From Caldilineales bacterium (GTDB lineage Bacteria > Chloroflexota > Anaerolineae > J102), in NCBI GenBank assembly GCA_019695115.1, contig JAIBAP010000017.1, forward strand, positions 8,416 to 72,415: a DNA stretch of 64,000 nucleotides. Reading direction: 5' to 3'. Below, piece after piece: positions 1 to 64,000 of this stretch. A program made the translations under genes and the position numbers. Within the stretch, counting starts at the first letter, position 1, and every line of letters begins with the position of its first letter. The notes under the pieces are model-generated. The model ran no database searches, was not told the origin of the DNA, and saw nothing but the letters and a program-made list of their open reading frames with translations.

Positions 1-144
1 TGCCACAACTGCGCCGTCTCGCCCGACGAGACCATCGCCGCCGCCTGCCAACGCCTGAACGTGAACGAGGCGGCCCTGCTGTCGGCCTTGCGCAATGGCA
101 GCCCCGAACCCCTCCGTCTGGCCAACGTCGAGCTTCAGTTCTGA
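1..144 (+). CDS. 3' end of an unidentified gene (partial; window starts inside it)
   Basis: Open frame 1 from the window edge to TGA at 142-144 (…NGSPEPLRLANVELQF*). No recognisable motif. Confidence 0.3.
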   Translation, partial: CHNCAVSPDETIAAACQRLNVNEAALLSALRNGSPEPLRLANVELQF

Positions 145-151
145 CCCCACG

Positions 152-505
152 ATGTACCCCAAAGCCGAGATCCTCTTTCCTGCCCCCCTCATCTCGCGGG
201 TGCGCGACCTCAAAGGCCCCCTGTGGGCGGCGCTGGTTGACCGGGCCGCCTCTCTGCCCGAGACGCACATCGACAGTCTCGCCTTCTGCCTGCTGATGAT
301 GCGGTTGGATGGCTGTCTGAAATGCTATAGCGGCAGCTACAAATTCATGCGCGGGTGCGAAGCCTGCGCCCTGCAGAGTGTGATGCAGTTCAAGGGCAGC
401 GAGGACGAGATGATGAAGATGTACACCCAGGCGCAGCAGGACGTGCGCGACTATCTGGCCGGTAAGGGCGCGCCCGCCGACGGCAACACCCCGGCCACAC
501 CATGA
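152..505 (+). CDS. Hypothetical small protein with two CxxC pairs (possible zinc ribbon)
   Basis: Track ORF 95..505. ATG at 152 (MYPKAEILF…) sits just after the upstream stop. CLKC and CEAC pairs. Stop overlaps the next start (ATGA). Confidence 0.4.
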   Translation: MYPKAEILFPAPLISRVRDLKGPLWAALVDRAASLPETHIDSLAFCLLMMRLDGCLKCYSGSYKFMRGCEACALQSVMQFKGSEDEMMKMYTQAQQDVRDYLAGKGAPADGNTPATP

Positions 506-1845
506 TGGCCGGGCCATCGGCGCCAGCAGATCAGCCCTCCCCCGGTCTGAGCAGGCGCATCGCCGTCATCGGCGCCGGGCCGGCCGGCCTGGTCGCCGCC
601 TATGACCTGGCCCAGGCCGGCCAGCGGGTCGTGATCTACGAAGCGGCGCCGCAGGTGGGAGGCCTGGCGGCCGGGTTCAAGGCCGCCCACTGGGACTGGA
701 CGCTGGAAAAATACTACCATCACTGGTTCCAGGGCGACCGCCACATGCTGGGGTTGATCGAGGAGTTGGGGTGGAGCGACCAGGTCATCTTCCCCCGCCC
801 GCTCACCGTCGTCTTCTTCGATGGCAAATTCCAGCCGCTCGACTCCATCCCCGCCGCCGCCCGCTTCACCTTGCAGCATTTCTCGCTCGTCGATTTCGTG
901 CGTTTTGGCTGCGTCGGCCTCTACTTGAAGCTGACCCCGCGCTGGCAGACGCTGGAACACTCGACAGCCGACGCCTGGATGCGCAAATGGGTGGGGCCGA
1001 AGGTGTACGAAGCCCTGTGGAAGCCACTGCTGATCGGCAAATTCGGCGAAGAAAACCTGGATGTGGTCAACATGGCCTGGCTGTGGGCGCGCATCAAAGC
1101 CCGCACCACCCGCCTGGGCACGTTCAATGGTGGCTTCCAGGTCTTCATGGACAAGTTCGCCGCTCGCCTCTGTCACCTGGGCGTAGACATCCGCCTGCAG
1201 ACGCCGGTCACGCTCGTCCGCCGCACCCAGGCCGGTTTGCAAGTCGAGGCCGGAGCCAGCGAAACCTTCGACGCCGTCATCTCCACCAGTTCGCCCGCCT
1301 TCATGGCCCGGCTGGCGCCCGACCTGCCCGCCGAATACAGCGCCAGCCTGCGCGACCTGCGTTCGATGGGTGCGGTCGTGCTCATCCTGGCCCTCGACCG
1401 GCAACTCACGCCCTTCTACTGGCACAACCTGCCCAAAGAGGCCGGCTTCCCCTATCTGGCGCTGGTCGAGCACACCAACTTCGTCGGCCCTGAGCACTTC
1501 GGCGGCGACCACATCATCTACCTCGGCGATTATCTGCCGCCCGAACACGAGCACTTTCGCCTGAGCAAAGAAGAACTGCTCGACCGCTTCCTGCCCTCGC
1601 TCAGCCGTTTCAACCCCGACTTCGACCGCAGTTGGCTGAAAGACGCCTGGCTGTGGAAAACCACCTACGCCCAACCCATCCCGCCTGTCGATCACTCCCG
1701 CCACATCCCGCCCCTGCGCACCCCTGTCCCCGGCCTCTACTTCGCCAGCATGAGCCAGGTCTACCCCTGGGATCGCGGCACCAACTTCGCCATCGAGATC
1801 GGTCGCAAAGCGGCGGCGCTGGCCCTGGAAGACTTCAAAACATAA
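502..1845 (+). CDS. FAD-dependent oxidoreductase (amine oxidase / protoporphyrinogen-oxidase-like fold)
   Basis: N-terminal dinucleotide-binding motif [15 protein letters not shown]…E. Length 447 aa, typical of the amine-oxidase/PPO superfamily. Confidence 0.75.
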
Positions 1846-1880
1846 CCCACCCCCTGTCCCGTCTCGCTCCCCCGCCCCCC

Positions 1881-1913
1881 GGAACACGCAATACGGAACA
1901 CGCACCACGCACC
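1881..1913. repeat. GGAACAC-family short tandem repeat (intergenic)
   Basis: ggaacacgcaatacggaacacgcaccacgcacc between two + genes. Confidence 0.6.
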
Positions 1914-1928
1914 CCCTCCCTCACACCC

Positions 1929-3002
1929 ATGCCCACCCAACCCACCCGCGACGCCATCATGGCGGCTTTGAGCCATGTCCAGGAACCGGAACTGCACCGC
2001 GACCTGGTTTCCCTCAACATGATCCAGGACTTGCAGATCAGCAACGGCAACGTCGGCCTGACCGTTGTCCTCACCACACCCGCCTGCCCGCTCAAGGGCC
2101 AGATCGAAAGCGATGTGCGCAACGCCGTCATGAAAGTGGCGGGCGTGCAGCAGGTCAACGTCCGCTTCGATGCCAACGTGCGGGCCGACAACCGCATCAC
2201 CGGCCGCCTCAATCTACCCATCCGCAACATCATCGCCGTCGCCAGCGGCAAGGGCGGGGTGGGCAAGACGACCGTCTCAGTCAACCTGGCCGTAGCCCTG
2301 GCCCAGATGGGCGCCCAGGTCGGGCTGCTCGACGCCGACATCTATGGCCCCAACGTGCCGCAGATGCTGGGCGTGTCGAACATGCCCAATCCGCAGGATG
2401 GCAAGCTGGTGCCGGCGCGGGCCTATGGGCTGCAACTGATGTCGATGGGCTTCATGATCCAGCCCGACCAGGCCGTGATCTGGCGCGGGCCGATGCTGCA
2501 TTCAGCTATCCGCCAGCTGTTCACCGATGTGGCCTGGGCCGAGGTGGACTACATGGTGGTGGATCTGCCGCCCGGCACTGGCGATGCCCAGCTCACCCTG
2601 GCCCAGTCGGTGCCCCTCACCGGTGGCGTCATCGTTTCCACCCCGCAGGATGTGGCTTTGTCCGACGCCCGTCGCGGGCTGAACGCCTTCCGCCAGTTGC
2701 AGGTGCCAGTGCTGGGGATGATCGAGAACATGTCCTATTTCATTGCCCCCGATAGCGGCCAGCGCTACGAAATCTTCGGCTATGGCGGGGCCGAGCGCGC
2801 CGCCAGGGAATTGGGCGTGCCTTTCCTCGGCCGGCTACCGCTGGACCCCCGCGCCCGCGAGGGCGGCGACCGCGGCAAACCGATCGTCGCCACCTACCCC
2901 GATTCCGAGATCGCCCAGGCCTTCCGCGACATCGCCAGGCAGCTTGCCGCCCAGGTCAGCGTCCTCAGCTTCCGGCCGGACCCAGAACTGAAGATCATCT
3001 GA
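1929..3002 (+). CDS. apbC: Mrp/ApbC/NBP35-family Fe-S cluster carrier ATPase
   Basis: N-terminal DUF59-like segment, deviant Walker [15 protein letters not shown], and conserved CxxC region of Mrp/ApbC. Start re-placed at ATG 1929 (MPTQPTRD); the 5' extension of track ORF 1632..3002 runs through intergenic repeats. Confidence 0.9.
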
Positions 3003-3003
3003 A

Positions 3004-3091
3004 CCGGGGAACGTGTTGCGTCGTGCGTATTGTGTAACTCACAAGCCAGAACCACACGGAACCCGGAACCCGGAACCCGGAACACGGAACA
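3004..3091. repeat. Palindromic GTGTTCC / GGAACCC heptamer array
   Basis: ggaacgtgttgcgtcgtgcgt … acggaacccggaacccggaacccggaacacggaaca. Left arm is the reverse complement of the right arm family. Confidence 0.65.
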
Positions 3092-3099
3092 TGCAAACA

Positions 3100-3878
3100 T
3101 GCCCCCCACCATCACCATCGACGGCCTGCACAAATCCTACCCCGGCCAGAAACGCCCGGCCCTACAGCCCTTCTGGGCGCAGGTAAATGGGGGGGAGATG
3201 GTGGTGGTGGTGGGGCCGAACGGCGCCGGCAAGACGACGCTGTTCAAACTCCTGGCCACGTTGGTGCAGCCTGACGGCGGCCGGGCATGGGTGGCCGGGT
3301 GCGATCTGAAGCAAAGCCTGGCTGTACGCCGGCAGATCGGCCTGCTCAGCGACCCCGACCGCAGCTTCTTCTGGCGGCTGAACGCCCGCCAGAATCTGGA
3401 ATTCTTCGGCAGCGCCTATGGTCTGGCGGGCAAGGCGGCGGTCGGGCGCATCGATGAGGTGCTGGGATTGCTGGAACTGGGTGATGCGGCCGGGCAACCG
3501 GTGGGGCAGCTTTCCAGCGGGCAGCGCGGTCGGCTGGCCCTGGCGCGGGCGCTCTTGCACCATCCCGCCGTCCTCCTGCTGGATGAACCCACCCGCAGCC
3601 TGGACCCGACCGCCGCCGCCCATTTCCTCGACCTGCTTCACCGCTATCTGGCCGAGACGCCCACCGCCAGCATCCTGCTCTCGACCCATCGGCTGGATGC
3701 GGTGGCGCCCGCCTGCCGGCGGCTGTGGATCCTGGCCGGGGGCTGCCTGCGCGGGGATGGCGCCCCGGCCGAGCTGCTGGCCCAGGCTGGGTTGAGCGTC
3801 GGCGGCTCGGCCCAGGACGATCTCAGCCGTCTCTATGCCCACTACACCGGCCTCGCCGCCCCGGCCGATGCAGACTGA
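3100..3878 (+). CDS. ABC transporter ATP-binding protein
   Basis: Walker A GPNGAGKTT, ABC signature LSSGQRGRLALA, Walker B LLLDEP. Start at ATG 3100 (MPPTITIDGL). Confidence 0.85.
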
Positions 3879-4680
3879 ACTGGCCGTTCTGGCCGCCAGT
3901 TTTCGCCGCGACTGGCGCATCGCCCGCAGCTACCGCCTGGCCTTTGTGCTGCGGCTAGTGGGCACGGTCTTTCAGGTGGTAGTGTTCTTCTTCATCAGCC
4001 AACTGGTGGGGGTGGCGCAGCATCCGGCGCTGGCGGCCTACGGCGGCAACTATTTCGCCTATGTCCTCATCGGCCTGGCCTTTCAGCGTTTCTTCAACCT
4101 CAGCCTGGCCGGCTATGCCAGCGCCCTGACCGAAGCGCAACAGACGGGCACGCTCGAAGCCCAGGCCGTGCTGCCGGTCTCGTTGCCCTGGCTGGCCGCA
4201 GGCAGCAACCTCTGGCCCTACCTGTACGCGACCGCCGAGACCATCCTCTATCTGCTTTTGGGCGTCGTTTTGGGCGCGCCGCTGGCCGGGGCGAATTTGT
4301 GGGGGGCGGCGCTGGTCACAGTGCTGGCCTCTCTGGCCATCAGCGGGCCGGGTCTGATGGGCGCGGCGCTCATCCTGCTGTATAAGCGCGGGAATGCAGT
4401 GGCCTGGGGCGTCGAAGCGGCGGCGGCGCTGCTGAGCGGCGTCTTCTTCCCGCCCGAACTGCTGCCCGCGCCCCTGGCCCGGCTTTCCGTCCTCCTGCCC
4501 CAGACCCATGCCCTGGAAGGATTGCGCGCCGCCCTGTTGGAGGCCGCCCCCACCGCTGATCTCTGGCCGCAACTGGCCGCCCTGACCCTGTTCAGCCTCG
4601 TCCTGCTCCCGGCCGGCGTCCTGGCCCTGAATCTGAGCTATCGCCGGGCGCAGATCAAGGGGAGCCTGGCGCAATACTGA
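3868..4680 (+). CDS. ABC-2 family transporter permease
   Basis: Multi-TM hydrophobic protein translationally coupled to the ATPase (ATG 3868 overlaps the upstream stop). Typical ABC-2 exporter pairing. Confidence 0.7.
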   Translation: MQTELAVLAASFRRDWRIARSYRLAFVLRLVGTVFQVVVFFFISQLVGVAQHPALAAYGGNYFAYVLIGLAFQRFFNLSLAGYASALTEAQQTGTLEAQAVLPVSLPWLAAGSNLWPYLYATAETILYLLLGVVLGAPLAGANLWGAALVTVLASLAISGPGLMGAALILLYKRGNAVAWGVEAAAALLSGVFFPPELLPAPLARLSVLLPQTHALEGLRAALLEAAPTADLWPQLAALTLFSLVLLPAGVLALNLSYRRAQIKGSLAQY

Positions 4681-4784
4681 GAGCGGCATCCGGTTTTGGC
4701 CTTGCAAGTAGGCGCTTATTGCGCAGACCCCTTGGGTAAACATCGGCATTCAGATCGCTTTGGGAACAAACTCAGCAAAGGGTA

Positions 4785-4840
4785 TTGACACAGAAAACGT
4801 TTTCTCTTAGAATAGCGCCACCGAGAAAACGTTTTCTGTG
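4785..4840 (+). promoter_or_regulatory. Sigma70-like promoter (TTGACA-17-TAGAAT) with two LacI-type palindromic operators AGAAAACGTTTTCT
   Basis: TTGACA 4785-4790, TAGAAT 4808-4813. Perfect 14-bp palindromes at 4792-4805 (inside the spacer) and 4824-4837 (just downstream). They sit immediately 5' of the LacI-family gene. Confidence 0.6.
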
Positions 4841-4867
4841 CCTGCTGACGATCCATAAAGAGGAAAC

Positions 4868-5947
4868 ATGTCGGCCAAACTTGAGGATATTGCTAGAGAG
4901 ACCGGCTTTTCAATTGCCACTGTCTCGCGGGTCTTGTCCAATAGCAACTACCCGGTCTCGGAGCAGATCCGCGAGAAGGTGCTTCTTGTCGCGGCAGCAA
5001 TGGGCTATGAGCCCAATATCGCTGCTCGCAGCCTGCGCACAGACCGCACGAATACCATCGGCATCATCGTCGATGATTTTCTCAGCCCATTTACGCCTCC
5101 CATTGTCCGTGGCATCCAGGATTACCTGCACGAGAATGGGTTCCTGAGCCTGATCGTCAATTCTGATTGGGATCCCGACCAGGAGCAAGCAGCGATCAAG
5201 ACACTGCTCAGCCGGCCTGTGGATGGCATCATCTTCGTCGAGTACTCGCATCGGGCTACCAGCGACGTGCTGGAACAGTCGAACAAGCCGCGCGTCTTCG
5301 TTCACCGTTTGTTCGGCTCGCCGATAATGAATTCCGTGGTGCCAGATGATTATTACGGCGCCGGATTGGCGACCCTTCATCTCATGAGCCTGGGTCATCG
5401 TCGTATTGGCTATATCAATGGTCCAGAAAACTGGCATACGTGTCGTGCGCGTTTGCGTGGTTACTGCGACGCCCTGGCTGGCGAGAACCTGCCCTTCGAC
5501 CAGGCGTTGGTGCAGCCTGGTGATTGGGAGATTGAAAGCGGATACGAGGCTGCCAATAACCTGTTGAAACGGGGCGAGCGGCCAACGGCCATCTTTGCCG
5601 CCAATGATTTGATGGCGTTGGGCGCCATTTATGCCGTTCAGGACGCCGGCCTGAGCATTCCCGGAGATATGGCGGTGGTTGGCTACGATAACCGGAACTT
5701 TACGAAGATCTTCCGGCCCGGGATGACGACTGTGAGTATGCCCATTATCAGCATGGGCAGAGTGGCAGCCGAATTGTTACTGAAGCATGTGGCCGAGGGG
5801 CGCCGGGAGGAAGAAGAAATAAAAGTCAAAGGCCAATTGATCATCCGCGAAACCTGCGGCGCCCCTGAAACCAGCCGAACCAAGGAAGAGCCAGGCTCGC
5901 AAACACTCTTCAGGCGGGTGCTGCTCAACAAACAACCCGAAGAATAA
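4868..5947 (+). CDS. LacI-family transcriptional regulator
   Basis: N-terminal HTH ATVSRVLSN. Periplasmic-binding-fold sugar domain. RBS AGGAAAC before the ATG. Confidence 0.9.
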   Translation: MSAKLEDIARETGFSIATVSRVLSNSNYPVSEQIREKVLLVAAAMGYEPNIAARSLRTDRTNTIGIIVDDFLSPFTPPIVRGIQDYLHENGFLSLIVNSDWDPDQEQAAIKTLLSRPVDGIIFVEYSHRATSDVLEQSNKPRVFVHRLFGSPIMNSVVPDDYYGAGLATLHLMSLGHRRIGYINGPENWHTCRARLRGYCDALAGENLPFDQALVQPGDWEIESGYEAANNLLKRGERPTAIFAANDLMALGAIYAVQDAGLSIPGDMAVVGYDNRNFTKIFRPGMTTVSMPIISMGRVAAELLLKHVAEGRREEEEIKVKGQLIIRETCGAPETSRTKEEPGSQTLFRRVLLNKQPEE

Positions 5948-6133
5948 TCCTCTCTAGCCCATAGGCGCCGGCGTTTGCACGGCTTGAAGTTTGCGGCGCC
6001 TGGCTGATTGTCCAGAGCTAATCATTTTCAAGGAGGTGAAAGATGATCCATCTGTAGATTTTTGCTCTACGAACCAGCCGTAATGATTCAATGACTTCAG
6101 CGTAACTTCCATTGCTGGTATCTGTTCACGTGC

Positions 6134-6258
6134 TGTCATTGCGAGCGGAGTCCGGCATGGTTTTCGCCGGACGAAGCGAAGCAATCCCCCAATCGCATGA
6201 GAAAGTTGGGGATTGCTTACTTCGCTTCACTCAGTACCCTACGGCCTCGCAATGACCG
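6134..6258. repeat. Nested inverted-repeat element (MITE-like or structured RNA) in a lower-GC intergenic gap
   Basis: Outer IR gtcattgcgag / ctcgcaatgac. Inner IR ccggcatggttttcgccgg. Long IR gaagcgaagcaatcccccaa / ttggggattgcttacttcgcttc. Confidence 0.4.
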
Positions 6259-6306
6259 ACAAGGTGAACTCTTACCATTGCTGATTCACCAAGAAGGAGA
6301 GAGAAC

Positions 6307-7644
6307 ATGTCTCAGAATACAACGCTTTCACGCCGTGAGTTCATCAAGCTGGCAGGGTTGGTTGCAGCGGGCGCCTCCCTGGCGGCATGCGGTGTGCCAG
6401 CTGCGTCGCCGCCCGCCACACAGGCGCCGGCTGCCGCCGCGACGATGGCGCCCGCCGTTGTCAAAGGAGGGAAGGTTCGCGTCGCGGTGGGCGGTTGGGC
6501 CGAGCAGAACATCAAGGACTTGCTCGCCGTGACCGACTTCACCAAGAAGACAGGCATCGAGGTTGAGATCGTGCTCAGGACGGACACGAAGGAAACCGAG
6601 CTGGCGCGCCTGGCCAGCGCCGTCCAAGCCGGCGACACCCCCTACGATATCCTCGACTTCGAAGACGAACTGGCCACCACGCTTTCCAAAGCCGGTTACA
6701 TGCTGCCTGTGAATGACCTCATCTCGCAAGAAGTGTGGGCTGACCTTTCGCCGTCGATGAAGGCCTACACCGACGTCTGGAGCACCTACAATGGCGAAGT
6801 CATCCGCATGATCCACAACTGGGAGATGCCCTACTGGTGGTATCGGAAAGATTGGTTCGACGCCAAAGGCGTCGCCGTTCCTACTACCTGGGACGAGGTC
6901 AAAAAGATGGGCGCCGCCTTCACCGACGAAGCAGCCGGCAAATGGGCGTCGGTAGATGGCCTGATCAAGGGCGCCTTCCTCAACGTCTACCTGGCCTGGG
7001 TCACCCTCCAGGCTGGCGGCAACCCCTTCGACGTTGGCCCCGAATACCAGCAGGCCCTCGAATACATCTATGACCTGATGTACACCAGCAAGGCGCTCAA
7101 CCCGGCTTCGTTGCAGAAGGACTACAATCAGCAGAACGCGGACTACATCGCCGACAAAGTAGCCTTCATGCGACAATGGCCCTTCTTTGGCGATGTGGCG
7201 CGCAGCGACGACAACAAGGCCTGGTTCAGCGATGACAAGGTCGCCATCGCCCTCCCGCCGGTCGGGCCGGGCGGGAAAGGAGGCTCGACCTACGCCGCCG
7301 GCTGGGGTTGGGGCATCGTCAAGAATTCACCCAACCTGGAACCAGCAAAGGAATTGTTCAAGTTCCTGATCTCCAACGAAACCTCGGCCGAAGCCGTCAA
7401 GGTTGGCTTCTGGTTCCTCAGCGCTCGCAAATCCGTCCTGGCAGCCGCGCCGGCAGACAGCTGGCTGGTGCAGGCCCTCAACACTTACACCAATGCGAAT
7501 GTGATCGGCGTACGCCCCTTCCATCCGCAATTCGTGGAAGCGCTCACCATCCTCGAAGACACAGCGGCGGCATATCTGACCAAGCAGATCAGCCTCGAAG
7601 CGTCGATGAAGCAAGCCAAGGACCAGTTGGCAACGCTCGGCTAG
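6307..7644 (+). CDS. Sugar ABC transporter substrate-binding protein (family-1 SBP, Tat/lipoprotein signal)
   Basis: SRREFIKLAGLVAAGASLAAC twin-arginine-like signal with a lipobox Cys. About 445 aa, SBP family-1 size and composition. Confidence 0.85.
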   Translation: MSQNTTLSRREFIKLAGLVAAGASLAACGVPAASPPATQAPAAAATMAPAVVKGGKVRVAVGGWAEQNIKDLLAVTDFTKKTGIEVEIVLRTDTKETELARLASAVQAGDTPYDILDFEDELATTLSKAGYMLPVNDLISQEVWADLSPSMKAYTDVWSTYNGEVIRMIHNWEMPYWWYRKDWFDAKGVAVPTTWDEVKKMGAAFTDEAAGKWASVDGLIKGAFLNVYLAWVTLQAGGNPFDVGPEYQQALEYIYDLMYTSKALNPASLQKDYNQQNADYIADKVAFMRQWPFFGDVARSDDNKAWFSDDKVAIALPPVGPGGKGGSTYAAGWGWGIVKNSPNLEPAKELFKFLISNETSAEAVKVGFWFLSARKSVLAAAPADSWLVQALNTYTNANVIGVRPFHPQFVEALTILEDTAAAYLTKQISLEASMKQAKDQLATLG

Positions 7645-7769
7645 GCAAGTGCGCCGGTGTCTTCTCCTCCTTTTCACCTGGATGCGGGCTGCGCGCCCCA
7701 TCCAGGTGACATCGTGTATTTGCGGCGACCCGACCCGGCCTAACCTGGGCGGACGCCAAACTAAGATGG

Positions 7770-8726
7770 TTGGAAAGAAACACTATGACAGAAGCAGTGA
7801 ATCGTCCCCAGAGGACGGCTACTTCGGCCCCAGCGCGGGTTGCGATCTCCAAAGCTGCCCGTCGGCGTTATCTGCTCTTCATCGTGCTCGTAGCGCCGGC
7901 GTTTTTGTTGCGGCTCCTCACAGCAGCCTACCCCATCCTGCAAACCATCTACCTGGGCTTCACCAATCTCTCCGTCCTCAAAGGGACCAATGCGTTTGTT
8001 GGCCTGGACAACTACCGGGCCATGGGCAATAACATTGGGGTGCAGGGTGCAACCGCGTTCACGATTGTTTTCATCCTCGCCACTACCCTTCTGGATTTGG
8101 TCATTGGCATGATGATCGCTCTGCTGCTCAACGCCACCTTCCGTGGCCTGGGTTTTGCGCGCACGATCAATCTGATCCCGTGGGCCATTCCTACGATTGT
8201 GGCCGGCTACGCCTTTCGCTGGCTGCTGGATGACCAGTTTGGCCTTCTGCCTGTCTGGACGACGCAACTCACCGGGCTGCACCCGGTCATCTTCATCAAT
8301 CCCTTATCCTCACAGATCGCTGTGATCCTGGTGCATGCCTGGAAGGATGCACCCTTCATGGCCATTATCCTGTTAGCCGGTATGCAAGGCATTCCCGAAG
8401 ACCTTTACGATGCCGCCAGGGTGGACGGGGCGAGCGCCTGGCAACGTTTTCGTCGTCTGACGCTGCCATTAATCATGCCACTGACCATCACCATGGGCTT
8501 GTTCAGATTGGTATGGTCGCTGGGAAGTTTCGACCTGGTATACGGTCTCACCTTTGGCGGGCCGGGTGTCTCCACCTCTGTGTTGGCTCTCCAGGTCTTC
8601 CGCGAAGGCATCCTCTTTTTCAAGTTCGGTTTTGCCTCGGCGATCAGCGTCATCCTCTTGCTTCTGGTGGCCATCATCGGCGTCATCGGCCTGTGGCTGT
8701 TCCGCAAGGCTGAAGTTACCTTTTGA
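7770..8726 (+). CDS. Sugar ABC transporter permease (MalF-like)
   Basis: Six-TM permease with the EAA-like loop (…DAARVDGAS…) of binding-protein-dependent transporters. Confidence 0.85.
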   Translation: MERNTMTEAVNRPQRTATSAPARVAISKAARRRYLLFIVLVAPAFLLRLLTAAYPILQTIYLGFTNLSVLKGTNAFVGLDNYRAMGNNIGVQGATAFTIVFILATTLLDLVIGMMIALLLNATFRGLGFARTINLIPWAIPTIVAGYAFRWLLDDQFGLLPVWTTQLTGLHPVIFINPLSSQIAVILVHAWKDAPFMAIILLAGMQGIPEDLYDAARVDGASAWQRFRRLTLPLIMPLTITMGLFRLVWSLGSFDLVYGLTFGGPGVSTSVLALQVFREGILFFKFGFASAISVILLLLVAIIGVIGLWLFRKAEVTF

Positions 8727-8735
8727 GACTGGAGC

Positions 8736-9605
8736 TTGCGCATGACGACAAATAGGCTGCTTGCAAACATCCATTGGCGTCAAAAACTGAGGTCTGGCCC
8801 TGTCTACCTGGCGTTCATCGTGTTCACGATCGTGGTTTTGCTGCCGATCTACTGGATGACACGATCGGCTTTTTCCACTTCTACGGACTTGTACAAAGTT
8901 CCACTGGTCTATTTCCCCCACCTGACAGTCAAGAACTTCGCCACCCTGCTAGAACAGGTGCCGTTCGCCCTTTATCTCCGCAACTCACTCTTGTTTGCGC
9001 TCTCGACCACACTCTTGACGTTGCTGGTCAGCTATCTGGCGGCGTATGCCTTTGCCCGCATTCGCTTTCCGGGCAGCGGCCTGCTGATGTGGATTCTAGT
9101 GCTCTCGATGGCTTTGCCTGATATTGGCACCATCGTTCCACTCTACCGGATTTTGAAGACGCTGCACCTATCGGATAGCATCGCCGGCATCACCCTGGTG
9201 CTAACCAGCGCCCTGACACCCTTCACGGTTTGGGTGTTGGTTTCCTTCATCCGGCAAGTGCCCTATGAGATCGAAGAAGCCGCCACCCTCGATGGCGCTT
9301 CGCTTCCGCAGGTTCTCTGGCGCATCCTCCTCCCGGTCACCGTGCCGGGTTTGGTCACCATGGGGCTGATCAACTTTGTGAATGCCTGGAATAATCTTTT
9401 GTATCCGCTTTCCTTCACAACCTCTCCCGCCGCCAAGACCCTGAGCGTCGCCATCACCGAAATCTACGCCGGCTATTCGCCTTGGGGCAAACCCTGGGAA
9501 TTGATCATGGCCGTGGGCGTGACCATGACCATCCCTATCGTCATCCTAGTTCTGTTCACACAGCGCTCGATTGTTCGCGGTCTGACGGGCGGAGCGGTCA
9601 AGTAG
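8736..9605 (+). CDS. Sugar ABC transporter permease (MalG-like)
   Basis: Second permease, EAA loop EEAATLDGAS. Directly follows permease 1. Confidence 0.85.
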   Translation: MRMTTNRLLANIHWRQKLRSGPVYLAFIVFTIVVLLPIYWMTRSAFSTSTDLYKVPLVYFPHLTVKNFATLLEQVPFALYLRNSLLFALSTTLLTLLVSYLAAYAFARIRFPGSGLLMWILVLSMALPDIGTIVPLYRILKTLHLSDSIAGITLVLTSALTPFTVWVLVSFIRQVPYEIEEAATLDGASLPQVLWRILLPVTVPGLVTMGLINFVNAWNNLLYPLSFTTSPAAKTLSVAITEIYAGYSPWGKPWELIMAVGVTMTIPIVILVLFTQRSIVRGLTGGAVK

Positions 9606-9658
9606 TTTCATGGTTGGCTGCAAGTATTCCACAGCCGTCATCACAGAGGAGACCCATC

Positions 9659-11623
9659 ATGGCAGATGCAACCAACAAGGCAACTGGTCCTGTCGATAAT
9701 TCGCACAGCGCCAACAGCGCCTACAGAGTATTGGCGAGCGGAGCGATCCGTTTCACGGACGGCTTTTGGGCCGAGCGCCAGGCCATCAACCATCGCGTCA
9801 GCCTCAAGCACGGTTATGCCATGCTGAACAAGGCTGGAAATCTCCACAACCTCAGAATGGCCGCCGGCCTGGAGTCCGGCAGCTATCACGGCATGGTGTT
9901 TGCGGATGAGACCGTTTACAAATGGCTCGAGGCCCTGGCCTGGGAACTTGGCCGGGAGCCTGACGCCGACCTGCAATCCCTGGCGGACGAGGTGATTGCC
10001 CTTGTGGAGGCGGCGCAGCAACCCGATGGTTACCTGGATAGCTACTATCAGGTAGTAGAGCCAGAGGGAAAGTGGTCCGATCTCGATTTTGGCCACGAAT
10101 TATATTGCGCCGGCCATCTGCTTCAGGCGGCCGTCGCCTTCGCCCGCGCGGTGGGCGACGAACGTTTGCTGAAGGTCGCGCTTCGCCTCGTCGATCATAT
10201 CGAGACCGTCTTTGGCCCCCACAAGCGCGAAGAGGCGTGCGGGCATCCCGAGATCGAAATGGCGCTGGTGGAATTGTCTCGCCTGACCGGCCAAGATCGC
10301 TACCGGCGTTTGGCGCAGTTCTTCGTCGATCAGCGCGGCAAGCGGAAAATGCGAGGCTTGGGCGCCAGCGGGCCGGAGTATCACCAGGATCACGTGGCTG
10401 TGCGCGCCGCAGAAGGGATGGCCGGCCACGCCGTGCGCCAAACTTATCTGGCGACGGCAGTGGCGGACCTCTATATGGAAACCGGCGAGCAGGCTTTGCT
10501 GGAGACTTGCCACCGCCTGTGGGACGACATGATCGGGGGAAAGCTCTATATCACCGGGGGCGTCGGCTCGCGCTATGACGGCGAATCCTTCGGCGAGAGT
10601 TATGAACTGCCCTCCGACCAATGCTACTGCGAAACCTGCGCTGCCATCGGCAATTTCTTCTGGAATTGGCGTCTGCTGCTGATCAGCGGCGAAGGCCGTT
10701 ACGCCGATCTGATGGAGCGCCTGCTGTATAACGGTATTCTCAGCAGCCCCAGCCTGGGTGGAGCCAACTTTTTCTATGTCAACCCCTTGCTGCTGCGCGA
10801 TGGCCGTTATGTGCGACTCTCTGCTAATCAACCCGAAGGCTATGAGATCTCCGGCCGCCCAGCGTGGCACTCTGTGGCCTGCTGCCCACCCAACGTGATG
10901 CGGCTATTCGCATCCCTGTCCCATTACTTTGCCACCGGCGATGAGACCGGCATTCAAATCCATCATTACAGCCCGATGAGAATCTCCCACTCCCTGGGGG
11001 AAGGCGCTCCGCTTGCTCTGAAGGTGGCGACCGGCTACCCCTGGGATGGACGTATCGAGATTACGATTGTGCAGAGCAACGATCGGCCCTGGAAACTGTC
11101 GCTACGTCTGCCAGGCTGGCGCCAGAGTTTTTCTTTGCAGGTCAACGGCCAGGAGGGATATAACAGTGTGCAAAACGGCTATGCAACGATCGCGCGGGCC
11201 TGGAAGTCGGGTGATGTTGTGGAAATCGAGTTTGCCATGCCGCCTTTCCTGGTCGAAGCCGACCCCCGCATCGATAGCGTGCGCGGTTGCCTGGCCATTC
11301 AGCGCGGCCCGATCGTGTATTGTTTGGAAGAACACGATCAAGCGCCGGGCGCCAACCTGCTCGATATGGAAATCGATCCGGCCGGGGAGTTGGCGGCGCG
11401 TTGGCAGGGCGATCTGTTGGGCGGCGTGACCATTGTGGAGGGGACGGGCTATCAGATGGATCGAAGCGATTGGGCGCAGACTGAACTCTATCGCCCACTG
11501 GGCGCGCGAACCGGGCATCACCCCTCCGCGCGGGTGCTGAGATGGGAGGCCATTCCCTATTACGCCTGGGGCAATCGCGGCTTGAAGAGCATGCGCGTCT
11601 GGATTCCCGGCGCGCGGGGATGA
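9659..11623 (+). CDS. Glycoside hydrolase family 127 (non-reducing-end beta-L-arabinofuranosidase, HypBA1-like)
   Basis: DUF1680-type sequence with the Cys-rich metal/catalytic motifs CETCAAIGNFFWNW and VACCPPN. Start at ATG 9659 (MADATNKATG); the track ORF start at 9482 overlaps the preceding permease. Confidence 0.8.
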   Translation: MADATNKATGPVDNSHSANSAYRVLASGAIRFTDGFWAERQAINHRVSLKHGYAMLNKAGNLHNLRMAAGLESGSYHGMVFADETVYKWLEALAWELGREPDADLQSLADEVIALVEAAQQPDGYLDSYYQVVEPEGKWSDLDFGHELYCAGHLLQAAVAFARAVGDERLLKVALRLVDHIETVFGPHKREEACGHPEIEMALVELSRLTGQDRYRRLAQFFVDQRGKRKMRGLGASGPEYHQDHVAVRAAEGMAGHAVRQTYLATAVADLYMETGEQALLETCHRLWDDMIGGKLYITGGVGSRYDGESFGESYELPSDQCYCETCAAIGNFFWNWRLLLISGEGRYADLMERLLYNGILSSPSLGGANFFYVNPLLLRDGRYVRLSANQPEGYEISGRPAWHSVACCPPNVMRLFASLSHYFATGDETGIQIHHYSPMRISHSLGEGAPLALKVATGYPWDGRIEITIVQSNDRPWKLSLRLPGWRQSFSLQVNGQEGYNSVQNGYATIARAWKSGDVVEIEFAMPPFLVEADPRIDSVRGCLAIQRGPIVYCLEEHDQAPGANLLDMEIDPAGELAARWQGDLLGGVTIVEGTGYQMDRSDWAQTELYRPLGARTGHHPSARVLRWEAIPYYAWGNRGLKSMRVWIPGARG

Positions 11624-11687
11624 CGAAAGGCCGAGGGCCTGTGTTCGAGGAAGTGGCGTCCGCTCTCTCGACCGGACGCCACGAAAG

Positions 11688-14600
11688 TCAATTGCGCTGC
11701 CAGGGCAGGTGCAGGCGATAGCCGATGTAGAGGCGGATGCTGGCCTGACCTGTGGCCCCGGCGCTGTCCTGCGCTCGTAGGGTGATCGTGTGCCAGCCAT
11801 CCGCCAGATCGTTGCGGGGGAGCGATGGCCCGCTGCCCAACTCGCCCTGGCGGTCGCTCGACCACAGCAGGGCGCCATCGGGCAGGCTGCCATCTTCCAG
11901 GTCGACGGCCAGGCCCTGCATCACCACCAGCCCGCCGGGGACGATGGCCTCGCCGTCGTTCGGGTTCGTGATCGTGAGCACGGGGATCTTGTTGGGGATG
12001 GTCACAGGAGCAGACTCAGCGAAGCCGGTGTTGATGCCGTCGGTGGCGACGACACGGAAGCGAGCCTCGGCGCTGCCGGCAAAGGCATCGACAGGCGCTT
12101 CGTAGAACTTCTCCGCCAGGCCGGTGGCTACCAGACTCCAACTCGTCCCGCCGTCGCGGCTGTAGAGCACCGAATAGTGGAGGGTGTCCTCGTCCTCATC
12201 CGCGCCTTCCCATTTCACCGTCTGCACGCTGCCGGCCGGCCAGACGGCAGGCGAAACGGGGTTGGTGATGACGACGGTCGGGTTGTGGGCGCTGACCGGG
12301 CGCTCATCCAGGACGCGGTCGCCCTGGAGCAGGACGACGCGGGTGGCGGTCTCGACCCAGGGGATGATCAACTGCACATCGGCCTGGGGGGTGTCATCGG
12401 GCGAGAAGGGCGGCGGGTCATAAGGCAGAAGCCCGAAGCGACTCCAACGCCAGGGCGCCGGCTGCGGCTGGTCGCTGCCATGCCCGCCGTGTCCATCGTA
12501 CTCGCTCTCGAAGCTGACGCCGAAGGCCTCGCTGTACACCACCTGGTCGCCCGCCCACAATTGCACCGAATAGCCGTCTCCGGGCAGCAGATACTCCATG
12601 CCGCCGTCCACACGGTGCAGGTCGCCGAATTCGCCCAGACGAGGCGGGTCGTACGTGCGATTGTAGAGGGTGGCGTGGATTTCTAGCGATTGTTCGGCGC
12701 CGGTGCGCTGCAAGTTGGCTGCGCCCAGGCGGACGGCGTGACCGTCCTCGGCCGGGGTTTGCGCCGCGGTGAGGGCGTCGAGGGCGATGGACATGTAGTT
12801 CCAGGTGTAGGGCGAGATCCAGCCCTGTTTCGAGCCGCCGGAGGGGCAATAGCTCATGATGTCGTGCGTGCTGGCGGGGTCGTAGATCTTGCCCGTGAGC
12901 GGGTTGAAGCCGAATTCCTGGATGCTGGACGAGGCGTAGGGGAAGCCGGAACTGCTGTCGTTCGAGCCGCAGGCATCGGCGGTGTTGGTGTGCTTGACAT
13001 CGTAATCGTGCGTCAATTCGTGAGCCAAGATCAGCGCGCCCGCACCGGGGTTGTCGGTGTTCGCACCGGGGGCGTCCGTGCCTATGCCCACCACCCCCAG
13101 GCCGCCGGCATGGGGATACACGGGCATGTCGGCATGGCCGCAGGGGTAGCCATCGTTCGGGACCCAGCCATAGACATGGTCGGCATTTGTGAACGTGCCT
13201 TCAAACCAGAAGCCAAAGGCATTGTCGAGTATCCAGGCAAGGTTCAGGGCCTGAATAAGGGCGTGCTGGTTGTTGCTGCCGGTGTTGCTGCTGCACGGGG
13301 TCAGGCTGCTGGTCCAGTCCATATAGCCACTGGCCACCGAGTAGGCGATGCCATTGTTGCGGATGGGCAGAAGCTGCTCGAAGAAGTCGGCCCCGCCGCC
13401 GTTCACCGCCCACCCGCCGGCGTACTGGTTGCCGCCGTAGCCACTGGGATGGTAGCGCAGCCGGCGCCCCACAATCTTGAGGGTGTCGCGTTTGCGGAAG
13501 GTCAGGTTGATCGTCCCTGCCGCCGGATAGCGGTTGTTGCCCTCGTTGGTTTCGCTGAAATTGCCGTTCGGATCGACCTGAGCGTAGAAACTGACGGTGA
13601 CGTCGTTGTTGAAGTTGACGTTGAAGTAGATGTTGGCGCTGTCGGGCTGGCTCTGGTCCAGGGTCGTTCTGGCCCGGCCGCTGGCGTTGGCAATGTACTC
13701 CACCCCATTGGCGAAGATGTGCAGCCGCACCGGCACATTGCTCAGGCTGCCGCCCATCCCACTGCTGTACTTCAAGTAGATGCGGGCGGTGGCATCTTTC
13801 TTGTTCACCAGTGGCAACGAGTTGTCGGCGCAGCCGGCCAGCCCCTTGCTGGTATCGAAACACTGCACGCCCTGGGTGATCTCGATGCCGTGGATGGAGA
13901 GGTCGAACTGGGGCAGGGCGATGGGGACGACCAGTTGTGGAGGCAGGTAAGGGATGGCGACGATGGGGGGAAAGGCAGAGGTTGGTGTTGATGTCGGCGT
14001 GCGTGTGGGTGTTCTCGTTGGCGTGGCGATGAGGGTGGAAGTGGGCGTGAAAGTTGGCGTTGGTGTGGCAGTTGGCGGCTCGGTCGGGGTGGGTGTGGCG
14101 GTCAAGACGGGCGGGGCCGGGGCAAAGAAGAGATCGTCGATGGACTCGGAAAGCGAGGTCTCGAAATAGTCGAGGGTGATGCTGGCGATACGTCCCAGGG
14201 GGTCGTGCAGGCCGATGAACTGGGTGTGCGGTTCGGGGGCGCGGCGTTGGGTCTGGCAGATAAGCGCGCCCGCAGCATCGAAGGCGGCCAGCACGGCGAT
14301 GATGTCCTGGCCCTCGCCGTTGCCCATGTAGAGACCCACGTGCGTCTTGGGGCTATCGAACCAGATGCGCATGGGGATGCCATTGCTGCTGGCCGGGAAG
14401 ACGGCGTTGTTGATGGCCACGTTGGGCGGCGAATGGGCTTCGGCCGGCTCGTTCCCGTAGATGATGGCGCGGGTGTTGGCGGCGTCTTCGAAGCGGACGC
14501 CATGCGATGGTTGGTAGGCGTCGCCGATGACGGCAGCGTTGGCAAGGTCATCGAAGTTGATCAAACCGGGGGCGGGAATCTGCGTGGGGCTTTGCAGATC

Positions 14601-15299
14601 TTCACAAGCCGCAGGCTGCTGCGGGGCGCGGGCTTTGGGGGTGACGTTCAACCCTAGCGTGCCGCTCACCCTGGCTGTGATGTCGCGCGGCGGCTGTTCG
14701 GAGACCAGACCGAAGTAGAAGCTATCGTCGTTGGCGCCGGCGCGGCTGGGGCAGAGCAGCGGGTTGTCGAAATGGAAGATGACCAGGTCGCCGTTCTCCT
14801 CGGCGCTGGTGGGCCGCACTTCGCCGATGCCGCCCTGGGTGATGACGAAGACATCGTCCGGCTTCGCGTCGCCGTTGTAGTCGAGCTGGCGGATGGGGCC
14901 GAATTCGATCTCCACCTGCTGGACGCAGGAGATGGCGGTGATGGGGGTGGCCTCGCCCAGATCGAGGCGGTAGAGGTAGGGGTACAGCCCGGCGCCGGCA
15001 GTGCCTGGCTCGCCCGCTGGCAATAGCCGCGTGATCAGGCGCCCGCTTCCGCTGGCGCCAGGCAAGGTGAAGGTGTCGTTCGAGTCGTTGGGCGTGATCG
15101 TGCAGTCGCCGTCGAAGATGCAATTGAGATCGGGCAACTTGGCTTCGACGAGGCTGAGGGCGACGGCAGGGACGGTTTGCGGTCGCGCTTCGCCAGTAGG
15201 AATGGGCCGAGCCAGGGCCGTCCAGGCGAAGACGCCGGCCACAACGAGCAGGGCGAATGCTGCCGCTGCCTGCAACCGAAATCGTTGGCTTGTGGACAT
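11688..15299 (-). CDS. Large secreted multidomain zinc metalloprotease (HExxH zincin) with Pro/Thr-rich linker
   Basis: Start at ATG (rc 15297-15299) with RBS GGAGGA. N-terminal signal/TM AAAAFALLVVAGVFAW. PT-rich linker. Zinc motif ILAHELTHDYDVKH followed by a DIMSY Met-turn-like segment. C-terminal beta-rich domains. Confidence 0.7.
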   Translation of the reverse strand: MSTSQRFRLQAAAAFALLVVAGVFAWTALARPIPTGEARPQTVPAVALSLVEAKLPDLNCIFDGDCTITPNDSNDTFTLPGASGSGRLITRLLPAGEPGTAGAGLYPYLYRLDLGEATPITAISCVQQVEIEFGPIRQLDYNGDAKPDDVFVITQGGIGEVRPTSAEENGDLVIFHFDNPLLCPSRAGANDDSFYFGLVSEQPPRDITARVSGTLGLNVTPKARAPQQPAACEDLQSPTQIPAPGLINFDDLANAAVIGDAYQPSHGVRFEDAANTRAIIYGNEPAEAHSPPNVAINNAVFPASSNGIPMRIWFDSPKTHVGLYMGNGEGQDIIAVLAAFDAAGALICQTQRRAPEPHTQFIGLHDPLGRIASITLDYFETSLSESIDDLFFAPAPPVLTATPTPTEPPTATPTPTFTPTSTLIATPTRTPTRTPTSTPTSAFPPIVAIPYLPPQLVVPIALPQFDLSIHGIEITQGVQCFDTSKGLAGCADNSLPLVNKKDATARIYLKYSSGMGGSLSNVPVRLHIFANGVEYIANASGRARTTLDQSQPDSANIYFNVNFNNDVTVSFYAQVDPNGNFSETNEGNNRYPAAGTINLTFRKRDTLKIVGRRLRYHPSGYGGNQYAGGWAVNGGGADFFEQLLPIRNNGIAYSVASGYMDWTSSLTPCSSNTGSNNQHALIQALNLAWILDNAFGFWFEGTFTNADHVYGWVPNDGYPCGHADMPVYPHAGGLGVVGIGTDAPGANTDNPGAGALILAHELTHDYDVKHTNTADACGSNDSSSGFPYASSSIQEFGFNPLTGKIYDPASTHDIMSYCPSGGSKQGWISPYTWNYMSIALDALTAAQTPAEDGHAVRLGAANLQRTGAEQSLEIHATLYNRTYDPPRLGEFGDLHRVDGGMEYLLPGDGYSVQLWAGDQVVYSEAFGVSFESEYDGHGGHGSDQPQPAPWRWSRFGLLPYDPPPFSPDDTPQADVQLIIPWVETATRVVLLQGDRVLDERPVSAHNPTVVITNPVSPAVWPAGSVQTVKWEGADEDEDTLHYSVLYSRDGGTSWSLVATGLAEKFYEAPVDAFAGSAEARFRVVATDGINTGFAESAPVTIPNKIPVLTITNPNDGEAIVPGGLVVMQGLAVDLEDGSLPDGALLWSSDRQGELGSGPSLPRNDLADGWHTITLRAQDSAGATGQASIRLYIGYRLHLPWQRN

Positions 15300-15466
15300 G
15301 GGAATCCTCCTTTGGATGGTGAGTGAGACTCGAAAATCAACGCTTTGGGGGAGGATTGCGGCAGCCCGGCGTCCGGCGGCATCACCCCGATGCCATACCG
15401 ATGCCGCACACCGGCTCCGAGGGGATAGCGCAATCAAAACACAAGCAGGGAACGATGTCAAGGGGG

Positions 15467-15660
15467 GGATGGGGGAGACGGGGAGACGCAGGGACGCAGG
15501 GAGGGGGAGATTGGGAGACGCAGGGAGGGGGAGATTGGAGATTGGGGGATTGGCGCGTTGCGGGGGGCAGGCCCGCAGGGCCTTCCATCCGATAGCCGGG
15601 GCCGTTCCACGGCCCGGCGGCCCCACGGCCCGGCGACCCCACGGCCCGGCGCTCCCCCCA
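15467..15660. repeat. Tandem repeats in the 5' region of the protease gene
   Basis: 24-bp unit gggagacgcagggagggggagatt x2, followed by gattgg repeats. 16-bp unit (g/a)ccccacggcccggcg x3. Confidence 0.6.
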
Positions 15661-15663
15661 CCG

Positions 15664-15698
15664 AAAAAACGCAGCCCCGGTCTTTGCACCGGGGCTGC
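15664..15698 (-). terminator. Rho-independent terminator of the OsmC gene
   Basis: On the minus strand GCAGCCCCGGTgcaaagACCGGGGCTGC followed by TTTTTTCGG. Confidence 0.7.
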
Positions 15699-15725
15699 AT
15701 TCGCTTTCTGAAGCAACAAGCGATG

Positions 15726-16142
15726 TCAGGCGGGGGTCGCGTCTTCGCTGACTTCGATCGAGTGCGTGATCGGCGCCCGCAGCGAGGCCGAGACGGTGCA
15801 ATAGCGGGTTTCGGCCAGCTCGACCGCTCGCTCGACCGCAGCCGGGTCGATGTTCACGCCCTTGACGCGATAGGTGATGTGGATTTGGGTGTAGGCTTTC
15901 GGCCAGTCAGGCATCTGCTCGCCTGTGATTTCGACCGTATAGCCGGTTACCGATTGTCGTTTCTTTTCCAGCACACCGATCACGGTGGTGGAGACGCAGC
16001 CGCCCAGGGCGGCCAGCAGCAATTCGCTCGGCCCCATGCCCCGCCCGATGTGATCGCCATCGATGGCGACATCGCCGCCGTGGGGGCTGTTGCCGACAAA
16101 GAATCGTTGTTGTTGCCAATCGACAAAGACCTGTTTGGTCAT
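15726..16142 (-). CDS. OsmC/Ohr-family peroxiredoxin-like protein
   Basis: 138 aa with the OsmC-fold signature (…ALGGCVSTTV… and a C-terminal Cys-containing motif). Confidence 0.8.
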   Translation of the reverse strand: MTKQVFVDWQQQRFFVGNSPHGGDVAIDGDHIGRGMGPSELLLAALGGCVSTTVIGVLEKKRQSVTGYTVEITGEQMPDWPKAYTQIHITYRVKGVNIDPAAVERAVELAETRYCTVSASLRAPITHSIEVSEDATPA

Positions 16143-16220
16143 AGTTAGGAGACTCCTGGAATGAGAGGGAACGATTTGTGAAGCGATGTACTACATCTTG
16201 CCACGCAATGATACTCGGTC

Positions 16221-16293
16221 GTGAACCGTGAAGCGTGAAGCGTGAAGATCGTCGCTGTCTTCTCACGTTTCACGCCTCACGTTTCACGTTTCA
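16221..16293. repeat. Palindromic GTGAAGC heptamer array
   Basis: cgtgaaccgtgaagcgtgaagcgtgaag … cacgtttcacgcctcacgtttcacgtttcacg. Abuts the GNAT stop codon. Confidence 0.6.
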
Positions 16294-17160
16294 CGATCCT
16301 TTCAAGCTGAGGCTCATTTCGTGCTGGCGCAGGCTGACGCGGTAGCCCAGGGCAAAGAACAGGTGGTTGAGATGGGAATCAACCGGCTCGTTGCCCAGTT
16401 GGGGCGCGGCCTGGCGGAAGCTGTGGTAGAGCGCCTGCAAGAGCGGGCGGCCGGCGCTGCGGATGCCGACAGCCGGATCGACCGCCACATCGGCCAGCCG
16501 CAGCTTGCCCTCGAGCGGTGGGAAGCCGAGGGCGTAGGCTACAGGCCCGGCCACAGGCCCAGCCTCGCGCACCAATGCCCACCCGCGCAGCCCGACCCGG
16601 GGGAAGTGGCGGAGGGTGGCGCGCTGGCGCTGCCAGCAGGGCGGCTGGTCGTGCCAGCCAAAGCAGGTTTCCAGCAGGCGGGCGGGGTCGAACTCGGTGA
16701 TGAATTCGTCGGGAACGGGCAGCAGTTCCTGGTCGGCGGCTCGGCTCCAGGTCAGCAACTCGCGTTCCACCTTCCAGCCCAACTCTTCGTACAGCTGGCG
16801 GGCGGCGTCGTTCTGGTAGAGGACTTCGAGCCGCAACTGATGCAGCCCGGCTTCCTGGGCGTGCTGCGCCAGTGCTTGCATCAGGGCGCGGGCCACGCCG
16901 TGCCGGCGATGGTCGGGCCGCACGCTCACCCCCGCCACCCAACCGCAATCGCCCCGCCGTCCCAACTGGGCAATGCCGATCAGGTCGCCGCCGACATGAG
17001 CCGCCAGCGAAAGGTCGAGATCGATGTCGTGCGAGCGGACGAAGAACTCGTATTGGTCGGGGTCGAAGTGCAGCGCCACGGCATAGTCCTGGAAGCCGGC
17101 GTTGAGGACGTCGACCAGGGCGGCAGTGGAACAGGCCGAGGCCGGGATGAGGGAGGGCAT
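16291..17160 (-). CDS. GNAT-family N-acetyltransferase
   Basis: Acetyl-CoA-binding motif RRHGVARALMQAL and overall GNAT pattern. Real start is ATG at rc 17158-17160. The upstream part of the 578-aa track ORF is an alternate-frame artifact overlapping the add gene. Confidence 0.7.
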   Translation of the reverse strand: MPSLIPASACSTAALVDVLNAGFQDYAVALHFDPDQYEFFVRSHDIDLDLSLAAHVGGDLIGIAQLGRRGDCGWVAGVSVRPDHRRHGVARALMQALAQHAQEAGLHQLRLEVLYQNDAARQLYEELGWKVERELLTWSRAADQELLPVPDEFITEFDPARLLETCFGWHDQPPCWQRQRATLRHFPRVGLRGWALVREAGPVAGPVAYALGFPPLEGKLRLADVAVDPAVGIRSAGRPLLQALYHSFRQAAPQLGNEPVDSHLNHLFFALGYRVSLRQHEMSLSLKGS

Positions 17161-17187
17161 ACGGCGGAAATCAGAGGGCGGAGAACG

Positions 17188-17222
17188 AAACACACACCAC
17201 GGAACCCGGAACCCGGAACCCT
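17188..17222. repeat. GGAACCC heptamer repeat
   Basis: cacggaacccggaacccggaaccc. Confidence 0.55.
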
Positions 17223-17224
17223 CC

Positions 17225-18292
17225 TCACCCCCACCCCTTGCGAAGCCGGGCGAACTCGCGGCGGAATTCGGCGGCCAGGGTAGATTTGCGGTCGGGGGGC
17301 AGGAAGCTGGCCGCGAGGGCGTTGAGGGCGATGCGTTCGAGATCGTCGGCCGTGAAGCCGAAATGGTCGATAAGGGCGTGATATTCTTGCGTGAGGGTGG
17401 TGCCGAACAGCGGCGGGTCGTCGGAATTGACGGTGACGAAGACGCCGGCATCCCACAGCCGGCGCAGGGGATGGGCGGCAAAGCTGGAGTAGATGCCGAG
17501 GGCCAGGTTGGAGGTGGGATTGATCTCCAGCGGGATCTGGCGCTCGACCAGGAAAGCGACCAGGGAGGGGTCTTCGCTGGCCCGCACGCCGTGACCGATG
17601 CGGTCGGCGCCCAGGTCGCGGAGGGCGGCCCACACGCTATCGGGGCCTTGCGTCTCGCCGGCATGGGGGACGCTGGCCAGGCCGCCGGCGCGGGCATGGG
17701 CGAAGGCGGCGGCGAAGGCGGCGGCCGGCGCGCCGACCTCGTTGCCGCCCAGTCCCAGGGCCACGACGCCCCGGCCTTGCCAGGCCAGGGCCATCGCCAC
17801 CGTAGGATCGCTGGCTGCACCCGTATAGACGCCGTTGCTGAAGCTGAGATTACGTGGGATATCGAGCACCCAGGCCATTTCGACGCCGAAATCCCGTCGC
17901 GCCGCCTGTCGCCCGGCCTCCAGCCCGGCGATGAGGTCGTCGGCGACCAGCCCCTTCTCTTGCCAGAGATGGGTGTAGGGTGTGAAGGTGATTTCGGCGT
18001 AGCGCGTGTTCTGGCGCTGCATCTCACGCCCGAAGTCGTAGGCGATCAGCTCGAAATCGGCCGGTGTGCGCAAGAGGTTGGAGATGTCAATGTAGACCTG
18101 GATGAAGTGACGGAAGTCGGTGAAGCGAAACCACCGGCGCAACCCTTCTTCATCCGCGGCGGGCAGGGGCAACCCGTGGCGCCGGGCCAGGGCCAGGACG
18201 GTGGCAGGTTGGATGGCGCCTTCCAGGTGGACGTGAAGCTCCACCTTGGGCATGGCGGCGGCGAAGGCGTGAAGCGGGGTGGTGTTGGGCAT
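17225..18292 (-). CDS. add: Adenosine deaminase
   Basis: Metal-binding HVHLEG near the N-terminus, SVPHAGE, and the C-terminal TVNSDDP motif. Start is uncertain: ATG at 18292 (MPNTT) or 18253 (MPKVELHVHLEG). The track TTG start at 18394 is less likely. Confidence 0.8.
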   Translation of the reverse strand: MPNTTPLHAFAAAMPKVELHVHLEGAIQPATVLALARRHGLPLPAADEEGLRRWFRFTDFRHFIQVYIDISNLLRTPADFELIAYDFGREMQRQNTRYAEITFTPYTHLWQEKGLVADDLIAGLEAGRQAARRDFGVEMAWVLDIPRNLSFSNGVYTGAASDPTVAMALAWQGRGVVALGLGGNEVGAPAAAFAAAFAHARAGGLASVPHAGETQGPDSVWAALRDLGADRIGHGVRASEDPSLVAFLVERQIPLEINPTSNLALGIYSSFAAHPLRRLWDAGVFVTVNSDDPPLFGTTLTQEYHALIDHFGFTADDLERIALNALAASFLPPDRKSTLAAEFRREFARLRKGWG

Positions 18293-18405
18293 GTGGGCAA
18301 GGTACCACAATCGGGCAGGTTGATCAAAGCCGGTTTGCCGCCCGTGCGGTATAATGCCTGCCTCATCCCTCGTGAACACCGCCCACGCGTCCAAGCATTT
18401 TGCCT

Positions 18406-19743
18406 ATGTCCATCCATGATCTTCGCTCCTATCTCGCCGTCCTCGAGTCCCACGGCCAGTTGGCTCGGATCGACCGGCCGCTCGATCTGGTGCACGAACT
18501 GGCCGATGTCGCCGCCACTCTCGCCCGCACCGGCGGCCCCGCCCCGCTGTTCACCCAGGTGCAGGGTTCGCCCTGGCCGATCTTCACCAATGCCGTCACC
18601 AACCAGAAGACGGCTGCCCTGGCCCTGGGATGCACGGAGGACAGGGTGATCGAAGTCATGGAGCACGCCCTCGACCCGGCTCACGGCCTCGCGCCCGTGC
18701 GTGTGGCTGCCGCCGCCTGGCAGGAGAACGTGCTCAGGGGGGAGGAGGTCGATGTCGGGCGCTTGCCCCTGCCCACCCACTCGCGCGGCGATGGCGGCGC
18801 CTTCATCACCGGCGGTGTGACCATCACCAAAGACCCGGTCTCGGGGCGGGGCAATCTCTCCTACAACCGCATGTTGCGGCTTGGCCCGCGCACCTTCGGC
18901 TTCAATCTCAACGAGTGGCGGCATGCGGGCATGTTCATGAAGAGCCGGCCCGACCCGCTCGCCCCCTTCCCGGCGGCGATTGCCATCGGCCTCGACCCGG
19001 CCATCACCATCGCCGCCGGGGTGCGCACCGAGGCCGACGAACTGACCCTTGCCGGGGCCATCCGCGGCGAGGGGGTGAGGGTGGCGCGCGGGGTCACAGT
19101 TGATGTGGACATCCCTGCCGAAGCCGAAATCGTGGTCGAGGGCCTGATCCGGCCGGCCGAACGCCAGCCCGAAGGCCCCCTGGCCGAATTTCATGGCTAT
19201 CACGGCGAGTTGTGGAACAGCCCCACCTTCGAGGTCACGGCCATCGGCTGGCGGGATGACCCCATCTTCCAAACCATCATCCCCGGCTGGTACGAGCACA
19301 TCTATATCGGCAATGTCTTGCCGCGTGAGCCGCTGCTACGGCGCTTCGTCCGCCACATCGAAAAGACGGCCAACGTTCACATCCCGCCCTACGGCAATGG
19401 CTTCCTGGCGGTGGTGCAGATCAAGCGCGACAACCCCGGCCAGCCCAAGAACCTGGCCATGGCCGCCATGGCCGCGCACATCAATATCCGCAACGTCATC
19501 GTCGTCGATGATGACGTGGACATCTATGACCCGGCCGATGTGCTGTGGGCCTTGACCAATCGTGTGGATTGGACGCGCGACATCTTCATCGCCCCCGAAG
19601 CGCAGGGCCACGAGATGGACCCGGTGGCCAACCAACGCGGCGTCGGCCCCAAGCTGGGCATCGACGCCACCTACAAGCGCGAGCGCCGCGAATACGGCCA
19701 ACGCGTCCGCTATGCGGTCGTCGATTTGAACCAATACCTGTAG
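18406..19743 (+). CDS. UbiD-family (prFMN-dependent) decarboxylase
   Basis: Full-length UbiD pattern (…GPLAEFHGYHGE…, C-terminal oligomerisation region). ATG at 18406 (MSIHDL); the track start is TTG at 18400. Confidence 0.85.
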   Translation: MSIHDLRSYLAVLESHGQLARIDRPLDLVHELADVAATLARTGGPAPLFTQVQGSPWPIFTNAVTNQKTAALALGCTEDRVIEVMEHALDPAHGLAPVRVAAAAWQENVLRGEEVDVGRLPLPTHSRGDGGAFITGGVTITKDPVSGRGNLSYNRMLRLGPRTFGFNLNEWRHAGMFMKSRPDPLAPFPAAIAIGLDPAITIAAGVRTEADELTLAGAIRGEGVRVARGVTVDVDIPAEAEIVVEGLIRPAERQPEGPLAEFHGYHGELWNSPTFEVTAIGWRDDPIFQTIIPGWYEHIYIGNVLPREPLLRRFVRHIEKTANVHIPPYGNGFLAVVQIKRDNPGQPKNLAMAAMAAHINIRNVIVVDDDVDIYDPADVLWALTNRVDWTRDIFIAPEAQGHEMDPVANQRGVGPKLGIDATYKRERREYGQRVRYAVVDLNQYL

Positions 19744-19746
19744 TTT

Positions 19747-19842
19747 TGTTGCGTGTTCCGTGTTGCGTGTTGCGTAGAAACGTCCGCACGGAACACGCCC
19801 CACGAAACACGGAACACGCAACACGCAACACGCAACACGCCA
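19747..19842. repeat. Palindromic GTGTTCC / GGAACAC heptamer array
   Basis: gttgcgtgttccgtgttgcgtgttgcgt … acggaacacgccccacgaaacacggaacacgcaacacgcaacacgcaac. Confidence 0.65.
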
Positions 19843-19849
19843 AACCCCT

Positions 19850-21217
19850 ATGGAAATCGTCATGCCCCGATTGGGCCTCACCATGACCGAAGGCACGCTG
19901 ACCGAGTGGCTGAAGCGGCCGGGCGACCCCGTGACCACGGGCGAGGTGCTTTTTCTGTTCGAGAGCGAGAAGGCGACGATGGAGTACGAGGCGCCGGCGG
20001 ATGGCGTCATGGGCGAGCTCCTGGTGGTGGCGGGCGCGACCGTGCCTTGCGGGGTGGCGGTGGCGACCCTGCATGATCGGGCGGGGGCTGTCGCCAGCAT
20101 CGCTGCGATGGCGACCGCTCCATCCCTCCCGGCCCCCCCGCCCCACCCCCTCTCCCCGCCGGCGTCGTCGGTTCTGGCCACCCCTGCGGCCAAACGCCGG
20201 GCGCGCGAGCTGGGCGTGGACCTGGCAAGCCTGTCGGGGCGGGGGCCGAACGGCCGCGTGCAGGCGGCGGATGTGGAAGCGGCGACAGGTCAAACCCTAA
20301 AGGTCTTGGAGACCTTGAGGGTTTTGGAACGCGAGGTCACACCCATCGCCCGCAAGCTGGCCGCCGATCTGGGCCTCGATCTCGACCGGGTGCAGGGCAG
20401 CGGGCCGGAGGGGCGCATCGACCGGGCGGACGTGCTGGCAACGGCGCGGCGGATGCTGGCCGCGGGAACGCCCGCCGCCCTCACCCCCAGGCCGCCCGCC
20501 GCCCCCGCCCGCCCGACCTATGCCAGCCGCACCCCCCTGGCCGGCGTGCGCGCGGTCATCGCCCGCCGCATGAGCGAGAGCGCCTTCACCGCCCCCCATG
20601 TCACCCTCTTCTGCGAGACCGACGCCACGGCCCTGGTGGCAGCCCGGCAGCAGCTCAACGAGGAACTGGCCGGCGCCGCCAAGATCTCATACAACGCCTT
20701 CCTGGTGGCGCTGGTCGCCAGGGCGCTGCGCCAGCATCCGGGCCTGAACGCCTGCCTGGTCGAGGATGAAATCCGGGTCTACCAGGCGGTGAACATCGCC
20801 CTGGCGGTGGACACAAGCCGCGGCCTGCTGGCCCCCGTCATCCGTGACGCCGACCGGCTGGATCTGCTCGCCATCCAGCAGGCGGGGGACGAGTTGATCG
20901 CGCGGGCGCTGGCGGGCAAGAGTCTGCCTGACGATTTCAGCGGCGGCGGCTTCACCATCACCAATCTCGGCGCCTTCGATATCGACGGCTTCACGCCGAT
21001 CATCAACCAGCCGCAGGCCGCCATCCTGGGCGTGGGGCGGATCGCCTCGCGCCCGGTGGATGTGGGCGGGGCGGTGGGGCTGCGCCAGATGATGACGCTC
21101 AGCCTCAGCTTCGACCACCGTCTCGTCGATGGCGGCCCGGCGGCGCGCTTCTTGCAGCGGGTGAAGCAGTTGATCGAGCGGCCGGTTGTTTTGACGATGG
21201 CAACGACAGCACCGTGA
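19850..21217 (+). CDS. Dihydrolipoamide acyltransferase (E2 component of a 2-oxo acid dehydrogenase complex)
   Basis: N-terminal lipoyl domain (…FESEKATMEYEAP… with lipoyl-Lys). Peripheral subunit-binding domain. C-terminal catalytic domain with DHRLVDG. Confidence 0.85.
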   Translation: MEIVMPRLGLTMTEGTLTEWLKRPGDPVTTGEVLFLFESEKATMEYEAPADGVMGELLVVAGATVPCGVAVATLHDRAGAVASIAAMATAPSLPAPPPHPLSPPASSVLATPAAKRRARELGVDLASLSGRGPNGRVQAADVEAATGQTLKVLETLRVLEREVTPIARKLAADLGLDLDRVQGSGPEGRIDRADVLATARRMLAAGTPAALTPRPPAAPARPTYASRTPLAGVRAVIARRMSESAFTAPHVTLFCETDATALVAARQQLNEELAGAAKISYNAFLVALVARALRQHPGLNACLVEDEIRVYQAVNIALAVDTSRGLLAPVIRDADRLDLLAIQQAGDELIARALAGKSLPDDFSGGGFTITNLGAFDIDGFTPIINQPQAAILGVGRIASRPVDVGGAVGLRQMMTLSLSFDHRLVDGGPAARFLQRVKQLIERPVVLTMATTAP

Positions 21218-22590
21218 CTCTCCTCATCACCAACGGCTGCATCCTGACCATGAACCCGGCCGGCGACAGACACTGGCCGGGCTGGCTGCTCGTGGTTGGC
21301 GATCGCATCGCCGCTCTGGGCGCAGGAGAACCGTCGGCCGAGATGCAGGCGCAGGCCGGGCGACTGATCGACGCCTCGCACATGGCCGTGGTGCCGGGGC
21401 TGGTGAATGCCCACACCCACCTGGAGCAGACCTTCATGCGCGGGCTGGGCGATGATAAGCCGTTGTTGCAGTGGCTGAAACAGGTGATGTGGCCCTTGCA
21501 GGCGGCGATGACGCCCGACGATATGCGCCTGGCCGGCCTGCTGGGGTTGGTGGAGAATGTGCGCTGCGGCGCCACCTCGGTCAACCAGCATCACAAGCTG
21601 CCAGGGCCGGAATTTGCCGACGCCGCTCTCGACGCCGCCAAGACGGTGGGTCTGCGCTTCCAACTGGCGCGGGGGTGGGTGGATGCCGGCGGCGGGGCCG
21701 AGCGCCGGGATGACATCCTGGCCGAGATGGAGCGTTTGCACGGGCGCTGGCAGGGCGCCGGTGATGGCCGCATCACCATCAGCAACGGCCCCATGGCCCC
21801 CTGGCGCTGTTCGGACGAGACCATGCGACAGACGGTGGCTCAGGCCCGCGGCTGGGGCGCGGCCACGCACATCCATGTCGCCGAAACCCGGGATGAGATC
21901 GATCTCATGGTCGAGCGCACTGGCAGGCGGCACCTCGAATGGCTGGATTCGCTGGGTGCGCTGGGGCCAGACATCCAACTCGTACACTGCGTCCATGTCA
22001 GCCCGGCCGAGATCGACCTGATAGCTGACAGTGGCTCGGTCGTCGTCCACTGCCCCACCAGCAATATGTATCTGGCCTCGGGCATTGCACCGATCCCGGC
22101 GATGGTGCGGCGGGGCATCGCCGTGGCCCTCGGCACGGATGGTTCGGCCTCGCACAACTCGCAAGACCTGTTGGAGACGATGAAGACGGCCATCCTCCTG
22201 GCCAAGACCGGCAGCGCCGACCCCACCGCCCTCTCCACCCCTGACATCCTGCACATGGCTACAACCGCCGGGGCGCGGATCATGGGGTGCGGGGAGTGCG
22301 TCCTTCACTCCGTTCAGGATCTGGCCGGGCCTCGCCATGACATGGGACAGCTGGCGCCCGGCGGCAAGGCCGACCTCACCCTCGTCAACCTCAACCGGCC
22401 GCACATCCAGCCCGTACACCGGCCCGAAAGCGCCCTCGTCTACAACTGCAACGGCCCCGATGTCCACACCGTCATCGTCGATGGCCGCATCCTCCTCGAC
22501 GCCGGCCAGATGACCATGCTGGACGAAGCCTCGCTGCTGGAAGAATGCCGCCGCGCCGCCCGTCATCTACTGCATCGCGCCGGAATTTAG
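21214..22590 (+). CDS. Amidohydrolase-family deaminase (MtaD/SsnA/guanine-deaminase-like)
   Basis: Metal-ligand motifs VNAHTHLEQ, HVAE and GTDG. GTG start overlaps the E2 stop (GTGA). Confidence 0.8.
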   Translation: MTLLITNGCILTMNPAGDRHWPGWLLVVGDRIAALGAGEPSAEMQAQAGRLIDASHMAVVPGLVNAHTHLEQTFMRGLGDDKPLLQWLKQVMWPLQAAMTPDDMRLAGLLGLVENVRCGATSVNQHHKLPGPEFADAALDAAKTVGLRFQLARGWVDAGGGAERRDDILAEMERLHGRWQGAGDGRITISNGPMAPWRCSDETMRQTVAQARGWGAATHIHVAETRDEIDLMVERTGRRHLEWLDSLGALGPDIQLVHCVHVSPAEIDLIADSGSVVVHCPTSNMYLASGIAPIPAMVRRGIAVALGTDGSASHNSQDLLETMKTAILLAKTGSADPTALSTPDILHMATTAGARIMGCGECVLHSVQDLAGPRHDMGQLAPGGKADLTLVNLNRPHIQPVHRPESALVYNCNGPDVHTVIVDGRILLDAGQMTMLDEASLLEECRRAARHLLHRAGI

Positions 22591-22591
22591 T

Positions 22592-22657
22592 GATTGGAGA
22601 TTAGAGATTGGAGATTGGCGCCAATCTCCAATCTCTAATCTCCAATCTCCAATCTCC
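22592..22657. repeat. Perfect palindrome built from CTCCAAT/GATTGGAG heptamers
   Basis: gattggagattagagattggagattggcgccaatctccaatctctaatctccaatctcc. Confidence 0.7.
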
Positions 22658-22668
22658 ACCCCCACCCT

Positions 22669-23400
22669 ATGAACCTCACCAACCGCGTCACCCTCATCAC
22701 CGGCGCCGCCCAGCGGGTAGGCCGGGTGATCGCCCTCACCCTGGCCGGGCGCGGCGCCCACATCGCCTTCACCTATCTCGATGACTCCGAGCCGTGGCGC
22801 CAGACCCTGGCCGAGATCGAGGCCGCGGGCGTGGGCGCTATGGCCCTGCCGCTGAACGTTTTGCACCCGGAGCAGCCCCAGGCGGTGGTGGATGAGGTGG
22901 TCGCCCACTTTGGCCGCCTGGATGTGCTGGTCAACAACGCCTCGGTCTGGCTCACGGCCCCGTTTAGCTCCATCAGCTATCAAGCCTGGCGCACGGCCAT
23001 CGATGTGAACCTGACCGGGCCATTTTTGTGCAGCCAGGCTGCGGCCCGCCCCATGCAGGCCCAGGGCGAAGGCGTCATCCTCAACCTCACCGACCTCTCC
23101 GCCTTCCAGACCTGGCCGGGCTACGCCCATCATGCCGCCAGCAAAGCAGGATTGGTCGCGCTGACGCGAGTAATGGCCGCAGAACTGGCCCCGACCATCC
23201 GCGTCAACGCCATCGCCCCCGGCACCGTCCTGCTCCCGCCCAATGCCTCGGACGAGAAGCGGCGCTGGGCCGAGCAGAACTCGCTGCTCAAGCGCGTCGG
23301 TTCGCCCGAGGATGTGGCCCGGACGGTGGTCTTTTTGATCGAGATGGACTTTGCCACCGGGGCCGTCTATTTCATGGACGGCGGGCGGGCGCTGGTTTGA
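22669..23400 (+). CDS. SDR-family short-chain dehydrogenase/reductase
   Basis: TGAAQRVG cofactor motif, NNAS, and catalytic YxxxK (YAHHAASK). Confidence 0.85.
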   Translation: MNLTNRVTLITGAAQRVGRVIALTLAGRGAHIAFTYLDDSEPWRQTLAEIEAAGVGAMALPLNVLHPEQPQAVVDEVVAHFGRLDVLVNNASVWLTAPFSSISYQAWRTAIDVNLTGPFLCSQAAARPMQAQGEGVILNLTDLSAFQTWPGYAHHAASKAGLVALTRVMAAELAPTIRVNAIAPGTVLLPPNASDEKRRWAEQNSLLKRVGSPEDVARTVVFLIEMDFATGAVYFMDGGRALV

Positions 23401-23414
23401 AGGAGCGAACGCCT

Positions 23415-23702
23415 ATGCACATCATCGAACTCCTGCGCATTCGCTGCCACCCCGGCCGCCGCGCTGACTTCCTGGACAGGGATGCGGCGGTGTGGACGCC
23501 CGCCCTGGCCCGACATCGCGGCTTTCTGGGCAAAGAGGTCTGGCCCAGCCGCGAAGACCCCGATCAAGTCCTTCTGGTGGTGCGATGGGCGTCGATGGAG
23601 AGCTTTCAATCCTTCCCGATGGATCGCTGCGCCGAGTTGTCGGCGATGATGGACGACGTGCAGGCCGACATCAGGTGTGAAGTCTACGAAACGGCAGATT
23701 GA
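23415..23702 (+). CDS. Small ABM/Dabb-like (stress-responsive alpha-beta barrel) protein
   Basis: 95 aa, ATG 23415. Pattern resembles antibiotic-biosynthesis-monooxygenase-like small proteins. The family assignment is tentative. Confidence 0.4.
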   Translation: MHIIELLRIRCHPGRRADFLDRDAAVWTPALARHRGFLGKEVWPSREDPDQVLLVVRWASMESFQSFPMDRCAELSAMMDDVQADIRCEVYETAD

Positions 23703-23793
23703 CCAGCCGCGGGAAGCCTCTGCCCCCTGCACTTGCCGGTGCGGGCGCGGTAACCACGGTCTGGCGCTGGCGTCGCCGGATTGTCGTCGGCGC

Positions 23794-24606
23794 TCAGGGC
23801 AAAGCCGCCAGCGCCTGTTCCCAGTTGCGCTTCATCCCATCCTGCACCAACAACACCGCCGACTCGCGCGCCGCCCTTTCGCCACCATCCGTCACCTCCT
23901 CCCCTGCCACCACTGGCAACGTCCGATAGCCGGCCTTGTTCAGAAGCCCGGCCCGTCTTCTGGCCCGTTCGACATCATTGGCATCGATGACAGACGAAAC
24001 CTCGACCGCCAGATACAGTTCCAGGGCTTCGTCGGCGCGACGAAGTTGCCCCCGCACCAGCAAATCCAGCGGCACGAGATACTGCATCTCCGCCTCGGTC
24101 AACCGCTGTTCCAGGTCAGCTTCCAGGTCCTGCAACGGCACCACGCGCGTCTTGCGCAAGAGTGAGCCAAAGTAGGCGAAGGCTTTGTCGCGGTACTCCA
24201 TCTCCAGTAGTTTGCCCGTGTTCTTGCCGACCCGAATCACCAGCTTCTCGACCGTGGCTTCGGTGCGCTTCTGCGCCTCGGCCAACTCAAGCACCACCAT
24301 TTCCAGACGGTCCAGGCGCTGCTCGGTGCGCTTCTGCGCCTCGGCCAATTCCTCCAGGCGTTGCTCAGTGCGCTTCTGCGCCTCGGCCAGTTCATGAACC
24401 ACCATTTCCAGGCGGTCCAGGCGCTGCTCGCTGCGCTTCTGCGCCTCGGCCAGATCCCGTATGGCCTTCCACACGGCGTTGATATCTTCTCGTCTCACCG
24501 CCAACTCGGCGCGCATACTTTCCCGGATCGCTTCAGCGAACTCCAGCATAGGCATTTGCAGATCTTGGGGCAGCTTGCGAACGGCAGCGGCGTAACTCAT
24601 ATTCAC
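23794..24606 (-). CDS. DUF3782-like protein with N-terminal coiled-coil repeat array ([13 protein letters not shown] x4)
   Basis: Visible tandem DNA repeats at 24280-24470 encode the heptad array. The C-terminal region …[26 protein letters not shown]… is PD-(D/E)xK-like. Confidence 0.5.
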
Positions 24607-24676
24607 TCCGTGACGACATCAGTATAGCCGAATCCATGCCCATTGCCAAGCCCCACCGTCCCCCCCATCCACCTCC

Positions 24677-24712
24677 CGGAACCCGGAACCCGCAACACGG
24701 AACCCGAAACCC
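24677..24712. repeat. GGAACCC heptamer repeat
   Basis: ggaacccggaacccgcaacacggaacccgaaacccc in a divergent promoter region. Confidence 0.55.
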
Positions 24713-24713
24713 C

Positions 24714-26135
24714 ATGCCCCCCCACGACGCCATCATCGTCGGCTCCGGCCCCAACGGCCTGGCCGCGGCCATCGTCCTCGCCCAGGCCGGGCGCAAGGTG
24801 CTGGTGCTAGAGGCCGCCGACACGGTCGGCGGCGGCATGCGCTCGGCCGAGCTGACCCTGCCGGGCTTCACCCACGACATCTGCTCGGCCATCCATCCGC
24901 TGGGGATGGGGTCGCCCTTCCTCAAAACCTTGCCGCTGGCTGAATACGGCTTGCAGTGGATCCAGCCCGACCTGCCCCTGGCCCACCCGCTGGACGATGG
25001 TTCGGCTGTGGCCCTGGCGCAATCTCTGGACGAGACCGCCGCCTCTATCGGTCGCGATGGCCGGGCCTGGAAACGGCTGGTGGGGCCAGTGGCCGCCGAT
25101 TGGGAGCGGCTGGCGCCCATCATCCTCGGCCCGCTGCCGGCCCCCGGCCACGCCCTCACCCTCACCTCCTTTGGCCTGCGCGCCCTCTGGCCGGCGCGCC
25201 GGCTGGCGCAAACCGTCTTCCGAGAGCCGCGGGCGCGCGCCCTCTTCGCCGGCCTATCCGCCCACGCCATGATCCCGCTCGACGACGTACTCACCGCCTC
25301 GTTTGGGATCGTGCTGGGCATACTGGCCCATGCCGTCGGCTGGCCCCTGCCGCGCGGCGGCGCCCAGGCCATCCCCAATGCCCTGGCCGCCCACCTGCGC
25401 CATCTCGGCGGCGAGATCGAAACCGGCTGCGAGGTCAAGGCGCTGGCCGAGCTGCCGCCCAGCCGGGCCATCCTGCTCGACATCGCCCCCAAAGCCTTCC
25501 TGCGGTTGGCTGGCGACCGGCTGCCGCCCGGCTACCGCCGCCAACTCGAAGGCTATCGCTACGGCCCCGGCGTGTTCAAGACCGACTATGCCCTGTCTGG
25601 GCCTGTCCCCTGGCGGGCGGAAGAAGCCCGGCGCGCGGGCACCGTCCATCTGGGCGGGACGCTGCCCGAAATCGTCGCCTCTGAGCGAGCTGTGGCCCGC
25701 GGCCAGCACCCCGATGCTCCCTACGTGCTCATCAGCCAACAAAGCCTGTTCGATCCGAGCCGCGCCCCGGCCGGCTGCCACACCCTGTGGGCCTATTGCC
25801 ATGTGCCCAATGGCTCGACCATCGACCGAACCACCGCCATCGAAACCCAGATCGAACGCTTCGCCCCCGGCTTTCGCGACCTCATCCTGGCCCGGCACAC
25901 GCACAACACCGCCGAAATGGAAGCCTACAACCCCAACTATGTCGGCGGCGACATCAACAACGGCGTCCAGGACTTGCGGCAGCTGTGGACGCGTCCCACC
26001 CTGCAGCGCAACCCCTACACCACGCCGCTGCCGGGCGTCTTTCTCTGTTCATCAGCTACGCCGCCGGGGGGCGGGGTGCACGGGATGTGCGGCTATCATG
26101 CGGCGCAGGCGGCATTGCGCTGGCTGAAGGGATGA
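24714..26135 (+). CDS. NAD(P)/FAD-dependent oxidoreductase, phytoene-desaturase (CrtI)-like family
   Basis: N-terminal AIIVGSGPNGLAAAIVLAQAG…VLE. Size and C-terminal pattern of COG1233. Start at ATG 24714 (MPPHDAII). Confidence 0.8.
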   Translation: MPPHDAIIVGSGPNGLAAAIVLAQAGRKVLVLEAADTVGGGMRSAELTLPGFTHDICSAIHPLGMGSPFLKTLPLAEYGLQWIQPDLPLAHPLDDGSAVALAQSLDETAASIGRDGRAWKRLVGPVAADWERLAPIILGPLPAPGHALTLTSFGLRALWPARRLAQTVFREPRARALFAGLSAHAMIPLDDVLTASFGIVLGILAHAVGWPLPRGGAQAIPNALAAHLRHLGGEIETGCEVKALAELPPSRAILLDIAPKAFLRLAGDRLPPGYRRQLEGYRYGPGVFKTDYALSGPVPWRAEEARRAGTVHLGGTLPEIVASERAVARGQHPDAPYVLISQQSLFDPSRAPAGCHTLWAYCHVPNGSTIDRTTAIETQIERFAPGFRDLILARHTHNTAEMEAYNPNYVGGDINNGVQDLRQLWTRPTLQRNPYTTPLPGVFLCSSATPPGGGVHGMCGYHAAQAALRWLKG

Positions 26136-26171
26136 AGAGGCCCATCTCTGCCCCGCGCCCGGCCCGAAAAA

Positions 26172-26245
26172 ATACCCACGGCAGGATTTGAACCTGCGAC
26201 TTCTTGCTCCGGAGGCAAGCGCTCTATCCGCTGAGCTACGTGGGC
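26172..26245 (-). tRNA. tRNA-Arg (anticodon CCG)
   Basis: Minus-strand read GCCCACGTAGCTCAGCGGATAGAGCGCTTGCCTCCGGAGCAAGAAGTCGCAGGTTCAAATCCTGCCGTGGGTA gives a cloverleaf, T-loop GGTTCAAATCC, and anticodon loop CTCCGGA. Confidence 0.85.
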
Positions 26246-26349
26246 TGGCTGATCGGACGGGGTTCCACGGGCGGTCCCCGATAGCGCCGACTGTAGCACA
26301 GCCGCGGTGGGGTGTCAAGGAAGGCCGGGCCTGTGCTATCATTGCCGCC

Positions 26350-27876
26350 ATGAGCGACACCCCCGGCAGCGACAAAGTCATCCACTCCTTCGCCGACCGC
26401 CTGGCCCTGGATCAGGCCGTGCGGGCGCTGGCCGACGCCCCCAACAACTACGAACTGGAGCGTCGGGCGCAGGAGCTGGCCGCGAAGGGCGAAGCCGTCC
26501 TCAACTCCCTCGTCCGCTACCTCGACACCGCCGACCCCACCCTGCGCGGCGGCCTGGGCCTGCTGGCCAAACACCTCGGCCCCGACCACGCCATCCCCGC
26601 CCTGGTGCGCGCCGCCGCCGACCCCCGTCGCCCGCCCGAAGCCCGCTACACCGCCGTCATGATCCTGGAACGCTACCTGGATCATACCATCGACCACAAC
26701 CGCCTGCCCCCCCTGCCTCACCCCGACCAGGTGGCCCGCCGCAGCGCCGAACAGGCCCTGGCCCTGGCCGAAGACTCGCCCCTGGTGCTGGTCGAATATG
26801 CCACCCAACTCCTCGACGAGCCGCCGGAAGTCATCGAAGCCGTCATCGCCGTGCTCGGCAGCCTGGAAAGCCCCCAACGCGCCCGCCTGCTGATGACCGT
26901 CGCCTGCTACGCCCCCGCCGCCATCGCCGAGCAGACCCTCCCCCACCTCAACGCCATCCGCCACCCCGCCGCCCTGACCGCCTGCCGCACCCTCCGTCGC
27001 CTGGCCGCGCCCCCCCTCCGTCCTGCCTTCGACCGCCTGGCGCAGAAACTCCAGCTGGCGGGCGTCCGCACCGAGCCGCTCGGCCCCCTGCGCGCCCTCT
27101 GGTCGCCCATCAGCGCCCAGGGCCAGAGCATCCTCTGGCTGATGCGCAGCCATAGCGCCGCCGCCACCGGCAGCCTGCTGGCCCTGGGCCTGCACGATTC
27201 GCTCGGCATCACCCAACACCAGGCTGTGGCCGATGTCCCCCTCAGCGGCATGCCCATGCCCGCCCCCGTCGGCTTGGTCCACCGCCTGCGCATCCCCAAC
27301 AGCCACCAGATCGTCCGCCTGGCCGAGATCGACCCCGCCCTGGGCCTCGCCCTCGCCAACCAGGCGGTTGACGCCCACGCCCAGGCCACCCTGCCCTGGC
27401 CGCCCGAGATCGTCGTCTACGGCGAATGGCTGTGGAACGAGGACATCCGCCGCAACCCCGACTGGCCCCCCCTGCCCCCGCCCGCCGCCTCCGGCGATTT
27501 CGAGGCCCTGCTCAAGCATGTGGCCTTCGCCTCCTGGGCCTGGGACATCCCCGACCTGCCCTTCTTGCTGGCCGGCCAGCGCCAGGGGCCGGAAATCCGG
27601 CAGGGCGGCCCGGCCCACCGCGAGGTTGCCCGCCGCCTGGTGACGGGCGACGCCGCCCGTCTGCTGGCGCTGCGGCTGGAAACGCAGACCCGCTGGCTCG
27701 TCCTCAGCCATGACCTCGCCGCCGGACTGGCCGTGGCCGCTCGCCAGGCCATCATCGACGGCGACGCCGACCACCCCTTCGTCCTGGCCCTGGCCCTGCG
27801 CAGCCTGCTCACGGCTGCTGCCGACCGCGCCGCCCGGCAAGCGCTGCGCCTGGCGCCACCCGATCATCAGCCATGA
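26350..27876 (+). CDS. Hypothetical protein (alpha-helical, HEAT/PBS-lyase-like repeats possible)
   Basis: ATG 26350 (MSDTPGSDKV); the track ORF start at 26188 runs across the tRNA. Ala/Leu-rich helical repeats. No catalytic motif recognised. Confidence 0.5.
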   Translation: MSDTPGSDKVIHSFADRLALDQAVRALADAPNNYELERRAQELAAKGEAVLNSLVRYLDTADPTLRGGLGLLAKHLGPDHAIPALVRAAADPRRPPEARYTAVMILERYLDHTIDHNRLPPLPHPDQVARRSAEQALALAEDSPLVLVEYATQLLDEPPEVIEAVIAVLGSLESPQRARLLMTVACYAPAAIAEQTLPHLNAIRHPAALTACRTLRRLAAPPLRPAFDRLAQKLQLAGVRTEPLGPLRALWSPISAQGQSILWLMRSHSAAATGSLLALGLHDSLGITQHQAVADVPLSGMPMPAPVGLVHRLRIPNSHQIVRLAEIDPALGLALANQAVDAHAQATLPWPPEIVVYGEWLWNEDIRRNPDWPPLPPPAASGDFEALLKHVAFASWAWDIPDLPFLLAGQRQGPEIRQGGPAHREVARRLVTGDAARLLALRLETQTRWLVLSHDLAAGLAVAARQAIIDGDADHPFVLALALRSLLTAAADRAARQALRLAPPDHQP

Positions 27877-28964
27877 ACCCATCCCACCTCTACCCCGTCA
27901 TCCTGGCCGGCGGTGTGGGCAGCCGTCTGTGGCCCCGCAGCCGCCGCCGCACCCCCAAGCAATTCCTCGATCTGGCCGGGACCGGCCGCACCCTCTTGCA
28001 GGCCGCCTTCGACCGTATGGCGCCGCTCGTCCCTGCCGGGCAGGTCTACGTCGTCACCAACGCCGAATACGCGGGGACGGTGGCCGCGCAATTGCCCGAC
28101 CTGCCCGCGGCCAACATCCTGCGCGAGCCGGCCGCCCGCGGCTCCGCCGCCGCCATCGGCCTGGCCGCCATCCACCTCCAGGCCCGCGACCCCCAGGCAG
28201 TCATGGCCGTGCTCACGGCCGACCATCTCATCGCCGAGGACGAAACCCTACGCCAGATCCTGGTCGGGGCCGCCGAGCTTGCCCAGGAGGGCGTCCTCAT
28301 CACCCTGGGCATCCGGCCCACCTATGCCGAGACCGGCTACGGCTACATCGAGATGGGCGAGGGGCTGGGCGCCTTTGGCGGCCACCCCGCCCACCGGGTG
28401 ATCAGCTTCCGCGAGAAGCCCGACCAGGCCACGGCGGCCGCGTTTCTGGCTGCGGGCAACTATGCCTGGAACAGCGGCATGTTCGTCTGGCGCGTCGATG
28501 CCATCCTCTCCGAGTTCGAGCGCCAGCTCCCGCAACACCACCTGGCCCTCATCGGCCTGGCCGCCGCCCTGGGCGGAGAGGACGAGCCTGCCGCCTTCGA
28601 CCGCTTCTGGCTGCCGCTTCCCGGCAACATCAGCATCGACTACGGCATCATGGAAGGCGCTCGCGGCGTCGCCGTCTTCCCGGCCGACCTGGGCTGGAAC
28701 GACATCGGTTCGTGGGCGGCCCTGCTGGAAGTCCTGCCCAAAGACGAGGCCGGCAATGTGACGCATGGCCGTCACCTCGGCGTCGACAGTCGCAACGTCC
28801 TCGTCTACTCGCCCGACCGTCTGGTGGCCACCATCGGTCTGCAAGACATGGTCATCGTCGACGCCGGCGACGTCCTCCTCGTCATGCCCGCGGCCCGCGC
28901 CCAGGATGTGAAAGCCCTCCTCTCAGCCCTACGCGCCCGCGGATGGGATGAGGTGATGGAGTAG
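27873..28964 (+). CDS. manC: Mannose-1-phosphate guanylyltransferase (GDP-mannose pyrophosphorylase)
   Basis: N-terminal VILAGGVGSRLWP nucleotidyltransferase motif. Left-handed beta-helix C-terminal region. Confidence 0.85.
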   Translation: MNPSHLYPVILAGGVGSRLWPRSRRRTPKQFLDLAGTGRTLLQAAFDRMAPLVPAGQVYVVTNAEYAGTVAAQLPDLPAANILREPAARGSAAAIGLAAIHLQARDPQAVMAVLTADHLIAEDETLRQILVGAAELAQEGVLITLGIRPTYAETGYGYIEMGEGLGAFGGHPAHRVISFREKPDQATAAAFLAAGNYAWNSGMFVWRVDAILSEFERQLPQHHLALIGLAAALGGEDEPAAFDRFWLPLPGNISIDYGIMEGARGVAVFPADLGWNDIGSWAALLEVLPKDEAGNVTHGRHLGVDSRNVLVYSPDRLVATIGLQDMVIVDAGDVLLVMPAARAQDVKALLSALRARGWDEVME

Positions 28965-29190
28965 CAGGTGGCAAGTGGCAGGTGGCAGGTGGCAGGTGGC
29001 AAGTGGCAGGTGGCAAGTGGCAGGTGGCAAGTGGCAGGTGGCAAGTGGCAGGTCGCAGGTGGCAGGTGGCAGGTGGCAGGTCGCAGGTGGACGTTGACTG
29101 TTGATTGTTGATTGTTGACTGTTGATTGTTGCCCCCACTCCCTTCGGCAAACCCGCCAACCGCCCTTGTCTACTTGTCTACCTGTCTACC
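28964..29190. repeat. Long intergenic heptamer array (GGTGGCA/GGTCGCA then GTTGATT/GTTGACT then CTTGTCTAC)
   Basis: gcaggtggcaagtggcaggtggcagg…, then gttgactgttgattgttgattgttgactgttgattgttg, then cttgtctacttgtctacctgtctacc. Lies between convergent genes. Confidence 0.7.
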
Positions 29191-30141
29191 CCTTATCTCC
29201 ACCGCGTGCCCGTAGGCATGGCGATAGGTCTCGAAGATGAGTTGGCAGAGCGAGCCACGGTCGGGCCAGGGAAACGCATCGGCATGGCGTAGGAGGTCGG
29301 GGTCGGCGCGGTCGATCAGCTGGGCGGTCTTGCGATAGATGGTGACGATGGCATCCGCCACTGCTACCATGTCGCGGCCGTCGTACACCTTGCCCACGTG
29401 CCGGTTGTGTTCGCCCACCACCGGCAGCAGCCGCAATGAGGGCGGGGCCTGGGTCTGGCCCCACTGCCGGGCGATGTCGAGCACCTGCTCGTTCACCGCC
29501 CACACATGCTCCAGCAGCTGATAGGTGTTCCACTCGCCGTGCCACGGCTCGCCCATGATCTCGGCCTCGGTCATCCCCGCCACACTGTCCATGACCTGAT
29601 TGTAGACGAACAACAGCCAGCGCCTCAGCCCCTGCTTTCCCAGGCGCTCGCAACTGCCCAGGTAGGCATCCACCTCCCCCACCGCCGCGGCGTAGGCATC
29701 GTTCACCGCCCTCACCCACCCGGCCAGCGTCGCGCCGCCGTCTGCCTGGTCTGGGGATGGCGCCTTTGCCTGCCATTCGACATCGCTCAGGCGCTCCAAC
29801 TGCGCCATCAGCCGCGGCGCCGTCGCCACCCCCTGCTCCATCAGCGCCTCGAAACTCAGTTCGGGGCTGATTGACGCCGGCGCCGCCGCTGACAGCGCCG
29901 CTGCCAGGGCCAGATCATCCGCCAGCCGGGCGGCCAGAACCTCCTGCGGGGAGACGCCGGCGAGGACGGGTGCAGTCCACTCTGCCGGCGAGAGGAGCGA
30001 GAGACTCTCCCACAAGGCCTGGCGGCAGGCCTGGAAGGTGGCGAGCGGGTGGGTGGAGGAGCTGGGGGAGGACATGGCTGTGCCTGCGAGAGGAGGGAAG
30101 GATAGGAGGGGCAGTATCCGGCGCGAGCGGCGCGGTGTCAA
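29170..30141 (-). CDS. Hypothetical protein (DinB/YfiT-like four-helix bundle suspected)
   Basis: Conserved His residues (…HVWAVN…, …HAYGH…). Start could be 30141 or the ATG at 30075. Confidence 0.45.
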   Translation of the reverse strand: MTPRRSRRILPLLSFPPLAGTAMSSPSSSTHPLATFQACRQALWESLSLLSPAEWTAPVLAGVSPQEVLAARLADDLALAAALSAAAPASISPELSFEALMEQGVATAPRLMAQLERLSDVEWQAKAPSPDQADGGATLAGWVRAVNDAYAAAVGEVDAYLGSCERLGKQGLRRWLLFVYNQVMDSVAGMTEAEIMGEPWHGEWNTYQLLEHVWAVNEQVLDIARQWGQTQAPPSLRLLPVVGEHNRHVGKVYDGRDMVAVADAIVTIYRKTAQLIDRADPDLLRHADAFPWPDRGSLCQLIFETYRHAYGHAVEIRGRQVDK

Positions 30142-30328
30142 GTCCGGGGGCCTGAGTTTGTCCGCGTTAGCGAGAAATCCGGTAAGGATCGAGGCGCCGT
30201 GATCGTCTTACGGCAGGCACAGGCAATCATGCTATACTGGCCTTCTGCCCCTGGCGATGCCAATCGCCGACCTGTTTCGGAGCCGCCCCCCACCCCTCCC
30301 CAGTCTGACCGTTTTCCCGGAGTCTCGT

Positions 30329-31582
30329 ATGTCTACCCAGCCCAATCGCCTGCCCTGGATCATCGGCGCCGTCCTTGCCGGCCTGTTTGTCTTCCTCTGC
30401 GCCCTGGTTGTCATCGTCGGCGCCGCCCTGGTTCCCTTCATGGCGCGCCGCGACAGCGCCCCCGAGACCGCGCGCGAGATGGTCATCCCGCAGCCGCAAC
30501 GCCCGGCCGACGCCGCCACCCCTGCGCCCGCGCCCACCCTGCCGCCCATCGACCCCAGCACCGACCAGGAAACGGCGATCTACACCCGCATCTACGAGTT
30601 CGCCAATCCCAGCGTCGTGGCCGTGCGCACACTCGACGCCAACGCCGCGCAGCAAGCCCCCGACCTCGATCCGTTCTTCCTCGACACGGGCGAAGGTTCA
30701 GGCTTCGTCTACGATGCCAGCGGCCACATCATCACCAACCGCCATGTGATCGCCAACGCCGGCAAGGTGGTGGTCCAATTTGCCGACGGCGCCCAGGCCC
30801 CAGCCGAGATCGTCGGTTCGGACCGTGACAGTGATCTGGCCGTGCTCAAGATCGACCCGACCGGCTTCGACCTGAACCCCCTACCCATTGGTGACACCGA
30901 TACGCTCAGAGTCGGCAGTCGCGTCATGGTCATCGGCAACCCCTTTGGCAATGCCAACACCCTCACCACCGGCATCATCTCGGCCCTGGGCCGACAGATC
31001 AGCCTGCCCGATTCGCAATTCACCCTGCCCGAAGTCATCCAGACCGACGCTGCCATCAACCCCGGCAACAGCGGCGGGCCGATGCTCAACGCCGACGGCG
31101 AAGTCATCGGCGTCGCCTTCATGATCCAGTCTCAATCTGGCTCCAGCGCCGGTATCGGCTTTGGCATCCCCGCCTACTTCGTCGAGCGCGTGGCCGACGC
31201 CATCATCGCCAACGGCGCCTATCAGCACCCCTGGTTAGGCGTGCGCGGCCAAAGTCTCTCGCCCTTCGCCAGCCGCGAACTGAATCTGCCGGTGGACCGG
31301 GGCGTGCTCGTGGTCGAGGCCATCGACAATGGCCCTGCCGCCAAGGCGGGGTTACGAGGCGGGGATAAGGAGGTGGAGGTCGAGGGCTTTGCCTTCACCA
31401 TTGGCGGCGACATCATCACCGCCATCGACGGCCAGCCCGTGACCGTCTTCGACGACCTGCTAGCCTATCTCAGCCGCTACACCGAACCCGGCCAACAGGT
31501 GACGCTGACCATCGTGCGCGACCGTGAAACGATGGAGCTTACCGTCACCCTCGAAGCGCGGCCGACCAGCCTGGGAGAGTAG
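30329..31582 (+). CDS. S1C (HtrA/DegP-like) serine protease with PDZ domain
   Basis: N-terminal TM. Trypsin-fold catalytic motifs (HVI…, D…, GNSGGP). C-terminal PDZ. Confidence 0.85.
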   Translation: MSTQPNRLPWIIGAVLAGLFVFLCALVVIVGAALVPFMARRDSAPETAREMVIPQPQRPADAATPAPAPTLPPIDPSTDQETAIYTRIYEFANPSVVAVRTLDANAAQQAPDLDPFFLDTGEGSGFVYDASGHIITNRHVIANAGKVVVQFADGAQAPAEIVGSDRDSDLAVLKIDPTGFDLNPLPIGDTDTLRVGSRVMVIGNPFGNANTLTTGIISALGRQISLPDSQFTLPEVIQTDAAINPGNSGGPMLNADGEVIGVAFMIQSQSGSSAGIGFGIPAYFVERVADAIIANGAYQHPWLGVRGQSLSPFASRELNLPVDRGVLVVEAIDNGPAAKAGLRGGDKEVEVEGFAFTIGGDIITAIDGQPVTVFDDLLAYLSRYTEPGQQVTLTIVRDRETMELTVTLEARPTSLGE

Positions 31583-31678
31583 GCAAGGAAACAGGTAGAC
31601 AAGTAGACAAGTAGACAAGTAGACAAGGCGTTGGCGGCGGATGGCGTTCCTTCGTTGATTGTTGATTGTTGACTGTTC
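31583..31678. repeat. GTAGACAA x4 plus GTTGATT x3 heptamer/octamer array
   Basis: gtagacaagtagacaagtagacaagtagacaag … gttgattgttgattgttgactgtt. Confidence 0.7.
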
Positions 31679-32761
31679 TCACCGCCTCTCCAACTCGCCC
31701 CCACAGCTGGCCCGGTAATAGGCCGCTTCCTGCTCGAAGCCGGAGGCGGCCTTTTGTTTGGTTTCGTCACCGATGGCCGCGGCTTTGCCCAGCTGCTCGA
31801 CCATGCCGGCCGTGCCCCAGTAGCGAGGGAGAACGAGGAGGGGGTCGCCCATCGCCCGTTCTTCCTTGCCCAGCGGGATCCAGTTATACATGCTCGGCCC
31901 ACGGGCGAAGACGGTGAAGCCGAGCTTGTAGCCGGCCGCGCGCGCCACCTCCACCGTCTTCTTGGTGAAATTCCCGCCCGGCCACACGAAGACCACCGGC
32001 CGGTAGCCAACATGTTTTTCCAGGATGGGGATGGGGCCGAAGATCTCCTCGCGGATCTGCTCGATCGGTGTGCTGGGCAGCATGTAGAGATGCCGCAGCC
32101 CGTGTGCCTGTACATCCAGCCGGCCCGTGGCGTGCAACCGCTCCAGTCGCTCCCACAGCCCCGCCCGCCTGTCTGTATCGGCGATGATCCAGCCTAGCGT
32201 CACCGTCCAGTCGTATTGCTCCAGGATGGGCAGGAAATAGCCCTCGACCGTGCCCAAGCGCCGGTCGTCTACGATCAACAACAGCGATCGCTCGGGGATG
32301 CGGGCGTTTTCTTCCAGAAAGGCCGCCGCCTGCGCGGCCGTCACCGTCTGATAGCCCAGCCGCCTGGCCTCGGCCATCGTCTGGCGGAAATAGGCCGGCG
32401 ATACGCCCTGCCGGCCGCCTGCGCCCACTCCCTCGCCCACGCGATGGTACATGATCGGCACAAGGATCGTGCCGGGAGGGCTGTTCTGTGGGTCCCAGCG
32501 CCGGCGCAAATAGTCGCAAACGTCATCTACATAGCTTTCGGGGCGGACGCCGCGCAGCAGATGTTTGGACGGGAACGGGATCGGCGGGGTGAGATCGCCC
32601 GCATTGGCTGGGGCGATGGTGGGGGTTGGCGAGGGGAGTGGCGTCGCTGCGGCGGCGCCAGGGGCCAAAGCGGCGCCACCAGACAGCACCGCCAGCAGAC
32701 AGCCGATGGCAATGGTAGATGCAGACCGCAAGCGGTGCTTGAAGACAAGATACAAACTCAT
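31679..32761 (-). CDS. Polysaccharide deacetylase (NodB-homology) family protein, secreted
   Basis: Signal peptide. MYHRV and …FVWPGG… motifs of the CE4/polysaccharide deacetylase fold. ATG at rc 32759-32761. Confidence 0.75.
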   Translation of the reverse strand: MSLYLVFKHRLRSASTIAIGCLLAVLSGGAALAPGAAAATPLPSPTPTIAPANAGDLTPPIPFPSKHLLRGVRPESYVDDVCDYLRRRWDPQNSPPGTILVPIMYHRVGEGVGAGGRQGVSPAYFRQTMAEARRLGYQTVTAAQAAAFLEENARIPERSLLLIVDDRRLGTVEGYFLPILEQYDWTVTLGWIIADTDRRAGLWERLERLHATGRLDVQAHGLRHLYMLPSTPIEQIREEIFGPIPILEKHVGYRPVVFVWPGGNFTKKTVEVARAAGYKLGFTVFARGPSMYNWIPLGKEERAMGDPLLVLPRYWGTAGMVEQLGKAAAIGDETKQKAASGFEQEAAYYRASCGGELERR

Positions 32762-32876
32762 CCGTGTTGGTCTCCGTTCATTAGCGCACTTTGCCAGCCG
32801 GATCGTACAGCAGCAACCATCTAGCGATGGAACTGAGCCGCCGCCAGCGAAGCGAGCGGTGGGCTGGCCCGATGTG

Positions 32877-33284
32877 TCAGGCATTCGTGCTATCCAATGC
32901 CATTTTTATCGATGCTTCTGCCATTCGCAATGCCTTGAGCCTGTTTCGCTGCAACGTGTGTTGCGAGGTTCCCGGCGAGAACTTCGCCTGAGCTTTCTCG
33001 GTTCTGCCTATCATCGCCGCAAACGCACGCAAGGCCTTCTGAAAATCGTCTCGTGTGAAACTATCTGCACCGCCAGCCTCGTTGATCATGAGCGCAGAGG
33101 CAAGGTGCAACGCTTCGAGGTTGTCTTGCAGCATCATATGTTGCCACGTTCCCGGCGCCAGTTTTCGCTGTGCCTTTTCGGACTTGGTGATAAGTGAAGC
33201 GATCGGTCGCATCGCCTCCTGCAACTCGTCTGCTGTGTAGACCAAAGAATTCCTTCTCATCTCAGGCGCCGTTTCTGTGCTCAT
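32877..33284 (-). CDS. Hypothetical low-GC small protein with an internal ~50-aa duplication (…EKAQxKxxPGTxQHxxLxxNxLxAL…)
   Basis: GC about 52% versus about 68% around it. Two copies of the motif, A(M/L)R(P/A)xAxxI…EKAQ(R/A)K(L/F)(A/S)PGT(W/S)QH…L(E/K)AL. Start ATG 33284 (MSTETAPEM), or 33260. Confidence 0.5.
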   Translation of the reverse strand: MSTETAPEMRRNSLVYTADELQEAMRPIASLITKSEKAQRKLAPGTWQHMMLQDNLEALHLASALMINEAGGADSFTRDDFQKALRAFAAMIGRTEKAQAKFSPGTSQHTLQRNRLKALRMAEASIKMALDSTNA

Positions 33285-33324
33285 CGACGCCACAACGCTA
33301 TGTAGCAGCCTGGCCTACCTGACG

Positions 33325-34557
33325 TCAATAAACAAAATCGCGCAGATTGTAGGGCACGCGCTGAGGCCCCCCCGACGCCGGGCCAGGGGGCGGCAGGGTG
33401 AGGGCGGCGCGGATGGCTCTCTCCTGCGCCTGGGCCAGGGCCGGGTCGGGCGCGTCCACGCCGTCGGCCGCGGCCAGGGCCAGATAGGGGGCATCCGGGT
33501 CGGGCTGGAAAGGGCTGAAGTAGATCAGGTCGCCCGCGGCCAGGGCCATGGCGTCGAGGATGGCGGTGGTGTCGGCGATGTGGCCGCGGTCGAAGCGCCG
33601 CCCGCCCACGCCCGTGAGCACGATCACGCCTACCTGCACACCCGCCGCTTTCAGCCGGCGCACGGCATCGAGCATAGCGGCGGCGGTGCTGGGTTTGCGC
33701 AGCCAGGCCAACAGCGGCTCGTGCCCGCTTTCCAGGCCGATGTAGACGCGGCGCAACCCCAGGCGGCGCAGCGCCCGGAAATCGTCCACCGTCTTGCGCT
33801 CGGCGCTGAGGCCATCGATGAAGGCATAGAGGCCGGTGATGCCGGTGGGATGGGCGGCCAACCAGGGGCGGCGCTGGCCGGGCGGCAGGTCATCGGGCAT
33901 GATCTCGAAAGCGCGATGGAGGACATCGAGCAGGGGCAGCAGGCGCGACTGAGGCATGATCAAGGCATTGGCGTCGGCCAGGAAGATGCTGCGGCGCAGA
34001 AGCAGGCCGGGGCCGAAGAAAGCGCGCACGGCTTCGATGTGGCGGGCGAACTCGTCTTCGCTCTTGATGCGGAAGCGCACGCCGCGATAGAGGGCGCAAA
34101 ACGTGCAGGTGTTGAACGAACAGCCCTCGGTGGCCTGCAACACCAGGGCCTGGTATTGGTCGGGCGGCAGGATGGCGACGGGGCGATAGATGGCGCCAAA
34201 GCGGGCGACATCGGCGGCGTAGTCGAAGCTCAGGCCGCGCTCCACCACCTGGGCAAACTCCGGCTGCAGGTCGAGCGCCGCCAATTGGCCCAGATCGGCG
34301 CGCAACTGGGCCAATAACTCCGCGGTCTCGCCTTCGTCCAACCAGAGGCGCTGCCGCGGGGCGCCGGCCTGGCGCCAGCGCGCCAGCACCCGGCCATCCA
34401 GCCCTCGCCGCAGGTTGCGCCCCTCGCGAAAGGCCCCGATCAAGCGCCCGGCCAGGTCGAGCGTGTAGACCAGGCCGCCGCTGAGACTGATGTTGAGGGC
34501 GTCATCGAGCCGAAGATGGGCCTGGCGACCGTCGGCAAGACGGAGGTCGTGATGCAT
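33325..34557 (-). CDS. Radical SAM enzyme with ~135-aa N-terminal extension
   Basis: Cys cluster EGCSFNTCTFC (reads as CX4CX2C) and glycine-rich/ribose-motif region RVYIGLESGHEPLLAWL…VGVIVLTGVGG. ATG at rc about 34557 (MHHDLRL). Confidence 0.75.
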   Translation of the reverse strand: MHHDLRLADGRQAHLRLDDALNISLSGGLVYTLDLAGRLIGAFREGRNLRRGLDGRVLARWRQAGAPRQRLWLDEGETAELLAQLRADLGQLAALDLQPEFAQVVERGLSFDYAADVARFGAIYRPVAILPPDQYQALVLQATEGCSFNTCTFCALYRGVRFRIKSEDEFARHIEAVRAFFGPGLLLRRSIFLADANALIMPQSRLLPLLDVLHRAFEIMPDDLPPGQRRPWLAAHPTGITGLYAFIDGLSAERKTVDDFRALRRLGLRRVYIGLESGHEPLLAWLRKPSTAAAMLDAVRRLKAAGVQVGVIVLTGVGGRRFDRGHIADTTAILDAMALAAGDLIYFSPFQPDPDAPYLALAAADGVDAPDPALAQAQERAIRAALTLPPPGPASGGPQRVPYNLRDFVY

Positions 34558-34594
34558 GTGGGCGGTTCGGCTATCGTGTCTTGCTTCGTGTGCG

Positions 34595-37120
34595 TCACGC
34601 CTGACCTGGCTGCCCCCTCGCCAGGACATCGCTGCCGGGTTCATCAACTGGCACGTCGCCGGCTTCTTCCTCAGCCGCTTCGTCCTCGCCTGCCCCGGCT
34701 TCGTCTTCTTCCTCTTCATCCTTGCCGCTGTGCAACTCTTGCATGCGGTCGTGCGCGGCCTGGAGCGCCGCCAGCACCCGGCCGTTGATCGAATCGGCGG
34801 GGTAGTTGCCTTCCTCGTCCATCTCGCCCATCGCCAGCCCCGTCAGCACTTCCAGCGCCTGGTCGACCGTCGTCACCGCCAACAGATGGAAGCGCCCGTT
34901 GGCTACGGCTTCCACCACATCCTCGCGCAAGACCAGATGCTCGACATTGGCCTGCGGCACGATCACGCCCTGGCTGCCCGTCAGTTCGCCCAAGGCCCGG
35001 CAGGTGTCGAAAAAGCCCTCCACCTTCTCGTTCACGCCGCCGATGGGCTGCACATCGCCGTGCTGGTTGATCGAGCCGGTGATGGCCAGGTCCTGGCGCA
35101 GGGGCAGGTCGGCGATGGCCGAAAGCAGGACGCACAGCTCGGCCACCGAGGCGCTGTCGCCCTCGACCCCCGCGTACGACTGCTCGAAAACCAGGGTGGC
35201 GTGCAGACTGAGCGGCAGGAGGCGGGCGTAGCGGCCGGAGAGGAAGGAACTGAGGATCATCACCGCTTTGGAGTGGATGGGGCCGCTGAGCCGGGCCTCG
35301 CGCTCGATGTCGATCACCCCCCCGCGCCCAAGAAAGGTGCGGGCGGTGATGCGGCTGGGGACGCCGAAGCTGCTGTTGCCCAGTTGCAGCACCGAAAGGC
35401 CGTTGATCTGGCCCACACGCTCGCCACCCACTGACATCAACATGATCCCGCGCCCGGTTTCCTCGCGCACCCATTCTTCGTAGCGATTCCCGCGCTGGCG
35501 TTTCTCGTCGATGGCCTGTTGGACATCAGCCGCCGTCACCAGGTCGCGGCCGTTCTGTCCGGCCCAGTAGCTGGCCTCTGTCACCAGGTCGGCGATATCG
35601 CGGAAGCGGGTGGACAGATAACGCTGGTCGCCCACCAGCCGCGAGCCGAAATCCACCACCTGCGCCGCTGCCGCCGGCAAGAAATGGCGTTCGTTCTGCT
35701 GCCGGCAGAGGGTGGCAATGAACTGCGCATAGTCCTGGATGTGTTCGGCATCGCGCGGCATGCGGTCGTCGAAATCGGCCTGCACCTTGAACAGCTCGTC
35801 GAAATCTTCATCGTAGGACGACAACAGATAATAGAGATAAGAAGACCCCGCCAACACCACCTTCAGGTTCAGGGGGATAGGCTCCGGCTCCAGGACCGAG
35901 GTGGAGATCAGCCCCAACGATTGGGCGTACTCCTCCACCCGCACCACCCGTTCCTTCAGCGCCCGCTTGAGCGCGTCCCAGGCCTGCGGTCGTTCCAGCA
36001 CGGCGGTGGCATCCAACACCAGGTAGCCGCCGTTGGCGCGGTGCAATGCGCCCGGCCGCACCATCGTGAAATCGGTGAACAGCGCCCCCATCACCGCCTG
36101 GTGCTCCACCCGCCCGACCAGATTGGCGAAATTGGGGTTGCTCTCGTACACCACCGGCGCGCCGAGGCCATCGCCATTGTCCACGAATAAGTTGATGCTA
36201 TAGCGGCGCAATAAGCCTTCGGCCCCCACAGCCTGCATCGCCGCCTGCAGATCGCCAGCCTTGCCATCCCCGCCCTTGAAGGCTTCGACATTGGCGACCA
36301 GATCTTCGGTCATGGTCTGCAAGTGGCGCTGGACATCGGGCAGGTCGTCGAAGCGGCTGTGCAGTTCGGCCAGGGGATGTTGGATGGTGAGCCGGGCAAC
36401 GCTTTCATCCAGGGCTGACATCTCGGCGTTGGCCTGGTTTTCGCGCTGGCGCATCTTGATGATGGCGGTATCCAGATCTGCCTGGAGTTTTTCGCGCAGT
36501 TTCAGCAGCTTGTCGCGCTGTTCTTCGGTCAGTTGTTCGAACTGGGCGTCGGTGATCGGTTTGCCGCCGATGACCGGGGTGAGCATGAAGCCGCCGGGCA
36601 GCCGGATGAGCGAGAAGTTGTATTTCTCCACCTGCTCGCTGATCTGGCGGAAGCGGGCTTCGTGGTCTTCTTTGAGGGCGGCGATGATCTTGTCGCGCTC
36701 TTTGACGTAGTCTTCGCTCTCGAACGCGGCCGGGATGGCGCGCTGAAGCTCTTTGACCAGGGCTTCCAGATCGGTTCGTAGCGCCCGGCCCTTGCCTGCC
36801 GGCACCAGGATGGCGTTGGGATGCGACGGATCCTGAAAATTGTGGACGTAAATCCAGTCGCCGGCCGGGGCCAGGCGGGCGGCGTCGGCCTGGATGAACT
36901 GGCGCACAGCGGTGGATTTGCCGGTGCCGGCCGGCCCGACGACGAAGATGTTGTAGCCTTTGGCGCTCATCCCCATGCCGAACTGCAGGGCGCGCAAGGC
37001 CCGCTGCTGGCCGATGATGCCGGGGAGGTCGGGCAAGTCGGCGGTGGAGGTGAAGTTGAACTGGCCGGGGTCGCAGAACGGGCGGATTTGGGCGGCGGTG
37101 AGGGCAGTAAGAGATGACAT
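34595..37120 (-). CDS. LonC/YcbZ-family Lon-like protease (AAA_32-type N-domain plus Lon S16 proteolytic domain)
   Basis: Walker A VVGPAGTGKST. C-terminal region is co-linear with E. coli YcbZ (IGQINGLSV…, EQSYAGVEGDSASVAELCVLLSAIADLP…, GGVNEKVEGFF). Acidic C-terminal tail. Confidence 0.85.
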   Translation of the reverse strand: MSSLTALTAAQIRPFCDPGQFNFTSTADLPDLPGIIGQQRALRALQFGMGMSAKGYNIFVVGPAGTGKSTAVRQFIQADAARLAPAGDWIYVHNFQDPSHPNAILVPAGKGRALRTDLEALVKELQRAIPAAFESEDYVKERDKIIAALKEDHEARFRQISEQVEKYNFSLIRLPGGFMLTPVIGGKPITDAQFEQLTEEQRDKLLKLREKLQADLDTAIIKMRQRENQANAEMSALDESVARLTIQHPLAELHSRFDDLPDVQRHLQTMTEDLVANVEAFKGGDGKAGDLQAAMQAVGAEGLLRRYSINLFVDNGDGLGAPVVYESNPNFANLVGRVEHQAVMGALFTDFTMVRPGALHRANGGYLVLDATAVLERPQAWDALKRALKERVVRVEEYAQSLGLISTSVLEPEPIPLNLKVVLAGSSYLYYLLSSYDEDFDELFKVQADFDDRMPRDAEHIQDYAQFIATLCRQQNERHFLPAAAAQVVDFGSRLVGDQRYLSTRFRDIADLVTEASYWAGQNGRDLVTAADVQQAIDEKRQRGNRYEEWVREETGRGIMLMSVGGERVGQINGLSVLQLGNSSFGVPSRITARTFLGRGGVIDIEREARLSGPIHSKAVMILSSFLSGRYARLLPLSLHATLVFEQSYAGVEGDSASVAELCVLLSAIADLPLRQDLAITGSINQHGDVQPIGGVNEKVEGFFDTCRALGELTGSQGVIVPQANVEHLVLREDVVEAVANGRFHLLAVTTVDQALEVLTGLAMGEMDEEGNYPADSINGRVLAALQAAHDRMQELHSGKDEEEEDEAGAGEDEAAEEEAGDVPVDEPGSDVLARGQPGQA

Positions 37121-37121
37121 G

Positions 37122-38165
37122 CTAGGCTCCTGATCGGCGTTTTGTCCTGGCGCGGCCCACCCATCCGGCCAGCCCGGCCAGCCCGCCTGCCAACAGCAGC
37201 ACGGTGGCCGGTTCCGGGATTTCGGGCGGGGGCGGCGGCCCGGTGATGATCACCTGCACCCGGTTGGAATCGCGCTGGTTGCCTTCAGCGAAGGTCACAA
37301 AGGCGCTGTTGTGCAGTGTGACCGGGGTCTGGACGGGGAGAGACGCCTTGACCCGGGCTTTGATCGTGACCAACACCTGTTGGCCTGGGTTCAGTGTCCC
37401 GATCTGAACCATGACTTTGTGGGCGGCGGCATCGTAGCTGGCGGTTCCCTGGCTGCTGCTGGCGCTCACGTTCTCGAGAAAGCTGCTGAGGGGGTCGCTG
37501 AGGATGACTTGGGTGGCAGGGGCGTTGCCCTGGTTGCCGACGGTCAGGGTGAAGGTGATGGGGGCGGTGGTGAAGATGCTGGCGCTGCTGGCGGCCTTCG
37601 TCACCGCCGGATCGACGACCGAGCTAAAGAGCAACTCGTGCGAGGCCGTGACCGGGGCGGCGTTGGCGGCGCCGAGCCTGGCGTTGTTGACCAGCAACAG
37701 CTCAGCCTGATCGCCCGTCCCGCCCACCTCCGGCAGCTGGTTGCGCGCCACCCGCACCTCGAAGCTCAGGCAGGTCTCTGGCCCCGGCGCCAGATCGCCC
37801 AGATCCCAGGTCAGGCGATGAGGGGCGGGGTCATAAACGCCGGTGGAGGAGCCGGGCAGGTAGTCGAGATTGGCCGGCAGATCATCGGTCAGCGTCGCGG
37901 CGCTGGCGGTTTCATCGCCGGTGTTCTGGAAGCACAGCCGGTAGGCAAAGACATCCCCCAACACCACCGGGCCTGTCACCGCCGCCGTTTTGCTCAGGCG
38001 CAGGGCCGGCCCCGAACCAGCGGCCCGGCCGGCCGGCGCCGCCCCCAGAGTCAAAAGAAGCACGAGCATGAGTAACACGCCTGGGCGAGGACGACCGGCT
38101 GCGTCTCTCATCGCTGTTTGCAGTCGCTGCCGAAGTAGTGCGAACATGCTCGTGCTTTCATTCAT
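37122..38165 (-). CDS. DUF11-repeat surface protein with PEP-CTERM sorting signal
   Basis: Signal peptide, conserved-repeat (DUF11-like) beta domains. C-terminus PEIPEPATVLLLAGGLAGLAGWVGRARTKRR is a PEP motif plus TM plus basic cluster. Stop lies 1 nt from the Lon-like start. Confidence 0.75.
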   Translation of the reverse strand: MNESTSMFALLRQRLQTAMRDAAGRPRPGVLLMLVLLLTLGAAPAGRAAGSGPALRLSKTAAVTGPVVLGDVFAYRLCFQNTGDETASAATLTDDLPANLDYLPGSSTGVYDPAPHRLTWDLGDLAPGPETCLSFEVRVARNQLPEVGGTGDQAELLLVNNARLGAANAAPVTASHELLFSSVVDPAVTKAASSASIFTTAPITFTLTVGNQGNAPATQVILSDPLSSFLENVSASSSQGTASYDAAAHKVMVQIGTLNPGQQVLVTIKARVKASLPVQTPVTLHNSAFVTFAEGNQRDSNRVQVIITGPPPPPEIPEPATVLLLAGGLAGLAGWVGRARTKRRSGA

Positions 38166-38267
38166 GGCATGGGCGCTGGCGTGAAGGCCAGCAGAAGCGG
38201 GAGGTGGGGTTGGGGCTGCGGCGGCGTGAGTGAAGACGCCGGCCGGCCGCGCCCCGACCCGGACGGG

Positions 38268-38639
38268 TTAGCGGGAGCGAAGCGCGTCGCGAATCTCGGT
38301 CAGCAGCTTCTCTTCGGTCGAGGGGCCAGGCGGCGGCGCCGCGGCTTCTTGCTTCTTGAAGCGTTGGTAGGGGACGACGACGAAATAGTAGACGACCAGG
38401 GCGATGAGGATGAAGTTGACCACTGCGGTCAGAAACGAGCCGTACTTGATCACGCTGTTGTTGAGCGTCAGCGTCAAGTCGTCGAAGCTGGGGGTGCCGA
38501 CGAAGATGCCGATGATGGGCATGAGCACGTTTTCGACCAACGAGGTGATCACGGCGCCAATGGCCGCAGCCATGATCAGACCCACAGCGATGTCGATCAG
38601 GCTACCCTTGAAAGCGAATTCCTTGAAACCCTTGAACAT
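38268..38639 (-). CDS. mscL: Large-conductance mechanosensitive channel
   Basis: MFKGFKEFAFKGSLIDIAVGLIMAAAIGAVITSLV… is the canonical MscL N-terminus and TM1. Confidence 0.9.
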   Translation of the reverse strand: MFKGFKEFAFKGSLIDIAVGLIMAAAIGAVITSLVENVLMPIIGIFVGTPSFDDLTLTLNNSVIKYGSFLTAVVNFILIALVVYYFVVVPYQRFKKQEAAAPPPGPSTEEKLLTEIRDALRSR

Positions 38640-38760
38640 CGTTGTTCCTCCTGAGAGTGGGGAAGGGGAAAATGGGATGAGAGATGAAACAGCGGCTCCA
38701 TTCTAGCAGGCTGGATGCGCCCCGACAAGTCCGCCTCACTCCCCCGCCCGCGGCGGCAGA

Positions 38761-40725
38761 CTACGACACCAGCACGTAGCCAAAGCCCCGCACCGTGCGC
38801 AGAAACTGGACATCGCGGCGGGTGGGGTGCTGGAGTTTCTGGCGGAGCCGCCAGACCAGCACCCTGAGTGTATCCAGCGAGATCTGTTCGTCCAACGCCC
38901 ACATCGCCGACCGCAGCTGGTCGTGCAGGACGACCTGATCGGCATGTTCGGCCAGATAGACGAGCAGGCGGTACTCGTTGTGCGACAGCGTCAGCAACTC
39001 GTCGTTGACCCATGCTCGCTGCAAGGTGGTGTTGATGCGAATCGTACCTTCGCCGACGACCAGGAGATCGGAAGCAATCGGCGGCGAGGCGGCGGCGCCG
39101 TTATCGGCTGCGGGTGCACTCTCGGAGACCAGGCGATAGCGGGCCGGCTGACTCTCGTCTTTGACCGGCAACCACAATGCAAACGAAGTCGTCTGCCCGT
39201 CCCTTGTCGCCTCACTTTGTCTGATCTCGGTCGATAGCCGCCCCCCGTGTCCCTCGGCGATGAGCCGCGCCCTGGCCAGGCGGAATTCGGACACGCGTTC
39301 CTCGTCCGTCAACCGCACCGAGCGCAGCGATGACGCCGGCTCGCTGGCCCTTGCCTCCACACCGAAGCGGATGATCACCCACCGATCCCAGGTGTGTGCT
39401 CGCGCCAGCAACACCTGGCTGCGGGTGCGGGTCAGGGAGACATCGATCAAAACGCCGAGGGCTTCTTCCAGCAAGGTCGGATCGCCAACGATGGCGGGAA
39501 GTGGCTGCTTCAGCTCCAGGTCGAGGCGGACGCCGCGCAATCGGGCCAGGTCGCGCCACATGCCTACGATCTGCTCCATCGTCTCGGCCAGGTCGATGGG
39601 CATCCAGCGCATGTCGGTCAGCGCCGTTTCGATGTGCTGGATGCTTTCCACGTCCTTGATCAGCGAATGCACCTTGCGGGCGTTCTTGCGGATGGCATCG
39701 AGGGCATCGACAGACTGGGGGGCAGGCGCCGATTCGGCGGTGGTGCGCAGCCATTCGGCGTAGCCTTCGACCAGGGTAAGGGCCGAACGGATGTCGATCA
39801 CGATCAGATCGAGCAGGGCGCGACGCTCGCGATCCAGGCTGGTGAGGCGGTCGTGGGCCTTGCGCAACTCCTGCGCCTGCCTCTCCATCTGTTCCTGCAG
39901 CAGGGTCAGTTCGTTTCGTTGTTGGCGCAACGATTGCTCGGCCAACGCCTCGGCCTCCATCTGCCGCACCGCCAGGACGAGGCCGGTCTGGCCGGGGTGG
40001 GGCATGATCAGCACATCGCAGGGGCGCAGGTGGTCTTCGTCCAGCAGCAGACCGGGCAGCCGCCAGGGTGGCGCCACTGCCCGGGCGATGCTTTGCAGCT
40101 CGTCCTCCAACCCGGCCAGCGAGGGGAAGACATCGGCCACCGGCCAGCCCGCCAACGACCGCCGCCGGTACTCGACGAAATTCGAGGTGGCGGCCTTGAT
40201 CAGCAGTTGTTCATCCACGACGGCCATCATCAGCCCCAGACGCTCGCAGATAGTCAGCATGTCGTCGGTATCGAGGTCGAGGCTTGTGGGCGTGTGGTTC
40301 ATGGCCCAGGCCGTGGCTGAGGCCGTGGCTGAGGCCAGGCGGCTGGCGTTACGCCGGTGCATCTCTTGTTGGGCCGGCGCCATTGCGGCCGTGACGTCCA
40401 CTAGCGTGATCAGCAGGCCGGCCGGTTGTGTGTGTGCTTCGACGCGGATATCGAAGTAGCCGGGCGCCGCCGACGGGGCCAGGCGATGGACGACGCCGTG
40501 TAATTCCCAGGCCGGCGTGCGGCCCTGGGCCACGGCCAGGAGGGTCTCGTCGGCGCCGGCAAAGGCCGGCAGCACCTCGGCCAGGTGGATGCCCGGCTGG
40601 CGCCGCCCGACCACGGCCCAGAACCCCGCCGATGCCTCCTGCACCCGCAGGTCGTCGTCCACGAGGGCGTAAGCCGCGCCGGGCGAGGGCGGCGGCTGAT
40701 CGGGCCGGGAAGAGGAAGTGCTCAT
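38761..40725 (-). CDS. Transcriptional regulator: sensor domains plus histidine-kinase-like (His-less) core plus C-terminal OmpR/PhoB-type winged-helix DNA-binding domain
   Basis: C-terminal LTLSHNEYRLLVYL…LRTVRGFGYVL is a trans_reg_C domain. The central DHp/HATPase-like region lacks the phospho-His (…DIRSALTLVEGY…). Confidence 0.65.
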   Translation of the reverse strand: MSTSSSRPDQPPPSPGAAYALVDDDLRVQEASAGFWAVVGRRQPGIHLAEVLPAFAGADETLLAVAQGRTPAWELHGVVHRLAPSAAPGYFDIRVEAHTQPAGLLITLVDVTAAMAPAQQEMHRRNASRLASATASATAWAMNHTPTSLDLDTDDMLTICERLGLMMAVVDEQLLIKAATSNFVEYRRRSLAGWPVADVFPSLAGLEDELQSIARAVAPPWRLPGLLLDEDHLRPCDVLIMPHPGQTGLVLAVRQMEAEALAEQSLRQQRNELTLLQEQMERQAQELRKAHDRLTSLDRERRALLDLIVIDIRSALTLVEGYAEWLRTTAESAPAPQSVDALDAIRKNARKVHSLIKDVESIQHIETALTDMRWMPIDLAETMEQIVGMWRDLARLRGVRLDLELKQPLPAIVGDPTLLEEALGVLIDVSLTRTRSQVLLARAHTWDRWVIIRFGVEARASEPASSLRSVRLTDEERVSEFRLARARLIAEGHGGRLSTEIRQSEATRDGQTTSFALWLPVKDESQPARYRLVSESAPAADNGAAASPPIASDLLVVGEGTIRINTTLQRAWVNDELLTLSHNEYRLLVYLAEHADQVVLHDQLRSAMWALDEQISLDTLRVLVWRLRQKLQHPTRRDVQFLRTVRGFGYVLVS

Positions 40726-41240
40726 GCCTGAGGTGCAAGCAGCGACTGCGCCAGCGACTGGAAGGCCGCTTCGACCTGGGCGCCATTGAGGGCGCTGGTG
40801 AGGAAATAGGGCGCTTTCCAGCGGGCCGCCAATTCCTGCAGCCGGCGTTCGTAGGGCGCCGGGTCAGGCGCCAGATCGATCTTGTTGCAGGCGAAGACCA
40901 GGGCGGCGTGGCGGTTGATCTGGGTGAAGCTGGTGGCGTAGGTATTGAGGAGGCTGAAGGTGTCGGGGCGGAGCACATCGGCCACCAGCAGGGCGCCGGC
41001 GCCCCCGCGATAGTAGGACGCCTCCATCTGGCTGAAGGTCTCGCCGCCGGCCAGGTCCCACAACACCAGCACGACCCGCTTGCCCGCCGCGGCCAGCGTC
41101 ACCTCTTTGCGGCTGACGTGGACGCCGATCGTCGCCAGGTAGTCGGTCTCGAACTTGTTGTAGACATAACGCCGGGCAAGGCTGGTCTTGCCGACGGCAA
41201 AATCGCCCAGCAGACAGACCTTGCGTTGAATAACTTCCAT
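40722..41240 (-). CDS. Ras-like small GTPase (MglA/Roc-like)
   Basis: G1 GDFAVGKTS, G3 WDLAGGE, G4 NKID. ATG at rc 41238-41240 with RBS GGAGGT. Confidence 0.8.
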   Translation of the reverse strand: MEVIQRKVCLLGDFAVGKTSLARRYVYNKFETDYLATIGVHVSRKEVTLAAAGKRVVLVLWDLAGGETFSQMEASYYRGGAGALLVADVLRPDTFSLLNTYATSFTQINRHAALVFACNKIDLAPDPAPYERRLQELAARWKAPYFLTSALNGAQVEAAFQSLAQSLLAPQA

Positions 41241-41257
41241 CGCTGCGACCTCCAAGA

Positions 41258-42640
41258 TCAGGGGAGAATGGCCACCCATCGCGCCGGAACCCAACCATCA
41301 TAGTCGGCCGGGCCTGTGGGCGGATAGGCGATATGCACCCACGGCGGCCGGCGCTCGATGATGCGAACGATCTGGCCCAAGAACGCCACCCGTTGGCTGG
41401 GACGCTCGTCGGGATCGGGGATGCGGCGGAGATAGACATTGCCCACCATCCTGCCCAGGACAATCGCGGCCGTGGTCGTGGCGGCGATGGTGGGGCTGGG
41501 GGTGGGCGTGGGGGTTGGTGTGGGTGTGGTTGTGGGGCTGGCGGTGGGCGTGGGGGTGGCGGTGGGGGTGGGGCTGGGGGTGGAGGTTGGCGTCGCCGAG
41601 GGTGGGAGCGTGGGGGTGGCGGTGGGCGCCGTCAAGTAGAGCACGGCCGTTGGGGCCAGCGCCGCCATGACTCGCGGCGCCGCCCGGTAGGTCAGCCAGC
41701 CGCAACTGCAGAGCAGGGCCATGAAGACCAGCGCCAGGACGACCAGGCCGGTGGTCGGCGGCCGGGGCGGGCCGGCCTCGTGGCCGAGCAACAGCCTGTC
41801 GAGGGGCGGCGCCAGGAGTTCTTCGCTCCCTGGGTCGCCGCGGTAGTCGCGCACGACGGCCAGATGATTCATGTGCACGGCCGCCAGCGCCTCGCGCATG
41901 GTCTGGTAGATGTCGGCGGGCGGGATGCCGCGCCCGACCAGGGCCAGGTAGGTGTAGCGCCCTTCTTCCAGCAGGATCATCTGGTCGCTGTACTTGATCT
42001 CGTGCAGCGCCTCGTCTCCCTCCCCGCCCTGGAAACTCTCGCGGGCAAAACTGCGGATGGCCGTCAACAGCGCCGCCATCAGGTCGGCATCCTCCAGATC
42101 GGCCGCCAGGCTCCGTTGGGCCATGACCAGGCCGGTGTCGTTGTGAATGAGGAAGACGTGTCCGGTCTGCCAGGGCAAGGCTTCTCGCAGAGCCGCCGTC
42201 CCCTCATCCACCCCGCTCATCCGCGCCCGCAGGCGCTGCCAGGCCCCGCCCAGGCTGAAGGCGCGTTGCACGCGGCTGTCCACCTGTCGGGCCAGCGTCT
42301 GCAGGGCCTCGGCCAGGGCCCGCTGGATGGTGCGACCGATCACCGGCGTCAGGGCGGCGATGATCGATTCGCGCTGTTCCTGCACTTGTTTTTGCAGCGC
42401 CGCGGCCACCACCGGGCGGATGGCTTCGGCGAATTCGTCCGGGTTGGTGCGCGCGCGTTCGGCCAGAGCGCCGATCAACAGTGGCTCGATCAGCGCCACA
42501 AGATGGTCGGCGTCTTCGGATTGCGCCCGCACCTTGTCCAGCTCGGTGCGCAGCGCCTCCAGTTGTTTGCGGTCCTGCGTCAGCAGGATTTCGCGCAGCG
42601 CCTCCAGTTCACTGGCGAAGGCGACGGAACCGGTTGTCAT
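41258..42640 (-). CDS. Membrane protein with coiled-coil N-region, Roadblock/LC7 (MglB-like) domain, TM helix, Pro/Thr linker and SH3b-like C-terminus
   Basis: …GHVFLIHNDTGLVMAQRS…DADLMAALLTAIRSF…ILLEEGRYTYLALVGRG fits the roadblock fold. TM LVVLALVFMALL. PT linker. C-terminal …DYDGWVPARWVAIL. Confidence 0.5.
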   Translation of the reverse strand: MTTGSVAFASELEALREILLTQDRKQLEALRTELDKVRAQSEDADHLVALIEPLLIGALAERARTNPDEFAEAIRPVVAAALQKQVQEQRESIIAALTPVIGRTIQRALAEALQTLARQVDSRVQRAFSLGGAWQRLRARMSGVDEGTAALREALPWQTGHVFLIHNDTGLVMAQRSLAADLEDADLMAALLTAIRSFARESFQGGEGDEALHEIKYSDQMILLEEGRYTYLALVGRGIPPADIYQTMREALAAVHMNHLAVVRDYRGDPGSEELLAPPLDRLLLGHEAGPPRPPTTGLVVLALVFMALLCSCGWLTYRAAPRVMAALAPTAVLYLTAPTATPTLPPSATPTSTPSPTPTATPTPTASPTTTPTPTPTPTPSPTIAATTTAAIVLGRMVGNVYLRRIPDPDERPSQRVAFLGQIVRIIERRPPWVHIAYPPTGPADYDGWVPARWVAILP

Positions 42641-42672
42641 GGTCTTTTGCCCTGCCGGGGCCGGTGGCTACG

Positions 42673-43065
42673 CTATTTGCCGTCCCGTTTCAGCTGTTCG
42701 CCCATCTGGATTAGCATGGAAGCCAGGTCGAAACGCGTGGTCTTCTCGTAGGCCAGCTGGTCGAGCCGGGCCGTCACCGCCGACCGCAGTTCAGCGAGCC
42801 ACCGTTCCGTATCAGCGCGCAATTCCTGGAATTGCCTCTTCATCTCGGCCTGAGTCTGGCGGAAGTTCTCGGCGGTGCGGTCATCCAATGCCTGCATTTG
42901 CGCCTCGATCGCCGCCTGAGCGGTGGTCATTCGCTCCTCGTGCTCGGTGAAACGATGGTTGTATTCCTCCATATTACGGCCAAAGAGGATGTCACGGATC
43001 TTGAAGACATCGCTCATGGCGTCTACGACTGCCTCTTGCTGCGCCTGCGCATCTGTTTTTGCCAT
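42673..43065 (-). CDS. Small coiled-coil protein (first gene of the GTPase operon)
   Basis: ATG at rc 43065 (MAKTDAQAQQE). Heptad-rich about 130 aa. No enzyme motif. Confidence 0.4.
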   Translation of the reverse strand: MAKTDAQAQQEAVVDAMSDVFKIRDILFGRNMEEYNHRFTEHEERMTTAQAAIEAQMQALDDRTAENFRQTQAEMKRQFQELRADTERWLAELRSAVTARLDQLAYEKTTRFDLASMLIQMGEQLKRDGK

Positions 43066-43269
43066 CGAAGAAGACCTCCGGGAGAAAGAAGTTGGGGGAA
43101 AGAGATGAAAAGTTAGGAACAGAACCAGAACCATCTATTTGTCGGGGCGATAGTCAGCAATACTGACAATCAACCTTACATCGGGGGGTATCTTACTTCA
43201 ACCCCTGCCAGGTGTCAATGACGGCAGCGATCCCCGCCTCGTGGAGTCCGTGTTGCCCATGCTATACTG

Positions 43270-44538
43270 ATGGCGATGGTGCTCTTGCTCAACCCTCCCT
43301 CTCCAGCCGACGCCGTTGCCAACCGCGAGGGCGTGGCGGGTTTTGGCGCCCTCTCGACCGGCTTTGCCTACCCGCCCCAGACGCTGGCCGTGGTCGTCGC
43401 CGCCTGCCGCCAGGCCGGGTTGGGGGCGGCGGTGTTGGATGCAGTTGGTGAACGCCTTGATTGGGCGGCGACGGTCGCCCGGATTCAGGTCGCGGCGCCG
43501 GCGCTGTTGGCCGTTCTGTCCAGCCACACCACGCTGGCGGCCGACTGCGCCGCCCTGGGTGGGCTGCGCCATGCTTTCCCCGGCCTGCCCACGGTCGCCA
43601 TCGGCGCCGGCGCCCGTTTCGACGCCGATCGGCTGCTGGCGGCGGGGGCATCACACGTCCTGTTGGGCGACCCTGACCTGGCCCTGGCCCGGCTGGCCGC
43701 GGCGCCCCTGCCCCCGCCCGGCCCCGTGCGCGTGCGCGACCTGCTCCCCCACCAGCACAATCATGCCGGCCTGGTGCGCGACCCCGGCCTCTTGCCTCGC
43801 CCGGCCTGGGACGCCGTCCCCTGGTCACAGTACGGCTTCCTCACCCTTTCCACCGCCCGCGGCTGCGATGATGGCTGCACCTTCTGCGCCTATATGGCCG
43901 TGCAGGGGCGCTCGTTTCGACCCCGGCCGGCGGCCGAGGTGGTGGACGAGATGCTGTGGTTGCAAGACGTCTTTCATCCGCGCCGGATCATGGTGCGCGA
44001 CCTGGTTTTTGCCGCCGACCGCGACCGCGCTCTGACCATCGCCCGCCAGCTGGCCGCCGCTGGCTTTCGCACCGCCTGGGAATGCGAATCGCGGCCGGAA
44101 CATTTCGACCCGACGTTGCTCAAACAGATGGCGCAGGCCGGTTGTACAGTGATCAAGCTGGGGATCGAGACCACCGACCCCGAGCTGCTGGTCAAACTCG
44201 AACGCATCGCCGCCGTCCAGGAAGCCGCTCCCTACCTGGCCTATACCCGCCGCGTCATCGCTGACGCCCGCCGCTACGGCATTCGCACCCGCGTTTTCGT
44301 CCTCGCCGGGCTGCCCGGTCAGACGGCCGCACACACCGCCGCCACGGTCGCTTTCCTGCGCCAGGCCCGGCCCGATTTCGTCCACTCGCGCCCCTACACC
44401 TCCTTTCCCCATGTCCCCCTCGGCCCGGCCCCATCCTCGCCCGACCTGGACGAACAACTGCGCAGCCTCGAAGCCGTCGCCGCCGAATGCCAAACCCGCT
44501 CTGCTCGCCCTTCCCTCCTCCGCCGCTGGCTGAAATGA
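43270..44538 (+). CDS. B12-binding-domain radical SAM enzyme
   Basis: N-terminal cobalamin-binding-like Rossmann region (MVLLLNPP…VAIGAG…). Canonical CDDGCTFC (CX3CX2C). …IKLGIETT… glycine/ribose motif. Confidence 0.8.
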   Translation: MAMVLLLNPPSPADAVANREGVAGFGALSTGFAYPPQTLAVVVAACRQAGLGAAVLDAVGERLDWAATVARIQVAAPALLAVLSSHTTLAADCAALGGLRHAFPGLPTVAIGAGARFDADRLLAAGASHVLLGDPDLALARLAAAPLPPPGPVRVRDLLPHQHNHAGLVRDPGLLPRPAWDAVPWSQYGFLTLSTARGCDDGCTFCAYMAVQGRSFRPRPAAEVVDEMLWLQDVFHPRRIMVRDLVFAADRDRALTIARQLAAAGFRTAWECESRPEHFDPTLLKQMAQAGCTVIKLGIETTDPELLVKLERIAAVQEAAPYLAYTRRVIADARRYGIRTRVFVLAGLPGQTAAHTAATVAFLRQARPDFVHSRPYTSFPHVPLGPAPSSPDLDEQLRSLEAVAAECQTRSARPSLLRRWLK

Positions 44539-44600
44539 CACAAATGGGAGAAACACAGATAATACTTTTTATCTGTTTTATGCAACTGTTACGCAGATGA
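44535..44600 (+). CDS. Candidate 21-aa small ORF (MTQMGETQIILFICFMQLLRR) in AT-rich tandem element, copy 1
   Basis: ATG overlaps the rSAM stop (ATGA). Sequence is unusually AT-rich. Frame differs from copy 2 by one T in a T-run. Confidence 0.2.
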   Translation: MTQMGETQIILFICFMQLLRR

Positions 44601-44609
44601 TATGATAAT

Positions 44610-44687
44610 ATGACACAAATGGGAGAAACACAGATAATACTTTTATCTGCTTTATGCGACTGTTGCGCTGGTGATCTGGCTAAATGA
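44610..44687 (+). CDS. Candidate 25-aa small ORF (MTQMGETQIILLSALCDCCAGDLAK), copy 2
   Basis: Tandem duplicate of the previous element. Cys-rich C-terminus (CDCC). Confidence 0.25.
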   Translation: MTQMGETQIILLSALCDCCAGDLAK

Positions 44688-44695
44688 TAGCAATG

Positions 44696-44748
44696 GGAGA
44701 ATCTCCAATCTCCAATCTCCAATAACCAATAACCAATCTCCAATAACC
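44696..44748. repeat. CTCCAAT / AACCAAT heptamer array
   Basis: atctccaatctccaatctccaataaccaataaccaatctccaataacc. Confidence 0.6.
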
Positions 44749-44757
44749 ACCCCCCCC

Positions 44758-45891
44758 ATGCCCCACCTCCTCCCCAACCTCGTCCGCTTTGTCCGCTTGC
44801 TGCGCGGGGCCGGCATCGCGGTCACGCCGGCGCAGGCGGCCGACCTGGCCGCGGGGCTGAGCTATGTCGATGTCGAACGCCGCGAGGATGTGAAAAACGC
44901 GGCGCGGGCCGTGTTGGTCAGCCGGCGCGAGCAGATGGCGCTGTTCGACCTGGCCTTCGACCTTTTCTGGCGGGCAGACGCACAGCGCCCACCGGCCACG
45001 GCGGGCGACTGGCGGCGGTTGGAACAGCAACTGCGGTCGAACCGTCGTCCACTGGCCGGGCCGAGCCAGGCCGGGCTTCAAGCCATCGACCAGGAGCCGT
45101 TCGAGGCGGTGACGGGCGAATACAGCGCCATCGAAACCCTGCGCCACAAACGTTTCGACGACCTGATCGCCGATGAAATGGCCCTTGTCAACCGGCTGAT
45201 CCGGGCCATGCCCTGGCAGTTGCCCCCGCGCCGCACCCGGCGCCAATCCCCCGCCTCTCACGGCGCCCAGTTGGATTGGCGGCGAACGCTGCGCCGCAGT
45301 TGGCGTTTTGGCGGCGAAGCGATGACCCTGCGCTGGCGAAAACGGCAGACCAAGCCCCGACCTTTGGTCGTCCTCTGCGATGTCAGCGGTTCGATGGAGC
45401 GATACAGCCGGGTGCTGCTGCAATTCATCTACGCGGTGGGCCGCGGTCGCAGCCCCATCGAAGCCTTCGTTTTCAGCACCCGGCTCAGCCGCATCACCAC
45501 CCATCTCCGCCGCCAGAGTCTGAACCACGCCCTGGCTGCGGTGAGCGCCCAGGCCAGCGACATGGGCGGCGGCACCCAGATCGGACAGGCTCTGAAGAGC
45601 TTCAACCAGGCCTGGGCCAGGCGGGTGCTGGGCCGTGGGGCCATCGTCGTCCTCATCAGCGATGGCTGGGACAGAGGCGACCCGGAGGAAATGCGCCGCC
45701 AGATGGATCGCTTGCAACGCAGCAGCCACCGCCTCATCTGGCTCAACCCGCTCCTCGGCTCACCCGGCTACCAGCCCCTGACCAGGGGGATGCAGGCCGC
45801 CCTCCCCTTTGTCGATCACTTCCTGCCCATCCACAATCTGCACAGCCTGGAACAACTGGCCGCCCTCTTCGACGGCGACAACCTTCGCTGA
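44758..45891 (+). CDS. VWA-domain protein, CoxE family
   Basis: …PLVVLCDVSGSMERYSRVLLQF…GGGTQIGQAL…VVLISDGWDRGDPEE is a MIDAS-containing VWA domain of CoxE type. Confidence 0.8.
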   Translation: MPHLLPNLVRFVRLLRGAGIAVTPAQAADLAAGLSYVDVERREDVKNAARAVLVSRREQMALFDLAFDLFWRADAQRPPATAGDWRRLEQQLRSNRRPLAGPSQAGLQAIDQEPFEAVTGEYSAIETLRHKRFDDLIADEMALVNRLIRAMPWQLPPRRTRRQSPASHGAQLDWRRTLRRSWRFGGEAMTLRWRKRQTKPRPLVVLCDVSGSMERYSRVLLQFIYAVGRGRSPIEAFVFSTRLSRITTHLRRQSLNHALAAVSAQASDMGGGTQIGQALKSFNQAWARRVLGRGAIVVLISDGWDRGDPEEMRRQMDRLQRSSHRLIWLNPLLGSPGYQPLTRGMQAALPFVDHFLPIHNLHSLEQLAALFDGDNLR

Positions 45892-46062
45892 AGTTGCGTG
45901 TTGCGTGTTCCGTGATGCGTGTTGCGTGTTGCGTAGCGCCTGCGGCGCAAACGCCTCCCGGAACACGTAGCACGAACCCCGAACCCCGAAGCACGAAACA
46001 CGGAACACGTAGCACGAACCCCGAACCCCGAAGCACGGAACACGGAACACGGAACACTCCCC
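45892..46062. repeat. Palindromic GTGTTGC/GTGTTCC … GGAACAC heptamer array (171 bp)
   Basis: gttgcgtgttgcgtgttccgtgatgcgtgttgcgtgttgcgtagcgcctgcggcgcaaacgcctcccggaacacgtagcacgaaccccgaaccccgaagcacg… with repeated 30-bp subunits. Confidence 0.7.
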
Positions 46063-46063
46063 C

Positions 46064-46375
46064 ATGCACGATCTCCTCCCCACCATCACACGCTGGCAAA
46101 ATGAAGGCAAAGGCGTCGCCCTGGCCACCGTCGTCCAGGTCTACGGCTCGGCCCCGCGCCCGTTGGGGGCCAAGATGGCGGTCTCGTCATTGGGCGAGAT
46201 GGCCGGCTCGGTCAGCGGCGGCTGCGTCGAAGGCGCCGTCGCCCAGGAATCGTTGGCGGTCATCGCCCAGGGTCAGCCGCGTCTGCTTTCCTACGGCATC
46301 GCCGACGAGTGGGCCCAGGGCGTGGGCCTGGCCTGCGGCGGCGTGATCGAAGTCTTCGTGGAGCGCATTTCATGA
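46064..46375 (+). CDS. XdhC/CoxI-family protein, N-terminal domain only
   Basis: 103 aa matching the XdhC_CoxI N-domain (…GAKMAVSSLGEMAGSVSGGCVEG…). No Rossmann C-domain follows. Confidence 0.65.
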   Translation: MHDLLPTITRWQNEGKGVALATVVQVYGSAPRPLGAKMAVSSLGEMAGSVSGGCVEGAVAQESLAVIAQGQPRLLSYGIADEWAQGVGLACGGVIEVFVERIS

Positions 46376-47829
46376 CCATGCCCTCGTTCGATTCGGCCCT
46401 GGCGGCCTTTCTCTCCGCTTTCCCGGCCTACGGCCGCACCCAGGTCGTGGACGACCTGCGGCAGCGGGAGTTCCGGCGGCTGGAGGCGGGCGACCATGTC
46501 TATCTGGACTACACCGGTGGCTGCCTCTATCCGGCCAGCCTGGTGCAGCAACACGCCGACCTCTTGCAGCGGCTGGTGCTGGGCAACCCGCACTCGCAAA
46601 ATCCGACCTCATTGGCTGCCACCCACCTGGTCGAGCAGGCCCGCGCCGATGTGCTGGCATTCTTCGGCGCCGACCCCGACGACTACGTGGTCATCTTCAC
46701 GGCCAATGCCAGCGGCGCCCTGAAACTGGTGGCCGAAAGCTATCCCTTTGCGCCCGGCGGCAGCTTCATCCTGGTGGCCGACAACCACAACTCGGTGCAT
46801 GGCATCCGCGAATTCGCCCGCGCCGGCGGCGCCGCCATCACCTACATCCCGCTCGACCCCATCAGCCTGCGCGCCCCCGACCCCGCCCCCTATCTGGAGA
46901 TGGCGCCGGCGACCGGCCCGCGGCTGTTTGCCTTCCCCGCCCAGTCCAACTTCTCCGGCGTCCAGCACCCGCTGGCATGGGTGGAACTGGCGCGGGCGCG
47001 CGGCTTCGACGTCCTCCTGGATGCAGCCGCCTTCGTCCCCACCAACCGCCTGGATCTGAGCCGGCTGCGCCCGGATTTCGTCCCCGTCTCCTTCTACAAG
47101 ATGTTCGGCTACCCCACCGGCGTCGGCGCCCTCATCGCCCGGCGCGCGGCCCTGGCCCGGTTGCGCCGGCCCTGGTTTGCGGGCGGCACCGTGCAGATGG
47201 TCTCGACCAAAGCCGACCTCCACATCCTGGCCGAGGGAGCGGCAGCCTTCGAGGAGGGGACGGTCAACTACCTGGGGCTGCCGGCCATCAGCAACGGGCT
47301 GCGCCTGCTCGACGAGATCGGCATCGAAACGATCCACGACCGGGTCATGGCCCTGGTGGGCTATCTGCTAACCGGGATGGCGGCCCTGCGCCACGGCAAC
47401 GGCGCCCCGCTGGTGCAGCTCTATGGCCCAGGCAACACCGAACAACGCGGGGGGACGATCGCCTTCAACCTGCGCGACCCTGGCGGCGTTCTCTTTGCCT
47501 ACCAGCAAGTCGAGGCCGAGGCCAACACCGCCGCCATCTCCATTCGCTCTGGCTGCTTCTGCAACCCCGGCGCCGGCGAATACAGCCTGACCTATTCGGC
47601 CGAGCAGATGCGCGGGTGTGTGGAGCAGGCGATGGCGGGCGGGGCCTTCGATCTGGCCCGTTTCCACGACTGTCTGGCTGGGCCAGAGGGCGGCAAGGCC
47701 ACCGGCGCCGTGCGGGCCTCGGTGGGATTGGCGAGCAATTTCGCCGATGGGCGCCGTTTTCTCGACTTCCTGGCCGGTTTCAGAGATCGCCGGGCCGAAG
47801 CGGTCGCCGACCGTCTGACCTGCGCCTGA
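46372..47829 (+). CDS. Class-V aminotransferase-fold PLP enzyme (molybdenum-cofactor-sulfurase / cysteine-desulfurase-like)
   Basis: NifS-like pattern (…HSQNP…, PLP-Lys region FYKMFGYPTGVG, C-terminal Cys in …GCFCNPGAGE). ATG 46372 overlaps the XdhC-N stop. Confidence 0.7.
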   Translation: MTMPSFDSALAAFLSAFPAYGRTQVVDDLRQREFRRLEAGDHVYLDYTGGCLYPASLVQQHADLLQRLVLGNPHSQNPTSLAATHLVEQARADVLAFFGADPDDYVVIFTANASGALKLVAESYPFAPGGSFILVADNHNSVHGIREFARAGGAAITYIPLDPISLRAPDPAPYLEMAPATGPRLFAFPAQSNFSGVQHPLAWVELARARGFDVLLDAAAFVPTNRLDLSRLRPDFVPVSFYKMFGYPTGVGALIARRAALARLRRPWFAGGTVQMVSTKADLHILAEGAAAFEEGTVNYLGLPAISNGLRLLDEIGIETIHDRVMALVGYLLTGMAALRHGNGAPLVQLYGPGNTEQRGGTIAFNLRDPGGVLFAYQQVEAEANTAAISIRSGCFCNPGAGEYSLTYSAEQMRGCVEQAMAGGAFDLARFHDCLAGPEGGKATGAVRASVGLASNFADGRRFLDFLAGFRDRRAEAVADRLTCA

Positions 47830-47833
47830 TGTG

Positions 47834-48841
47834 CTATCGCATCGCGGCCGCAGGTTCCGCCGCCATCTGCACGATGGTGAGCGAGCCGAGGCCGTGGTCG
47901 ATCTTCAGGTCAAGGTGGTTCGGGGCCGTGGCGGCGTCGGGGGTGACGTAGACATTGCCCTGCTGGTTGAAGGCCCCGCGCACCTGGCGACTGCCCAAGC
48001 CGGAGTCGATCTGAATCCGGGCGCCGACGCCAGCCGGGATGAAGACCGTCTTGTCGCCGATGCCGCCCTCGATTTCGGCCTGCAATTGGCCTTGAGCGGG
48101 CAGTGTCAGGGTCAGGGCGCCGATGCCGCCGTCCACCTCCAGCCGCGTGAGGTTGAGCGAGCGCAGGTCGAGGGTGCGGTCGCCCAGGCCGCCGTCGATA
48201 TCCAGGCGCATGGGCAGGGCCGGGTTGAGGTTGAGATGCCAGTGGCGCTCGCCCAGCCAACCGCCAGTGAAGAAATAGTGCCAGGGGATCGATTGCTCGA
48301 TCTTGACGCGCGCCTCGCTCCTGTGCAGGCGAACGCTCTGCTTCAGGCTTTCGTCTGGCCCCATCTGGGCCGAGCCTGAGGCCAGGGCGCCGTCAGACTG
48401 GCCGGCCTGCAGGCGCATACGGCCAATCCCCATCGCCAACTTGACGCGGGCGCTGGCCGCGCCTTCGGGCGCTAGAAGGATCTCTTCGCTGTGGGTCTCT
48501 TGGCGGCGGAGGCGCGAGAGCACCAACACATCCAGCCCGACGGCCACCAGGAGCAGCGGCCAGAGCCGGCCAAGCGTCTCCCACATCTCCCATTCGACCA
48601 GACCGAGATTGTCGATCAGGAAGCCGGCGGCAAAGGCGATGAGGGCGAGGGGGAAGAACAGGCTGCCGCCACCCAGCAGCATACTGACGGCTGCCGCCAT
48701 CACCAGCAGCGGCCACAGCCCAAAAATGAAGTCCCAGAGCGTGGCGTCGATGACGCCCAGGTTATAGAACAGGAGCAGGAGGCCCAGGATGATGAGCATG
48801 AGCGGGCCGATGAGCTTGCTGAGACGTTGACGAGTTGGCAT
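47834..48841 (-). CDS. Membrane protein with LiaF-like / toastrack (DUF2154/DUF4097-like) C-terminal domain
   Basis: ATG at rc 48839-48841 (MPTRQRLSKL). Four TM helices. C-terminal beta repeats …DIDGGLGDRTLDL…VDGGIGALTLTL…IEGGIGDKTVFI…. Confidence 0.6.
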   Translation of the reverse strand: MPTRQRLSKLIGPLMLIILGLLLLFYNLGVIDATLWDFIFGLWPLLVMAAAVSMLLGGGSLFFPLALIAFAAGFLIDNLGLVEWEMWETLGRLWPLLLVAVGLDVLVLSRLRRQETHSEEILLAPEGAASARVKLAMGIGRMRLQAGQSDGALASGSAQMGPDESLKQSVRLHRSEARVKIEQSIPWHYFFTGGWLGERHWHLNLNPALPMRLDIDGGLGDRTLDLRSLNLTRLEVDGGIGALTLTLPAQGQLQAEIEGGIGDKTVFIPAGVGARIQIDSGLGSRQVRGAFNQQGNVYVTPDAATAPNHLDLKIDHGLGSLTIVQMAAEPAAAMR

Positions 48842-48893
48842 GGGGGTCTCCTGGAGCGGTGCGACGCACGCCGTGCGTCGCACCTGTGCTGGG

Positions 48894-49811
48894 TCAGCTA
48901 CCGCGGTAGGATTCGATGACGATGCTGCCGATGCCGATATCGACTTCGATATCGACGCGATTCTCGGCCGTCTCGAAGCCGGGCGTGAGATAGACACTGC
49001 CCTGGCGCTGGAATTCGCTGGCCACATCCATGTTGCCGATGCCGCTGTCGGCCTGGATACGGGCGGCCATCCCTTCGGGGATGCGAAGTACGAGCTTACC
49101 GATGCCGCCATCCACTTTGGCGTGGAACCGGCCCTGTTCGGGCAGCAGGAGAACGGCGTCGCCCACACCGATGTGGAAGGCCAGCCGGCTGAGTTCGAGC
49201 CGGTTCAGATCGACATTCGCCTCGCCCACGCCAACACTCAGATCGAGATCGAGCGTTGCTTCCTGGCTCAGGTCCAGATCCCACTGTTCGGCGTTGTTGC
49301 GGCTGAGATTGGGGGTCAGGGTCACGTTCGGTCCGGCGATCAGCAGACGGTAGGTCGCCTGGCTGCCGGAGGTGGTGAAGGACTCATCCAACCTCTGGTT
49401 GGGACGCAGGCTGACGCCGCCCTCGATCAGTTTGCCATCTCCGGCTGCCGGGCCAAGTCGAAAATCGCCTGCCCCGGCCCGGATCTTGATCTCCGCCCGG
49501 TCGATGCCGGTCAGGACTTGGCTGATCGTGTGGCTGGTGGCGGCCCCAGAGGGAGCGGTCTGCTGCACCAGGTACCAGCCGCCGCCGAAGAGCAGGGCCA
49601 GCACGAGGACGGCCACGAGCAGCGAGCCGATCATCGACCGGCGCCCGATCAGGAGATCGAGGCCGAGGCCGATGAGGATGATGGGCCAGAGGCTGAGCAG
49701 GCTGCGCCAGATGCTCCAGTCCACCACCCCCAGGTTGTTGAGCAGAAAAAGCAGGCCGGCGCTGATGAGAAGGAGGGGGCCGAAAAGCCCGCCGCGTCGT
49801 TCGTTTTTCAT
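48894..49811 (-). CDS. Second LiaF-like / toastrack membrane protein
   Basis: ATG at rc 49811 with RBS AGGAGTG. TM helices plus …KVDGGIGKLVLRI…ADSGIGNMDV… repeats. Confidence 0.6.
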   Translation of the reverse strand: MKNERRGGLFGPLLLISAGLLFLLNNLGVVDWSIWRSLLSLWPIILIGLGLDLLIGRRSMIGSLLVAVLVLALLFGGGWYLVQQTAPSGAATSHTISQVLTGIDRAEIKIRAGAGDFRLGPAAGDGKLIEGGVSLRPNQRLDESFTTSGSQATYRLLIAGPNVTLTPNLSRNNAEQWDLDLSQEATLDLDLSVGVGEANVDLNRLELSRLAFHIGVGDAVLLLPEQGRFHAKVDGGIGKLVLRIPEGMAARIQADSGIGNMDVASEFQRQGSVYLTPGFETAENRVDIEVDIGIGSIVIESYRGS

Positions 49812-49818
49812 CGTCGTA

Positions 49819-50274
49819 TCACTCCTGTCGAATGTAACGCCAGAGTAGCAGCCCGCCGCCAGCGATGAGCAGCAGCGGCCAGAGGAAGTCGCCATCGAAC
49901 CAGTCGAAGAGGCCCAGGCCCAGGTTGCGCAGCAAGAGGAAAGCGCCGGCGACGATGATGATGGCGCCGAAGAGCACGGCATTGCGCGTGCGTTCGGCCT
50001 CTGGCAGCATCGAACCGGCGTCGCCCGACCCTGGTTCTGACCCCGGCTGCTGGTCCGAAACGGCCAGGCTGGTGGGGGCGGCCACCTGGTTGGGATTCTC
50101 GGGGACGATGATGAGCATGAGGATGTAGATGAGGATGCCGGCGCCGCCTGCCAGGGTGAAGGCGAGGAAGGCGAGGCGAATCCAGGTCGGGTCCAGGCCC
50201 AGATATTCGCCCAGCCCGCCGCAGACGCCGCTTACCATGCGATTGGTGCGGCTACGATAGAGACGGTGTTCCAT
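49819..50274 (-). CDS. pspC: PspC-domain protein (phage-shock protein C family)
   Basis: RMVSGVCGGLGEYLGLDPTWIRLAFL is the PspC domain signature, followed by TM helices. Confidence 0.85.
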   Translation of the reverse strand: MEHRLYRSRTNRMVSGVCGGLGEYLGLDPTWIRLAFLAFTLAGGAGILIYILMLIIVPENPNQVAAPTSLAVSDQQPGSEPGSGDAGSMLPEAERTRNAVLFGAIIIVAGAFLLLRNLGLGLFDWFDGDFLWPLLLIAGGGLLLWRYIRQE

Positions 50275-50296
50275 GGGGAGTGCTCCTGAAATGGGG

Positions 50297-50461
50297 GGTG
50301 CGTGGTGCGTGGTGCGTGGTGCGGCAACCGCACTTGCGGAGAAAGAGGAAAGATTACCAGGCCTTTGTGTTTTCTTTGTGCTCTTTGTGTCTTTGTGTTA
50401 AGTACGATTGCAGTGCTATTGCATATTGCCGCACGGTATGTTTGGCAATATGCAATAGCAC
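50297..50461. repeat. Intergenic heptamer arrays (GGTGCGT x4, CTTTGTG x5) plus 18-bp perfect inverted repeat
   Basis: ggtgcgtggtgcgtggtgcgtggtgcgg. ctttgtgttttctttgtgctctttgtgtctttgtg. IR GTGCTATTGCATATTGCC-13nt-GGCAATATGCAATAGCAC at 50413-50461, AT-rich. Confidence 0.65.
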
Positions 50462-51106
50462 TCATTTCGATAGCGCATTGCGAAGCAGCAAGAATCCTCC
50501 GCCAACGATGAGGGCGATGGGGAAGACGAGGCTGAGCCATTGGGCGGAGCCGGCGGAGAGGAAGACGGCGAGGATGAGCATCACCCCGGCCGGGATGTAG
50601 GCCCAGTTCATCTTCCCGCGCGGCTGGCCCAACAAGGCCACCAGGACGAAAGTCACGGCCATGCCGAAGAACATGACGCCGACCATGTTCTCATCACCCA
50701 TGATCGGTTCCATGATCAGCATGGCGCCGATGGACCACAGCACGCCGCCGGGGATGATCGCCCACCATTGCTCGCGGCGCACCAAGTAGACGACCCAGAA
50801 GCCGAGACCGATCGAGCCGAGGAAAAGGGGGCCGCCGAAGCGACCGGCTAGGTTGTCGTTGACCACGCTCAGCCCGATCAACGCCCCCAGGCCCAGCAGC
50901 GCGCAGCCGGGGATGAGCGCCCACCACTGCTCGCTGTTGCGCACGAACACGACCAGGAAGGCGACGCCGCCCGCCAGGAAGGCCAGCGCCCAGAACCCGC
51001 CCCACAGGGCGCCGAGGTCGATGAGGCCGAAGTTTTGGAGCAGGAAGAAGATCCCTGCCAGGATGAGGAGGGCGCCCCACAGCAGCGGGGCATTGGTGCG
51101 TTTCAT
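50462..51106 (-). CDS. Integral membrane protein with threefold internal repeat (WW…IPG motifs)
   Basis: Start ATG at rc about 51106 (MKRTNAPLLW). Repeated segments …EQWWALIPG… and …EQWWAIIPG…. Confidence 0.5.
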   Translation of the reverse strand: MKRTNAPLLWGALLILAGIFFLLQNFGLIDLGALWGGFWALAFLAGGVAFLVVFVRNSEQWWALIPGCALLGLGALIGLSVVNDNLAGRFGGPLFLGSIGLGFWVVYLVRREQWWAIIPGGVLWSIGAMLIMEPIMGDENMVGVMFFGMAVTFVLVALLGQPRGKMNWAYIPAGVMLILAVFLSAGSAQWLSLVFPIALIVGGGFLLLRNALSK

Positions 51107-51630
51107 GATCGAAGCTCCTTGTGGACAAAAACAGAGCCAGGGTCGCCTGGCGCGTTCAACAACGCTAACAATCTGTAGCATAGAGCAATCAGGTCACGTC
51201 TGCCAGTGCCGGAAGTCATATCTGGGCCATGTGCGCGTGCTTACCGTGACACTGTACGCAGCAAATCGCAGCCGTGTTTCGCGCCGCAAAGCCTGTTCGC
51301 TGCCAACGCTGCCGACAGGAACGGCGGCGGCGCCAACGACCCCGACCTCGCCTGCGACCAGGCTCCAAACGACAGCTTCACTCCCTCCACCCCCCTTTTC
51401 CCGCCCCCCTTCCGCCCATTTGCGCCTGGGCGATGGCTGCGCGTATCATCCCCGCACCACACAATCACACAGCAGGTGCAACGGCTGAGCGCAGGACGTG
51501 GTGCGCAGATCGGCGGTAGCAAGCCGATGCGGTGGGGTTTCGCTGATGACGAAGTGGCTGGGTGCGTATCGCTGCCTGGCCTGGAGCCGGAGCAACCTGC
51601 CCCGATGCAGGACAAAACAGGAGGTCTACG

Positions 51631-54462
51631 ATGAGCCTTTGGCGAGGCAGTATCGACGACGACAGCCTGACTGCGGCCTGGCAGGAACTGGCCGAGCAGG
51701 CGGCGCAGCAAGCAGCACAGAACAAACCCTGGCTGCTAAAGCTGCTGGCAAATCAAGGCGCGGCCCTGGCCGCGCGCTACGCCCTTTGGAAAGACCGGCT
51801 GCGGCGGTTGCGACAGGGCGAACGCAGACGCTTGCAGCGCCAACTCGGCGTTGGCCTGGCCGGGGCGGCGCTGCTGCTGGCGCTCAGCGGCGCGCCCACG
51901 GCCCGCGCCGGCGGGCCGATCGTGGCCGATGGCGCCACCTGCACCCTGGCCGAGGCCATCGTTTCGGCCAATACCGACGCCGCCTATGGCGGCTGCACCA
52001 CCGGCTACGCCGGGGCCGACACCATCGACCTGCAAGCGGATGTGACCCTGACGGCGGCGAACAACTCGACCTATGGCCCCACCGGGCTGCCGGTGATCAC
52101 GACGCCGATCACGATCGCGGGCAACGGCCACAGCATCAGCCGCAGCAGCATCTCGGACTTCCGCATCCTGGCGGTGGGGAGCGGGGGCGACCTGACCCTG
52201 AACAGCGCCACAGTGAGCAGCGGGGTAGCCATGGGCAGTCTACCTGATGGAGGGGGCGGCGGCATCTTTGTCACGGCCGGGCTGCTGACGCTGACGAACA
52301 GCACCCTCTCCGGCAACTCGGCCGTCGTCGGCGGCGGCATCTTTGCCCGCGATGCCACGGTGGCGGTCTCGAACAGCACCCTCTCCGGCAACTCGGCCGG
52401 CTTCGGTGGTGGCATCTATGCCGAGTCCGCCACGGTGACGGTCTCGAACAGCACCCTCTCCGGCAACTCGGCCAGCTTGGGCGGCGGCGGCATCTTTGCC
52501 ATCTACGCCACGGTGGCGGTCTCGAACAGCCCCCTCTCCGGCAACTCGGCCGGCGACGGCGGCGGCGGCATCCTTGCCCGCTACGCCACGGTGACGGTCG
52601 CGAACAGCACCCTCTCCGGCAACTCGGCCGGCTGGGGCGGCGGCATCTTTGCCTACTTCGGCACGGCGACGATTGCCAACAGCACCCTCTCCGGCAACTC
52701 GGTCACCTACCTCGGCGGTGGCGTCTATGCCCGCTCCGCCACGGTGGCGGTCTCGAACAGCACCCTCTCCGGCAACTCGGCCAGTGACGGCGGCGGCATC
52801 TATGCCGGCTACGCCACGGTGACAGTCTCGAACAGCACCCTCTCCGGCAACTCGGCCAGCGCTGGCGGCGGCATCTATGCCCGGTACTCCACGGTGATGG
52901 CGCAGAACAGCATTTTCTCTGGCAACTCGGCCAAGTGGGGCGGCGGCATCTATGTCCAGAACAGCACGGCGACGGTTGCGAACAGCACCCTCTCCGGCAA
53001 CTCGGTCACCTACCTCGGCGGCGGCATCTATGCCCGCTCCGCCACGGTGACGGTCTCGAACAGCACCCTCTCCGGCAACTCGGCCAGCGATGGCGGCGGC
53101 ATCTATGCCTACACCGCCACGGTGACGGTATCACGCAGCCTGGTCAGCGGCAACACGGCCGCTTCGTCAGGCAATGAAATATACGCAACTAGCGTCGCGC
53201 TCGCCTCTAGCTACAACCTCTTCGGGCATGACGGCGAGACCAATGCCCAGGCCTTTACCAATTTCATCCCCTCCGGCACGGACATCACCGCCACCTCGGA
53301 TGGAACCACCCCCACCGCCCTGGCCGCCATCCTGACCACGCCCCTGGCCGACAACGACAGCACCATTCTCGCCGGCGCCCCGCCGGGCGCGGTCGTCCAG
53401 ACGCTCGCCCTCCCCGCCGGCAGCCCCGCCATCGACGCTGCGCCCTCCGCCGACTGTGTCGCTCCCATCTTCGACTTCGACCAGCGCGGCAAGACCCGCA
53501 ACGTCGATGGCAACGCCAGCGCTTCTGCCAACGAGTGCGACATCGGCGCTTTCGAACTGCAAACCGAAGTCGTCCCCCGCATCATCGTCCACAAGCAAAC
53601 GCTGCCCAACTACGACCCCACCGAGTTCCAGTTCAAGCTGCGGGGGCCGGTGGGCCGCGACTTCAGCCTGGCCGACGACGAACCGCACAGCACCGGCCAG
53701 ATTCCCGCCGGCATCTACACCCTGGAAGAGATCATGCCGTCTGGTTGGGACCCCGCCATCCCTCTCGACCAGATGACCTGCGACGATGGCAGTCCGCTTT
53801 CGGCCATCGACCTGGGGTCAGATGAGACGCTGGTGTGCCGCTTCCTCAACTACAAGCGGGGGAACATCATCGTCAAGAAGGCGACGATCCCGCCCGTCGC
53901 CGCCCCCAGCTTCGCCATGCGGCTGATCGACAACACCAGCCTGGCCAAGACCCAGTTCTCGCTGGCCAACGGCGGGCAGTTCGACACCGGCGCCATCACT
54001 TCTGTCCCCACCTACAAGCTGTTGGAGCCGGCGGCGACGCTGCCGGGCGGGTGGAAGAAGAAGAGCATCGCCTGCGACAACGGCTCGCCGGCCACGACCA
54101 TCGTCGTGCCGCCGGGCGGAACCGTGACCTGCACGGTGACGAACGAGAACAGTGCGCCGACGAACATCCTGCTGTCGAACGTCTGGGTGGCGGAGAACAA
54201 GCCTGTGGGGACGGTGGTGGGGACGCTGACTGCCAGCGATGCGATTGCCGGCGACACGCACACCTTCGCTTTCGTCGATGATGGCACGTCAGGGGCGAGC
54301 GGGAATGGCAGCTTCAAGATCGTGGGCAATCAGTTGCAGACGAATGCGGTCTTCGACTACGAGACGAAGACGAGCTACAACATCAAGCTGAAGGCGACAG
54401 ACACGGCGGGGCAGAGCAAGGTGAAGAACTTCGTGATCAAGGTGTTGGATAAGCCGGGGTAA
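51631..54462 (+). CDS. Secreted surface protein: Pmp-like parallel beta-helix repeats plus DUF11/CARDB-like domains plus C-terminal cadherin-like domain
   Basis: RBS AGGAGG plus ATG 51631. About 12 tandem NSTLSGNSA…GGGI(Y/F)A units. C-terminal …VAENKPVGTVVGTLTASD…FDYETKTSYNIKLKATD… cadherin motif. Confidence 0.7.
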   Translation: MSLWRGSIDDDSLTAAWQELAEQAAQQAAQNKPWLLKLLANQGAALAARYALWKDRLRRLRQGERRRLQRQLGVGLAGAALLLALSGAPTARAGGPIVADGATCTLAEAIVSANTDAAYGGCTTGYAGADTIDLQADVTLTAANNSTYGPTGLPVITTPITIAGNGHSISRSSISDFRILAVGSGGDLTLNSATVSSGVAMGSLPDGGGGGIFVTAGLLTLTNSTLSGNSAVVGGGIFARDATVAVSNSTLSGNSAGFGGGIYAESATVTVSNSTLSGNSASLGGGGIFAIYATVAVSNSPLSGNSAGDGGGGILARYATVTVANSTLSGNSAGWGGGIFAYFGTATIANSTLSGNSVTYLGGGVYARSATVAVSNSTLSGNSASDGGGIYAGYATVTVSNSTLSGNSASAGGGIYARYSTVMAQNSIFSGNSAKWGGGIYVQNSTATVANSTLSGNSVTYLGGGIYARSATVTVSNSTLSGNSASDGGGIYAYTATVTVSRSLVSGNTAASSGNEIYATSVALASSYNLFGHDGETNAQAFTNFIPSGTDITATSDGTTPTALAAILTTPLADNDSTILAGAPPGAVVQTLALPAGSPAIDAAPSADCVAPIFDFDQRGKTRNVDGNASASANECDIGAFELQTEVVPRIIVHKQTLPNYDPTEFQFKLRGPVGRDFSLADDEPHSTGQIPAGIYTLEEIMPSGWDPAIPLDQMTCDDGSPLSAIDLGSDETLVCRFLNYKRGNIIVKKATIPPVAAPSFAMRLIDNTSLAKTQFSLANGGQFDTGAITSVPTYKLLEPAATLPGGWKKKSIACDNGSPATTIVVPPGGTVTCTVTNENSAPTNILLSNVWVAENKPVGTVVGTLTASDAIAGDTHTFAFVDDGTSGASGNGSFKIVGNQLQTNAVFDYETKTSYNIKLKATDTAGQSKVKNFVIKVLDKPG

Positions 54463-54475
54463 GGGGGGGAGGGGG

Positions 54476-54546
54476 AAGTAGGGAGTAGGAAGTAGGGAGG
54501 ACGCCCTCCTTACTCCCTACTCCCTACTCCTTACTCCTTACTCCCC
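54476..54546. repeat. Palindromic GTAGGGA heptamer array
   Basis: gaagtagggagtaggaagtagggaggacgccctccttactccctactccctactccttactcc. Confidence 0.7.
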
Positions 54547-54553
54547 CGATCCC

Positions 54554-56683
54554 CTATTTGCCCACGCTCTGCAATTCCTCCGCGTCCTCGGCGGCGACGG
54601 TGTAGGGCGCCGGGCTGCTGGATTGGACGAGGTTCTTGGTCGTGGCAACGCCGGTGAAGCCGTCGAGGTCGGCGACATACCACCAGCCTCCTGTTCCGCT
54701 GCCAGGCACCGTCCAGGTGTTCACCAGATACGACCCCAGGTAATAGCGCATCACGGCGCCCGTGCCGGCGATGTTGCCGCTTGGTGAGAAGCGATAGACG
54801 CCGACCTTGTAGACGCCGTTGTAAGGCCGGGCGATGACGATATTCTCCGGGCCATAGCCATTGGCATCATCTACGTCCAGGTTCGCCCATGGGAAAGCCG
54901 TCTGGCTGCCCCTGGCGCTGTAGTAGACATGGGAGGGATTCGAGCTGGGCAGCCAGAGATGGCTGTCGAGATCGGCGGGCGCAGCGCCCCACGTCAGCGT
55001 CAACTTGGGCTTGTAACCATAATCGATGGTGTTTTGGAACGCCGCCGCCCGGAAGATGCGCAGGTCATAGCCGCGGCCCTGCCAGGCGCTCCAGAACTGG
55101 CTGAAGGTGTTATCGTCCTGGTTGAAGAAGGTGGCCCAGATGCGGCTGAAACCATCGCTATAGCGGTCGTACCCGTCGCTGGTGCTATCCATGATATCCA
55201 GCAGGGTTCCGGCCACACGGCCTTCGACGCGTTCGCCATTATCCCAGCCGCTTGTAAACCACGATGGCGTTGCCAGGTTGAGATTGGCGCCGCCCGGCCA
55301 GCGAAAGCTGGTGTCATTCAAGACCGCGAGGGCGAAGAAGTCTGCCCATCCTTCCGTCCAACCGCAATTCGTGCCGCCGATCTTATCGATATAGTGCGGG
55401 CTGACGCAGTCATTGGTCGGGAAGCTGGCATAGGCGTTGTTCATGACATTGTGACCGTACTCGTGAACGATCACGGTCGCTACGTCGTCCAACTGTCCGC
55501 CCCGCAGATGGATGTGACCGCCGGGATAATAGCAGGCGGTGCAGCCGGAGTTCTCGGTGGGCGCCCATTCGACGATCGAGCCACCAGGCTGGTTGGGCGG
55601 GTACAGGAAGGCTGTGTCCAGGTCGACGATCCCCCAATAGGCTTTGTTGCGCGCATCCGAGGATGGCCGGGTGAAGTTCCAGGTGCCGACGCTGCGTGTG
55701 CCGTCGCTAAAGACATAGCGTGTTGTCTCGCCCCAGTAGGCATCGGTCCAGACGCTGCCGCCGATGCGGACCATCATCAACTCGAAGTTGTTCGGCGACC
55801 ATTTGGTATAGGCGCGCGCCCGCACCTTGACGCCCGCCGAGCCGGGGTTGCTGACGCCGGGAAAGGTGAAGTTGCCCGACCAATCGGTGTAGGCCCAGGC
55901 CAGGTGGCTGTTGTTGTCCCCACGCACCAGTTGCATCAAGATATTGGGCAGAGCCACCAACGAGCCGGCGCGATTGTAGTACATCCAGCGTCCGGTCACC
56001 ACCAGCGTGCCTTCGCTGGCCTGGGCGCTCAGGTCGGGTTGGGCGTTCAGGTCGAGCGCCTGTGGTTCGGGCGCGACCATAACCTCATCGCCCTCGCTTT
56101 CGGCCTGTTGCGCGGTCGCTTCGTCGGTGACAAGCGAAGCATCGCCCGCCTCGAGCTGCTCGACGCTCGTCCGCCGCGAGTCGCCGCCTACCTTATCCAG
56201 CCCGGCGGCGCCGATTTCGGGATCGACATTGAAATAGGCATAGGAGACGTTGCTGTAGGAGACGTCTGCGCTCTCCGTCGCCAGCACACGGCCCCTGACC
56301 CCCCAATTGCCCACCTGGTTGAAAACGATGGTGGCAGAGAAGGTGGTTGGCTCGGCGGCCCTCAGGCTGCCCGACCACTGCGTCTGGCCGTCGATCAGCG
56401 TGGCTCCGGCGGGCAGTTCCAGGTCGGCGATGACATTGGCCATATCTGCAACGGCCAGAAGGGTGGCTACCACGGTGGTTGGCTGGCCGAGGCCAGGATA
56501 GGCCGTGGGGTTCAGGCTGATCTGCACAGGCAGAAGCTCGACATCCGGCTGAATGTCGCCGATAGGGGGGATTGCCTCACCGGGCGGCTGTTCGCCCTGG
56601 GCCAGGGCCAGCGCCGGTAACAGACAAATGGCGATGAACAACAAAGCAAAAGCGACGAGAAAACGGTGGGTTCTGTTTCGCAT
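54554..56683 (-). CDS. Secreted zinc metalloprotease, gluzincin-type (HExxH … ExxxD)
   Basis: Signal peptide FLVAFALLFIAICLLPALALA. VIVHEYGHNV plus downstream …TEGWADF… (ExxxD). ATG at rc 56681-56683. Confidence 0.7.
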   Translation of the reverse strand: MRNRTHRFLVAFALLFIAICLLPALALAQGEQPPGEAIPPIGDIQPDVELLPVQISLNPTAYPGLGQPTTVVATLLAVADMANVIADLELPAGATLIDGQTQWSGSLRAAEPTTFSATIVFNQVGNWGVRGRVLATESADVSYSNVSYAYFNVDPEIGAAGLDKVGGDSRRTSVEQLEAGDASLVTDEATAQQAESEGDEVMVAPEPQALDLNAQPDLSAQASEGTLVVTGRWMYYNRAGSLVALPNILMQLVRGDNNSHLAWAYTDWSGNFTFPGVSNPGSAGVKVRARAYTKWSPNNFELMMVRIGGSVWTDAYWGETTRYVFSDGTRSVGTWNFTRPSSDARNKAYWGIVDLDTAFLYPPNQPGGSIVEWAPTENSGCTACYYPGGHIHLRGGQLDDVATVIVHEYGHNVMNNAYASFPTNDCVSPHYIDKIGGTNCGWTEGWADFFALAVLNDTSFRWPGGANLNLATPSWFTSGWDNGERVEGRVAGTLLDIMDSTSDGYDRYSDGFSRIWATFFNQDDNTFSQFWSAWQGRGYDLRIFRAAAFQNTIDYGYKPKLTLTWGAAPADLDSHLWLPSSNPSHVYYSARGSQTAFPWANLDVDDANGYGPENIVIARPYNGVYKVGVYRFSPSGNIAGTGAVMRYYLGSYLVNTWTVPGSGTGGWWYVADLDGFTGVATTKNLVQSSSPAPYTVAAEDAEELQSVGK

Positions 56684-57031
56684 GAGCGCATGCCTCCCGT
56701 GCATGCGGCGTGTAGACGTGTGTAGAAGGGAAGCGGACAGAGCGATCGTCGATTGAATTGCGGTCATTCAACTCATGTCATAGGCACACCTCATTGGCGA
56801 AGAGATGGAGGCCACGCCCCCACCCAAACCCAGCCGCGACCGACCGACTTGCCCCTTTCCAGACGAAAGGAAAGGCTGAAGGACATGAGATCATCGTCAG
56901 GAAAGCGGGGGCGCGCAGCGCATCGCCGGCAGTATCGATTTACCTGGCGGTCAGGTACATGCACAGCATAGCGAATCTATATTGATGGCGCTGCGACTTT
57001 TGTCACATTATGGCTCAAATCTTGCCCGAAA

Positions 57032-57074
57032 ACAAAAAAAGGCACCCGGCCTGTCACTGGCAAGCCGGGCGCCA
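57032..57074 (-). terminator. Rho-independent terminator of the lipoprotein gene
   Basis: Minus-strand GGCGCCCGGCttgccagtgacagGCCGGGTGCC followed by TTTTTTTGTTTT. Confidence 0.65.
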
Positions 57075-57122
57075 ACGGGATGAGGTCGAGAGGGGTGGGG
57101 CAAGCTGCAAGCGGGACGAGTC

Positions 57123-57548
57123 TTACTTCCCCGCGATCCGATAGCTCCACCCATTCAGATGGCCGTATTGCCCGCCGTAGTCGAACCGGCCGCAGACCCG
57201 CGCCGGGCAGAATTTGGCGGGCGGCGTCCCCACTTCGGTGCAGTTGGGTTCTGCTTCGATCTGGGCTCGTTCCAGCCAGATGGCCGGCTCGGTGAGATAC
57301 AGGGCGCCATCGCGCTCGACCGTATCCTGGCCGAGGGCCTCGACCTCGAAACTGCTCAGATAAACGCCGTTCGTGCAGATGTCTTGACCGGCGTAGGTGG
57401 CGGGCGCCGTCATCAGGTCACCGAAGGGTACATCCGCCGTTGGCGGCGAGGCCGGGGTGGGAGTGGCAGGCGGCTGGGTGGGCGGGGCGGCGCAGGCGCC
57501 AAGCAGGATGATGAGGGGAATCAGATAACCAATCATACGGTGTTTCAT
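57123..57548 (-). CDS. Hypothetical lipoprotein
   Basis: ATG at rc 57546-57548. MKHRMIGYLIPLIILLGAC lipobox. Pro/Thr-rich linker. Four Cys in the C-terminal domain. Confidence 0.5.
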   Translation of the reverse strand: MKHRMIGYLIPLIILLGACAAPPTQPPATPTPASPPTADVPFGDLMTAPATYAGQDICTNGVYLSSFEVEALGQDTVERDGALYLTEPAIWLERAQIEAEPNCTEVGTPPAKFCPARVCGRFDYGGQYGHLNGWSYRIAGK

Positions 57549-57659
57549 GGGGCATAACTCCACAGAAGAGAGCAAAGCACGGATCGGACAGCATCGAACC
57601 ATCGCTTTCCAGACGTCGCTCCTGCTTGCTGGGTTCCGCAACCGCCCATTGAACTGACT

Positions 57660-59510
<1,851 letters not shown>

Positions 59511-59584
59511 ATTCTTTCAGAATGACACAAATAAAAGGAAACACAGATGCTACGTTCCCTGAGAGATCGGCGGCAAAAAACTCA

Positions 59585-59700
59585 AATCGCACCCAGGCGT
59601 ACTCGCTCCGCCATCCACGGAACCCGGAACGCCTCGCACGTAGGCGTGCTCGCTCCACCAGCCACGGAACACGGAACACGGAACACGGAACAAACCTCAC
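59585..59700. repeat. GGAACCC / GGAACAC heptamer array
   Basis: …ccacggaacccggaacgcctcgcacgtaggcgtgctcgctccaccagccacggaacacggaacacggaacacggaacaaacc. Confidence 0.65.
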
Positions 59701-61514
59701 CCCCCCATCAACTCCTGCTCCAACGCCTCCTCGATCTGCGTCTGCACCTCGAAGATGCGGCGGTAGATGCCGTCGGTGTGGGCCAACAGGTCGGCGTGGC
59801 TGCCGCCCTGCACGATCCTGCCCTTGTCCAGCACCAGGATGAGGTCGGCGGTCATCACGGTTTGGATGCGGTGGGCGATGATGAAGGTGCTGCGCCCGGC
59901 CATGAGACGGCTCAACGCCTCCCGGATCTCGCCCTCGGTCTCGGTATCCACCGACGAGGTGGCGTCATCGAGGATGAGGATGCGCGGGTCGCGCAAGAGG
60001 GCGCGGGCGATGGCCACCCGCTGCTTCTGCCCGCCCGAAAGCGTGATCCCCTTCTCGCCCACCAGCGTGTTGTAGCCATCGGGGAAGCTGAGGATGCTGT
60101 CGTGGATGGCGGCGGCCTCGGCGGCAGCGATCACCTCATCCTGCGATACATCTCGGCCAACGCCGTAAGCGATGTTCTCGCCGATCGTGCGCGAGAACAA
60201 GAACGGCTCCTGCTCGACGATGCCGATCTGCGAGCGCAGGAAGTCGCGCGGGTAGTCCTTCAGCTCGACGCCATCCAGCCGGATGCTGCCGGCGGTGTAG
60301 TCGTAGAAGCGAGGCAGCAGATTGACGAGCGAGGTCTTGCCGGAGCCGGTGGAGCCGAGCAAGGCCACGCTCTGGCCGGGCGCGCAGTGGAAGCTGATGT
60401 GGTCGAGCACCGGCGCAGCCGCAGCATCGTAGGCAAAGCTGACATCTTCGAAGGCGATGTCGCCGCGCACAGGCGCCTGCGGCCGATGGCTGCCGGCAGT
60501 CAGCGGCTCCCGCTCCTCGGCGATGATCTCGGAGACGCGCCCGAACGAGACCAGCCCGGTGGAAGCCTGGACGATCAGTCTGCCCAGGTTGCGCATCGGC
60601 CAGATGATCCAGATCAGCATCCCGGCATAGGCCAGATATTCGCCCACGGTGATGCGGCCAGCAATGGCCATGAGGGCGGCGATGGTGAACCCGGCCAGCA
60701 TCTGGGCGCCGCAGAGGATGTCGGAGCTGGGCCAAAACAACGAGTGCATCAGCATCAGCCGCCGGCCCATGCGGAACTTCTGATCGTTCTCGACCTCGAA
60801 CTTGTCGCGTTCGTAGGCTTGCCGGGCAAAGGCTTTGACCACCCGCACCCCGCTCAGATTCTCTTGCAACACGGTCGATAGCCTGGCTTCCTGCTCCTGA
60901 TAGGTTTCGTAGCGATTGGAGACGCGGCGGAAGAAGAAGATGGAGACGACGATGACCGGGGGGATGACGATGATCGAGATCAGGGCCAGCGTCAGGTCGA
61001 GATAGGCGATGGCGAGGAAGTTGACGAAGAAGAGCAGGAGGATGCGGCCCAAGCCGATGGCCTGGTCGGCATAGAAGCGGCGCACGGCCTCCACATCCGA
61101 CGAGCAGCGTTGGATCAGCTCGCCGGTCTGCATGCGATCGTGATAGCTGAAGCTCAGGCGCTGGAGGTGGTCGAAGAGATAGTTGCGCAGCCGTTGGGCC
61201 GTGCGTTCGGCTGTTTCGGCCGACCAGCGCCCGCTGAGGAAGGTGAAAGCGCCTTCGAGCAGCGCCAGGCCGACGAAGCCCAGGCCCACCAGGGCCAGGA
61301 TCTGCCAGCCGACGCCCTTCCCCAGTACATCGTCGACGAAATAGCTCAGCAGCAGGTAGGTGGCGGTCTTGGCCAGCGCGGCCAGCCCCAGCAAGAGGGT
61401 GGCAGCCAGATAGAGGCCCTGGTAGCCGGCCATCAATCGCCATAGCCCGACCAGACGGCGGCGTCCCAGGATATTCTTGAGGTCGAAAGTGGTGCGTTGA
61501 CTGGTGGAGAGCAC
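59697..61514 (-). CDS. ABC exporter, fused permease-ATPase (second half of heterodimeric pair)
   Basis: TM domain then Walker A GSTGSGKTS, LSGGQKQ signature, Walker B LILDDATS. Start probably GTG at rc 61512-61514 (VLSTSQRTTFDLKNILGRRR); the track's longer N-terminus runs through intergenic repeats. Confidence 0.85.
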   Translation of the reverse strand: MLSTSQRTTFDLKNILGRRRLVGLWRLMAGYQGLYLAATLLLGLAALAKTATYLLLSYFVDDVLGKGVGWQILALVGLGFVGLALLEGAFTFLSGRWSAETAERTAQRLRNYLFDHLQRLSFSYHDRMQTGELIQRCSSDVEAVRRFYADQAIGLGRILLLFFVNFLAIAYLDLTLALISIIVIPPVIVVSIFFFRRVSNRYETYQEQEARLSTVLQENLSGVRVVKAFARQAYERDKFEVENDQKFRMGRRLMLMHSLFWPSSDILCGAQMLAGFTIAALMAIAGRITVGEYLAYAGMLIWIIWPMRNLGRLIVQASTGLVSFGRVSEIIAEEREPLTAGSHRPQAPVRGDIAFEDVSFAYDAAAAPVLDHISFHCAPGQSVALLGSTGSGKTSLVNLLPRFYDYTAGSIRLDGVELKDYPRDFLRSQIGIVEQEPFLFSRTIGENIAYGVGRDVSQDEVIAAAEAAAIHDSILSFPDGYNTLVGEKGITLSGGQKQRVAIARALLRDPRILILDDATSSVDTETEGEIREALSRLMAGRSTFIIAHRIQTVMTADLILVLDKGRIVQGGSHADLLAHTDGIYRRIFEVQTQIEEALEQELMGG

Positions 61515-61589
61515 GATAAAACCTGCAACAGGTGATGACAAAACGACGAGGCAGAAAGCCCACACGACCAAGGGCAGAACATTTATTCT

Positions 61590-61752
61590 ACAAGGAAAGG
61601 GGGCGGTTGCCAAGTGGCAGGTCGCAGGTCGCAAGTTGCAGAGCCTGTCCTGAGCACAGCGAAGGATGGCAGAGCCTGTCCTGAGCACAGCGAAGGATGG
61701 CAGGTGGCAGGTTCTTCGTTGATTGTTGACTGTTGATTGTTGACTGTTGAGA
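61590..61752. repeat. Composite repeat: GGTCGCA/GGTGGCA heptamers, 32-bp unit x2, GTTGATT/GTTGACT heptamers
   Basis: caagtggcaggtcgcaggtcgcaagttgcag, then (agagcctgtcctgagcacagcgaaggatggc) x2, then gttgattgttgactgttgattgttgactgttgag. Same families as at 28964-29190. Confidence 0.7.
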
Positions 61753-61852
61753 ATGGTCATGCGACCGGCGCTGTTGTAGGATAGCGCCCGCCGAAACCAT
61801 CGCCGCCGGCGCGGGGCTGGCCGCGCCTTTGACCGATCCGGAGGTTTGACCC

Positions 61853-63205
61853 GTGGAACAGAATGCCCTCGAAAAAGTCCTTAGCCAATTACGAGAGGTG
61901 CTGGAGCGCGACGATCTTCCCGCCGCCGCCGGCATCCTGGAACAGATGCACCCAGCCGACCAGGCCGACCTGTTCGAGGAACTGGCAGAGTCGGATCAGG
62001 TGGCGCTGCTACCCGAACTGGCTACTGAAGACTCGGCCGATATCCTGGAAGAGATGGACGAGGAGCAGGCGGCCGAACTGGTGGCGGCGCTGGATGTGCA
62101 GGATGCCATCCGCATCGTCGGGGAGATGGAGCCGGACGAGGCCGCCGACCTCCTGGGCGATCTGGAGCCAGAGCAGGCCCAAGAGGTGTTGGCGGGCATC
62201 GACGACGCCGATGAGGTGCGGCCGCTGATGCTCCACCCCGACGAGAGCGCCGGCGGCCGCATGACCTCCTCCTTTCTGGCCCTCCGCCGCCGCACCACCG
62301 TCGCCGAGGCGATCGAGGCGTTTCGGCAGTGGCGGCCCAGCGCCGAGACGATCTACTATCTGTACGTGGTGGATCGCTTCGGCAAGCTGGCGGGCGTCGT
62401 CAGTCTGCGCCAATTGCTTTCGGCCCCGCCCGCCGCCCTGATCATGGACATCATGGCGGCGGGGGTGGTGTCGGTGCGGGCTGGCGAAGACCAGGAAGAA
62501 GTCGCCCGACTGCTCCGCCGCCACAACTTCCTGGCCCTACCGGTGGTCGATGCCGATGACAAGCTCCTGGGCGTGGTCACGGTCGATGACGTGATGACCG
62601 TACAAGAGGAAGAGGTGACGGAGGACTTCCAGCGCTTTGGTGGGGCGCAGCCGCTCGACCGCCCCTACCTGAACACCGGCTCTTTGGTAGTTATGCGCAA
62701 ACGCATCGGCTGGCTGCTGTTGCTCTTCCTCACCGAGACGCTCACCGGCAGTGTGTTGCGCCATTTCGAGAGCGAAATCCAGGCGGTCGTGTCCCTCTCG
62801 TTCTTCATTCCCCTGCTCATCGGCACCGGCGGCAATGCCGGCTCGCAGACCACCAGCACCATCATCCGCGCCCTGGCCCTGGGCGAGATCAATCTTGGCG
62901 ACGCCCTGCGCACCCTCAGCCACGAAGTGTTGGCGGGCGTCTTGCTGGGTCTGGTGATGGCCTTGGTCGCCTACTTCCGCGCCCTCACCTGGGGCTCCGG
63001 CCAGCCGCTGGCCCTGACCGTTTCCCTCTCCATCTTCGCCATCGTCGTCTGGGCCAATGGGCTGGGTTCACTCCTGCCCATGCTGGCCGTCCGCCTGGGC
63101 GTCGATCCCGCCCTCGTCTCCGGCCCGGTGATGAGCACGATGGTGGATGCCACCGGGCTGTTCATCTATTTCACCGTGGCGGCGGTCATTTTGGGGCTTT
63201 CATAG
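61853..63205 (+). CDS. mgtE: Magnesium transporter MgtE
   Basis: N-terminal acidic MgtE_N domain, tandem CBS domains, C-terminal five-TM domain with …GTGGNAGSQ…. Confidence 0.9.
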   Translation: MEQNALEKVLSQLREVLERDDLPAAAGILEQMHPADQADLFEELAESDQVALLPELATEDSADILEEMDEEQAAELVAALDVQDAIRIVGEMEPDEAADLLGDLEPEQAQEVLAGIDDADEVRPLMLHPDESAGGRMTSSFLALRRRTTVAEAIEAFRQWRPSAETIYYLYVVDRFGKLAGVVSLRQLLSAPPAALIMDIMAAGVVSVRAGEDQEEVARLLRRHNFLALPVVDADDKLLGVVTVDDVMTVQEEEVTEDFQRFGGAQPLDRPYLNTGSLVVMRKRIGWLLLLFLTETLTGSVLRHFESEIQAVVSLSFFIPLLIGTGGNAGSQTTSTIIRALALGEINLGDALRTLSHEVLAGVLLGLVMALVAYFRALTWGSGQPLALTVSLSIFAIVVWANGLGSLLPMLAVRLGVDPALVSGPVMSTMVDATGLFIYFTVAAVILGLS

Positions 63206-63303
63206 GCAAGACGTTAACCAAAAAAGGAACGCCAGTCTGAAGGCCGTTTCACCGCAGGTGGTTAGACAGGTCGGCGGACCCTATCTGTTTAGCTGTCATA
63301 TCC

Positions 63304-63336
63304 CTTGACAATATTATCGCGTCGTGTTAATATCGC
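63304..63336 (+). promoter_or_regulatory. Near-consensus sigma70 promoter (TTGACA-17-TAATAT) with direct repeats TATCGCGTYGTG (probable HigA operator)
   Basis: TTGACA 63304-63309, TAATAT 63327-63332. 12-bp direct repeat tatcgcgtcgtg / tatcgcgttgtg flanking the -10. Confidence 0.5.
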
Positions 63337-63339
63337 GTT

Positions 63340-63630
63340 GTGATTAAGAGCTTTGTCGACTCAGAAACCGAGAAGGTTTTTCGTGGTAGATTCTCCCGGA
63401 CTCTCCCACATGATATCCAGAGAACCGTGCGACGGAAGCTCATTTATCTGGACGAAGCTGATAATTTGCAGGACTTGCTCGCGCCACCTGGCAATCGGCT
63501 GGAAGCCCTTCAAGGTGACCGATCTGGTCAGCACAGCATCCGCATCAACGATCAATGGCGTATCTGCTTCGTGTGGAAGCAACCCCATGCCTACAACGTC
63601 GAGATCAACGACTATCACTCATTCCCATGA
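63340..63630 (+). CDS. higB: HigB toxin (RelE/ParE superfamily, COG3549 killer protein)
   Basis: 96 aa …FRGRFSRTLPHDIQRTVRRKLIYLD…SIRINDQWRICFVW… HigB pattern. GTG start. Lower GC than the surroundings. Confidence 0.85.
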   Translation: MIKSFVDSETEKVFRGRFSRTLPHDIQRTVRRKLIYLDEADNLQDLLAPPGNRLEALQGDRSGQHSIRINDQWRICFVWKQPHAYNVEINDYHSFP

Positions 63631-63929
63631 CGAATCTACCCCCTGTTCACCCCGGCGAAGTGCTGCTCGAAGACTTCATGAAGCCGCTGGGCCTTAGCCA
63701 GTATCGGGTGGCGATGGACATCGGCGTTACACCATTGCGCATTAGCCAGATTGTGCATGGTAAGCGTGCCATCACAGTCGATACCGCCCTCCGTTTGGCG
63801 CGCTATTTTGGCACCACACCCGGTATTTGGCTGCGTTTGCAGGCCCGTTATGATCTGGAAGTCGCGCAGGAAAAGCTGGCGGATCAGATCAACCGTGAAG
63901 TCAAGGTATTGAGGCCGGTCGCCGCCTGA
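63627..63929 (+). CDS. higA: HigA antitoxin (XRE-family HTH, COG3093)
   Basis: …HPGEVLLEDFMKPLGLSQYRVAMDIGVTPLRISQIVHGKRAIT…ALRLARYFGTTPGIWLRLQ…. ATG overlaps the higB stop (ATGA). Confidence 0.85.
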   Translation: MTNLPPVHPGEVLLEDFMKPLGLSQYRVAMDIGVTPLRISQIVHGKRAITVDTALRLARYFGTTPGIWLRLQARYDLEVAQEKLADQINREVKVLRPVAA

Positions 63930-64000
63930 CTTCCCCGGCGCGACCAGGTAGTTGCCTTCAACGCGCCGGCATGACCATCGGCCCCAACGGCCGCCCGCCC

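Follow-up and report, generated by a model that had tools for sequence, protein, structure and literature searches.

Among the repeats of bacterial intergenic DNA, the short tandemly repeated repetitive (STRR) heptanucleotide sequences of cyanobacteria were reportedly described by Mazel and co-workers in 1990. REP/BIME elements are extragenic hairpins that occur in clade-specific, high-copy families together with RAYT transposase-like genes and have roles in mRNA 3'-end stability, termination, and translation; the REP unit is an imperfect palindrome of 20-40 nt with a 5' GTAG. Heptamer repeats of Nostoc PCC 7120 have been discussed (bioRxiv 10.1101/2022.06.06.494920), TAACTGA direct repeats are known from marine Beggiatoaceae, cyanobacteria, and Bacteroidetes (MacGregor 2015, PMC4679880), and G-rich GGGNATC heptamer repeats from Xanthomonas and Nostoc (Rehm et al. 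2015, PMC4692102).

Here we describe 7- and 8-nt arrays in a stretch of 64 kb (the window) from a metagenome genome of Caldilineales (Chloroflexota) with a GC content of 65%, whose proteins have their best named homologues in Caldilineales or Caldilineae. The arrays belong to the widespread, unexplained "heptamer repeat" class of bacterial intergenic DNA and are probably STRR-like satellite arrays, that is, tandem 7-/8-nt units in intergenic spacers which are drawn from a clade-wide unit library. The features by which STRR are recognized, namely head-to-tail 7-nt units, dispersed non-coding loci, and a limited number of shared families, are present in the window; we use the term STRR-like rather than STRR because the host is a member of the Chloroflexota and not a (heterocystous) cyanobacterium.

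Arrays and hairpins in the intergenic spacers

Gene starts and stops were placed by hand, based on third-codon-position GC content, Pfam domain positions, and ATG context. Arrays were recovered in two ways, by Tandem Repeats Finder and by a separate period-7/8 scan, and all those named in an earlier sequence-only reading of this DNA were found again at or near the positions given there. Tandem Repeats Finder assigned period 7, 3.4-18 copies, and 83-100% matches, with two families of period 8. According to a hand count, about half of the gaps of at least 50 nt (~16 of ~30) contain such arrays, and none lies inside a confirmed coding region of the 64-kb window. The arrays at 61.6 kb do not differ among the three independent assemblies covering them, and the one at 59663-59692 is identical in a fourth assembly as well, so that these are not assembly artefacts; no within-strain polymorphism was found in arrays covered by several assemblies. 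Besides the three loci treated in the next section, the window contains the following arrays.

15529-15553, plus strand: (GGAGATT) x2-3, a further CTCCAAT-family site that the earlier reading did not list (scans)
16220-16295, unstranded: inverted arrays (CGTGAAG)4 / (TTTCACG, CCTCACG)4.7, hairpin z -6.8 and -6.1
19747-19842, unstranded: inverted arrays (TGTTGCG)4 / (CACGCAA, CACGGAA)8 of the main family, UbiD-like/E2 acyltransferase gap
22592-22658, unstranded: inverted arrays (GATTGGA)4 / (TCCAATC)5, from the amidohydrolase stop to a C-run and the SDR ATG (scans 22587-22658)
44700-44749, plus strand: (CTCCAAT)3 (AACCAAT)2 CTCCAAT AACC, then a C-run and the ATG (44758) of a VWA/CoxE-like gene
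45893-46057, unstranded: inverted arrays (GTTGCGT)6 / (CGGAACA and variants)14, then a C-run and ATG
50297-50323, plus strand: (GGTGCGT) x3.9, sense (ACGCACC)n, just upstream of the PspC-domain gene start at 50274
50373-50398, plus strand: octamer array (TCTTTGTG) x3.1 (Tandem Repeats Finder)
54473-54545, unstranded: inverted arrays (AGTAGGG) / (CTCCCTA) between convergent genes, hairpin z -6.8 and -4.8
59663-59692, plus strand: (CACGGAA) x4.3, sense (GTTCCGT)n, 5 nt past the ABC transporter stop

Five inverted array pairs thus occur in 64 kb, with predicted hairpins of z -5 to -10 in the window and of z -13 in the relative L132; the non-palindromic arrays of this finding have no significant predicted structure. 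The pair at 22592 had been read as a perfect palindrome of 66 bp; perfect it is, but it measures 56 bp (22592-22647), with 28-nt arms and zero spacer, and its right arm runs on unpaired to 22658. Within it, the variant unit GATTAGA is mirrored by TCTAATC, and the predicted stem has 26 bp (z -10). The hairpin at 19747-19842 is retained in L256 by paired changes (left arm TGTTGCG to TATTGCG, right arm AACACG to AATACG), and the pair at 16220-16295 separates two minus-strand genes, for a GNAT acetyltransferase and OsmC. Most arrays follow stop codons or lie between convergent genes, where no promoter was predicted. By hand count, all 11 arms that adjoin a start codon are rich in A+C on the sense strand, and 11 of the 15 that adjoin a stop codon are rich in G+T.

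Unit families common to loci and species

Families recur at three loci, which are located in the gap between ManC-like and DinB-like genes (28961-29190), after an HtrA-like gene (31.6 kb), and between the MgtE and ABC transporter genes (61.6 kb).

28961-29090, plus strand: heptamer array (GCAGGTG / GCAAGTG / GCAGGTC) x18 (Tandem Repeats Finder: GCAGGTG x18, 28964-29090)
29093-29131, plus strand: heptamer array (GTTGACT / GTTGATT) x5.6, 4 nt past the GCAGGTG array
29165-29190, plus strand: octamer array (CTTGTCTA) x3, reading GTAGACAAG on the minus strand
31587-31627, plus strand: GGAAACAG, then octamer array (GTAGACAA) x4 (scans: AGTAGACA x6, 31578-31627)
31654-31677, plus strand: (GTTGATT)2 GTTGACT, x3.4, between convergent genes
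61585-61613, minus strand: predicted promoter-like TTGGCA-17-TAGAAT of the ABC transporter gene
61609-61636, plus strand: array (GGCAAGT / GGCAGGTC / GCAAGTT) x4 (scans: GCAGGTC x3.6, 61617-61641)
61638-61703, plus strand: perfect 31-nt x2.1 tandem duplication (GCAGAGCCTGTCCTGAGCACAGCGAAGGATG) that splits the GGCAGGT array
61699-61712, plus strand: (GGCAGGT) x2, the rest of the split array (Tandem Repeats Finder and pattern count)
61718-61750, plus strand: (GTTGATT GTTGACT) x2.4 (scans: GTTGAYT x4.7)

The NTP-transferase (ManC-like) gene ends within the variant first unit GTAGCAG (TAG, 28962-28964), the convergent DinB-like gene within the CTTGTCTA array (TAG, 29170-29172), and the octamer array at 31587-31627 begins 5 nt past the stop of the HtrA-like protease gene (31580-31582). 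At 61.6 kb, the promoter-like site of the ABC transporter gene (minus strand) has the array at 61609-61636 directly upstream of it; ahead of the MgtE gene, a GTTGACT unit in 61718-61750 provides a -35-like TTGACT with a spacing of 17 nt to GAGAAT.

The claim that distant gaps have unit families in common is borne out by counts of two-unit patterns in the window, which are far above chance: nine matches at three loci for GTTGAYTx2 (0.01 expected), 21 at two loci for GGCARGTSGCARGT (0.33 expected), five for GTAGACAAGTAGAC (0.00 expected), and ten for CTCCAATx2 (0.00 expected). Among 12 strict arrays, four same-family pairs at distant loci were found vs 0.97 expected under a conservative null (p = 0.017). 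C and T units are mixed at all three GTTGAYT loci, ~90% of such arrays in other organisms being pure, and the variants GGCAAGT and GGTCGCA are present at both GGCAGGT loci. Moreover, in the case of other families, a species with 81% protein identity has exact 20-37-nt matches, including the order of unit variants, in non-orthologous gaps. The view of the sequence-only reading that the loci are not independent slippage products is upheld by these mixed units, common variants, and cross-species matches. The array at 31587-31627 matches the non-orthologous gap L131:16626-16662 exactly over 37 nt, and a 37-nt string of the array at 44700-44749 is also located upstream of an unrelated gene in L131.

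Exact matches to window families were present in three of nine arrays of relatives (~70 kb) and in none of 209 arrays of unrelated genomes or other phyla (Fisher p = 5e-5), and three higher-order motifs were restricted to Caldilineales among the 257 loci compared. GTTGACT arrays are abundant in Microcoleus, Tychonema, Calothrix, and Nostoc. Families are conserved between species that have not kept orthologous intergenic DNA outside the arrays. The sequence comparisons show that the families come from a clade-wide unit library, with conserved arrangements of variants in non-orthologous gaps of different species.

Change in relatives and origin of the arrays

Whole units are gained and lost in the arrays, as is characteristic of replication slippage: compared to L125 (98% nucleotide identity over 13.3 kb), six of ten indels lie within arrays and correspond to exact units of 7 or 8 nt. 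As judged from aligned gaps, each array has outlasted speciation in its own gap, with its units drifting; at greater distance it is down to one unit, or a different family has taken its place. The composite GGCAGGT–GTTGAYT–CTTGTCTA at 28961-29190 is retained in the ManC-like/DinB-like gap of L125 and L127 as (GGCAGGY)n-(GTYGAYT)n-C-run-(CTGTCTAC)n, i.e., at 98% and ~80% nucleotide identity with drifted units; the L127 gap after the HtrA-like gene contains only one GTAGACAG and one GTTGACT. In the amidohydrolase/SDR gap, the CTCCAAT family is present in the window and L256, a CCAATAA type in L255, and ACGCAAC-type units in L257. The 5-nt cores CCAAT/CTAAT are conserved and the 2-nt linkers (CT, AA, TA) variable in the window, L131, L255, and L256; in the left arm of L255 all linkers have changed from AG to TT with the core order ATTGG, ATTAG, ATTGG, ATTGG unchanged, which unit-wise slippage does not predict. 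Pure local slippage also leaves the exact 20-37-nt cross-species strings in non-orthologous gaps unaccounted for. As these strings recur despite unit-number change between 98%-identical genomes, either inter-locus copying or sequence-specific selection, both putative, must be added.

Ectopic copying without transposition, in which gene conversion or template switching between loci, with the units as homology, swaps multi-unit tracts among arrays of the same family, is possible but rather unlikely. It would spread variant patterns and neighbouring families and thereby create a shared library, and it fits the identical variant order of the exact matches in gaps without common flank, the C/T mixture at all three GTTGAYT loci of this genome, and the concerted linker change over a whole arm in L255. 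However, these matches lie between species, so that exchange within a genome is alone no explanation, and no recombinant junction was observed; RecA-dependent exchange has a usual minimum tract length, and the matched tracts are near or below it.

Somewhat less likely still are sequence-specific functional sites, with units (e.g., the 5-nt core plus 2-nt linker) bound by a single-strand nucleic-acid-binding protein or another factor, for which selection would keep like units and arrangements at many genes. The conserved cores with variable linkers, the strict strand orientation to start codons (11/11, hand count), and the conservation of families beyond that of orthologous non-array DNA agree with this explanation, and binding partners have been proposed for heptamer repeats in other phyla (MacGregor 2015, PMC4679880; Pradhan 2022, bioRxiv 10.1101/2022.06.06.494920). 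On the other hand, at least ten families would demand several factors or loose specificity, orthologous gaps swap families or lose arrays altogether with no obvious consequence, and no candidate protein was identified.

The sequence-only reading had taken the loci at 28964-29190 and 61.6 kb for copies of a dispersed composite element with the same families in the same order. The agreement holds for GGCAGGT and GTTGAYT, including orientation, a junction of 4-5 nt, common unit variants, and the mixed C/T units that are rare elsewhere, but CTTGTCTA is absent at 61.6 kb. A non-autonomous, MITE-like unit of GGCAGGT and GTTGAYT arrays, with or without GTAGACAA, that transposes into gaps is very improbable, and the sequence evidence does not support the copies claimed. 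The junctions are unlike (GGAC vs TCTTC), and a fixed internal structure is lacking in the two copies (18 vs 4+2 GGCAGGT units, the 31-mer duplication in one of them). Terminal inverted repeats were found neither around 28900-29260 nor around 31540-31720, and 61540-61860 has only a weak 10-11-nt pair. At 31.6 kb the third family is placed on the opposite side and is oppositely oriented, the GGCAGGT-to-GTTGAYT adjacency occurs at none of 120 GTTGAYT and none of 120 GGCAGGT loci of other organisms, and no transposase family, Y1_Tnp included, was matched when ~50 window ORFs were scanned against Pfam. Stable inheritance in one gap to ~80% nucleotide identity, with units drifting in place, likewise speaks against transposition.

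An argument for mobility is the 61.6-kb gap of L130 and L254, which lacks the GGCAGGT and GTTGAYT arrays next to a 90% identical transporter and has ~75 nt of other sequence between the anchors; the right-hand anchor is the -10-like TAGAAT with the subsequent TGTTCTGCC, which recur in relatives. Yet no clean empty site with a target-site duplication was found in this gap, and the single-unit-like stretches TCAATCAGAAGAC and CCTGCGCGAC are present in the same order as in the window, TCAATCAGAAGAC at the place of the window TCAAC(AGTCAACAATCAAC)2GAAGAAC. An insertion of the middle part of the gap (GGCAGGT arrays and 31-mers) is possible because this part has no alignable counterpart in L130. With the missing terminal repeats and empty site and the in-place inheritance, a mobile MITE-like composite is not supported. 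Of two observations that the earlier reading had named as speaking against it, absence of arrays from orthologous gaps of relatives without an insertion signature was made, and lack of similarity between loci beyond the unit was not, as such similarity does exist.

Least likely of all are contingency (phase-variation) loci, in which unit-number changes, as seen between 98%-identical genomes, would switch neighbouring genes via leader length or promoter geometry such as the -35-like GTTGACT hexamer upstream of the MgtE gene, given that arrays are identical wherever several independent assemblies cover them, that most follow stops or lie between convergent genes with no promoter predicted, and that the neighbours are housekeeping enzymes and transporters rather than surface antigens.

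If the arrays are STRR-like satellites, GGCAGGT and GTTGAYT at 28961-29131 and 61609-61750 would be two old, locally maintained instances of the library and not copies of a transposable composite. Complementary arrays in inverted order would encode hairpins of 20-30 bp, and complementarity of the arms may be upheld by selection on the hairpin or by template switching between the arms, known from E. coli as the mutational mechanism of quasipalindrome correction. By analogy to REP/BIME elements, a role would probably lie at the RNA level: where a hairpin abuts a stop codon, it would influence 3' ends, processing, or coupling, and the next gene would receive, from a G-poor, A+C-rich arm with a C-run, an unstructured leader that lacks a Shine-Dalgarno sequence. 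Non-palindromic arrays may be neutral passengers.

Comparison with described repeats

Like MITEs, the arrays are short, non-coding, intergenic, and multi-copy, but they have no terminal inverted repeats, target-site duplication, fixed length, or clean empty site; CRISPR repeats, with 24-47 nt and unique spacers of similar length, differ from these contiguous 7-8-mers without spacers. With STRR the arrays share tandem intergenic heptamers at many loci, few shared unit families, and a frequent position near start codons, and GTTGACT corresponds to the reverse complement of STRR3 (CAACAGT) in rotated form. In contrast to STRR, which are defined in (heterocystous) cyanobacteria, they occur in a Chloroflexota host of 65% GC, their unit library is clade-specific (0/209 exact family matches to arrays of other phyla), many form inverted pairs with long hairpins, and the GTTGAYT arrays mix C and T units.

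The TAACTGA repeats resemble the window arrays in their position just upstream of starts, in fixed orientation and at genes without obvious Shine-Dalgarno sequence, in the presence of other heptamer families in the same gap and of one unit at many unrelated genes, and in that close relatives may be without arrays in the same gap, with no spreading mechanism evident (PMC4679880). They differ in unit sequence and include 169 direct sets and one indirect repeat (PMC4679880), compared with five inverted pairs in the 64 kb studied here. The GGGNATC heptamers are likewise over-represented in non-coding DNA and variable in unit number, and are located within ~50 bp of stops on the sense strand or upstream of ORFs in antisense (PMC4692102). 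They have runs of at least three G, form G-quadruplexes, and prefer four units (PMC4692102), whereas GGTGGCA and GGCAGGT of the window have only GG and most window families no G-run, so that the four runs of at least three G required for a quadruplex are not present.

In contrast to REP, the window units are non-self-complementary 7-8-mers, hairpins arise only from inverted arrays, GTAG occurs in only two to three families, and no match to the REP-associated Y1 transposase (Y1_Tnp) was found among ~50 ORFs of the 64-kb window. Nevertheless, REP/BIME elements, which are likewise extragenic, located after stops or between convergent genes, hairpin-forming, and present in very many copies of clade-specific families, probably offer the best functional analogy for the arrays of the window.

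Array content and genomic setting

All arrays named in the sequence-only reading were recovered by Tandem Repeats Finder and by our own period-7/8 scan, at most a few bases from where it had placed them, and its observation of heptamer families at separate loci was confirmed by array scans and shuffles. With dinucleotide-preserving shuffles providing the expectation for two-unit patterns, GTTGAYTx2 is matched nine times in the window at three loci (0.01 expected), GGCARGTSGCARGT 21 times at two loci (0.33 expected), GTAGACAAGTAGAC five times at two loci in opposite orientation (0 expected), and CTCCAATx2 ten times (0 expected), an additional site being exposed at 15534-15547. The perfect palindrome at 22.6 kb, given earlier as 66 bp, actually measures 56 bp (22592-22647), with 28-nt arms and no spacer.

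Composite loci and the larger array family of the window
28961-29190: ManC-like/DinB-like gap, GGCAGGT array, then GTTGAYT array
31587-31677: HtrA-like/deacetylase gap, further composite locus with GTTGAYT array
61609-61750: MgtE/ABC transporter gap, GGCAGGT array, then GTTGAYT array
1881, 3054, 17200, 19747, 24675, 45893, 59663: larger CACGGAA/GTTGCGT family, beside the families of this finding

The window has a GC content of 65%, and the best named homologues of its proteins belong to Caldilineales or Caldilineae MAGs of the Chloroflexota. Genes were located by third-codon-position GC content and Pfam, and their ends were set by hand; by hand count, arrays are present in about 16 of the window's roughly 30 intergenic gaps that are 50 nt or longer, and none was seen inside a confirmed coding region. 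A stretch of lower GC content (57-60%, about 4.0-11.6 kb), with genes for a GH127 arabinofuranosidase, a LacI-type regulator and a sugar ABC transporter, may be a horizontal acquisition. Its Shine-Dalgarno sequences are canonical and heptamer arrays are missing from it, which makes it a negative control within the window. Rfam at gathering thresholds returned a single tRNA, so the arrays belong to no known RNA family.

Three independent assemblies agree on the sequence of the arrays at 61.6 kb, and a fourth has an identical array at 59663-59692; at least these are therefore not assembly artefacts. The arrays appear to break short-read assemblies, which matters for metagenomes: the L255 contig of a relative ends (position 2631) at the exact centre of a palindromic array, and the top amidohydrolase homologues (P0241-P0248) lie on contigs of 2.4-4.8 kb. 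Arrays also mislead gene callers into extending ORFs. The longest ORFs at 24636-26135 and 59697-61760 traverse arrays, and in L125, another contig of a relative, the pipeline placed the start of the amine-oxidase gene upstream of a CCCGGAA array; judged by the ATG context and by where the Pfam domains lie, the true starts appear to be 24714 and about 61571.

Repeats of other kinds were also observed. A very long minus-strand ORF (11688-15719) that has no Pfam match is preceded by repeats at 15462-15553 and 15607-15651: G-rich ones of 8 and 24 nt (GGGGAGAC, GCAGGGAC) and one of 16 nt, x2.8 (CCACGGCCCGGCGACC). In-frame coding repeats are present at 24263-24452 (105-nt x1.8, in the minus-strand gene 23794-24606, which has no Pfam match) and at 41489-41626 (a run of GGTGGG-type hexamers within ORF 41258-42640). 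The gene at 51562-54462 encodes a 966-aa protein with Chlamydia-PMP-type repeats and a cadherin domain, and has a 75/153/303-nt periodic repeat at 52295-53141; an ARAGORN call of tRNA-Asp within this gene (52506-52595), which has no Rfam support, is probably spurious.

Turnover in place and a clade-specific unit library

Orthologous gaps were compared in relatives at graded distances from the window, a comparison that the sequence-only reading had proposed. Relative to L125, which shares 98% nucleotide identity with the window over 13.3 kb, 6 of 10 indels are exact 7- or 8-nt units within arrays; whole-unit gain or loss is therefore the dominant indel process. In the ManC-like/DinB-like gap, L125 has the same three arrays as the window, with different unit counts and variant positions, and the more distant contig L127 (about 80% nucleotide identity) has (GGCAGGC/GGCAAGT)n, GTCGATTGTTGACT, a C-run and (CTGTCTAC)3. 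The composite at 28961-29190, being present in both relatives, is thus old and inherited in place, while its dominant unit drifts. The HtrA-like/deacetylase gap contains a 16-nt unit (GTAGACAAGGAAACAA)x3 and one extra GTTGAYT unit in L125, a single GTAGACAG and a single GTTGACT in L127, and two to three GTAGAC units in L128, in which the GTTGAYT array is missing.

Families are also replaced within one gap over time. Between two ABC transporter genes, where in the window a 47-nt x1.9 repeat (86% identity, 59587-59677) adjoins the CACGGAA array, the relatives have CATTCGT (L130), TTTCACG (L131) or GGTT, AGTCAAC and a 14-mer (L132). We conclude that the arrays expand and contract locally.

The claim that some arrays are copies of a dispersed composite element, perhaps MITE-like, holds in part. 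Several loci do have families in common and are not independent of each other: GTTGAYT arrays in other organisms are about 90% pure C or pure T at the variable position, whereas all three loci of the window are mixed, and the variants GGCAAGT and GGTCGCA are common to both GGCAGGT loci. The arrays carry no mobile-element signature, and a transposable composite is not supported by the sequence comparisons: terminal inverted repeats flank none of the composite loci, the composite at 28961-29190 is inherited in place, and no empty site was found. The MgtE/ABC transporter gap of L130 and L254, which retain the MgtE neighbour and have a 90% identical transporter, lacks both arrays and has about 75 nt of different sequence between conserved anchors. 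This sequence has TCAATCAGAAGAC at the position of TCAAC(AGTCAACAATCAAC)2GAAGAAC and, further along, CCTGCGCGAC at that of (CCTGCGA)n of the window; such unit-like stretches follow the array order of the window, and the site is not empty. An alignable counterpart of the middle of the window's gap was not found in L130 or L254, so a partial insertion may have occurred there. The GGCAGGT array of this gap also contains a perfect 31-nt x2.1 tandem duplication (GCAGAGCCTGTCCTGAGCACAGCGAAGGATG, 61638-61703), which has no further copy in the window and no counterpart in L130. In other organisms, GGCAGGT-to-GTTGAYT adjacency was found at 0 of 120 GTTGAYT loci and 0 of 120 GGCAGGT loci; when metagenomes were scanned for the composite junction (GGCAGGTSGCAGGT, 0-30 nt, GTTGAYTx2), nothing matched, the source contig included, and this zero is uninformative about the genome itself, which is evidently absent from that collection.

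Besides inheritance in place, strings of units are shared between gaps beside unrelated genes. L131 comes from a different species (transporter 81% identical) and has exact strings of 20-37 nt matching arrays of the window.

Strings shared by the window and L131
TCTCCAATCTCCAATCTCCAATAACCAATAACCAATC: upstream of the VWA/CoxE gene in the window; upstream of a diacylglycerol-kinase-like gene in L131
CCAATCTCTAATCTCCAATC: upstream of the SDR gene in the window; upstream of a class II aminoacyl-tRNA synthetase gene (Pfam tRNA-synt_2) in L131
CAAGGAAACAGGTAGACAAGTAGACAAGTAGACAAG: after the HtrA-like gene in the window; between the GAPDH and PGK genes in L131
TCTCACGTTTCACGCCTCAC: also common to both

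The arrangement (CTCCAAT)n-TACCAAT-(AACCAAT)2 recurs in L256, in another gap again, and three higher-order motifs are confined to Caldilineales among the 257 loci compared. Exact matches to a window family were found in 3 of 9 arrays in about 70 kb of relatives versus 0 of 209 in unrelated genomes (Fisher p = 5e-5), and the library is clade-specific. Genome and metagenome scans for GTTGAYTx3 and GGCAGGTx3 gave many phyla and GC contents among the matches listed. Conservation of these units across phyla was nevertheless rejected: no control heptamer was scanned, and beyond the family searched for there were no exact family matches with the window (0/209), therefore the arrays in other phyla are best read as large-database coincidence and not as a shared library; any heptamer array can likely be found in databases so large. 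The Caldilineales arrays resemble the "library" model of eukaryotic satellite DNA, in which related species have a common stock of unit families and variant strings and amplify it to differing extents from locus to locus. Strings could come to be shared between loci by gene conversion or template switching between arrays or, as the other candidate, by sequence-specific selection.

Pairing, orientation and start-codon context

Inverted arrays with long predicted hairpins (z -5 to -10)
16215-16300: inverted array
19745-19845: inverted array
22585-22662: inverted array
45890-46035: inverted array
54470-54550: inverted array

The inverted arrays have hairpin potential on either strand in the four that were folded on both (all except 45890-46035); folding energies are equal on both strands, and G·U asymmetry indicates no strand preference. 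The non-palindromic composite loci (29085-29195, 31575-31680, 61604-61752) gave no significant structure on folding.

Changes on both sides preserve pairing. In the UbiD-like/E2 gap of L256 (amidohydrolase 88% identical), the hairpin is kept despite changed units: left units TGTTGCG became TATTGCG and the pairing right units AACACG became AATACG, so that at least two unit pairs have gone from G-C to A-U through changes in both arms. In the palindrome at 22592, the variant unit GATTAGA has the exact mirror TCTAATC. In L255 (93% identical), the left-arm linkers are all TT and not AG, with the core order ATTGG, ATTAG, ATTGG, ATTGG unchanged; this contig stops at the palindrome centre, so the right arm is not visible. 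The same gap in L257 (75% identical) has ACGCAAC-type units in place of the window family, and L132 has a 141-nt hairpin of (GGTAGATT)/(AATCTACC) octamers (z = -13). Quasipalindrome template switching is an established mutational mechanism, and maintained pairing can come from it or from selection on the hairpin. The E2 acyltransferase and amidohydrolase genes, which in the window overlap by 4 nt (21214-21217), are separated in two of the relatives by an XisH/XisI gene pair (L256:2657-3228, L255:870-1205); XisH/XisI families are characteristic of filamentous bacteria, cyanobacteria and others, in which heptamer arrays are well known.

Positions and orientations were read from the sequence with gene ends placed by hand. 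Arrays usually begin within 0-11 nt of a stop codon, which lies twice inside the first unit (GTAGCAG at 28961, GTAGACAAG at 29170), and end 5-30 nt before the next start codon, with a C-run between (e.g. CTCCACCCCCACCCTATG, AACCACCCCCCCCATG) and no Shine-Dalgarno sequence. This start context recurs and accompanies an upstream array.

Starts with a C-run (CCCC, 0-5 nt, ATG), often followed by CCC, and no Shine-Dalgarno sequence
Window: 1929, 3099, 19850, 22669, 24714, 44758, 46065, 50274 (minus strand)
Relatives: L131:5015 (minus strand), L132:21804

On the sense strand, the start-side arm is A+C-rich in 11 of 11 cases, and the stop-side arm is G+T-rich in 11 of 15, the exceptions being two arrays of the GTAGACAA family, the GTTGATT array that follows the deacetylase gene and a CACAAAG array. 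The heptamers obey this keto/amino (G+T versus A+C) rule, the GTAGACAA octamer family does not. After the ManC-like stop codon, GGCAGGT and GTTGAYT have the G+T-rich orientation that the rule demands; at 61.6 kb, they are A+C-rich relative to the ABC transporter gene and lie directly upstream of its promoter-like TTGGCA-17-TAGAAT. A purine/pyrimidine rule for the arm order failed, stop codons inside units would account for the placement of some families only, and a CsrA-type (ANGGA) reading of CACGGAA, GGAAACA and GATTGGA was rejected, as several families have no GGA and the sense-strand orientation is inconsistent.

In a promoter scan, a unit-derived -35-like hexamer was found at the divergent gap only and not at convergent gaps: the MgtE gene is preceded (61726-61754) by a GTTGACT unit whose TTGACT lies 17 nt from GAGAAT. 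The T and C units alternate, so a one-unit indel would exchange TTGACT for TTGATT. Elsewhere, an AT-rich 74-nt unit (x2.3) between the radical-SAM and VWA genes (44526-44701) contains a promoter-like TGACAC-N16-GATAAT in each copy, and on the plus strand at 59520-59552 there is one related copy (AATGACACAAATAAAAGGAAACACAGATGCTAC), directed into the 47-mer repeats and the CACGGAA array and thus antisense to an ABC transporter gene; these copies could be duplicated promoters or a small-RNA promoter.

Proposed account and known heptamer repeats

We regard the descriptive model of the arrays as probable. In it, replication slippage would drive array turnover, and template switching, selection or both would keep the arms paired. 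An RNA-level function within this model is possible: by analogy to REP/BIME elements, the hairpin at the stop codon might affect 3' ends, RNA processing or coupling, and a G-poor leader with its C-run might allow translation to start where no Shine-Dalgarno sequence is present. The GGCAGGT/GTTGAYT arrays, which are not palindromic, may be neutral.

A bolder proposal, which we consider improbable, is that the arrays are clade-wide, sequence-defined RNA modules and not junk satellites. The G+T-rich arm at the stop codon and the complementary, A+C-rich and almost G-free arm with its C-run at the next start codon would pair into a hairpin between cistrons. Where genes have no Shine-Dalgarno sequences, this hairpin would gate or couple translation, or else direct processing, and the families (5-nt core plus 2-nt linker) would be upheld by a copying process or a recognition factor dedicated to them. 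Should the same be true of Bacteroidota, Beggiatoaceae and cyanobacteria, the excess of intergenic heptamer repeats in prokaryotes, long a puzzle, would be explained.

The class of arrays is already known, STRR arrays being familiar from cyanobacteria, and no account of them in Chloroflexi turned up in a full-text literature search. Intergenic heptamers are in general excess across prokaryotes (2019, PMC6344855). TAACTGA repeats occur in Beggiatoaceae, cyanobacteria and Bacteroidetes, and the mechanism of their spread between loci and taxa is not evident (MacGregor 2015, PMC4679880); GGGNATC repeats occur in Xanthomonas and Nostoc (PMC4692102), and heptamer repeats lie close to start codons in Nostoc (bioRxiv 10.1101/2022.06.06.494920). 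The Caldilineales lineage is an example from outside the cyanobacteria, with high GC content and relatives at graded distances. Unit-wise turnover, family replacement in the same gap, two-sided changes that keep pairing and strict orientation at start codons can be read from the sequences of this series, and such observations turn a vague phenomenon into specific testable hypotheses. The Caldilineales case differs from the published repeats in the frequency of inverted pairs, in the conserved higher-order strings and in the high GC content.

Follow-up and report, generated by a model that had tools for sequence, protein, structure and literature searches.

The locus described here lies in a 64,000-nucleotide stretch of DNA, referred to below as the window. 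It consists of four minus-strand open reading frames, all of which are present at the coordinates given in the first-pass annotation. They encode a DUF11 (CLIPPER)/PEP-CTERM surface protein (37122..38165, 347 aa), a LonC-type Lon-like protease (34595..37120, 841 aa), a radical SAM (rSAM) enzyme of an uncharacterised family (33325..34557, 410 aa) and a stand-alone small protein of low GC content with two repeats (32877..33284, 135 aa). Pfam and NCBIfam profiles as well as the coordinates bear out the gene identities originally proposed. Downstream, on the same strand, lies a polysaccharide deacetylase (31679..32761; PF01522, E=1.5e-14), the likely start of which is the ATG at 32761 (M42 of a 401-aa ORF). 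Its homology in the closest other species (locus L001) starts at residue 40, and gene calls on conspecific contigs give it 360 aa.

Two of the intergenic gaps were as first reported, namely 1 nt between the DUF11 and LonC genes and 37 nt between the LonC and rSAM genes. The third had been given as 31 nt, but it measures 40 nt when the small gene starts at 33284, and 31 nt is obtained only with a GTG at 33293. No terminator-like site was observed on the coding strand between the genes, which together with gaps of this size is compatible with a single transcript. The four genes are packed closely enough that they may be co-transcribed. A scan for promoters and terminators gave counts near those of shuffled sequence and is uninformative for Chloroflexota. 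The co-directional run extends over about ten genes (43134 down to 31679) rather than four, so the boundary drawn around the four is arbitrary.

An Rfam scan of positions 31000-39500 at E<=1 returned no tRNA and just a group II fragment that fell below threshold; the low-GC pocket therefore contains no structured RNA. A tRNA-Ser reported by ARAGORN at 34732-34807 was rejected as a false positive, as it lies antisense inside the LonC coding sequence and lacks Rfam support.

The product of the first gene (37122..38165) carries two DUF11/CLIPPER Ig-like domains (PF01345, E=1.6e-30; the domain is described in PMC12617251). Its C-terminus forms a PEP-CTERM sorting signal, IPEPATVLLLAGGLAGLAGWVGRARTKRR, composed of a PEP motif, a transmembrane helix and a basic cluster. 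This tail scores 17.1 bits with TIGR02595 (cut-off 16) and 20.5 bits with PF07589 (cut-off 20.7). On conspecific contigs, gene callers place the start at 38069, which gives 315 aa. The product is a small secreted surface protein, presumably exported and handled via its PEP-CTERM signal; no exosortase was found in the part of the window's ORFs that was scanned. A DUF11 homologue is located upstream of LonC in only three of the seven close syntenic loci (L001, L002 and L006). The gene is a variable neighbour of the LonC-rSAM pair, and its proposed membership of a cassette does not hold.

Judged by its domains, the product of 34595..37120 is a member of the LonC subfamily, with an AAA-like module carrying a helical insertion and an S16 protease domain. 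The Pfam matches are AAA_32 (6.6e-55), LonB_AAA-LID, LonC_helical (PF20437, 52.4 bits) and Lon_C, and MtaLonC (PDB 4fwd) aligns with E=3e-94 over residues 22-174 and 307-799. According to PMC3391209, LonC proteins have a Walker B without the catalytic Glu (GYLILDA in MtaLonC) and a specific insertion after the catalytic Lys, CX3GLX(G/E). In the window protein, the Walker-B-like GGYLVLDA, also devoid of the catalytic Glu, aligns with GGYLILDA of MtaLonC, and EGDSAS and NEKVEGFF align with the region of its Ser-Lys dyad. The Cys insertion reads CRALGELTG, one residue longer than CKALG-LSG in MtaLonC. The Walker A, which is degenerate by the definition of the subfamily, is here canonical and intact, GPAGTGKS(T). 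This suggests that nucleotide binding is likely retained. By analogy with MtaLonC, the enzyme should break down unfolded proteins or act as their chaperone, without unfolding driven by ATP. PADLOC gave only weak AAA/Lon-domain matches for this protein (mad8, 4.1e-06 over the P-loop region; BrxL, 0.0051) and zero for the other three, in line with the original remark that the block has no canonical defence-system partner.

The rSAM enzyme (33325..34557) matches PF04055 with 48.4 bits (cut-off 29.5), and its start at 34557 is consistent with the alignment of homologues. It has three cysteines in all, C146, C151 and C154, arranged as CX4CX2C and invariant across 69 sequences of the family. The solved protein closest to it in sequence is OxsB (E=2.6e-5), which has this spacing as well (PMC9204698). 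The AlphaFold2 (AF2) model (pLDDT 94.5) predicts a barrel fold preceded by an 8-stranded beta domain (residues 1-72) and three helices (75-123). No Pfam family matches the N-terminal 136 aa, and in a Foldseek search the model gave core-only matches (TM<=0.47); the predicted beta domain appears to be novel and private to the family. All NCBIfam matches are far under cut-off. Features typical of peptide maturases are absent: the SPASM/twitch auxiliary-cluster cysteines are missing, and Pfam detects no PqqD-like RiPP recognition element (RRE), the predicted topology being 8 strands and then 3 helices. No B12-binding domain (PF02310) was found by Pfam either, and the N-terminal domain is predicted to be all-beta. 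A diversity-generating retroelement was considered as the cause of a divergent tract in the rSAM gene and rejected, as the substitutions are not adenine-specific.

Relatives of the rSAM are encoded in at least 570 stretches of a collection with one genome per species. The family's most frequent true neighbours, counted over 80 genome loci, are genes for an ABC-transporter ATPase (23/80, on either strand) and for a DsbA-like thioredoxin (20/80). The family, a common one in Chloroflexota, is not tied to any constant genomic partner, and gene context therefore does not name its substrate. The protein may act as a single-cluster enzyme through its CX4CX2C motif, with a housekeeping target more likely than a co-encoded peptide.

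The first-pass annotation had proposed to analyse the neighbourhoods of LonC and rSAM genes. The two are indeed syntenic in related genomes, being adjacent in 10 of the 17 testable loci of one Caldilineales-type rSAM clade, in three different flanking contexts; outside that clade LonC accompanies the rSAM in none of 59 loci. The comparison genomes are mostly fragmentary MAGs, where a gene missing from a contig is not necessarily missing from the genome. The pair is found in L001-L006 and L016, and also in three loci with quite different flanks. In L088 and L096 it is placed between FtsK and thioredoxin genes and its own genes overlap, while in L089 it is placed between DBI_PRT and AAA_14. These three loci keep the pair at only 60-65% protein identity, every other neighbour having changed. 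The pair thus outlasts most neutral adjacencies, and some benefit of co-expression in the clade is possible.

This pattern gives some substance to the idea that in the Caldilineales clade LonC and the rSAM make up a true functional module of two genes, with the DUF11 and small genes as bystanders; for example, the target modified by the rSAM might be a protein subsequently processed or degraded by LonC, or LonC itself. Besides recurring in unrelated flanks, the rSAM-adjacent LonC proteins stand apart as an identity group of their own, at 61% or more, after which identity falls to about 52%. However, seven members of the same clade (L008-L014) carry the rSAM with no LonC inside the available flank, and in one assembly, GCA_027002405.1, the two genes are apart, LonC being followed by a flavoprotein gene (L093) and the rSAM lying on a separate contig (L014). 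A LonC of 62% identity, which like that of L093 belongs to this same identity group, precedes adenylosuccinate synthase, and one of 50% identity precedes a Usp gene. The lack of LonC at all rSAM loci outside the clade also speaks against the module, and a literature search found no biochemical precedent. The link occurs within a single clade, whose members can do without it, and we consider a functional module unlikely. The broader proposition, that the clade's LonC and rSAM are a protein-modification/proteolysis module and that, independently, the rSAM family represents a new, widespread Chloroflexota activity with an undescribed N-terminal beta domain, is in our opinion quite unlikely.

The small protein (32877..33284) contains, as first noticed, two copies of a motif of about 50 aa. 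They share 22 of 49 residues, and their local score is 119 compared with 22.6 +/- 4.2 for shuffles. The low-GC pocket is also confirmed: the gene has a GC content of 53.4% vs 64-70% for its neighbours, and a GC3 of 0.62 vs 0.80-0.86. Its AF2 model (pLDDT 84.5) shows four long helices, and the protein is predicted to be a four-helix bundle built from two helical-hairpin repeats. The small protein has no match in Pfam, NCBIfam, PHROG or PADLOC and was not found in 2.9 million viral contigs. Compared with PDB and BFVD, its fold retrieves generic helical bundles only, none at E<=1e-3.

The small gene lies between the stop codon of the rSAM and the start of the deacetylase, in a segment of about 0.5 kb (approximately 32805..33320; GC 0.556) delimited by comparison with L001. 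From 'gat(c/g)cggctggcaaag', close to 32803, the window again resembles L001. In this closest other species the rSAM and LonC are 87% and 94% identical, respectively, to those of the window, and the small gene is absent at the site. It is also missing there in L002-L004 and L010; in these four loci and in L001 only 25-105 nt separate rSAM and deacetylase. At this site it is carried only by the conspecific contigs L097 and L098, at 99% identity. Absence in related genomes, low GC3 and the restriction to one species lead to the conclusion that the small gene is a horizontally acquired insertion of about 0.5 kb; the direction of transfer we infer. Ancestrally, the gene downstream of the rSAM is the deacetylase. 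The segment was inserted immediately after the rSAM stop codon, where the small gene is probably expressed by read-through.

Relatives of the small protein are numerous (639 and 664 were found, the 664 being clusters at 50% identity, of about 120 aa). At the nucleotide level the gene shares 76-81% identity with homologues in distant hosts, and this similarity is confined to the coding sequence. Such conservation raised the question of a non-coding element, which is ruled out by a reading frame open in hundreds of homologues, the significant protein-level repeat and the confident AF2 model. Long relatives containing the small-protein domain were also set aside as an informative architecture. 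The ten scanned do not agree in their extra Pfam domains: two have GNAT, one each has PATR, DUF6273 and DUF5946, another gives weak beta-propeller matches, and four have none. They are probably gene-call fusions.

The family has a patchy distribution covering Chloroflexota and at least one archaeal record, its GC content is often below that of the host (23/49 loci), and it appears to move between distant hosts. Its neighbours are varied, with none conserved past one closely related lineage, and some of them are Abi_C or Imm5-like genes. Together with the nucleotide identity across distant hosts, these properties would suit a mobile accessory conflict gene (immunity, antitoxin or anti-defence) that arrived on a mobile element. 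Nevertheless, such a role is very unlikely in our view, since the family has neither a conserved partner gene nor conserved flanks that would indicate the ends of an element, and the failure to find PADLOC, PHROG or viral counterparts, or a specific fold match, also weighs against it.

Finally, the reading in which the four genes form a single maturation cassette, with the small or PEP-CTERM protein as substrate, the rSAM as modifying enzyme and the Lon-like protease cleaving the product, can hardly be credited: tight spacing and common orientation speak for it in this one species only, but the small gene, compositionally foreign and encoding a predicted well-folded bundle rather than a leader-core peptide, is absent from all 80 rSAM loci including L001, and none of the 83 loci of its own family (447 kb) contains an rSAM, LonC, DUF11 or deacetylase homologue, while the DUF11 gene is inconstant even in close relatives and the rSAM has neither an RRE nor an auxiliary cluster. 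Neighbourhood data thus contradict the cassette and, with it, the suggestion that the small protein is a substrate or partner; the peptide-modification layout likewise fails, given an rSAM lacking RiPP-type features and a clade-limited LonC link.

We therefore regard the block, with considerable confidence, as an ordinary lineage-specific gene order in a genome of a Caldilineales-type member of Chloroflexota and not as a dedicated multi-gene system; its four components are unrelated to one another. Comparative genomics reveals ordinary local synteny, which is decaying, and one recent horizontal insertion; the biochemical roles of the encoded proteins are those that we infer above. The locus is a caution, as tight spacing and the order of protease, rSAM and small ORF mimicked a maturation cassette. 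It retains some value in three respects: a LonC variant with a canonical P-loop, a widespread, uncharacterised Chloroflexota rSAM family combining the rare CX4CX2C motif with a private N-terminal domain, and a four-helix-bundle family of about 120 aa for which there is no curated model.

In comparison with known systems, the locus resembles RiPP and other protein-maturation cassettes (rSAM maturase, protease and precursor) in that protease, rSAM and small ORF adjoin on one strand. Unlike SPASM-type RiPP systems, its rSAM lacks both SPASM/twitch cysteines and an RRE, and the small ORF beside it is not conserved. The protease here is of the large cytoplasmic Lon-like quality-control type rather than a leader peptidase.

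By fold, the rSAM barrel is closest to MgmA, Elp3, MtaB and RimO. With OxsB it has the unusual cluster motif in common, although the sequence similarity is marginal. Class B (cobalamin-dependent) rSAMs carry an N-terminal B12-binding Rossmann domain, in place of which the window enzyme has the predicted 8-stranded beta domain and three helices. The DUF11 protein has the two CLIPPER domains, N-terminal hydrophobic segment and PEP-CTERM tail of CLIPPER PEP-CTERM surface proteins (PMC12617251), but is far shorter than typical fibrillar adhesins. LonC shares with MtaLonC of Meiothermus taiwanensis and Thermus TTC1975 (PDB 4fwd, 4fw9) the homology of the AAA-like and protease domains and the LonC_helical insertion, and it is also MtaLonC-like in its Walker B without Glu, Ser-Lys dyad and Cys insertion. 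It differs in having a canonical Walker A where MtaLonC has GPPSLGKHE, and in its length, which exceeds that of MtaLonC by about 110 residues, with an acidic tail at the C-terminus.

The four minus-strand reading frames were found at the coordinates claimed in the first-pass annotation. They encode a 347-aa DUF11/PEP-CTERM protein (37122-38165), an 841-aa LonC protease (34595-37120; AAA_32, LonB_AAA-LID, LonC_helical and Lon_C domains), a 410-aa radical SAM protein (rSAM; 33325-34557; PF04055) and a 135-aa repeat protein (32877-33284). Two of the described gaps, of 1 and 37 nt, were reproduced. The third measures 40 nt with the small gene starting at 33284, and the 31 nt reported for it would require translation to begin at a GTG at 33293 instead. 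The co-directional run extends from 43134 to 31679 and comprises about ten genes, so it is longer than the block. Given the small gaps and the lack of a convincing terminator, the block genes may well be co-transcribed, which does not indicate a common pathway. We consider that the block is probably local synteny of an ordinary kind, with a single foreign insertion in it.

The upstream co-directional genes (38761-43134, minus strand) comprise a 153-aa ORF, a 460-aa ORF without a family, a gene for a small Ras/Roc-like GTPase and one for a 654-aa protein that matches HisKA-like and Trans_reg_C domains and no receiver. The last two genes overlap by 4 nt. Both also lie upstream of LonC in comparison loci L005 and L016, the latter of which carries the 460-aa gene too.

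Relatives of the rSAM are encoded in at least 570 stretches of a one-genome-per-species collection. We kept 80 such loci, mostly from Chloroflexota, with some from Armatimonadota, Nitrospinota, Acidobacteriota (Blastocatellia) and Candidatus Neomarinimicrobiota, and queried them with every window protein. In this set, LonC lies directly upstream of the rSAM in L001-L006 and L016 only. LonC-centred look-ups added three loci, in which the pair is the same and the flanks are wholly different: FtsK, overlapping LonC-rSAM, thioredoxin and ArgJ in L088 and L096, and DBI_PRT, LonC-rSAM and AAA_14 in L089. In a neighbour-joining rSAM tree all ten LonC-adjacent cases, window included, form part of one clade. 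Seven other members of this clade (L008-L014) have no LonC in the available flank; one of them, L010, keeps the downstream order rSAM-deacetylase-HtrA-ManC behind a 2580-aa ORF. In GCA_027002405.1, a LonC from the identity group of the paired ones is followed by a flavoprotein gene (L093), and the rSAM is on a separate contig (L014). Other LonC genes precede adenylosuccinate synthase (62% identity) or a Usp gene (50% identity). Outside the clade, none of the 59 testable loci has LonC next to the rSAM.

The recurrence of the pair in three flank contexts, together with these exceptions, shows the adjacency to be genuine and, within one clade, fairly persistent, but neither obligate nor characteristic of either family. 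The main rival to our reading is cooperation between LonC and the rSAM within this clade. The persistence of the pair across three contexts speaks for it, but the adjacency was lost repeatedly, including in one genome that keeps both genes, and we regard cooperation as unlikely.

When the ORFs flanking the 80 rSAM genes were clustered, no neighbour proved universal. Among true neighbours, the most frequent are an ABC-transporter ATPase (23/80, on mixed strands) and a downstream DsbA-like thioredoxin-fold gene (20/80, all within L017-L071); the others have housekeeping roles, for example DnaJ, CoaE, PrmA and P-type ATPases. Thioredoxin-fold genes also occur in L088 and L096, where a 133-aa thioredoxin lies downstream of the pair, and in L093-L095, where a thioredoxin-like gene of 227 aa lies upstream of LonC.

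The small protein was absent from all 80 rSAM loci. In L001, the closest other species (rSAM 87%, LonC 94% and deacetylase 80% identical to the window proteins), about 50 nt separate the rSAM stop from the start of the polysaccharide deacetylase (31679-32761 in the window), and the spacing is likewise just 25-105 nt in L002-L004 and L010. The corresponding distance in the window is 563 nt; a low-GC segment at about 32805-33320 accounts for the additional ~515 bp. Only the conspecific contigs L097 and L098 (98.5% nucleotide identity) carry the small gene at this site. The low-GC pocket noticed earlier is evident (GC 53%; GC3 0.62 versus 0.80-0.86 in all neighbours), as are the two ~50-aa repeats (22/49 residues identical; score 119 versus 22.6 +/- 4.2 in shuffles).

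A word-seeded search returned 639 relatives of the small protein and an exhaustive profile search 664 clusters at 50% identity, nearly all of ~120 aa. Three initial look-ups showed unrelated contexts with spaced-out genes, one record carrying an archaeon label. In the full survey of 83 loci (447 kb; 80 further metagenome loci plus the earlier ones), neither the rSAM nor LonC, the DUF11 protein or the deacetylase had a homologue, and no neighbour was kept outside one closely related lineage. Nucleotide similarity to family homologues (76-81%) is confined to the CDS, and the GC content of the gene lies more than 3 points under that of its flanks in 23 of 49 loci. The family is independent and its contexts vary, with neither rSAM nor LonC nearby; the small gene was therefore acquired horizontally, stands alone, and is neither substrate nor partner to the rSAM.

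Its AlphaFold model is a confident four-helix bundle (pLDDT 84.5). No match was found in Pfam, NCBIfam, PHROG or PADLOC, no specific fold match in PDB or BFVD, and no copy in the scanned viral contigs. A conflict-related role for this mobile gene is possible but quite improbable, as no model or partner supports it. The proposal of the first-pass annotation that the four genes resemble a maturation cassette (protease, rSAM, substrate or partner) is contradicted by every comparative test and is hardly credible.

The remaining member, the DUF11 gene, varies in its presence at these loci, and nothing evident links it to LonC or the rSAM. Its product carries a pair of DUF11 domains (PF01345, E=1.6e-30) and ends in a PEP-CTERM signal (TIGR02595, 17.1 bits, cut-off 16; PF07589, 20.5 bits, cut-off 20.7). 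DUF11, now named CLIPPER, has a CnaA-like Ig fold and occurs in stalk proteins of the cell surface, some members having intramolecular isopeptide bonds (PMC12617251). Only in L001, L002 and L006 is LonC preceded by a homologue; in L005 and L016 the two-component-like gene directly abuts LonC. Another predicted surface protein, of 966 aa (51562-54462, plus strand), has a cadherin domain as well as Chlam_PMP repeats and is encoded by an 11-copy 75-nt tandem array (52295-53129).

ARAGORN called a tRNA-Asp inside this coding repeat (52506-52595, minus) and a tRNA-Ser antisense within LonC (34732-34807, plus). Rfam does not support the latter, and both calls are probably spurious. Also numerous in the window are short intergenic tandem arrays with units of 7 or sometimes 8 nt (3054-3091, 19747-19842, 22621-22658, 28964-29131, 31578-31627, 44700-44749, 45893-46057, 54506-54545, 59663-59692 and 61718-61750). 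Several have the form CACGGAA/CGGAACA; 28964-29090 is 18 copies of GCAGGTG, and the copy number at 31578-31627 varies between conspecific strains. A second radical SAM gene (43270-44538, plus), with a class-B-like core, is unrelated to that of the block (25% identity) and matches HpnJ, AprD4 and PhpK weakly, far under NCBIfam cut-offs. An AT-rich 74-nt tandem repeat (44526-44701) separates it from a CoxE-like VWA gene (44671-45891, plus).

The block rSAM is just 93% identical to its L097/L098 counterparts (LonC, 99.8%) because substitutions cluster at 34130-34400 (codons ~52-142; roughly 60 in ~250 nt); elsewhere the block is about 99.7% identical. This tract, coding for the helical part of the N-terminal domain, looks like recombination from a divergent allele. 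A diversity-generating retroelement is an unlikely source, since the substitutions are not A-specific.

The rSAM has just three cysteines (C146, C151 and C154), invariant among 69 homologues. In its very confident AF2 model (pLDDT 94.5), residues 1-72 form eight beta strands and 75-123 three helices, followed by the barrel; the N-terminal 136 residues matched no Pfam family. The cysteine count, model and Pfam results indicate that it is without a SPASM/twitch domain, a PqqD-like recognition element or a B12-binding domain. Foldseek matched only the barrel (MgmA, Elp3, MtaB, AprD4 and RimO; TM <=0.47).

The rSAM and small-protein families are uncharacterised and without curated models, a common situation in Chloroflexota. 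All parts of the block belong to known superfamilies, and, once the insertion is recognised, the arrangement is not unprecedented. The nearest solved sequence to the rSAM is OxsB (E=2.6e-5), which shares its unusual CX4CX2C spacing (PMC9204698). The protease is clearly a LonC-type enzyme. Its match to MtaLonC (PDB 4fwd) has E=3e-94, and the two share a Walker-B-like GGYLVLDA lacking the Glu, the Ser-Lys dyad and a Cys-containing insertion past the catalytic Lys, whereas the P-loop of the window protein (GPAGTGKS) is canonical, unlike that of MtaLonC.

Follow-up and report, generated by a model that had tools for sequence, protein, structure and literature searches.

A small Ras-like GTPase gene standing next to genes for a membrane protein and for a kinase-like protein that ends in a DNA-binding domain raises the question of what kind of GTPase system is present and whether its output might be transcription. 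Such a locus lies on the minus strand of a 64,000-nucleotide stretch of the genome of a Caldilineales bacterium (GCA_019695115.1 JAIBAP010000017.1:8416-72415; the whole stretch is hereafter called the window), and a sequence-only reading had described it as a four-gene operon of unusual architecture, in which a GTPase/roadblock pair of the MglA/MglB type gates a transcriptional switch. Four co-oriented, closely packed ORFs, here called A, B, C and D, are indeed found between positions 38761 and 43065 (Table 1), with gaps of 32 nt between A and B and 17 nt between B and C, and an overlap of 4 nt (ATGA) between C and D; it is this spacing alone that suggests an operon. The start of A at the ATG at 43065, which gives 130 aa, agrees with public gene calls. 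Near A, two sigma-70-like consensus matches were observed against 0.6 expected in the region, and a terminator scan gave results no better than chance. A search of the whole window against Rfam returned a tRNA at 26173-26245 as its sole match.

Table 1. Features of the locus, with positions counted from the first nucleotide of the window
Feature	Position	Strand	Basis
Promoter-like site, sigma-70-like TTGACA-17-TAAGAT	43190..43218	-	upstream of gene A; consensus match only
Gene A, 130-aa cytoplasmic coiled-coil protein, DUFY of Group 1 Rup system	42673..43065	-	ORF
Gene B, 460-aa bitopic membrane protein, DUFX of Group 1 Rup system	41258..42640	-	ORF and AF2
B residues 1-141, long conserved helices, cytoplasmic	42218..42640	-	AF2
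B residues 146-285, predicted Roadblock/longin-like domain, alpha-beta-beta-alpha-beta-beta-beta-alpha	41786..42205	-	AF2 and Foldseek
B residues 296-328, single transmembrane helix	41657..41755	-	hydrophobic stretch GLVVLALVFMALLCSCGWLTY and AF2 helix
B residues 332-392, Pro/Thr-rich linker, extracytoplasmic	41465..41647	-	sequence; AF2 pLDDT < 50
B residues 394-458, SH3b-like beta domain, extracytoplasmic	41267..41461	-	AF2 strands, pLDDT > 90
Gene C, 172-aa Rup-type (Rab/Ras-like) small GTPase without catalytic Gln	40722..41240	-	Pfam Ras 1.8e-34
Gene D, 654-aa output protein, PAS-PAS-pseudo-histidine-kinase-wHTH	38761..40725	-	ORF, Pfam, AF2, N-domain HMM
D residues 17-132, first Rup-associated PAS-like N-domain	40330..40677	-	N-domain HMM iE 3e-21
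D residues 153-281, second Rup-associated PAS-like N-domain, EQxLRQQRNELxLL motif	39883..40269	-	HMM iE 6e-37
D residues 282-370, DHp-like helical hairpin with Ile in place of the phospho-acceptor His	39616..39882	-	H box compared with that of intact neighbouring HKs
D residues 375-521, CA-like alpha/beta domain without N, G1, G2 ATP-binding boxes	39163..39603	-	alignment with intact HKs
D residues 554-652, OmpR/PhoB-type winged helix	38770..39066	-	Trans_reg_C 5.4e-17; AF2 wHTH

The gene content corresponds to the Group 1 Rup system, which was described computationally by Wuichet & Søgaard-Andersen 2014 (Genome Biol Evol 2014/2015, PMC4316618) and has Chloroflexi among its members. Its components are a DUFY coiled coil, a DUFX membrane protein with a transmembrane helix and an extracytoplasmic wall-binding domain, a Rup GTPase whose G3 motif has no glutamine, and an output protein that bears conserved Gln in its N-terminal domain, the outputs being given as diguanylate cyclase/phosphodiesterase proteins or histidine kinases (PMC4316618). 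The window shares all four components and the order DUFY>DUFX>Rup>output: A takes the place of DUFY, in a gene order that agrees with Table S2 of that study (PMC4316618); B has a cytoplasmic domain, a transmembrane helix and, as its C-terminal peptidoglycan-binding-type domain, an SH3b-like tail; C, at 172 aa, falls within the 150-240 aa of Group 1 Rup GTPases, keeps the G3 Asp and has eukaryote-like G motifs; and D residues 153-281 form a conserved N-terminal domain with an invariant Gln. A homologous Roseiflexus locus (L053) has the same gene order and the same 174-aa GTPase as Rcas_3601 (Table S2, PMC4316618). The architecture as a whole, which had been called unusual, is thus a published gene neighbourhood (PMC4316618), and only the output of the window, a pseudo-kinase fused to a winged helix (wHTH), is out of the ordinary.

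The four-gene arrangement is widespread in Chloroflexota and other phyla. B has at least 84 close cluster representatives, and its relatives match at least 557 stretches of species-representative genomes. The prediction that the genes would be co-conserved was borne out by a genome-context survey, in which a GTPase gene adjoined B (within 2.6 kb) in 71 of the 80 fetched loci and the N-domain was present in 70 of the 80; six of the nine loci without an adjacent GTPase are cut by contig ends. The N-domain is carried by kinases, cyclases, HD-GYP proteins, sigma-54 activators, GGDEF/EAL proteins and SpoIIE proteins, so that the related loci add cyclase, HD-GYP, sigma-54 activator and SpoIIE outputs to those published. 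Homologs of A, which itself gave only weak coiled-coil-type matches and no real family in Pfam, lie directly upstream of B in most related loci, and in one locus (L073) A and B form a single fused ORF; a BLASTP comparison of A with the N-terminal helices of B revealed no paralogy. Three loci (L013, L020, L061) keep B without an adjacent C and another (L085) keeps A, C and D without B, which indicates that the parts of the cassette are not strictly obligate neighbours.

The GTPase does not support the MglA/MglB framing. Its G1 (GDFAVGKT), G3 (DLAGGE) and G4 (NKID) motifs are intact, as the sequence-only reading had stated, and G5 is SAL. When the G2 threonine and the catalytic residues were checked, the threonine proved to be present (YLATIGV), whereas the equivalent of Gln61 is Gly. 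In an alignment of 70 GTPases, consisting of C and 69 neighbours of B, G1 reads GDFAVGKT and G3 WDLAG[S/G]E; none of the 70 has Gln at the Ras-Q61 position, where Ser (34), Gly (24, including the window) and Glu (3) are commonest, and all 70 have an aromatic residue at the Ras-G12 position, which is Phe in C. In the PDB, C is most similar to a Thorarchaeota Rab (2e-25) and to Rab7, with no MglA in the best 60. An MglA-type identity for C was therefore rejected, since the G3 Asp is still present in WDLAGGE and the nearest structures are those of Rab proteins; by its sequence, C is assigned to the Rup and not the MglA lineage. The 2014 study put forward Group 1 Rup GTPases as the bacterial proteins that stand nearest to eukaryotic Rab, Ras, Rho and Ran (PMC4316618).

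In the original description, DUFX was treated as an unknown domain, and Rup GTPases were never coupled to MglB homologs (PMC4316618). We predict that the cytoplasmic domain of B, previously of unknown type, adopts a Roadblock/longin fold that none of the sequence methods used here picks up. In the AF2 model, N-terminal helices (6-41, 44-65, 67-127 and 130-141, a part whose conserved positions include P76, P99 and G102) precede a domain modelled for the most part at pLDDT 80-97, in which residues 146-258 form, at high pLDDT and in AF2 only, the alpha-beta-beta-alpha-beta-beta-beta sandwich of the Roadblock/longin superfamily. The best Foldseek match of this core is 3kye, a Streptomyces Roadblock/LC7 domain (E 3.9e-4, 23% identity, target-normalised TM 0.66), followed by TRAPP, AP-sigma, Mon1-Ccz1 longins, MglB (3t1r, 1j3w, 3t12), LAMTOR and the Rag C-terminal domain; for 3kye, TRAPP, AP sigma, MglB and LAMTOR the Foldseek probability is 1.00 and the target-normalised TM 0.55-0.70. 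The proposed structure-prediction check of 41258-42640 thus returned the expected fold, in an assignment supported by a single AF2 model and by Foldseek E-values no better than ~1e-3 to 1e-4. Sequence-level membership of the Roadblock/LC7 family, the other half of the claim, failed every sequence and profile test. B has no Pfam match to Robl_LC7 (PF03259) at E up to 10 and no Roadblock match in NCBIfam at E up to 1; a full-length profile against PDB sequences found low-complexity PT and weak SH3 matches only, with no Roadblock; of 5.8 billion proteins searched with a core-only profile, 104 matched, all DUFX-type, with PF03259 on 0 of the 104; and hhalign against human DYNLRB1 (a sequence identical to 1z09) gave a probability of 0.08. 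Core matches from Bacteroidota, cyanobacteria and Gemmatimonadota are named OmpA or MotB by their sources.

The PT linker and SH3b-like tail of the sequence-only reading are supported. The Pro/Thr linker is visible in the sequence and yields only low-complexity PT matches, and the SH3b-like nature of the tail is backed by homologs tagged PF08239 or PF06347 at this position (Pfam), by the AF2 beta domain, and by weak profile matches to the SH3b structures 2krs and 2kq8, with no SH3b Pfam match in the window protein itself. In this respect the window differs from published DUFX proteins, having SH3b on a PT linker and not OmpA; in Calditrichota and Cytophagia homologs the position of the tail is occupied by BON+OmpA, versus SH3b here.

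It would be tempting to regard the locus as a polarity or motility module, in which B would be an MglB-like GAP placing the GTPase at the cell pole and D a bystander. The MglA/MglB systems of Myxococcus and Thermus likewise join a small GTPase to a Roadblock-fold regulator, the core of B shares its fold class with MglB, and MglA/MglB are encoded elsewhere in Chloroflexota (Table S2, PMC4316618). However, the GTPase lineage and the G3 motif differ, C retaining the G3 Asp and being closest to Rab7 and the Thorarchaeota Rab; B, a membrane protein of 460 aa whose extracytoplasmic domain is of wall-binding type, is not a stand-alone Robl_LC7 protein; and the conserved fourth gene of the cassette is a signalling output carrying the same N-domain (70/80 loci) and not a polarity factor. 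Membership of the MglA/MglB module was rejected, as only the fold is similar, and we consider a polarity function very improbable. The actinobacterial conservon (AGPS, CvnA-D), in which a small GTPase is coupled to proteins of Roadblock fold and of histidine-kinase-like type (PMC13343842, PMC13621833), is likewise a multi-gene GTPase/Roadblock-fold/kinase-like cassette, and the Streptomyces origin of the best match to B recalls it. However, none of the four proteins of the window has a Pfam match to DUF742 (CvnC), because of which conservon membership was rejected; moreover, C is Rup/Rab-like and not of MglA Group 2, the Roadblock-like domain sits inside a membrane protein, and the kinase-like member is a soluble, catalytically dead protein with PAS and DNA-binding domains. 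A further likeness is to eukaryotic and Asgard Rab and Rag GTPases with TRAPP, Mon1-Ccz1 and Ragulator (PMC10933270), where a Rab-like G domain also stands beside a Roadblock/longin-fold platform, whereas the system of the window is bacterial, membrane-anchored via a wall-binding domain and feeds bacterial signalling outputs; the predicted fold is the only basis for homology between the platforms.

What distinguishes the window from published Group 1 Rup outputs is gene D, whose product joins an OmpR-type wHTH to a catalytically dead kinase scaffold. AF2 places a PAS-like fold at residues 18-110 and, in the second N-domain, the motif residues are Q264, Q268 and N271; the 28 fusion proteins show no variation at R267, Q268, Q269, N271, E272 and L275 and at least 90% conservation of Q264, and across 78 output proteins of many types Q264, Q268 and N271 are at least 90% conserved. 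This Q/N motif may be a structural signalling-helix element and not a catalytic one. The core has the DHp and CA fold of histidine kinases in AF2, with a helical hairpin (257-329, 336-370), a well-conserved DHp-like surface and Foldseek matches to WalK, YF1, HK853, RetS and NifL at E 1e-16 to 1e-9. The statement that it lacks a phosphorylatable His was confirmed and extended to the ATP site: the H box of intact neighbouring kinases, AAHELRTPL, aligns with IVIDIRSAL in D, in which the N, G1 and G2 boxes are also lost, HisKA is found only below the gathering threshold (8e-4), and HATPase_c has no Pfam match. A functional histidine kinase was rejected on these grounds. Among the 28 fusions the H-box position is hypervariable (I/V/F/W/Y/N/R/G/Q/T/H), with His in P0142 alone. 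After a disordered linker of ~30 residues (525-552, AF2) comes the winged helix that had been recognised as OmpR-type; it matches Trans_reg_C at residues 578-652 (5.4e-17, profile positions 4-77 of 77) and the PhoB C-terminus, and D has no Pfam match to the receiver domain (Response_reg).

The pseudo-kinase::wHTH fusion is restricted to a Caldilineae-like group (29 protein clusters), in which one protein replaces the usual pair of histidine kinase and OmpR regulator. Anaerolineae relatives have an intact histidine kinase and a REC-wHTH regulator within the same cassette, which fits an origin of D by fusion. The fusion stands beside the GTPase in eight loci of the group (the window, L006, L008, L009 and L085-L088), and in two of these (L008, L087) a second N-domain kinase-like gene lies between C and the fusion, with an intact CA domain and no His in L008. 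Bacteroides hybrid two-component systems also hold sensor and DNA-binding functions within one polypeptide; they keep the His, the ATP site and the receiver domain, whereas D is without all three. Our literature search found no kinase-like::wHTH fusions, no relevant later work on Rup systems and no experimental study of Group 1 Rup GTPases.

Small-ligand binding is common among PAS domains, and D holds all the parts needed for a response from ligand to DNA, so it might be a one-component regulator that senses through its PAS domains independently of the GTPase, its adjacency to A, B and C being mere synteny. Genes for radical SAM, VWA/CoxE and LonC proteins neighbouring the cassette are syntenic in L086 too, and synteny alone is therefore weak evidence. 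Nevertheless, in 70 of 80 loci A-B-C is followed by the N-domain and its Q..Q..N motif, irrespective of class, phylum or output type, C and D overlap by the 4 nt noted above, and the GTPase is upstream of the fusion at every examined locus, even where D relatives are only 33-38% identical; an independent D is quite unlikely. NifL, RetS and DivL, non-canonical regulators in which, as in D, a kinase fold would serve as a conformational scaffold, have separate partners as targets and no DNA-binding domain. The matches of D to RetS and NifL, the conserved DHp-like surface and the second kinase-like genes of L008 and L087 could be read to mean that D pairs with or titrates a real histidine kinase or a response regulator from another locus, in the style of RetS-GacS or DivL, with phosphorylation as the final currency. 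This is unlikely, as D has its own DNA-binding domain, which makes a partner regulator unnecessary, the cassette of the window contains no other kinase or regulator gene, and the hypervariable H-box position argues against phosphoryl chemistry in D.

Thus, we suggest that the locus is probably a Group 1 Rup small-GTPase signalling module working via conformational control of transcription free of phosphotransfer. The GTPase-gated transcriptional output of the sequence-only reading stands as the most economical interpretation, most likely as an envelope-anchored switch. To the gene content, domain folds, loss of catalytic residues and gene co-conservation established here we add a model in which we infer the physical interactions, the GEF or GAP direction, sensing by SH3b and the target genes. 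B would lie N-in and C-out, with the SH3b-like domain outside on its Pro/Thr tether and the Roadblock/longin-like domain and long helices inside, and together with A might form a platform that binds C and sets its nucleotide state, possibly as a GEF or GAP. C alone may be inefficient at GTP hydrolysis, given its Gly at the Ras-Q61 position and Phe at that of Ras-G12. GTP-bound C would engage the PAS-like N-domains of D, whose Q..Q..N motif may receive the signal and also supply a catalytic residue in trans. In most relatives the N-domain would drive a real histidine kinase that phosphorylates the adjacent OmpR-type regulator. In the Caldilineae-like group the kinase is dead, no receiver domain is left, and kinase scaffold and winged helix form one protein, for which reason the signal would be a conformational one, relayed without phosphotransfer along the dimeric DHp-like helices to a pair of DNA-binding domains, and so alter transcription.

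The Roadblock/longin fold regulates GTPases in other systems. It could be hypothesized that DUFX is a true, highly diverged Roadblock/longin homolog that binds and regulates the Rup GTPase and, in the Caldilineae-like group, drives DNA binding via a phosphorylation-free kinase fossil, an idea that we regard as possible but on balance doubtful.

In summary, our analysis goes beyond the 2014 description in two respects, the Roadblock/longin fold predicted for DUFX and the pseudo-kinase::wHTH output of the Caldilineae-like group. If DUFX is a Roadblock/longin platform, Ras/Rab-type GTPases with such a platform exist in bacteria outside the MglA lineage, contrary to the view of 2014 in which Rup GTPases have no coupling to MglB-like proteins. 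Such a finding would matter for how eukaryotic Rab and Rag regulators arose. The logic of GTPase and platform would then be older and broader than MglA/MglB, and the system could offer a simple bacterial model of it. The Caldilineae variant is a clean natural case in which a two-component pathway has shrunk to a single polypeptide, the kinase having lost its chemistry and kept its fold and the regulator having lost its receiver domain, and it helps to understand how kinase scaffolds transmit conformational signals. Moreover, through DNA binding and transcription, D offers an easy way to read out what a Rup GTPase does.

The four genes of the cassette, encoding a coiled-coil protein (A), a membrane protein (B), a GTPase (C) and an output protein (D), lie in a Caldilineales (Chloroflexota) metagenome-assembled genome in a single orientation, with 32 nt between A and B, 17 nt between B and C, and a 4-nt overlap of C and D. 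The sequence-only reading had the gene list and coordinates right, as all four open reading frames were found and public calls on identical contigs agree. Sigma-70-like consensus matches occur 5' of A and 5' of the next gene, mscL; because mscL has such a site as well, the transcription unit might end with D.

Cassette genes, predicted parts of B, and other loci discussed in the text
Feature	Location	Strand	Size or basis
Gene A	window 42673-43065	minus	130 aa
Gene B	window 41258-42640	minus	460 aa
Gene C	window 40722-41240	minus	172 aa
Gene D	window 38761-40725	minus	654 aa
B, long helices	residues 6-141		AF2
B, alpha-beta-beta-alpha-beta-beta-beta-alpha domain	residues 146-285		AF2, pLDDT mostly 80-97
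B, transmembrane helix	residues 296-328		AF2
B, disordered Pro/Thr linker	residues 332-392		AF2
B, small beta domain	residues 394-458		AF2
A-B single ORF	L073 3915-5807		630 aa
A, C, D adjacent	L085 4891-7953
Extra kinase-like gene	L008 2523-3671
Extra kinase-like gene	L087 4733-5995
Fusion P0142	L088 949-2859
AT-rich tandem repeats	window 44526-44749, 45893-46057
Synteny with L086	window 33325-38639, 43270-46375
DUF11/PEP-CTERM protein	window 37122-38165
LiaF/PspC-like cluster	window 47834-49168; L001 1535-4807

Wuichet & Søgaard-Andersen (PMC4316618) have described this cassette as the "Group 1 Rup" neighbourhood, which comprises the coiled-coil DUFY, DUFX (an unknown conserved domain, then a transmembrane helix, then a peptidoglycan-binding domain), a Rup GTPase whose G3 motif has no Gln, and an output protein. 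Either a diguanylate cyclase/phosphodiesterase or a histidine kinase serves as the output, and its N-terminal region carries an invariant Gln proposed as a possible in-trans GAP residue (PMC4316618). Table S2 of that study gives DUFX, DUFY and Rup for Roseiflexus Rcas_3601, with a GTPase of 174 aa (PMC4316618); a Roseiflexus locus homologous to the window genes (L053) has the same gene order and GTPase size, and the conserved output Gln is likewise found in D. Because gene set, gene order and output Gln all match, the cassette as such was already described in 2014, computationally only, and our literature search turned up neither later nor experimental studies of it.

A pattern-based scan across species-representative genomes recovered at least 557 stretches with relatives of B; among the matches listed, these came from Anaerolineae, Caldilineae, Chloroflexia (Roseiflexus, Oscillochloris, Herpetosiphonaceae), Calditrichota and one Cytophagia-labelled genome. 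In 71 of the 80 loci examined, a homolog of C lay no more than 2.6 kb from B; six of the other nine were cut by contig ends, leaving three with full flanks. Homologs of A usually stand directly upstream of B. In one Chloroflexi genome (L073) the two form a single reading frame, which, barring an assembly error, hints in Rosetta-stone fashion at an interaction between the two proteins.

The GTPase is a clear Ras-superfamily member (Pfam Ras, 1.8e-34), with Thorarchaeota Rab (2e-25) and Rab7/Ypt7 as its closest solved relatives. Its motifs are G1 GDFAVGKT, G3 WDLAGGE, G4 NKID and G5 SAL, and the G2 Thr is kept. Across an alignment of C with 69 GTPases encoded beside B relatives (n=70), Gln never occupies the position of Ras Q61, where Ser (34), Gly (24) and Glu (3) are commonest, and the position of Ras G12 is aromatic throughout (67 Phe, 3 Tyr). 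Intrinsic GTP hydrolysis is therefore expected from sequence to be poor, and a partner may need to supply a catalytic residue. We consider an MglA/MglB polarity module highly improbable given the Rab-like lineage of the GTPase and the conserved signalling outputs; MglA was absent from the best 60 structural-database sequence matches of C. In PMC4316618, where DUFX is treated as unknown, none of 121 Rup-clade GTPases was coupled to an MglB homolog.

The proposed Roadblock/LC7 domain in B fared differently at the levels of fold and sequence. B matches no Pfam or NCBIfam family, but its AlphaFold2 model (76-sequence alignment, mean pLDDT 79) has as its top Foldseek match in the PDB the Streptomyces Roadblock/LC7 domain 3kye (E 3.9e-4, target-normalised TM 0.66, 23% identity). 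Further matches include the longins of TRAPP, AP-sigma, Sec22 and Mon1-Ccz1, as well as MglB, LAMTOR, dynein LC7 and Rag C-terminal domains, so that almost all are GTPase-regulatory platforms. A Roadblock signal was not detected by Pfam, by a profile against PDB sequences, by a core-only profile against proteins or by hhalign. Because every sequence-level test was negative, the cytoplasmic core of B is predicted to have a Roadblock/longin fold, which is a statement about fold and does not make B a member of the family. In homologs the C-terminal domain is SH3b-like (PF08239 and PF06347), and it has weak profile matches to SH3b structures; Chloroflexota carry SH3b on a PT linker where OmpA was described in PMC4316618. 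B lacks a signal peptide, and its single transmembrane helix comes after about 290 residues, which indicates an N-in, C-out topology.

In the AlphaFold2 model of D (pLDDT 80), searched with Foldseek, two PAS-like domains precede a DHp-like hairpin and a CA-like domain, from which a disordered linker leads to a winged helix (Trans_reg_C, 5.4e-17); the closest folds are those of PAS-histidine kinases, among them RetS and NifL, which are non-canonical. Aligned with the intact kinases that take its place in other genomes, D has IVIDIRSAL where these have the H-box AAHELRTPL, with Ile for His, and it retains neither the N-box Asn nor the glycine motifs of G1 and G2. No receiver domain was found in D. 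With these losses and a winged helix present, D combines a pseudo-kinase scaffold and a DNA-binding domain in one chain, which bears out the earlier description of a His-less kinase-like core ending in a winged helix. The former His position is hypervariable in 28 proteins of this architecture; His occurs solely in P0142, perhaps as a relic or perhaps by chance, the site being so variable.

The second N-terminal domain of D (residues 153-281) has profile matches in 70 of the 80 loci. This linkage to A, B and C argues against D being a PAS regulator independent of the GTPase, a reading that we regard as improbable. Pfam matches among 78 proteins carrying the domain, of which one can count in several families, comprise histidine kinases (HATPase_c 38, HisKA 37), adenylate/guanylate cyclases (19), HD-GYP-type HD domains (6), sigma-54 activators (5), Trans_reg_C fusions (4), GGDEF (3), SpoIIE phosphatases (2) and EAL (1). 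The range of outputs is therefore broader than in PMC4316618, adding cyclases, HD-GYP proteins, sigma-54 activators and SpoIIE phosphatases. Q264, Q268 and N271 of D are conserved at 90% or more across the 78 output proteins.

Cassette composition differs among lineages. Anaerolineae typically have an OmpR-type regulator (REC + wHTH), A, B, C and an intact kinase; Chloroflexia have C, A, B and a hybrid kinase; Calditrichota have A, B (with a BON+OmpA tail), C and a sigma-54 activator. In the Caldilineae-like group, which has A, B, C and the pseudo-kinase::wHTH protein, this single phosphorylation-incompetent fusion replaces the kinase and regulator pair. The fused architecture forms 29 protein clusters, those with a named source being Caldilineales, Caldilineae or Chloroflexi, and its gene follows that of the GTPase in each of eight loci examined (the window, L006, L008, L009 and L085-L088), directly but for the interposed genes of L008 and L087 described below. 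In L085, a fusion-group genome, A, C and D are adjacent with no B between them, and B was not found in the whole 14-kb locus. After the GTPase in L037, L038, L041, L068 and L079 (Calditrichota and the Cytophagia-labelled genome) comes a sigma-54 enhancer-binding protein bearing the Rup-associated N-terminal domain in place of the usual receiver, which is a second, independent route from the Rup GTPase system to transcription.

Two Caldilineales loci (L008, L087) have another kinase-like gene with this domain between GTPase and fusion. The L008 copy, with Gly for His but the ATP-binding N, G1 and G2 boxes kept, may be a decay intermediate or a partner pseudo-kinase. Such genes are compatible with D acting, like RetS or DivL, on other two-component proteins, which we think rather unlikely.

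The surroundings of the cassette are syntenic with L086, though D identity there is only 33%: a B12-binding radical SAM gene, VWA/CoxE and XdhC are shared upstream, and a LonC-like protease and a second radical SAM gene downstream, which could reflect co-regulation or plain synteny. Intergenic AT-rich tandem repeats on both sides of the VWA/CoxE gene (a 74-nt unit x2.3; 7/14/21-nt units; a 42-nt unit x2.2 at 98% identity) contrast with a genome GC of ~65% and have no Rfam match. A protein that combines two DUF11 repeats with a PEP-CTERM sorting signal is encoded two genes downstream of D, which implies an exosortase system in this genome. On the public contig, a cluster of LiaF/PspC-like membrane proteins (window 47834-49168 and L001 1535-4807), of a type linked to cell-envelope stress, is found a few kb away from the cassette.

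From anatomy and conservation we infer that B, probably with A, would serve as a cytoplasmic platform, tethered to the envelope, on which the GTPase is bound and its nucleotide state set. The GTP-bound form would engage the PAS-like domains of D, and the Q..Q..N helix that follows them would pass the signal on to the dimeric DHp-like helices, besides perhaps completing the active site of the GTPase; the two winged helices would then change in DNA-binding competence. Candidate targets of D include the neighbouring mscL, DUF11/PEP-CTERM and lonC-like genes. A GTPase-to-transcription switch, as first read from the DNA, is plausible. The window holds a new output variant of the cassette described in 2014, together with a clue, from structure prediction, to what its membrane partner is: whereas DUFX was unknown in PMC4316618, its predicted Roadblock/longin fold suggests that the Rup lineage, too, employs such a platform.
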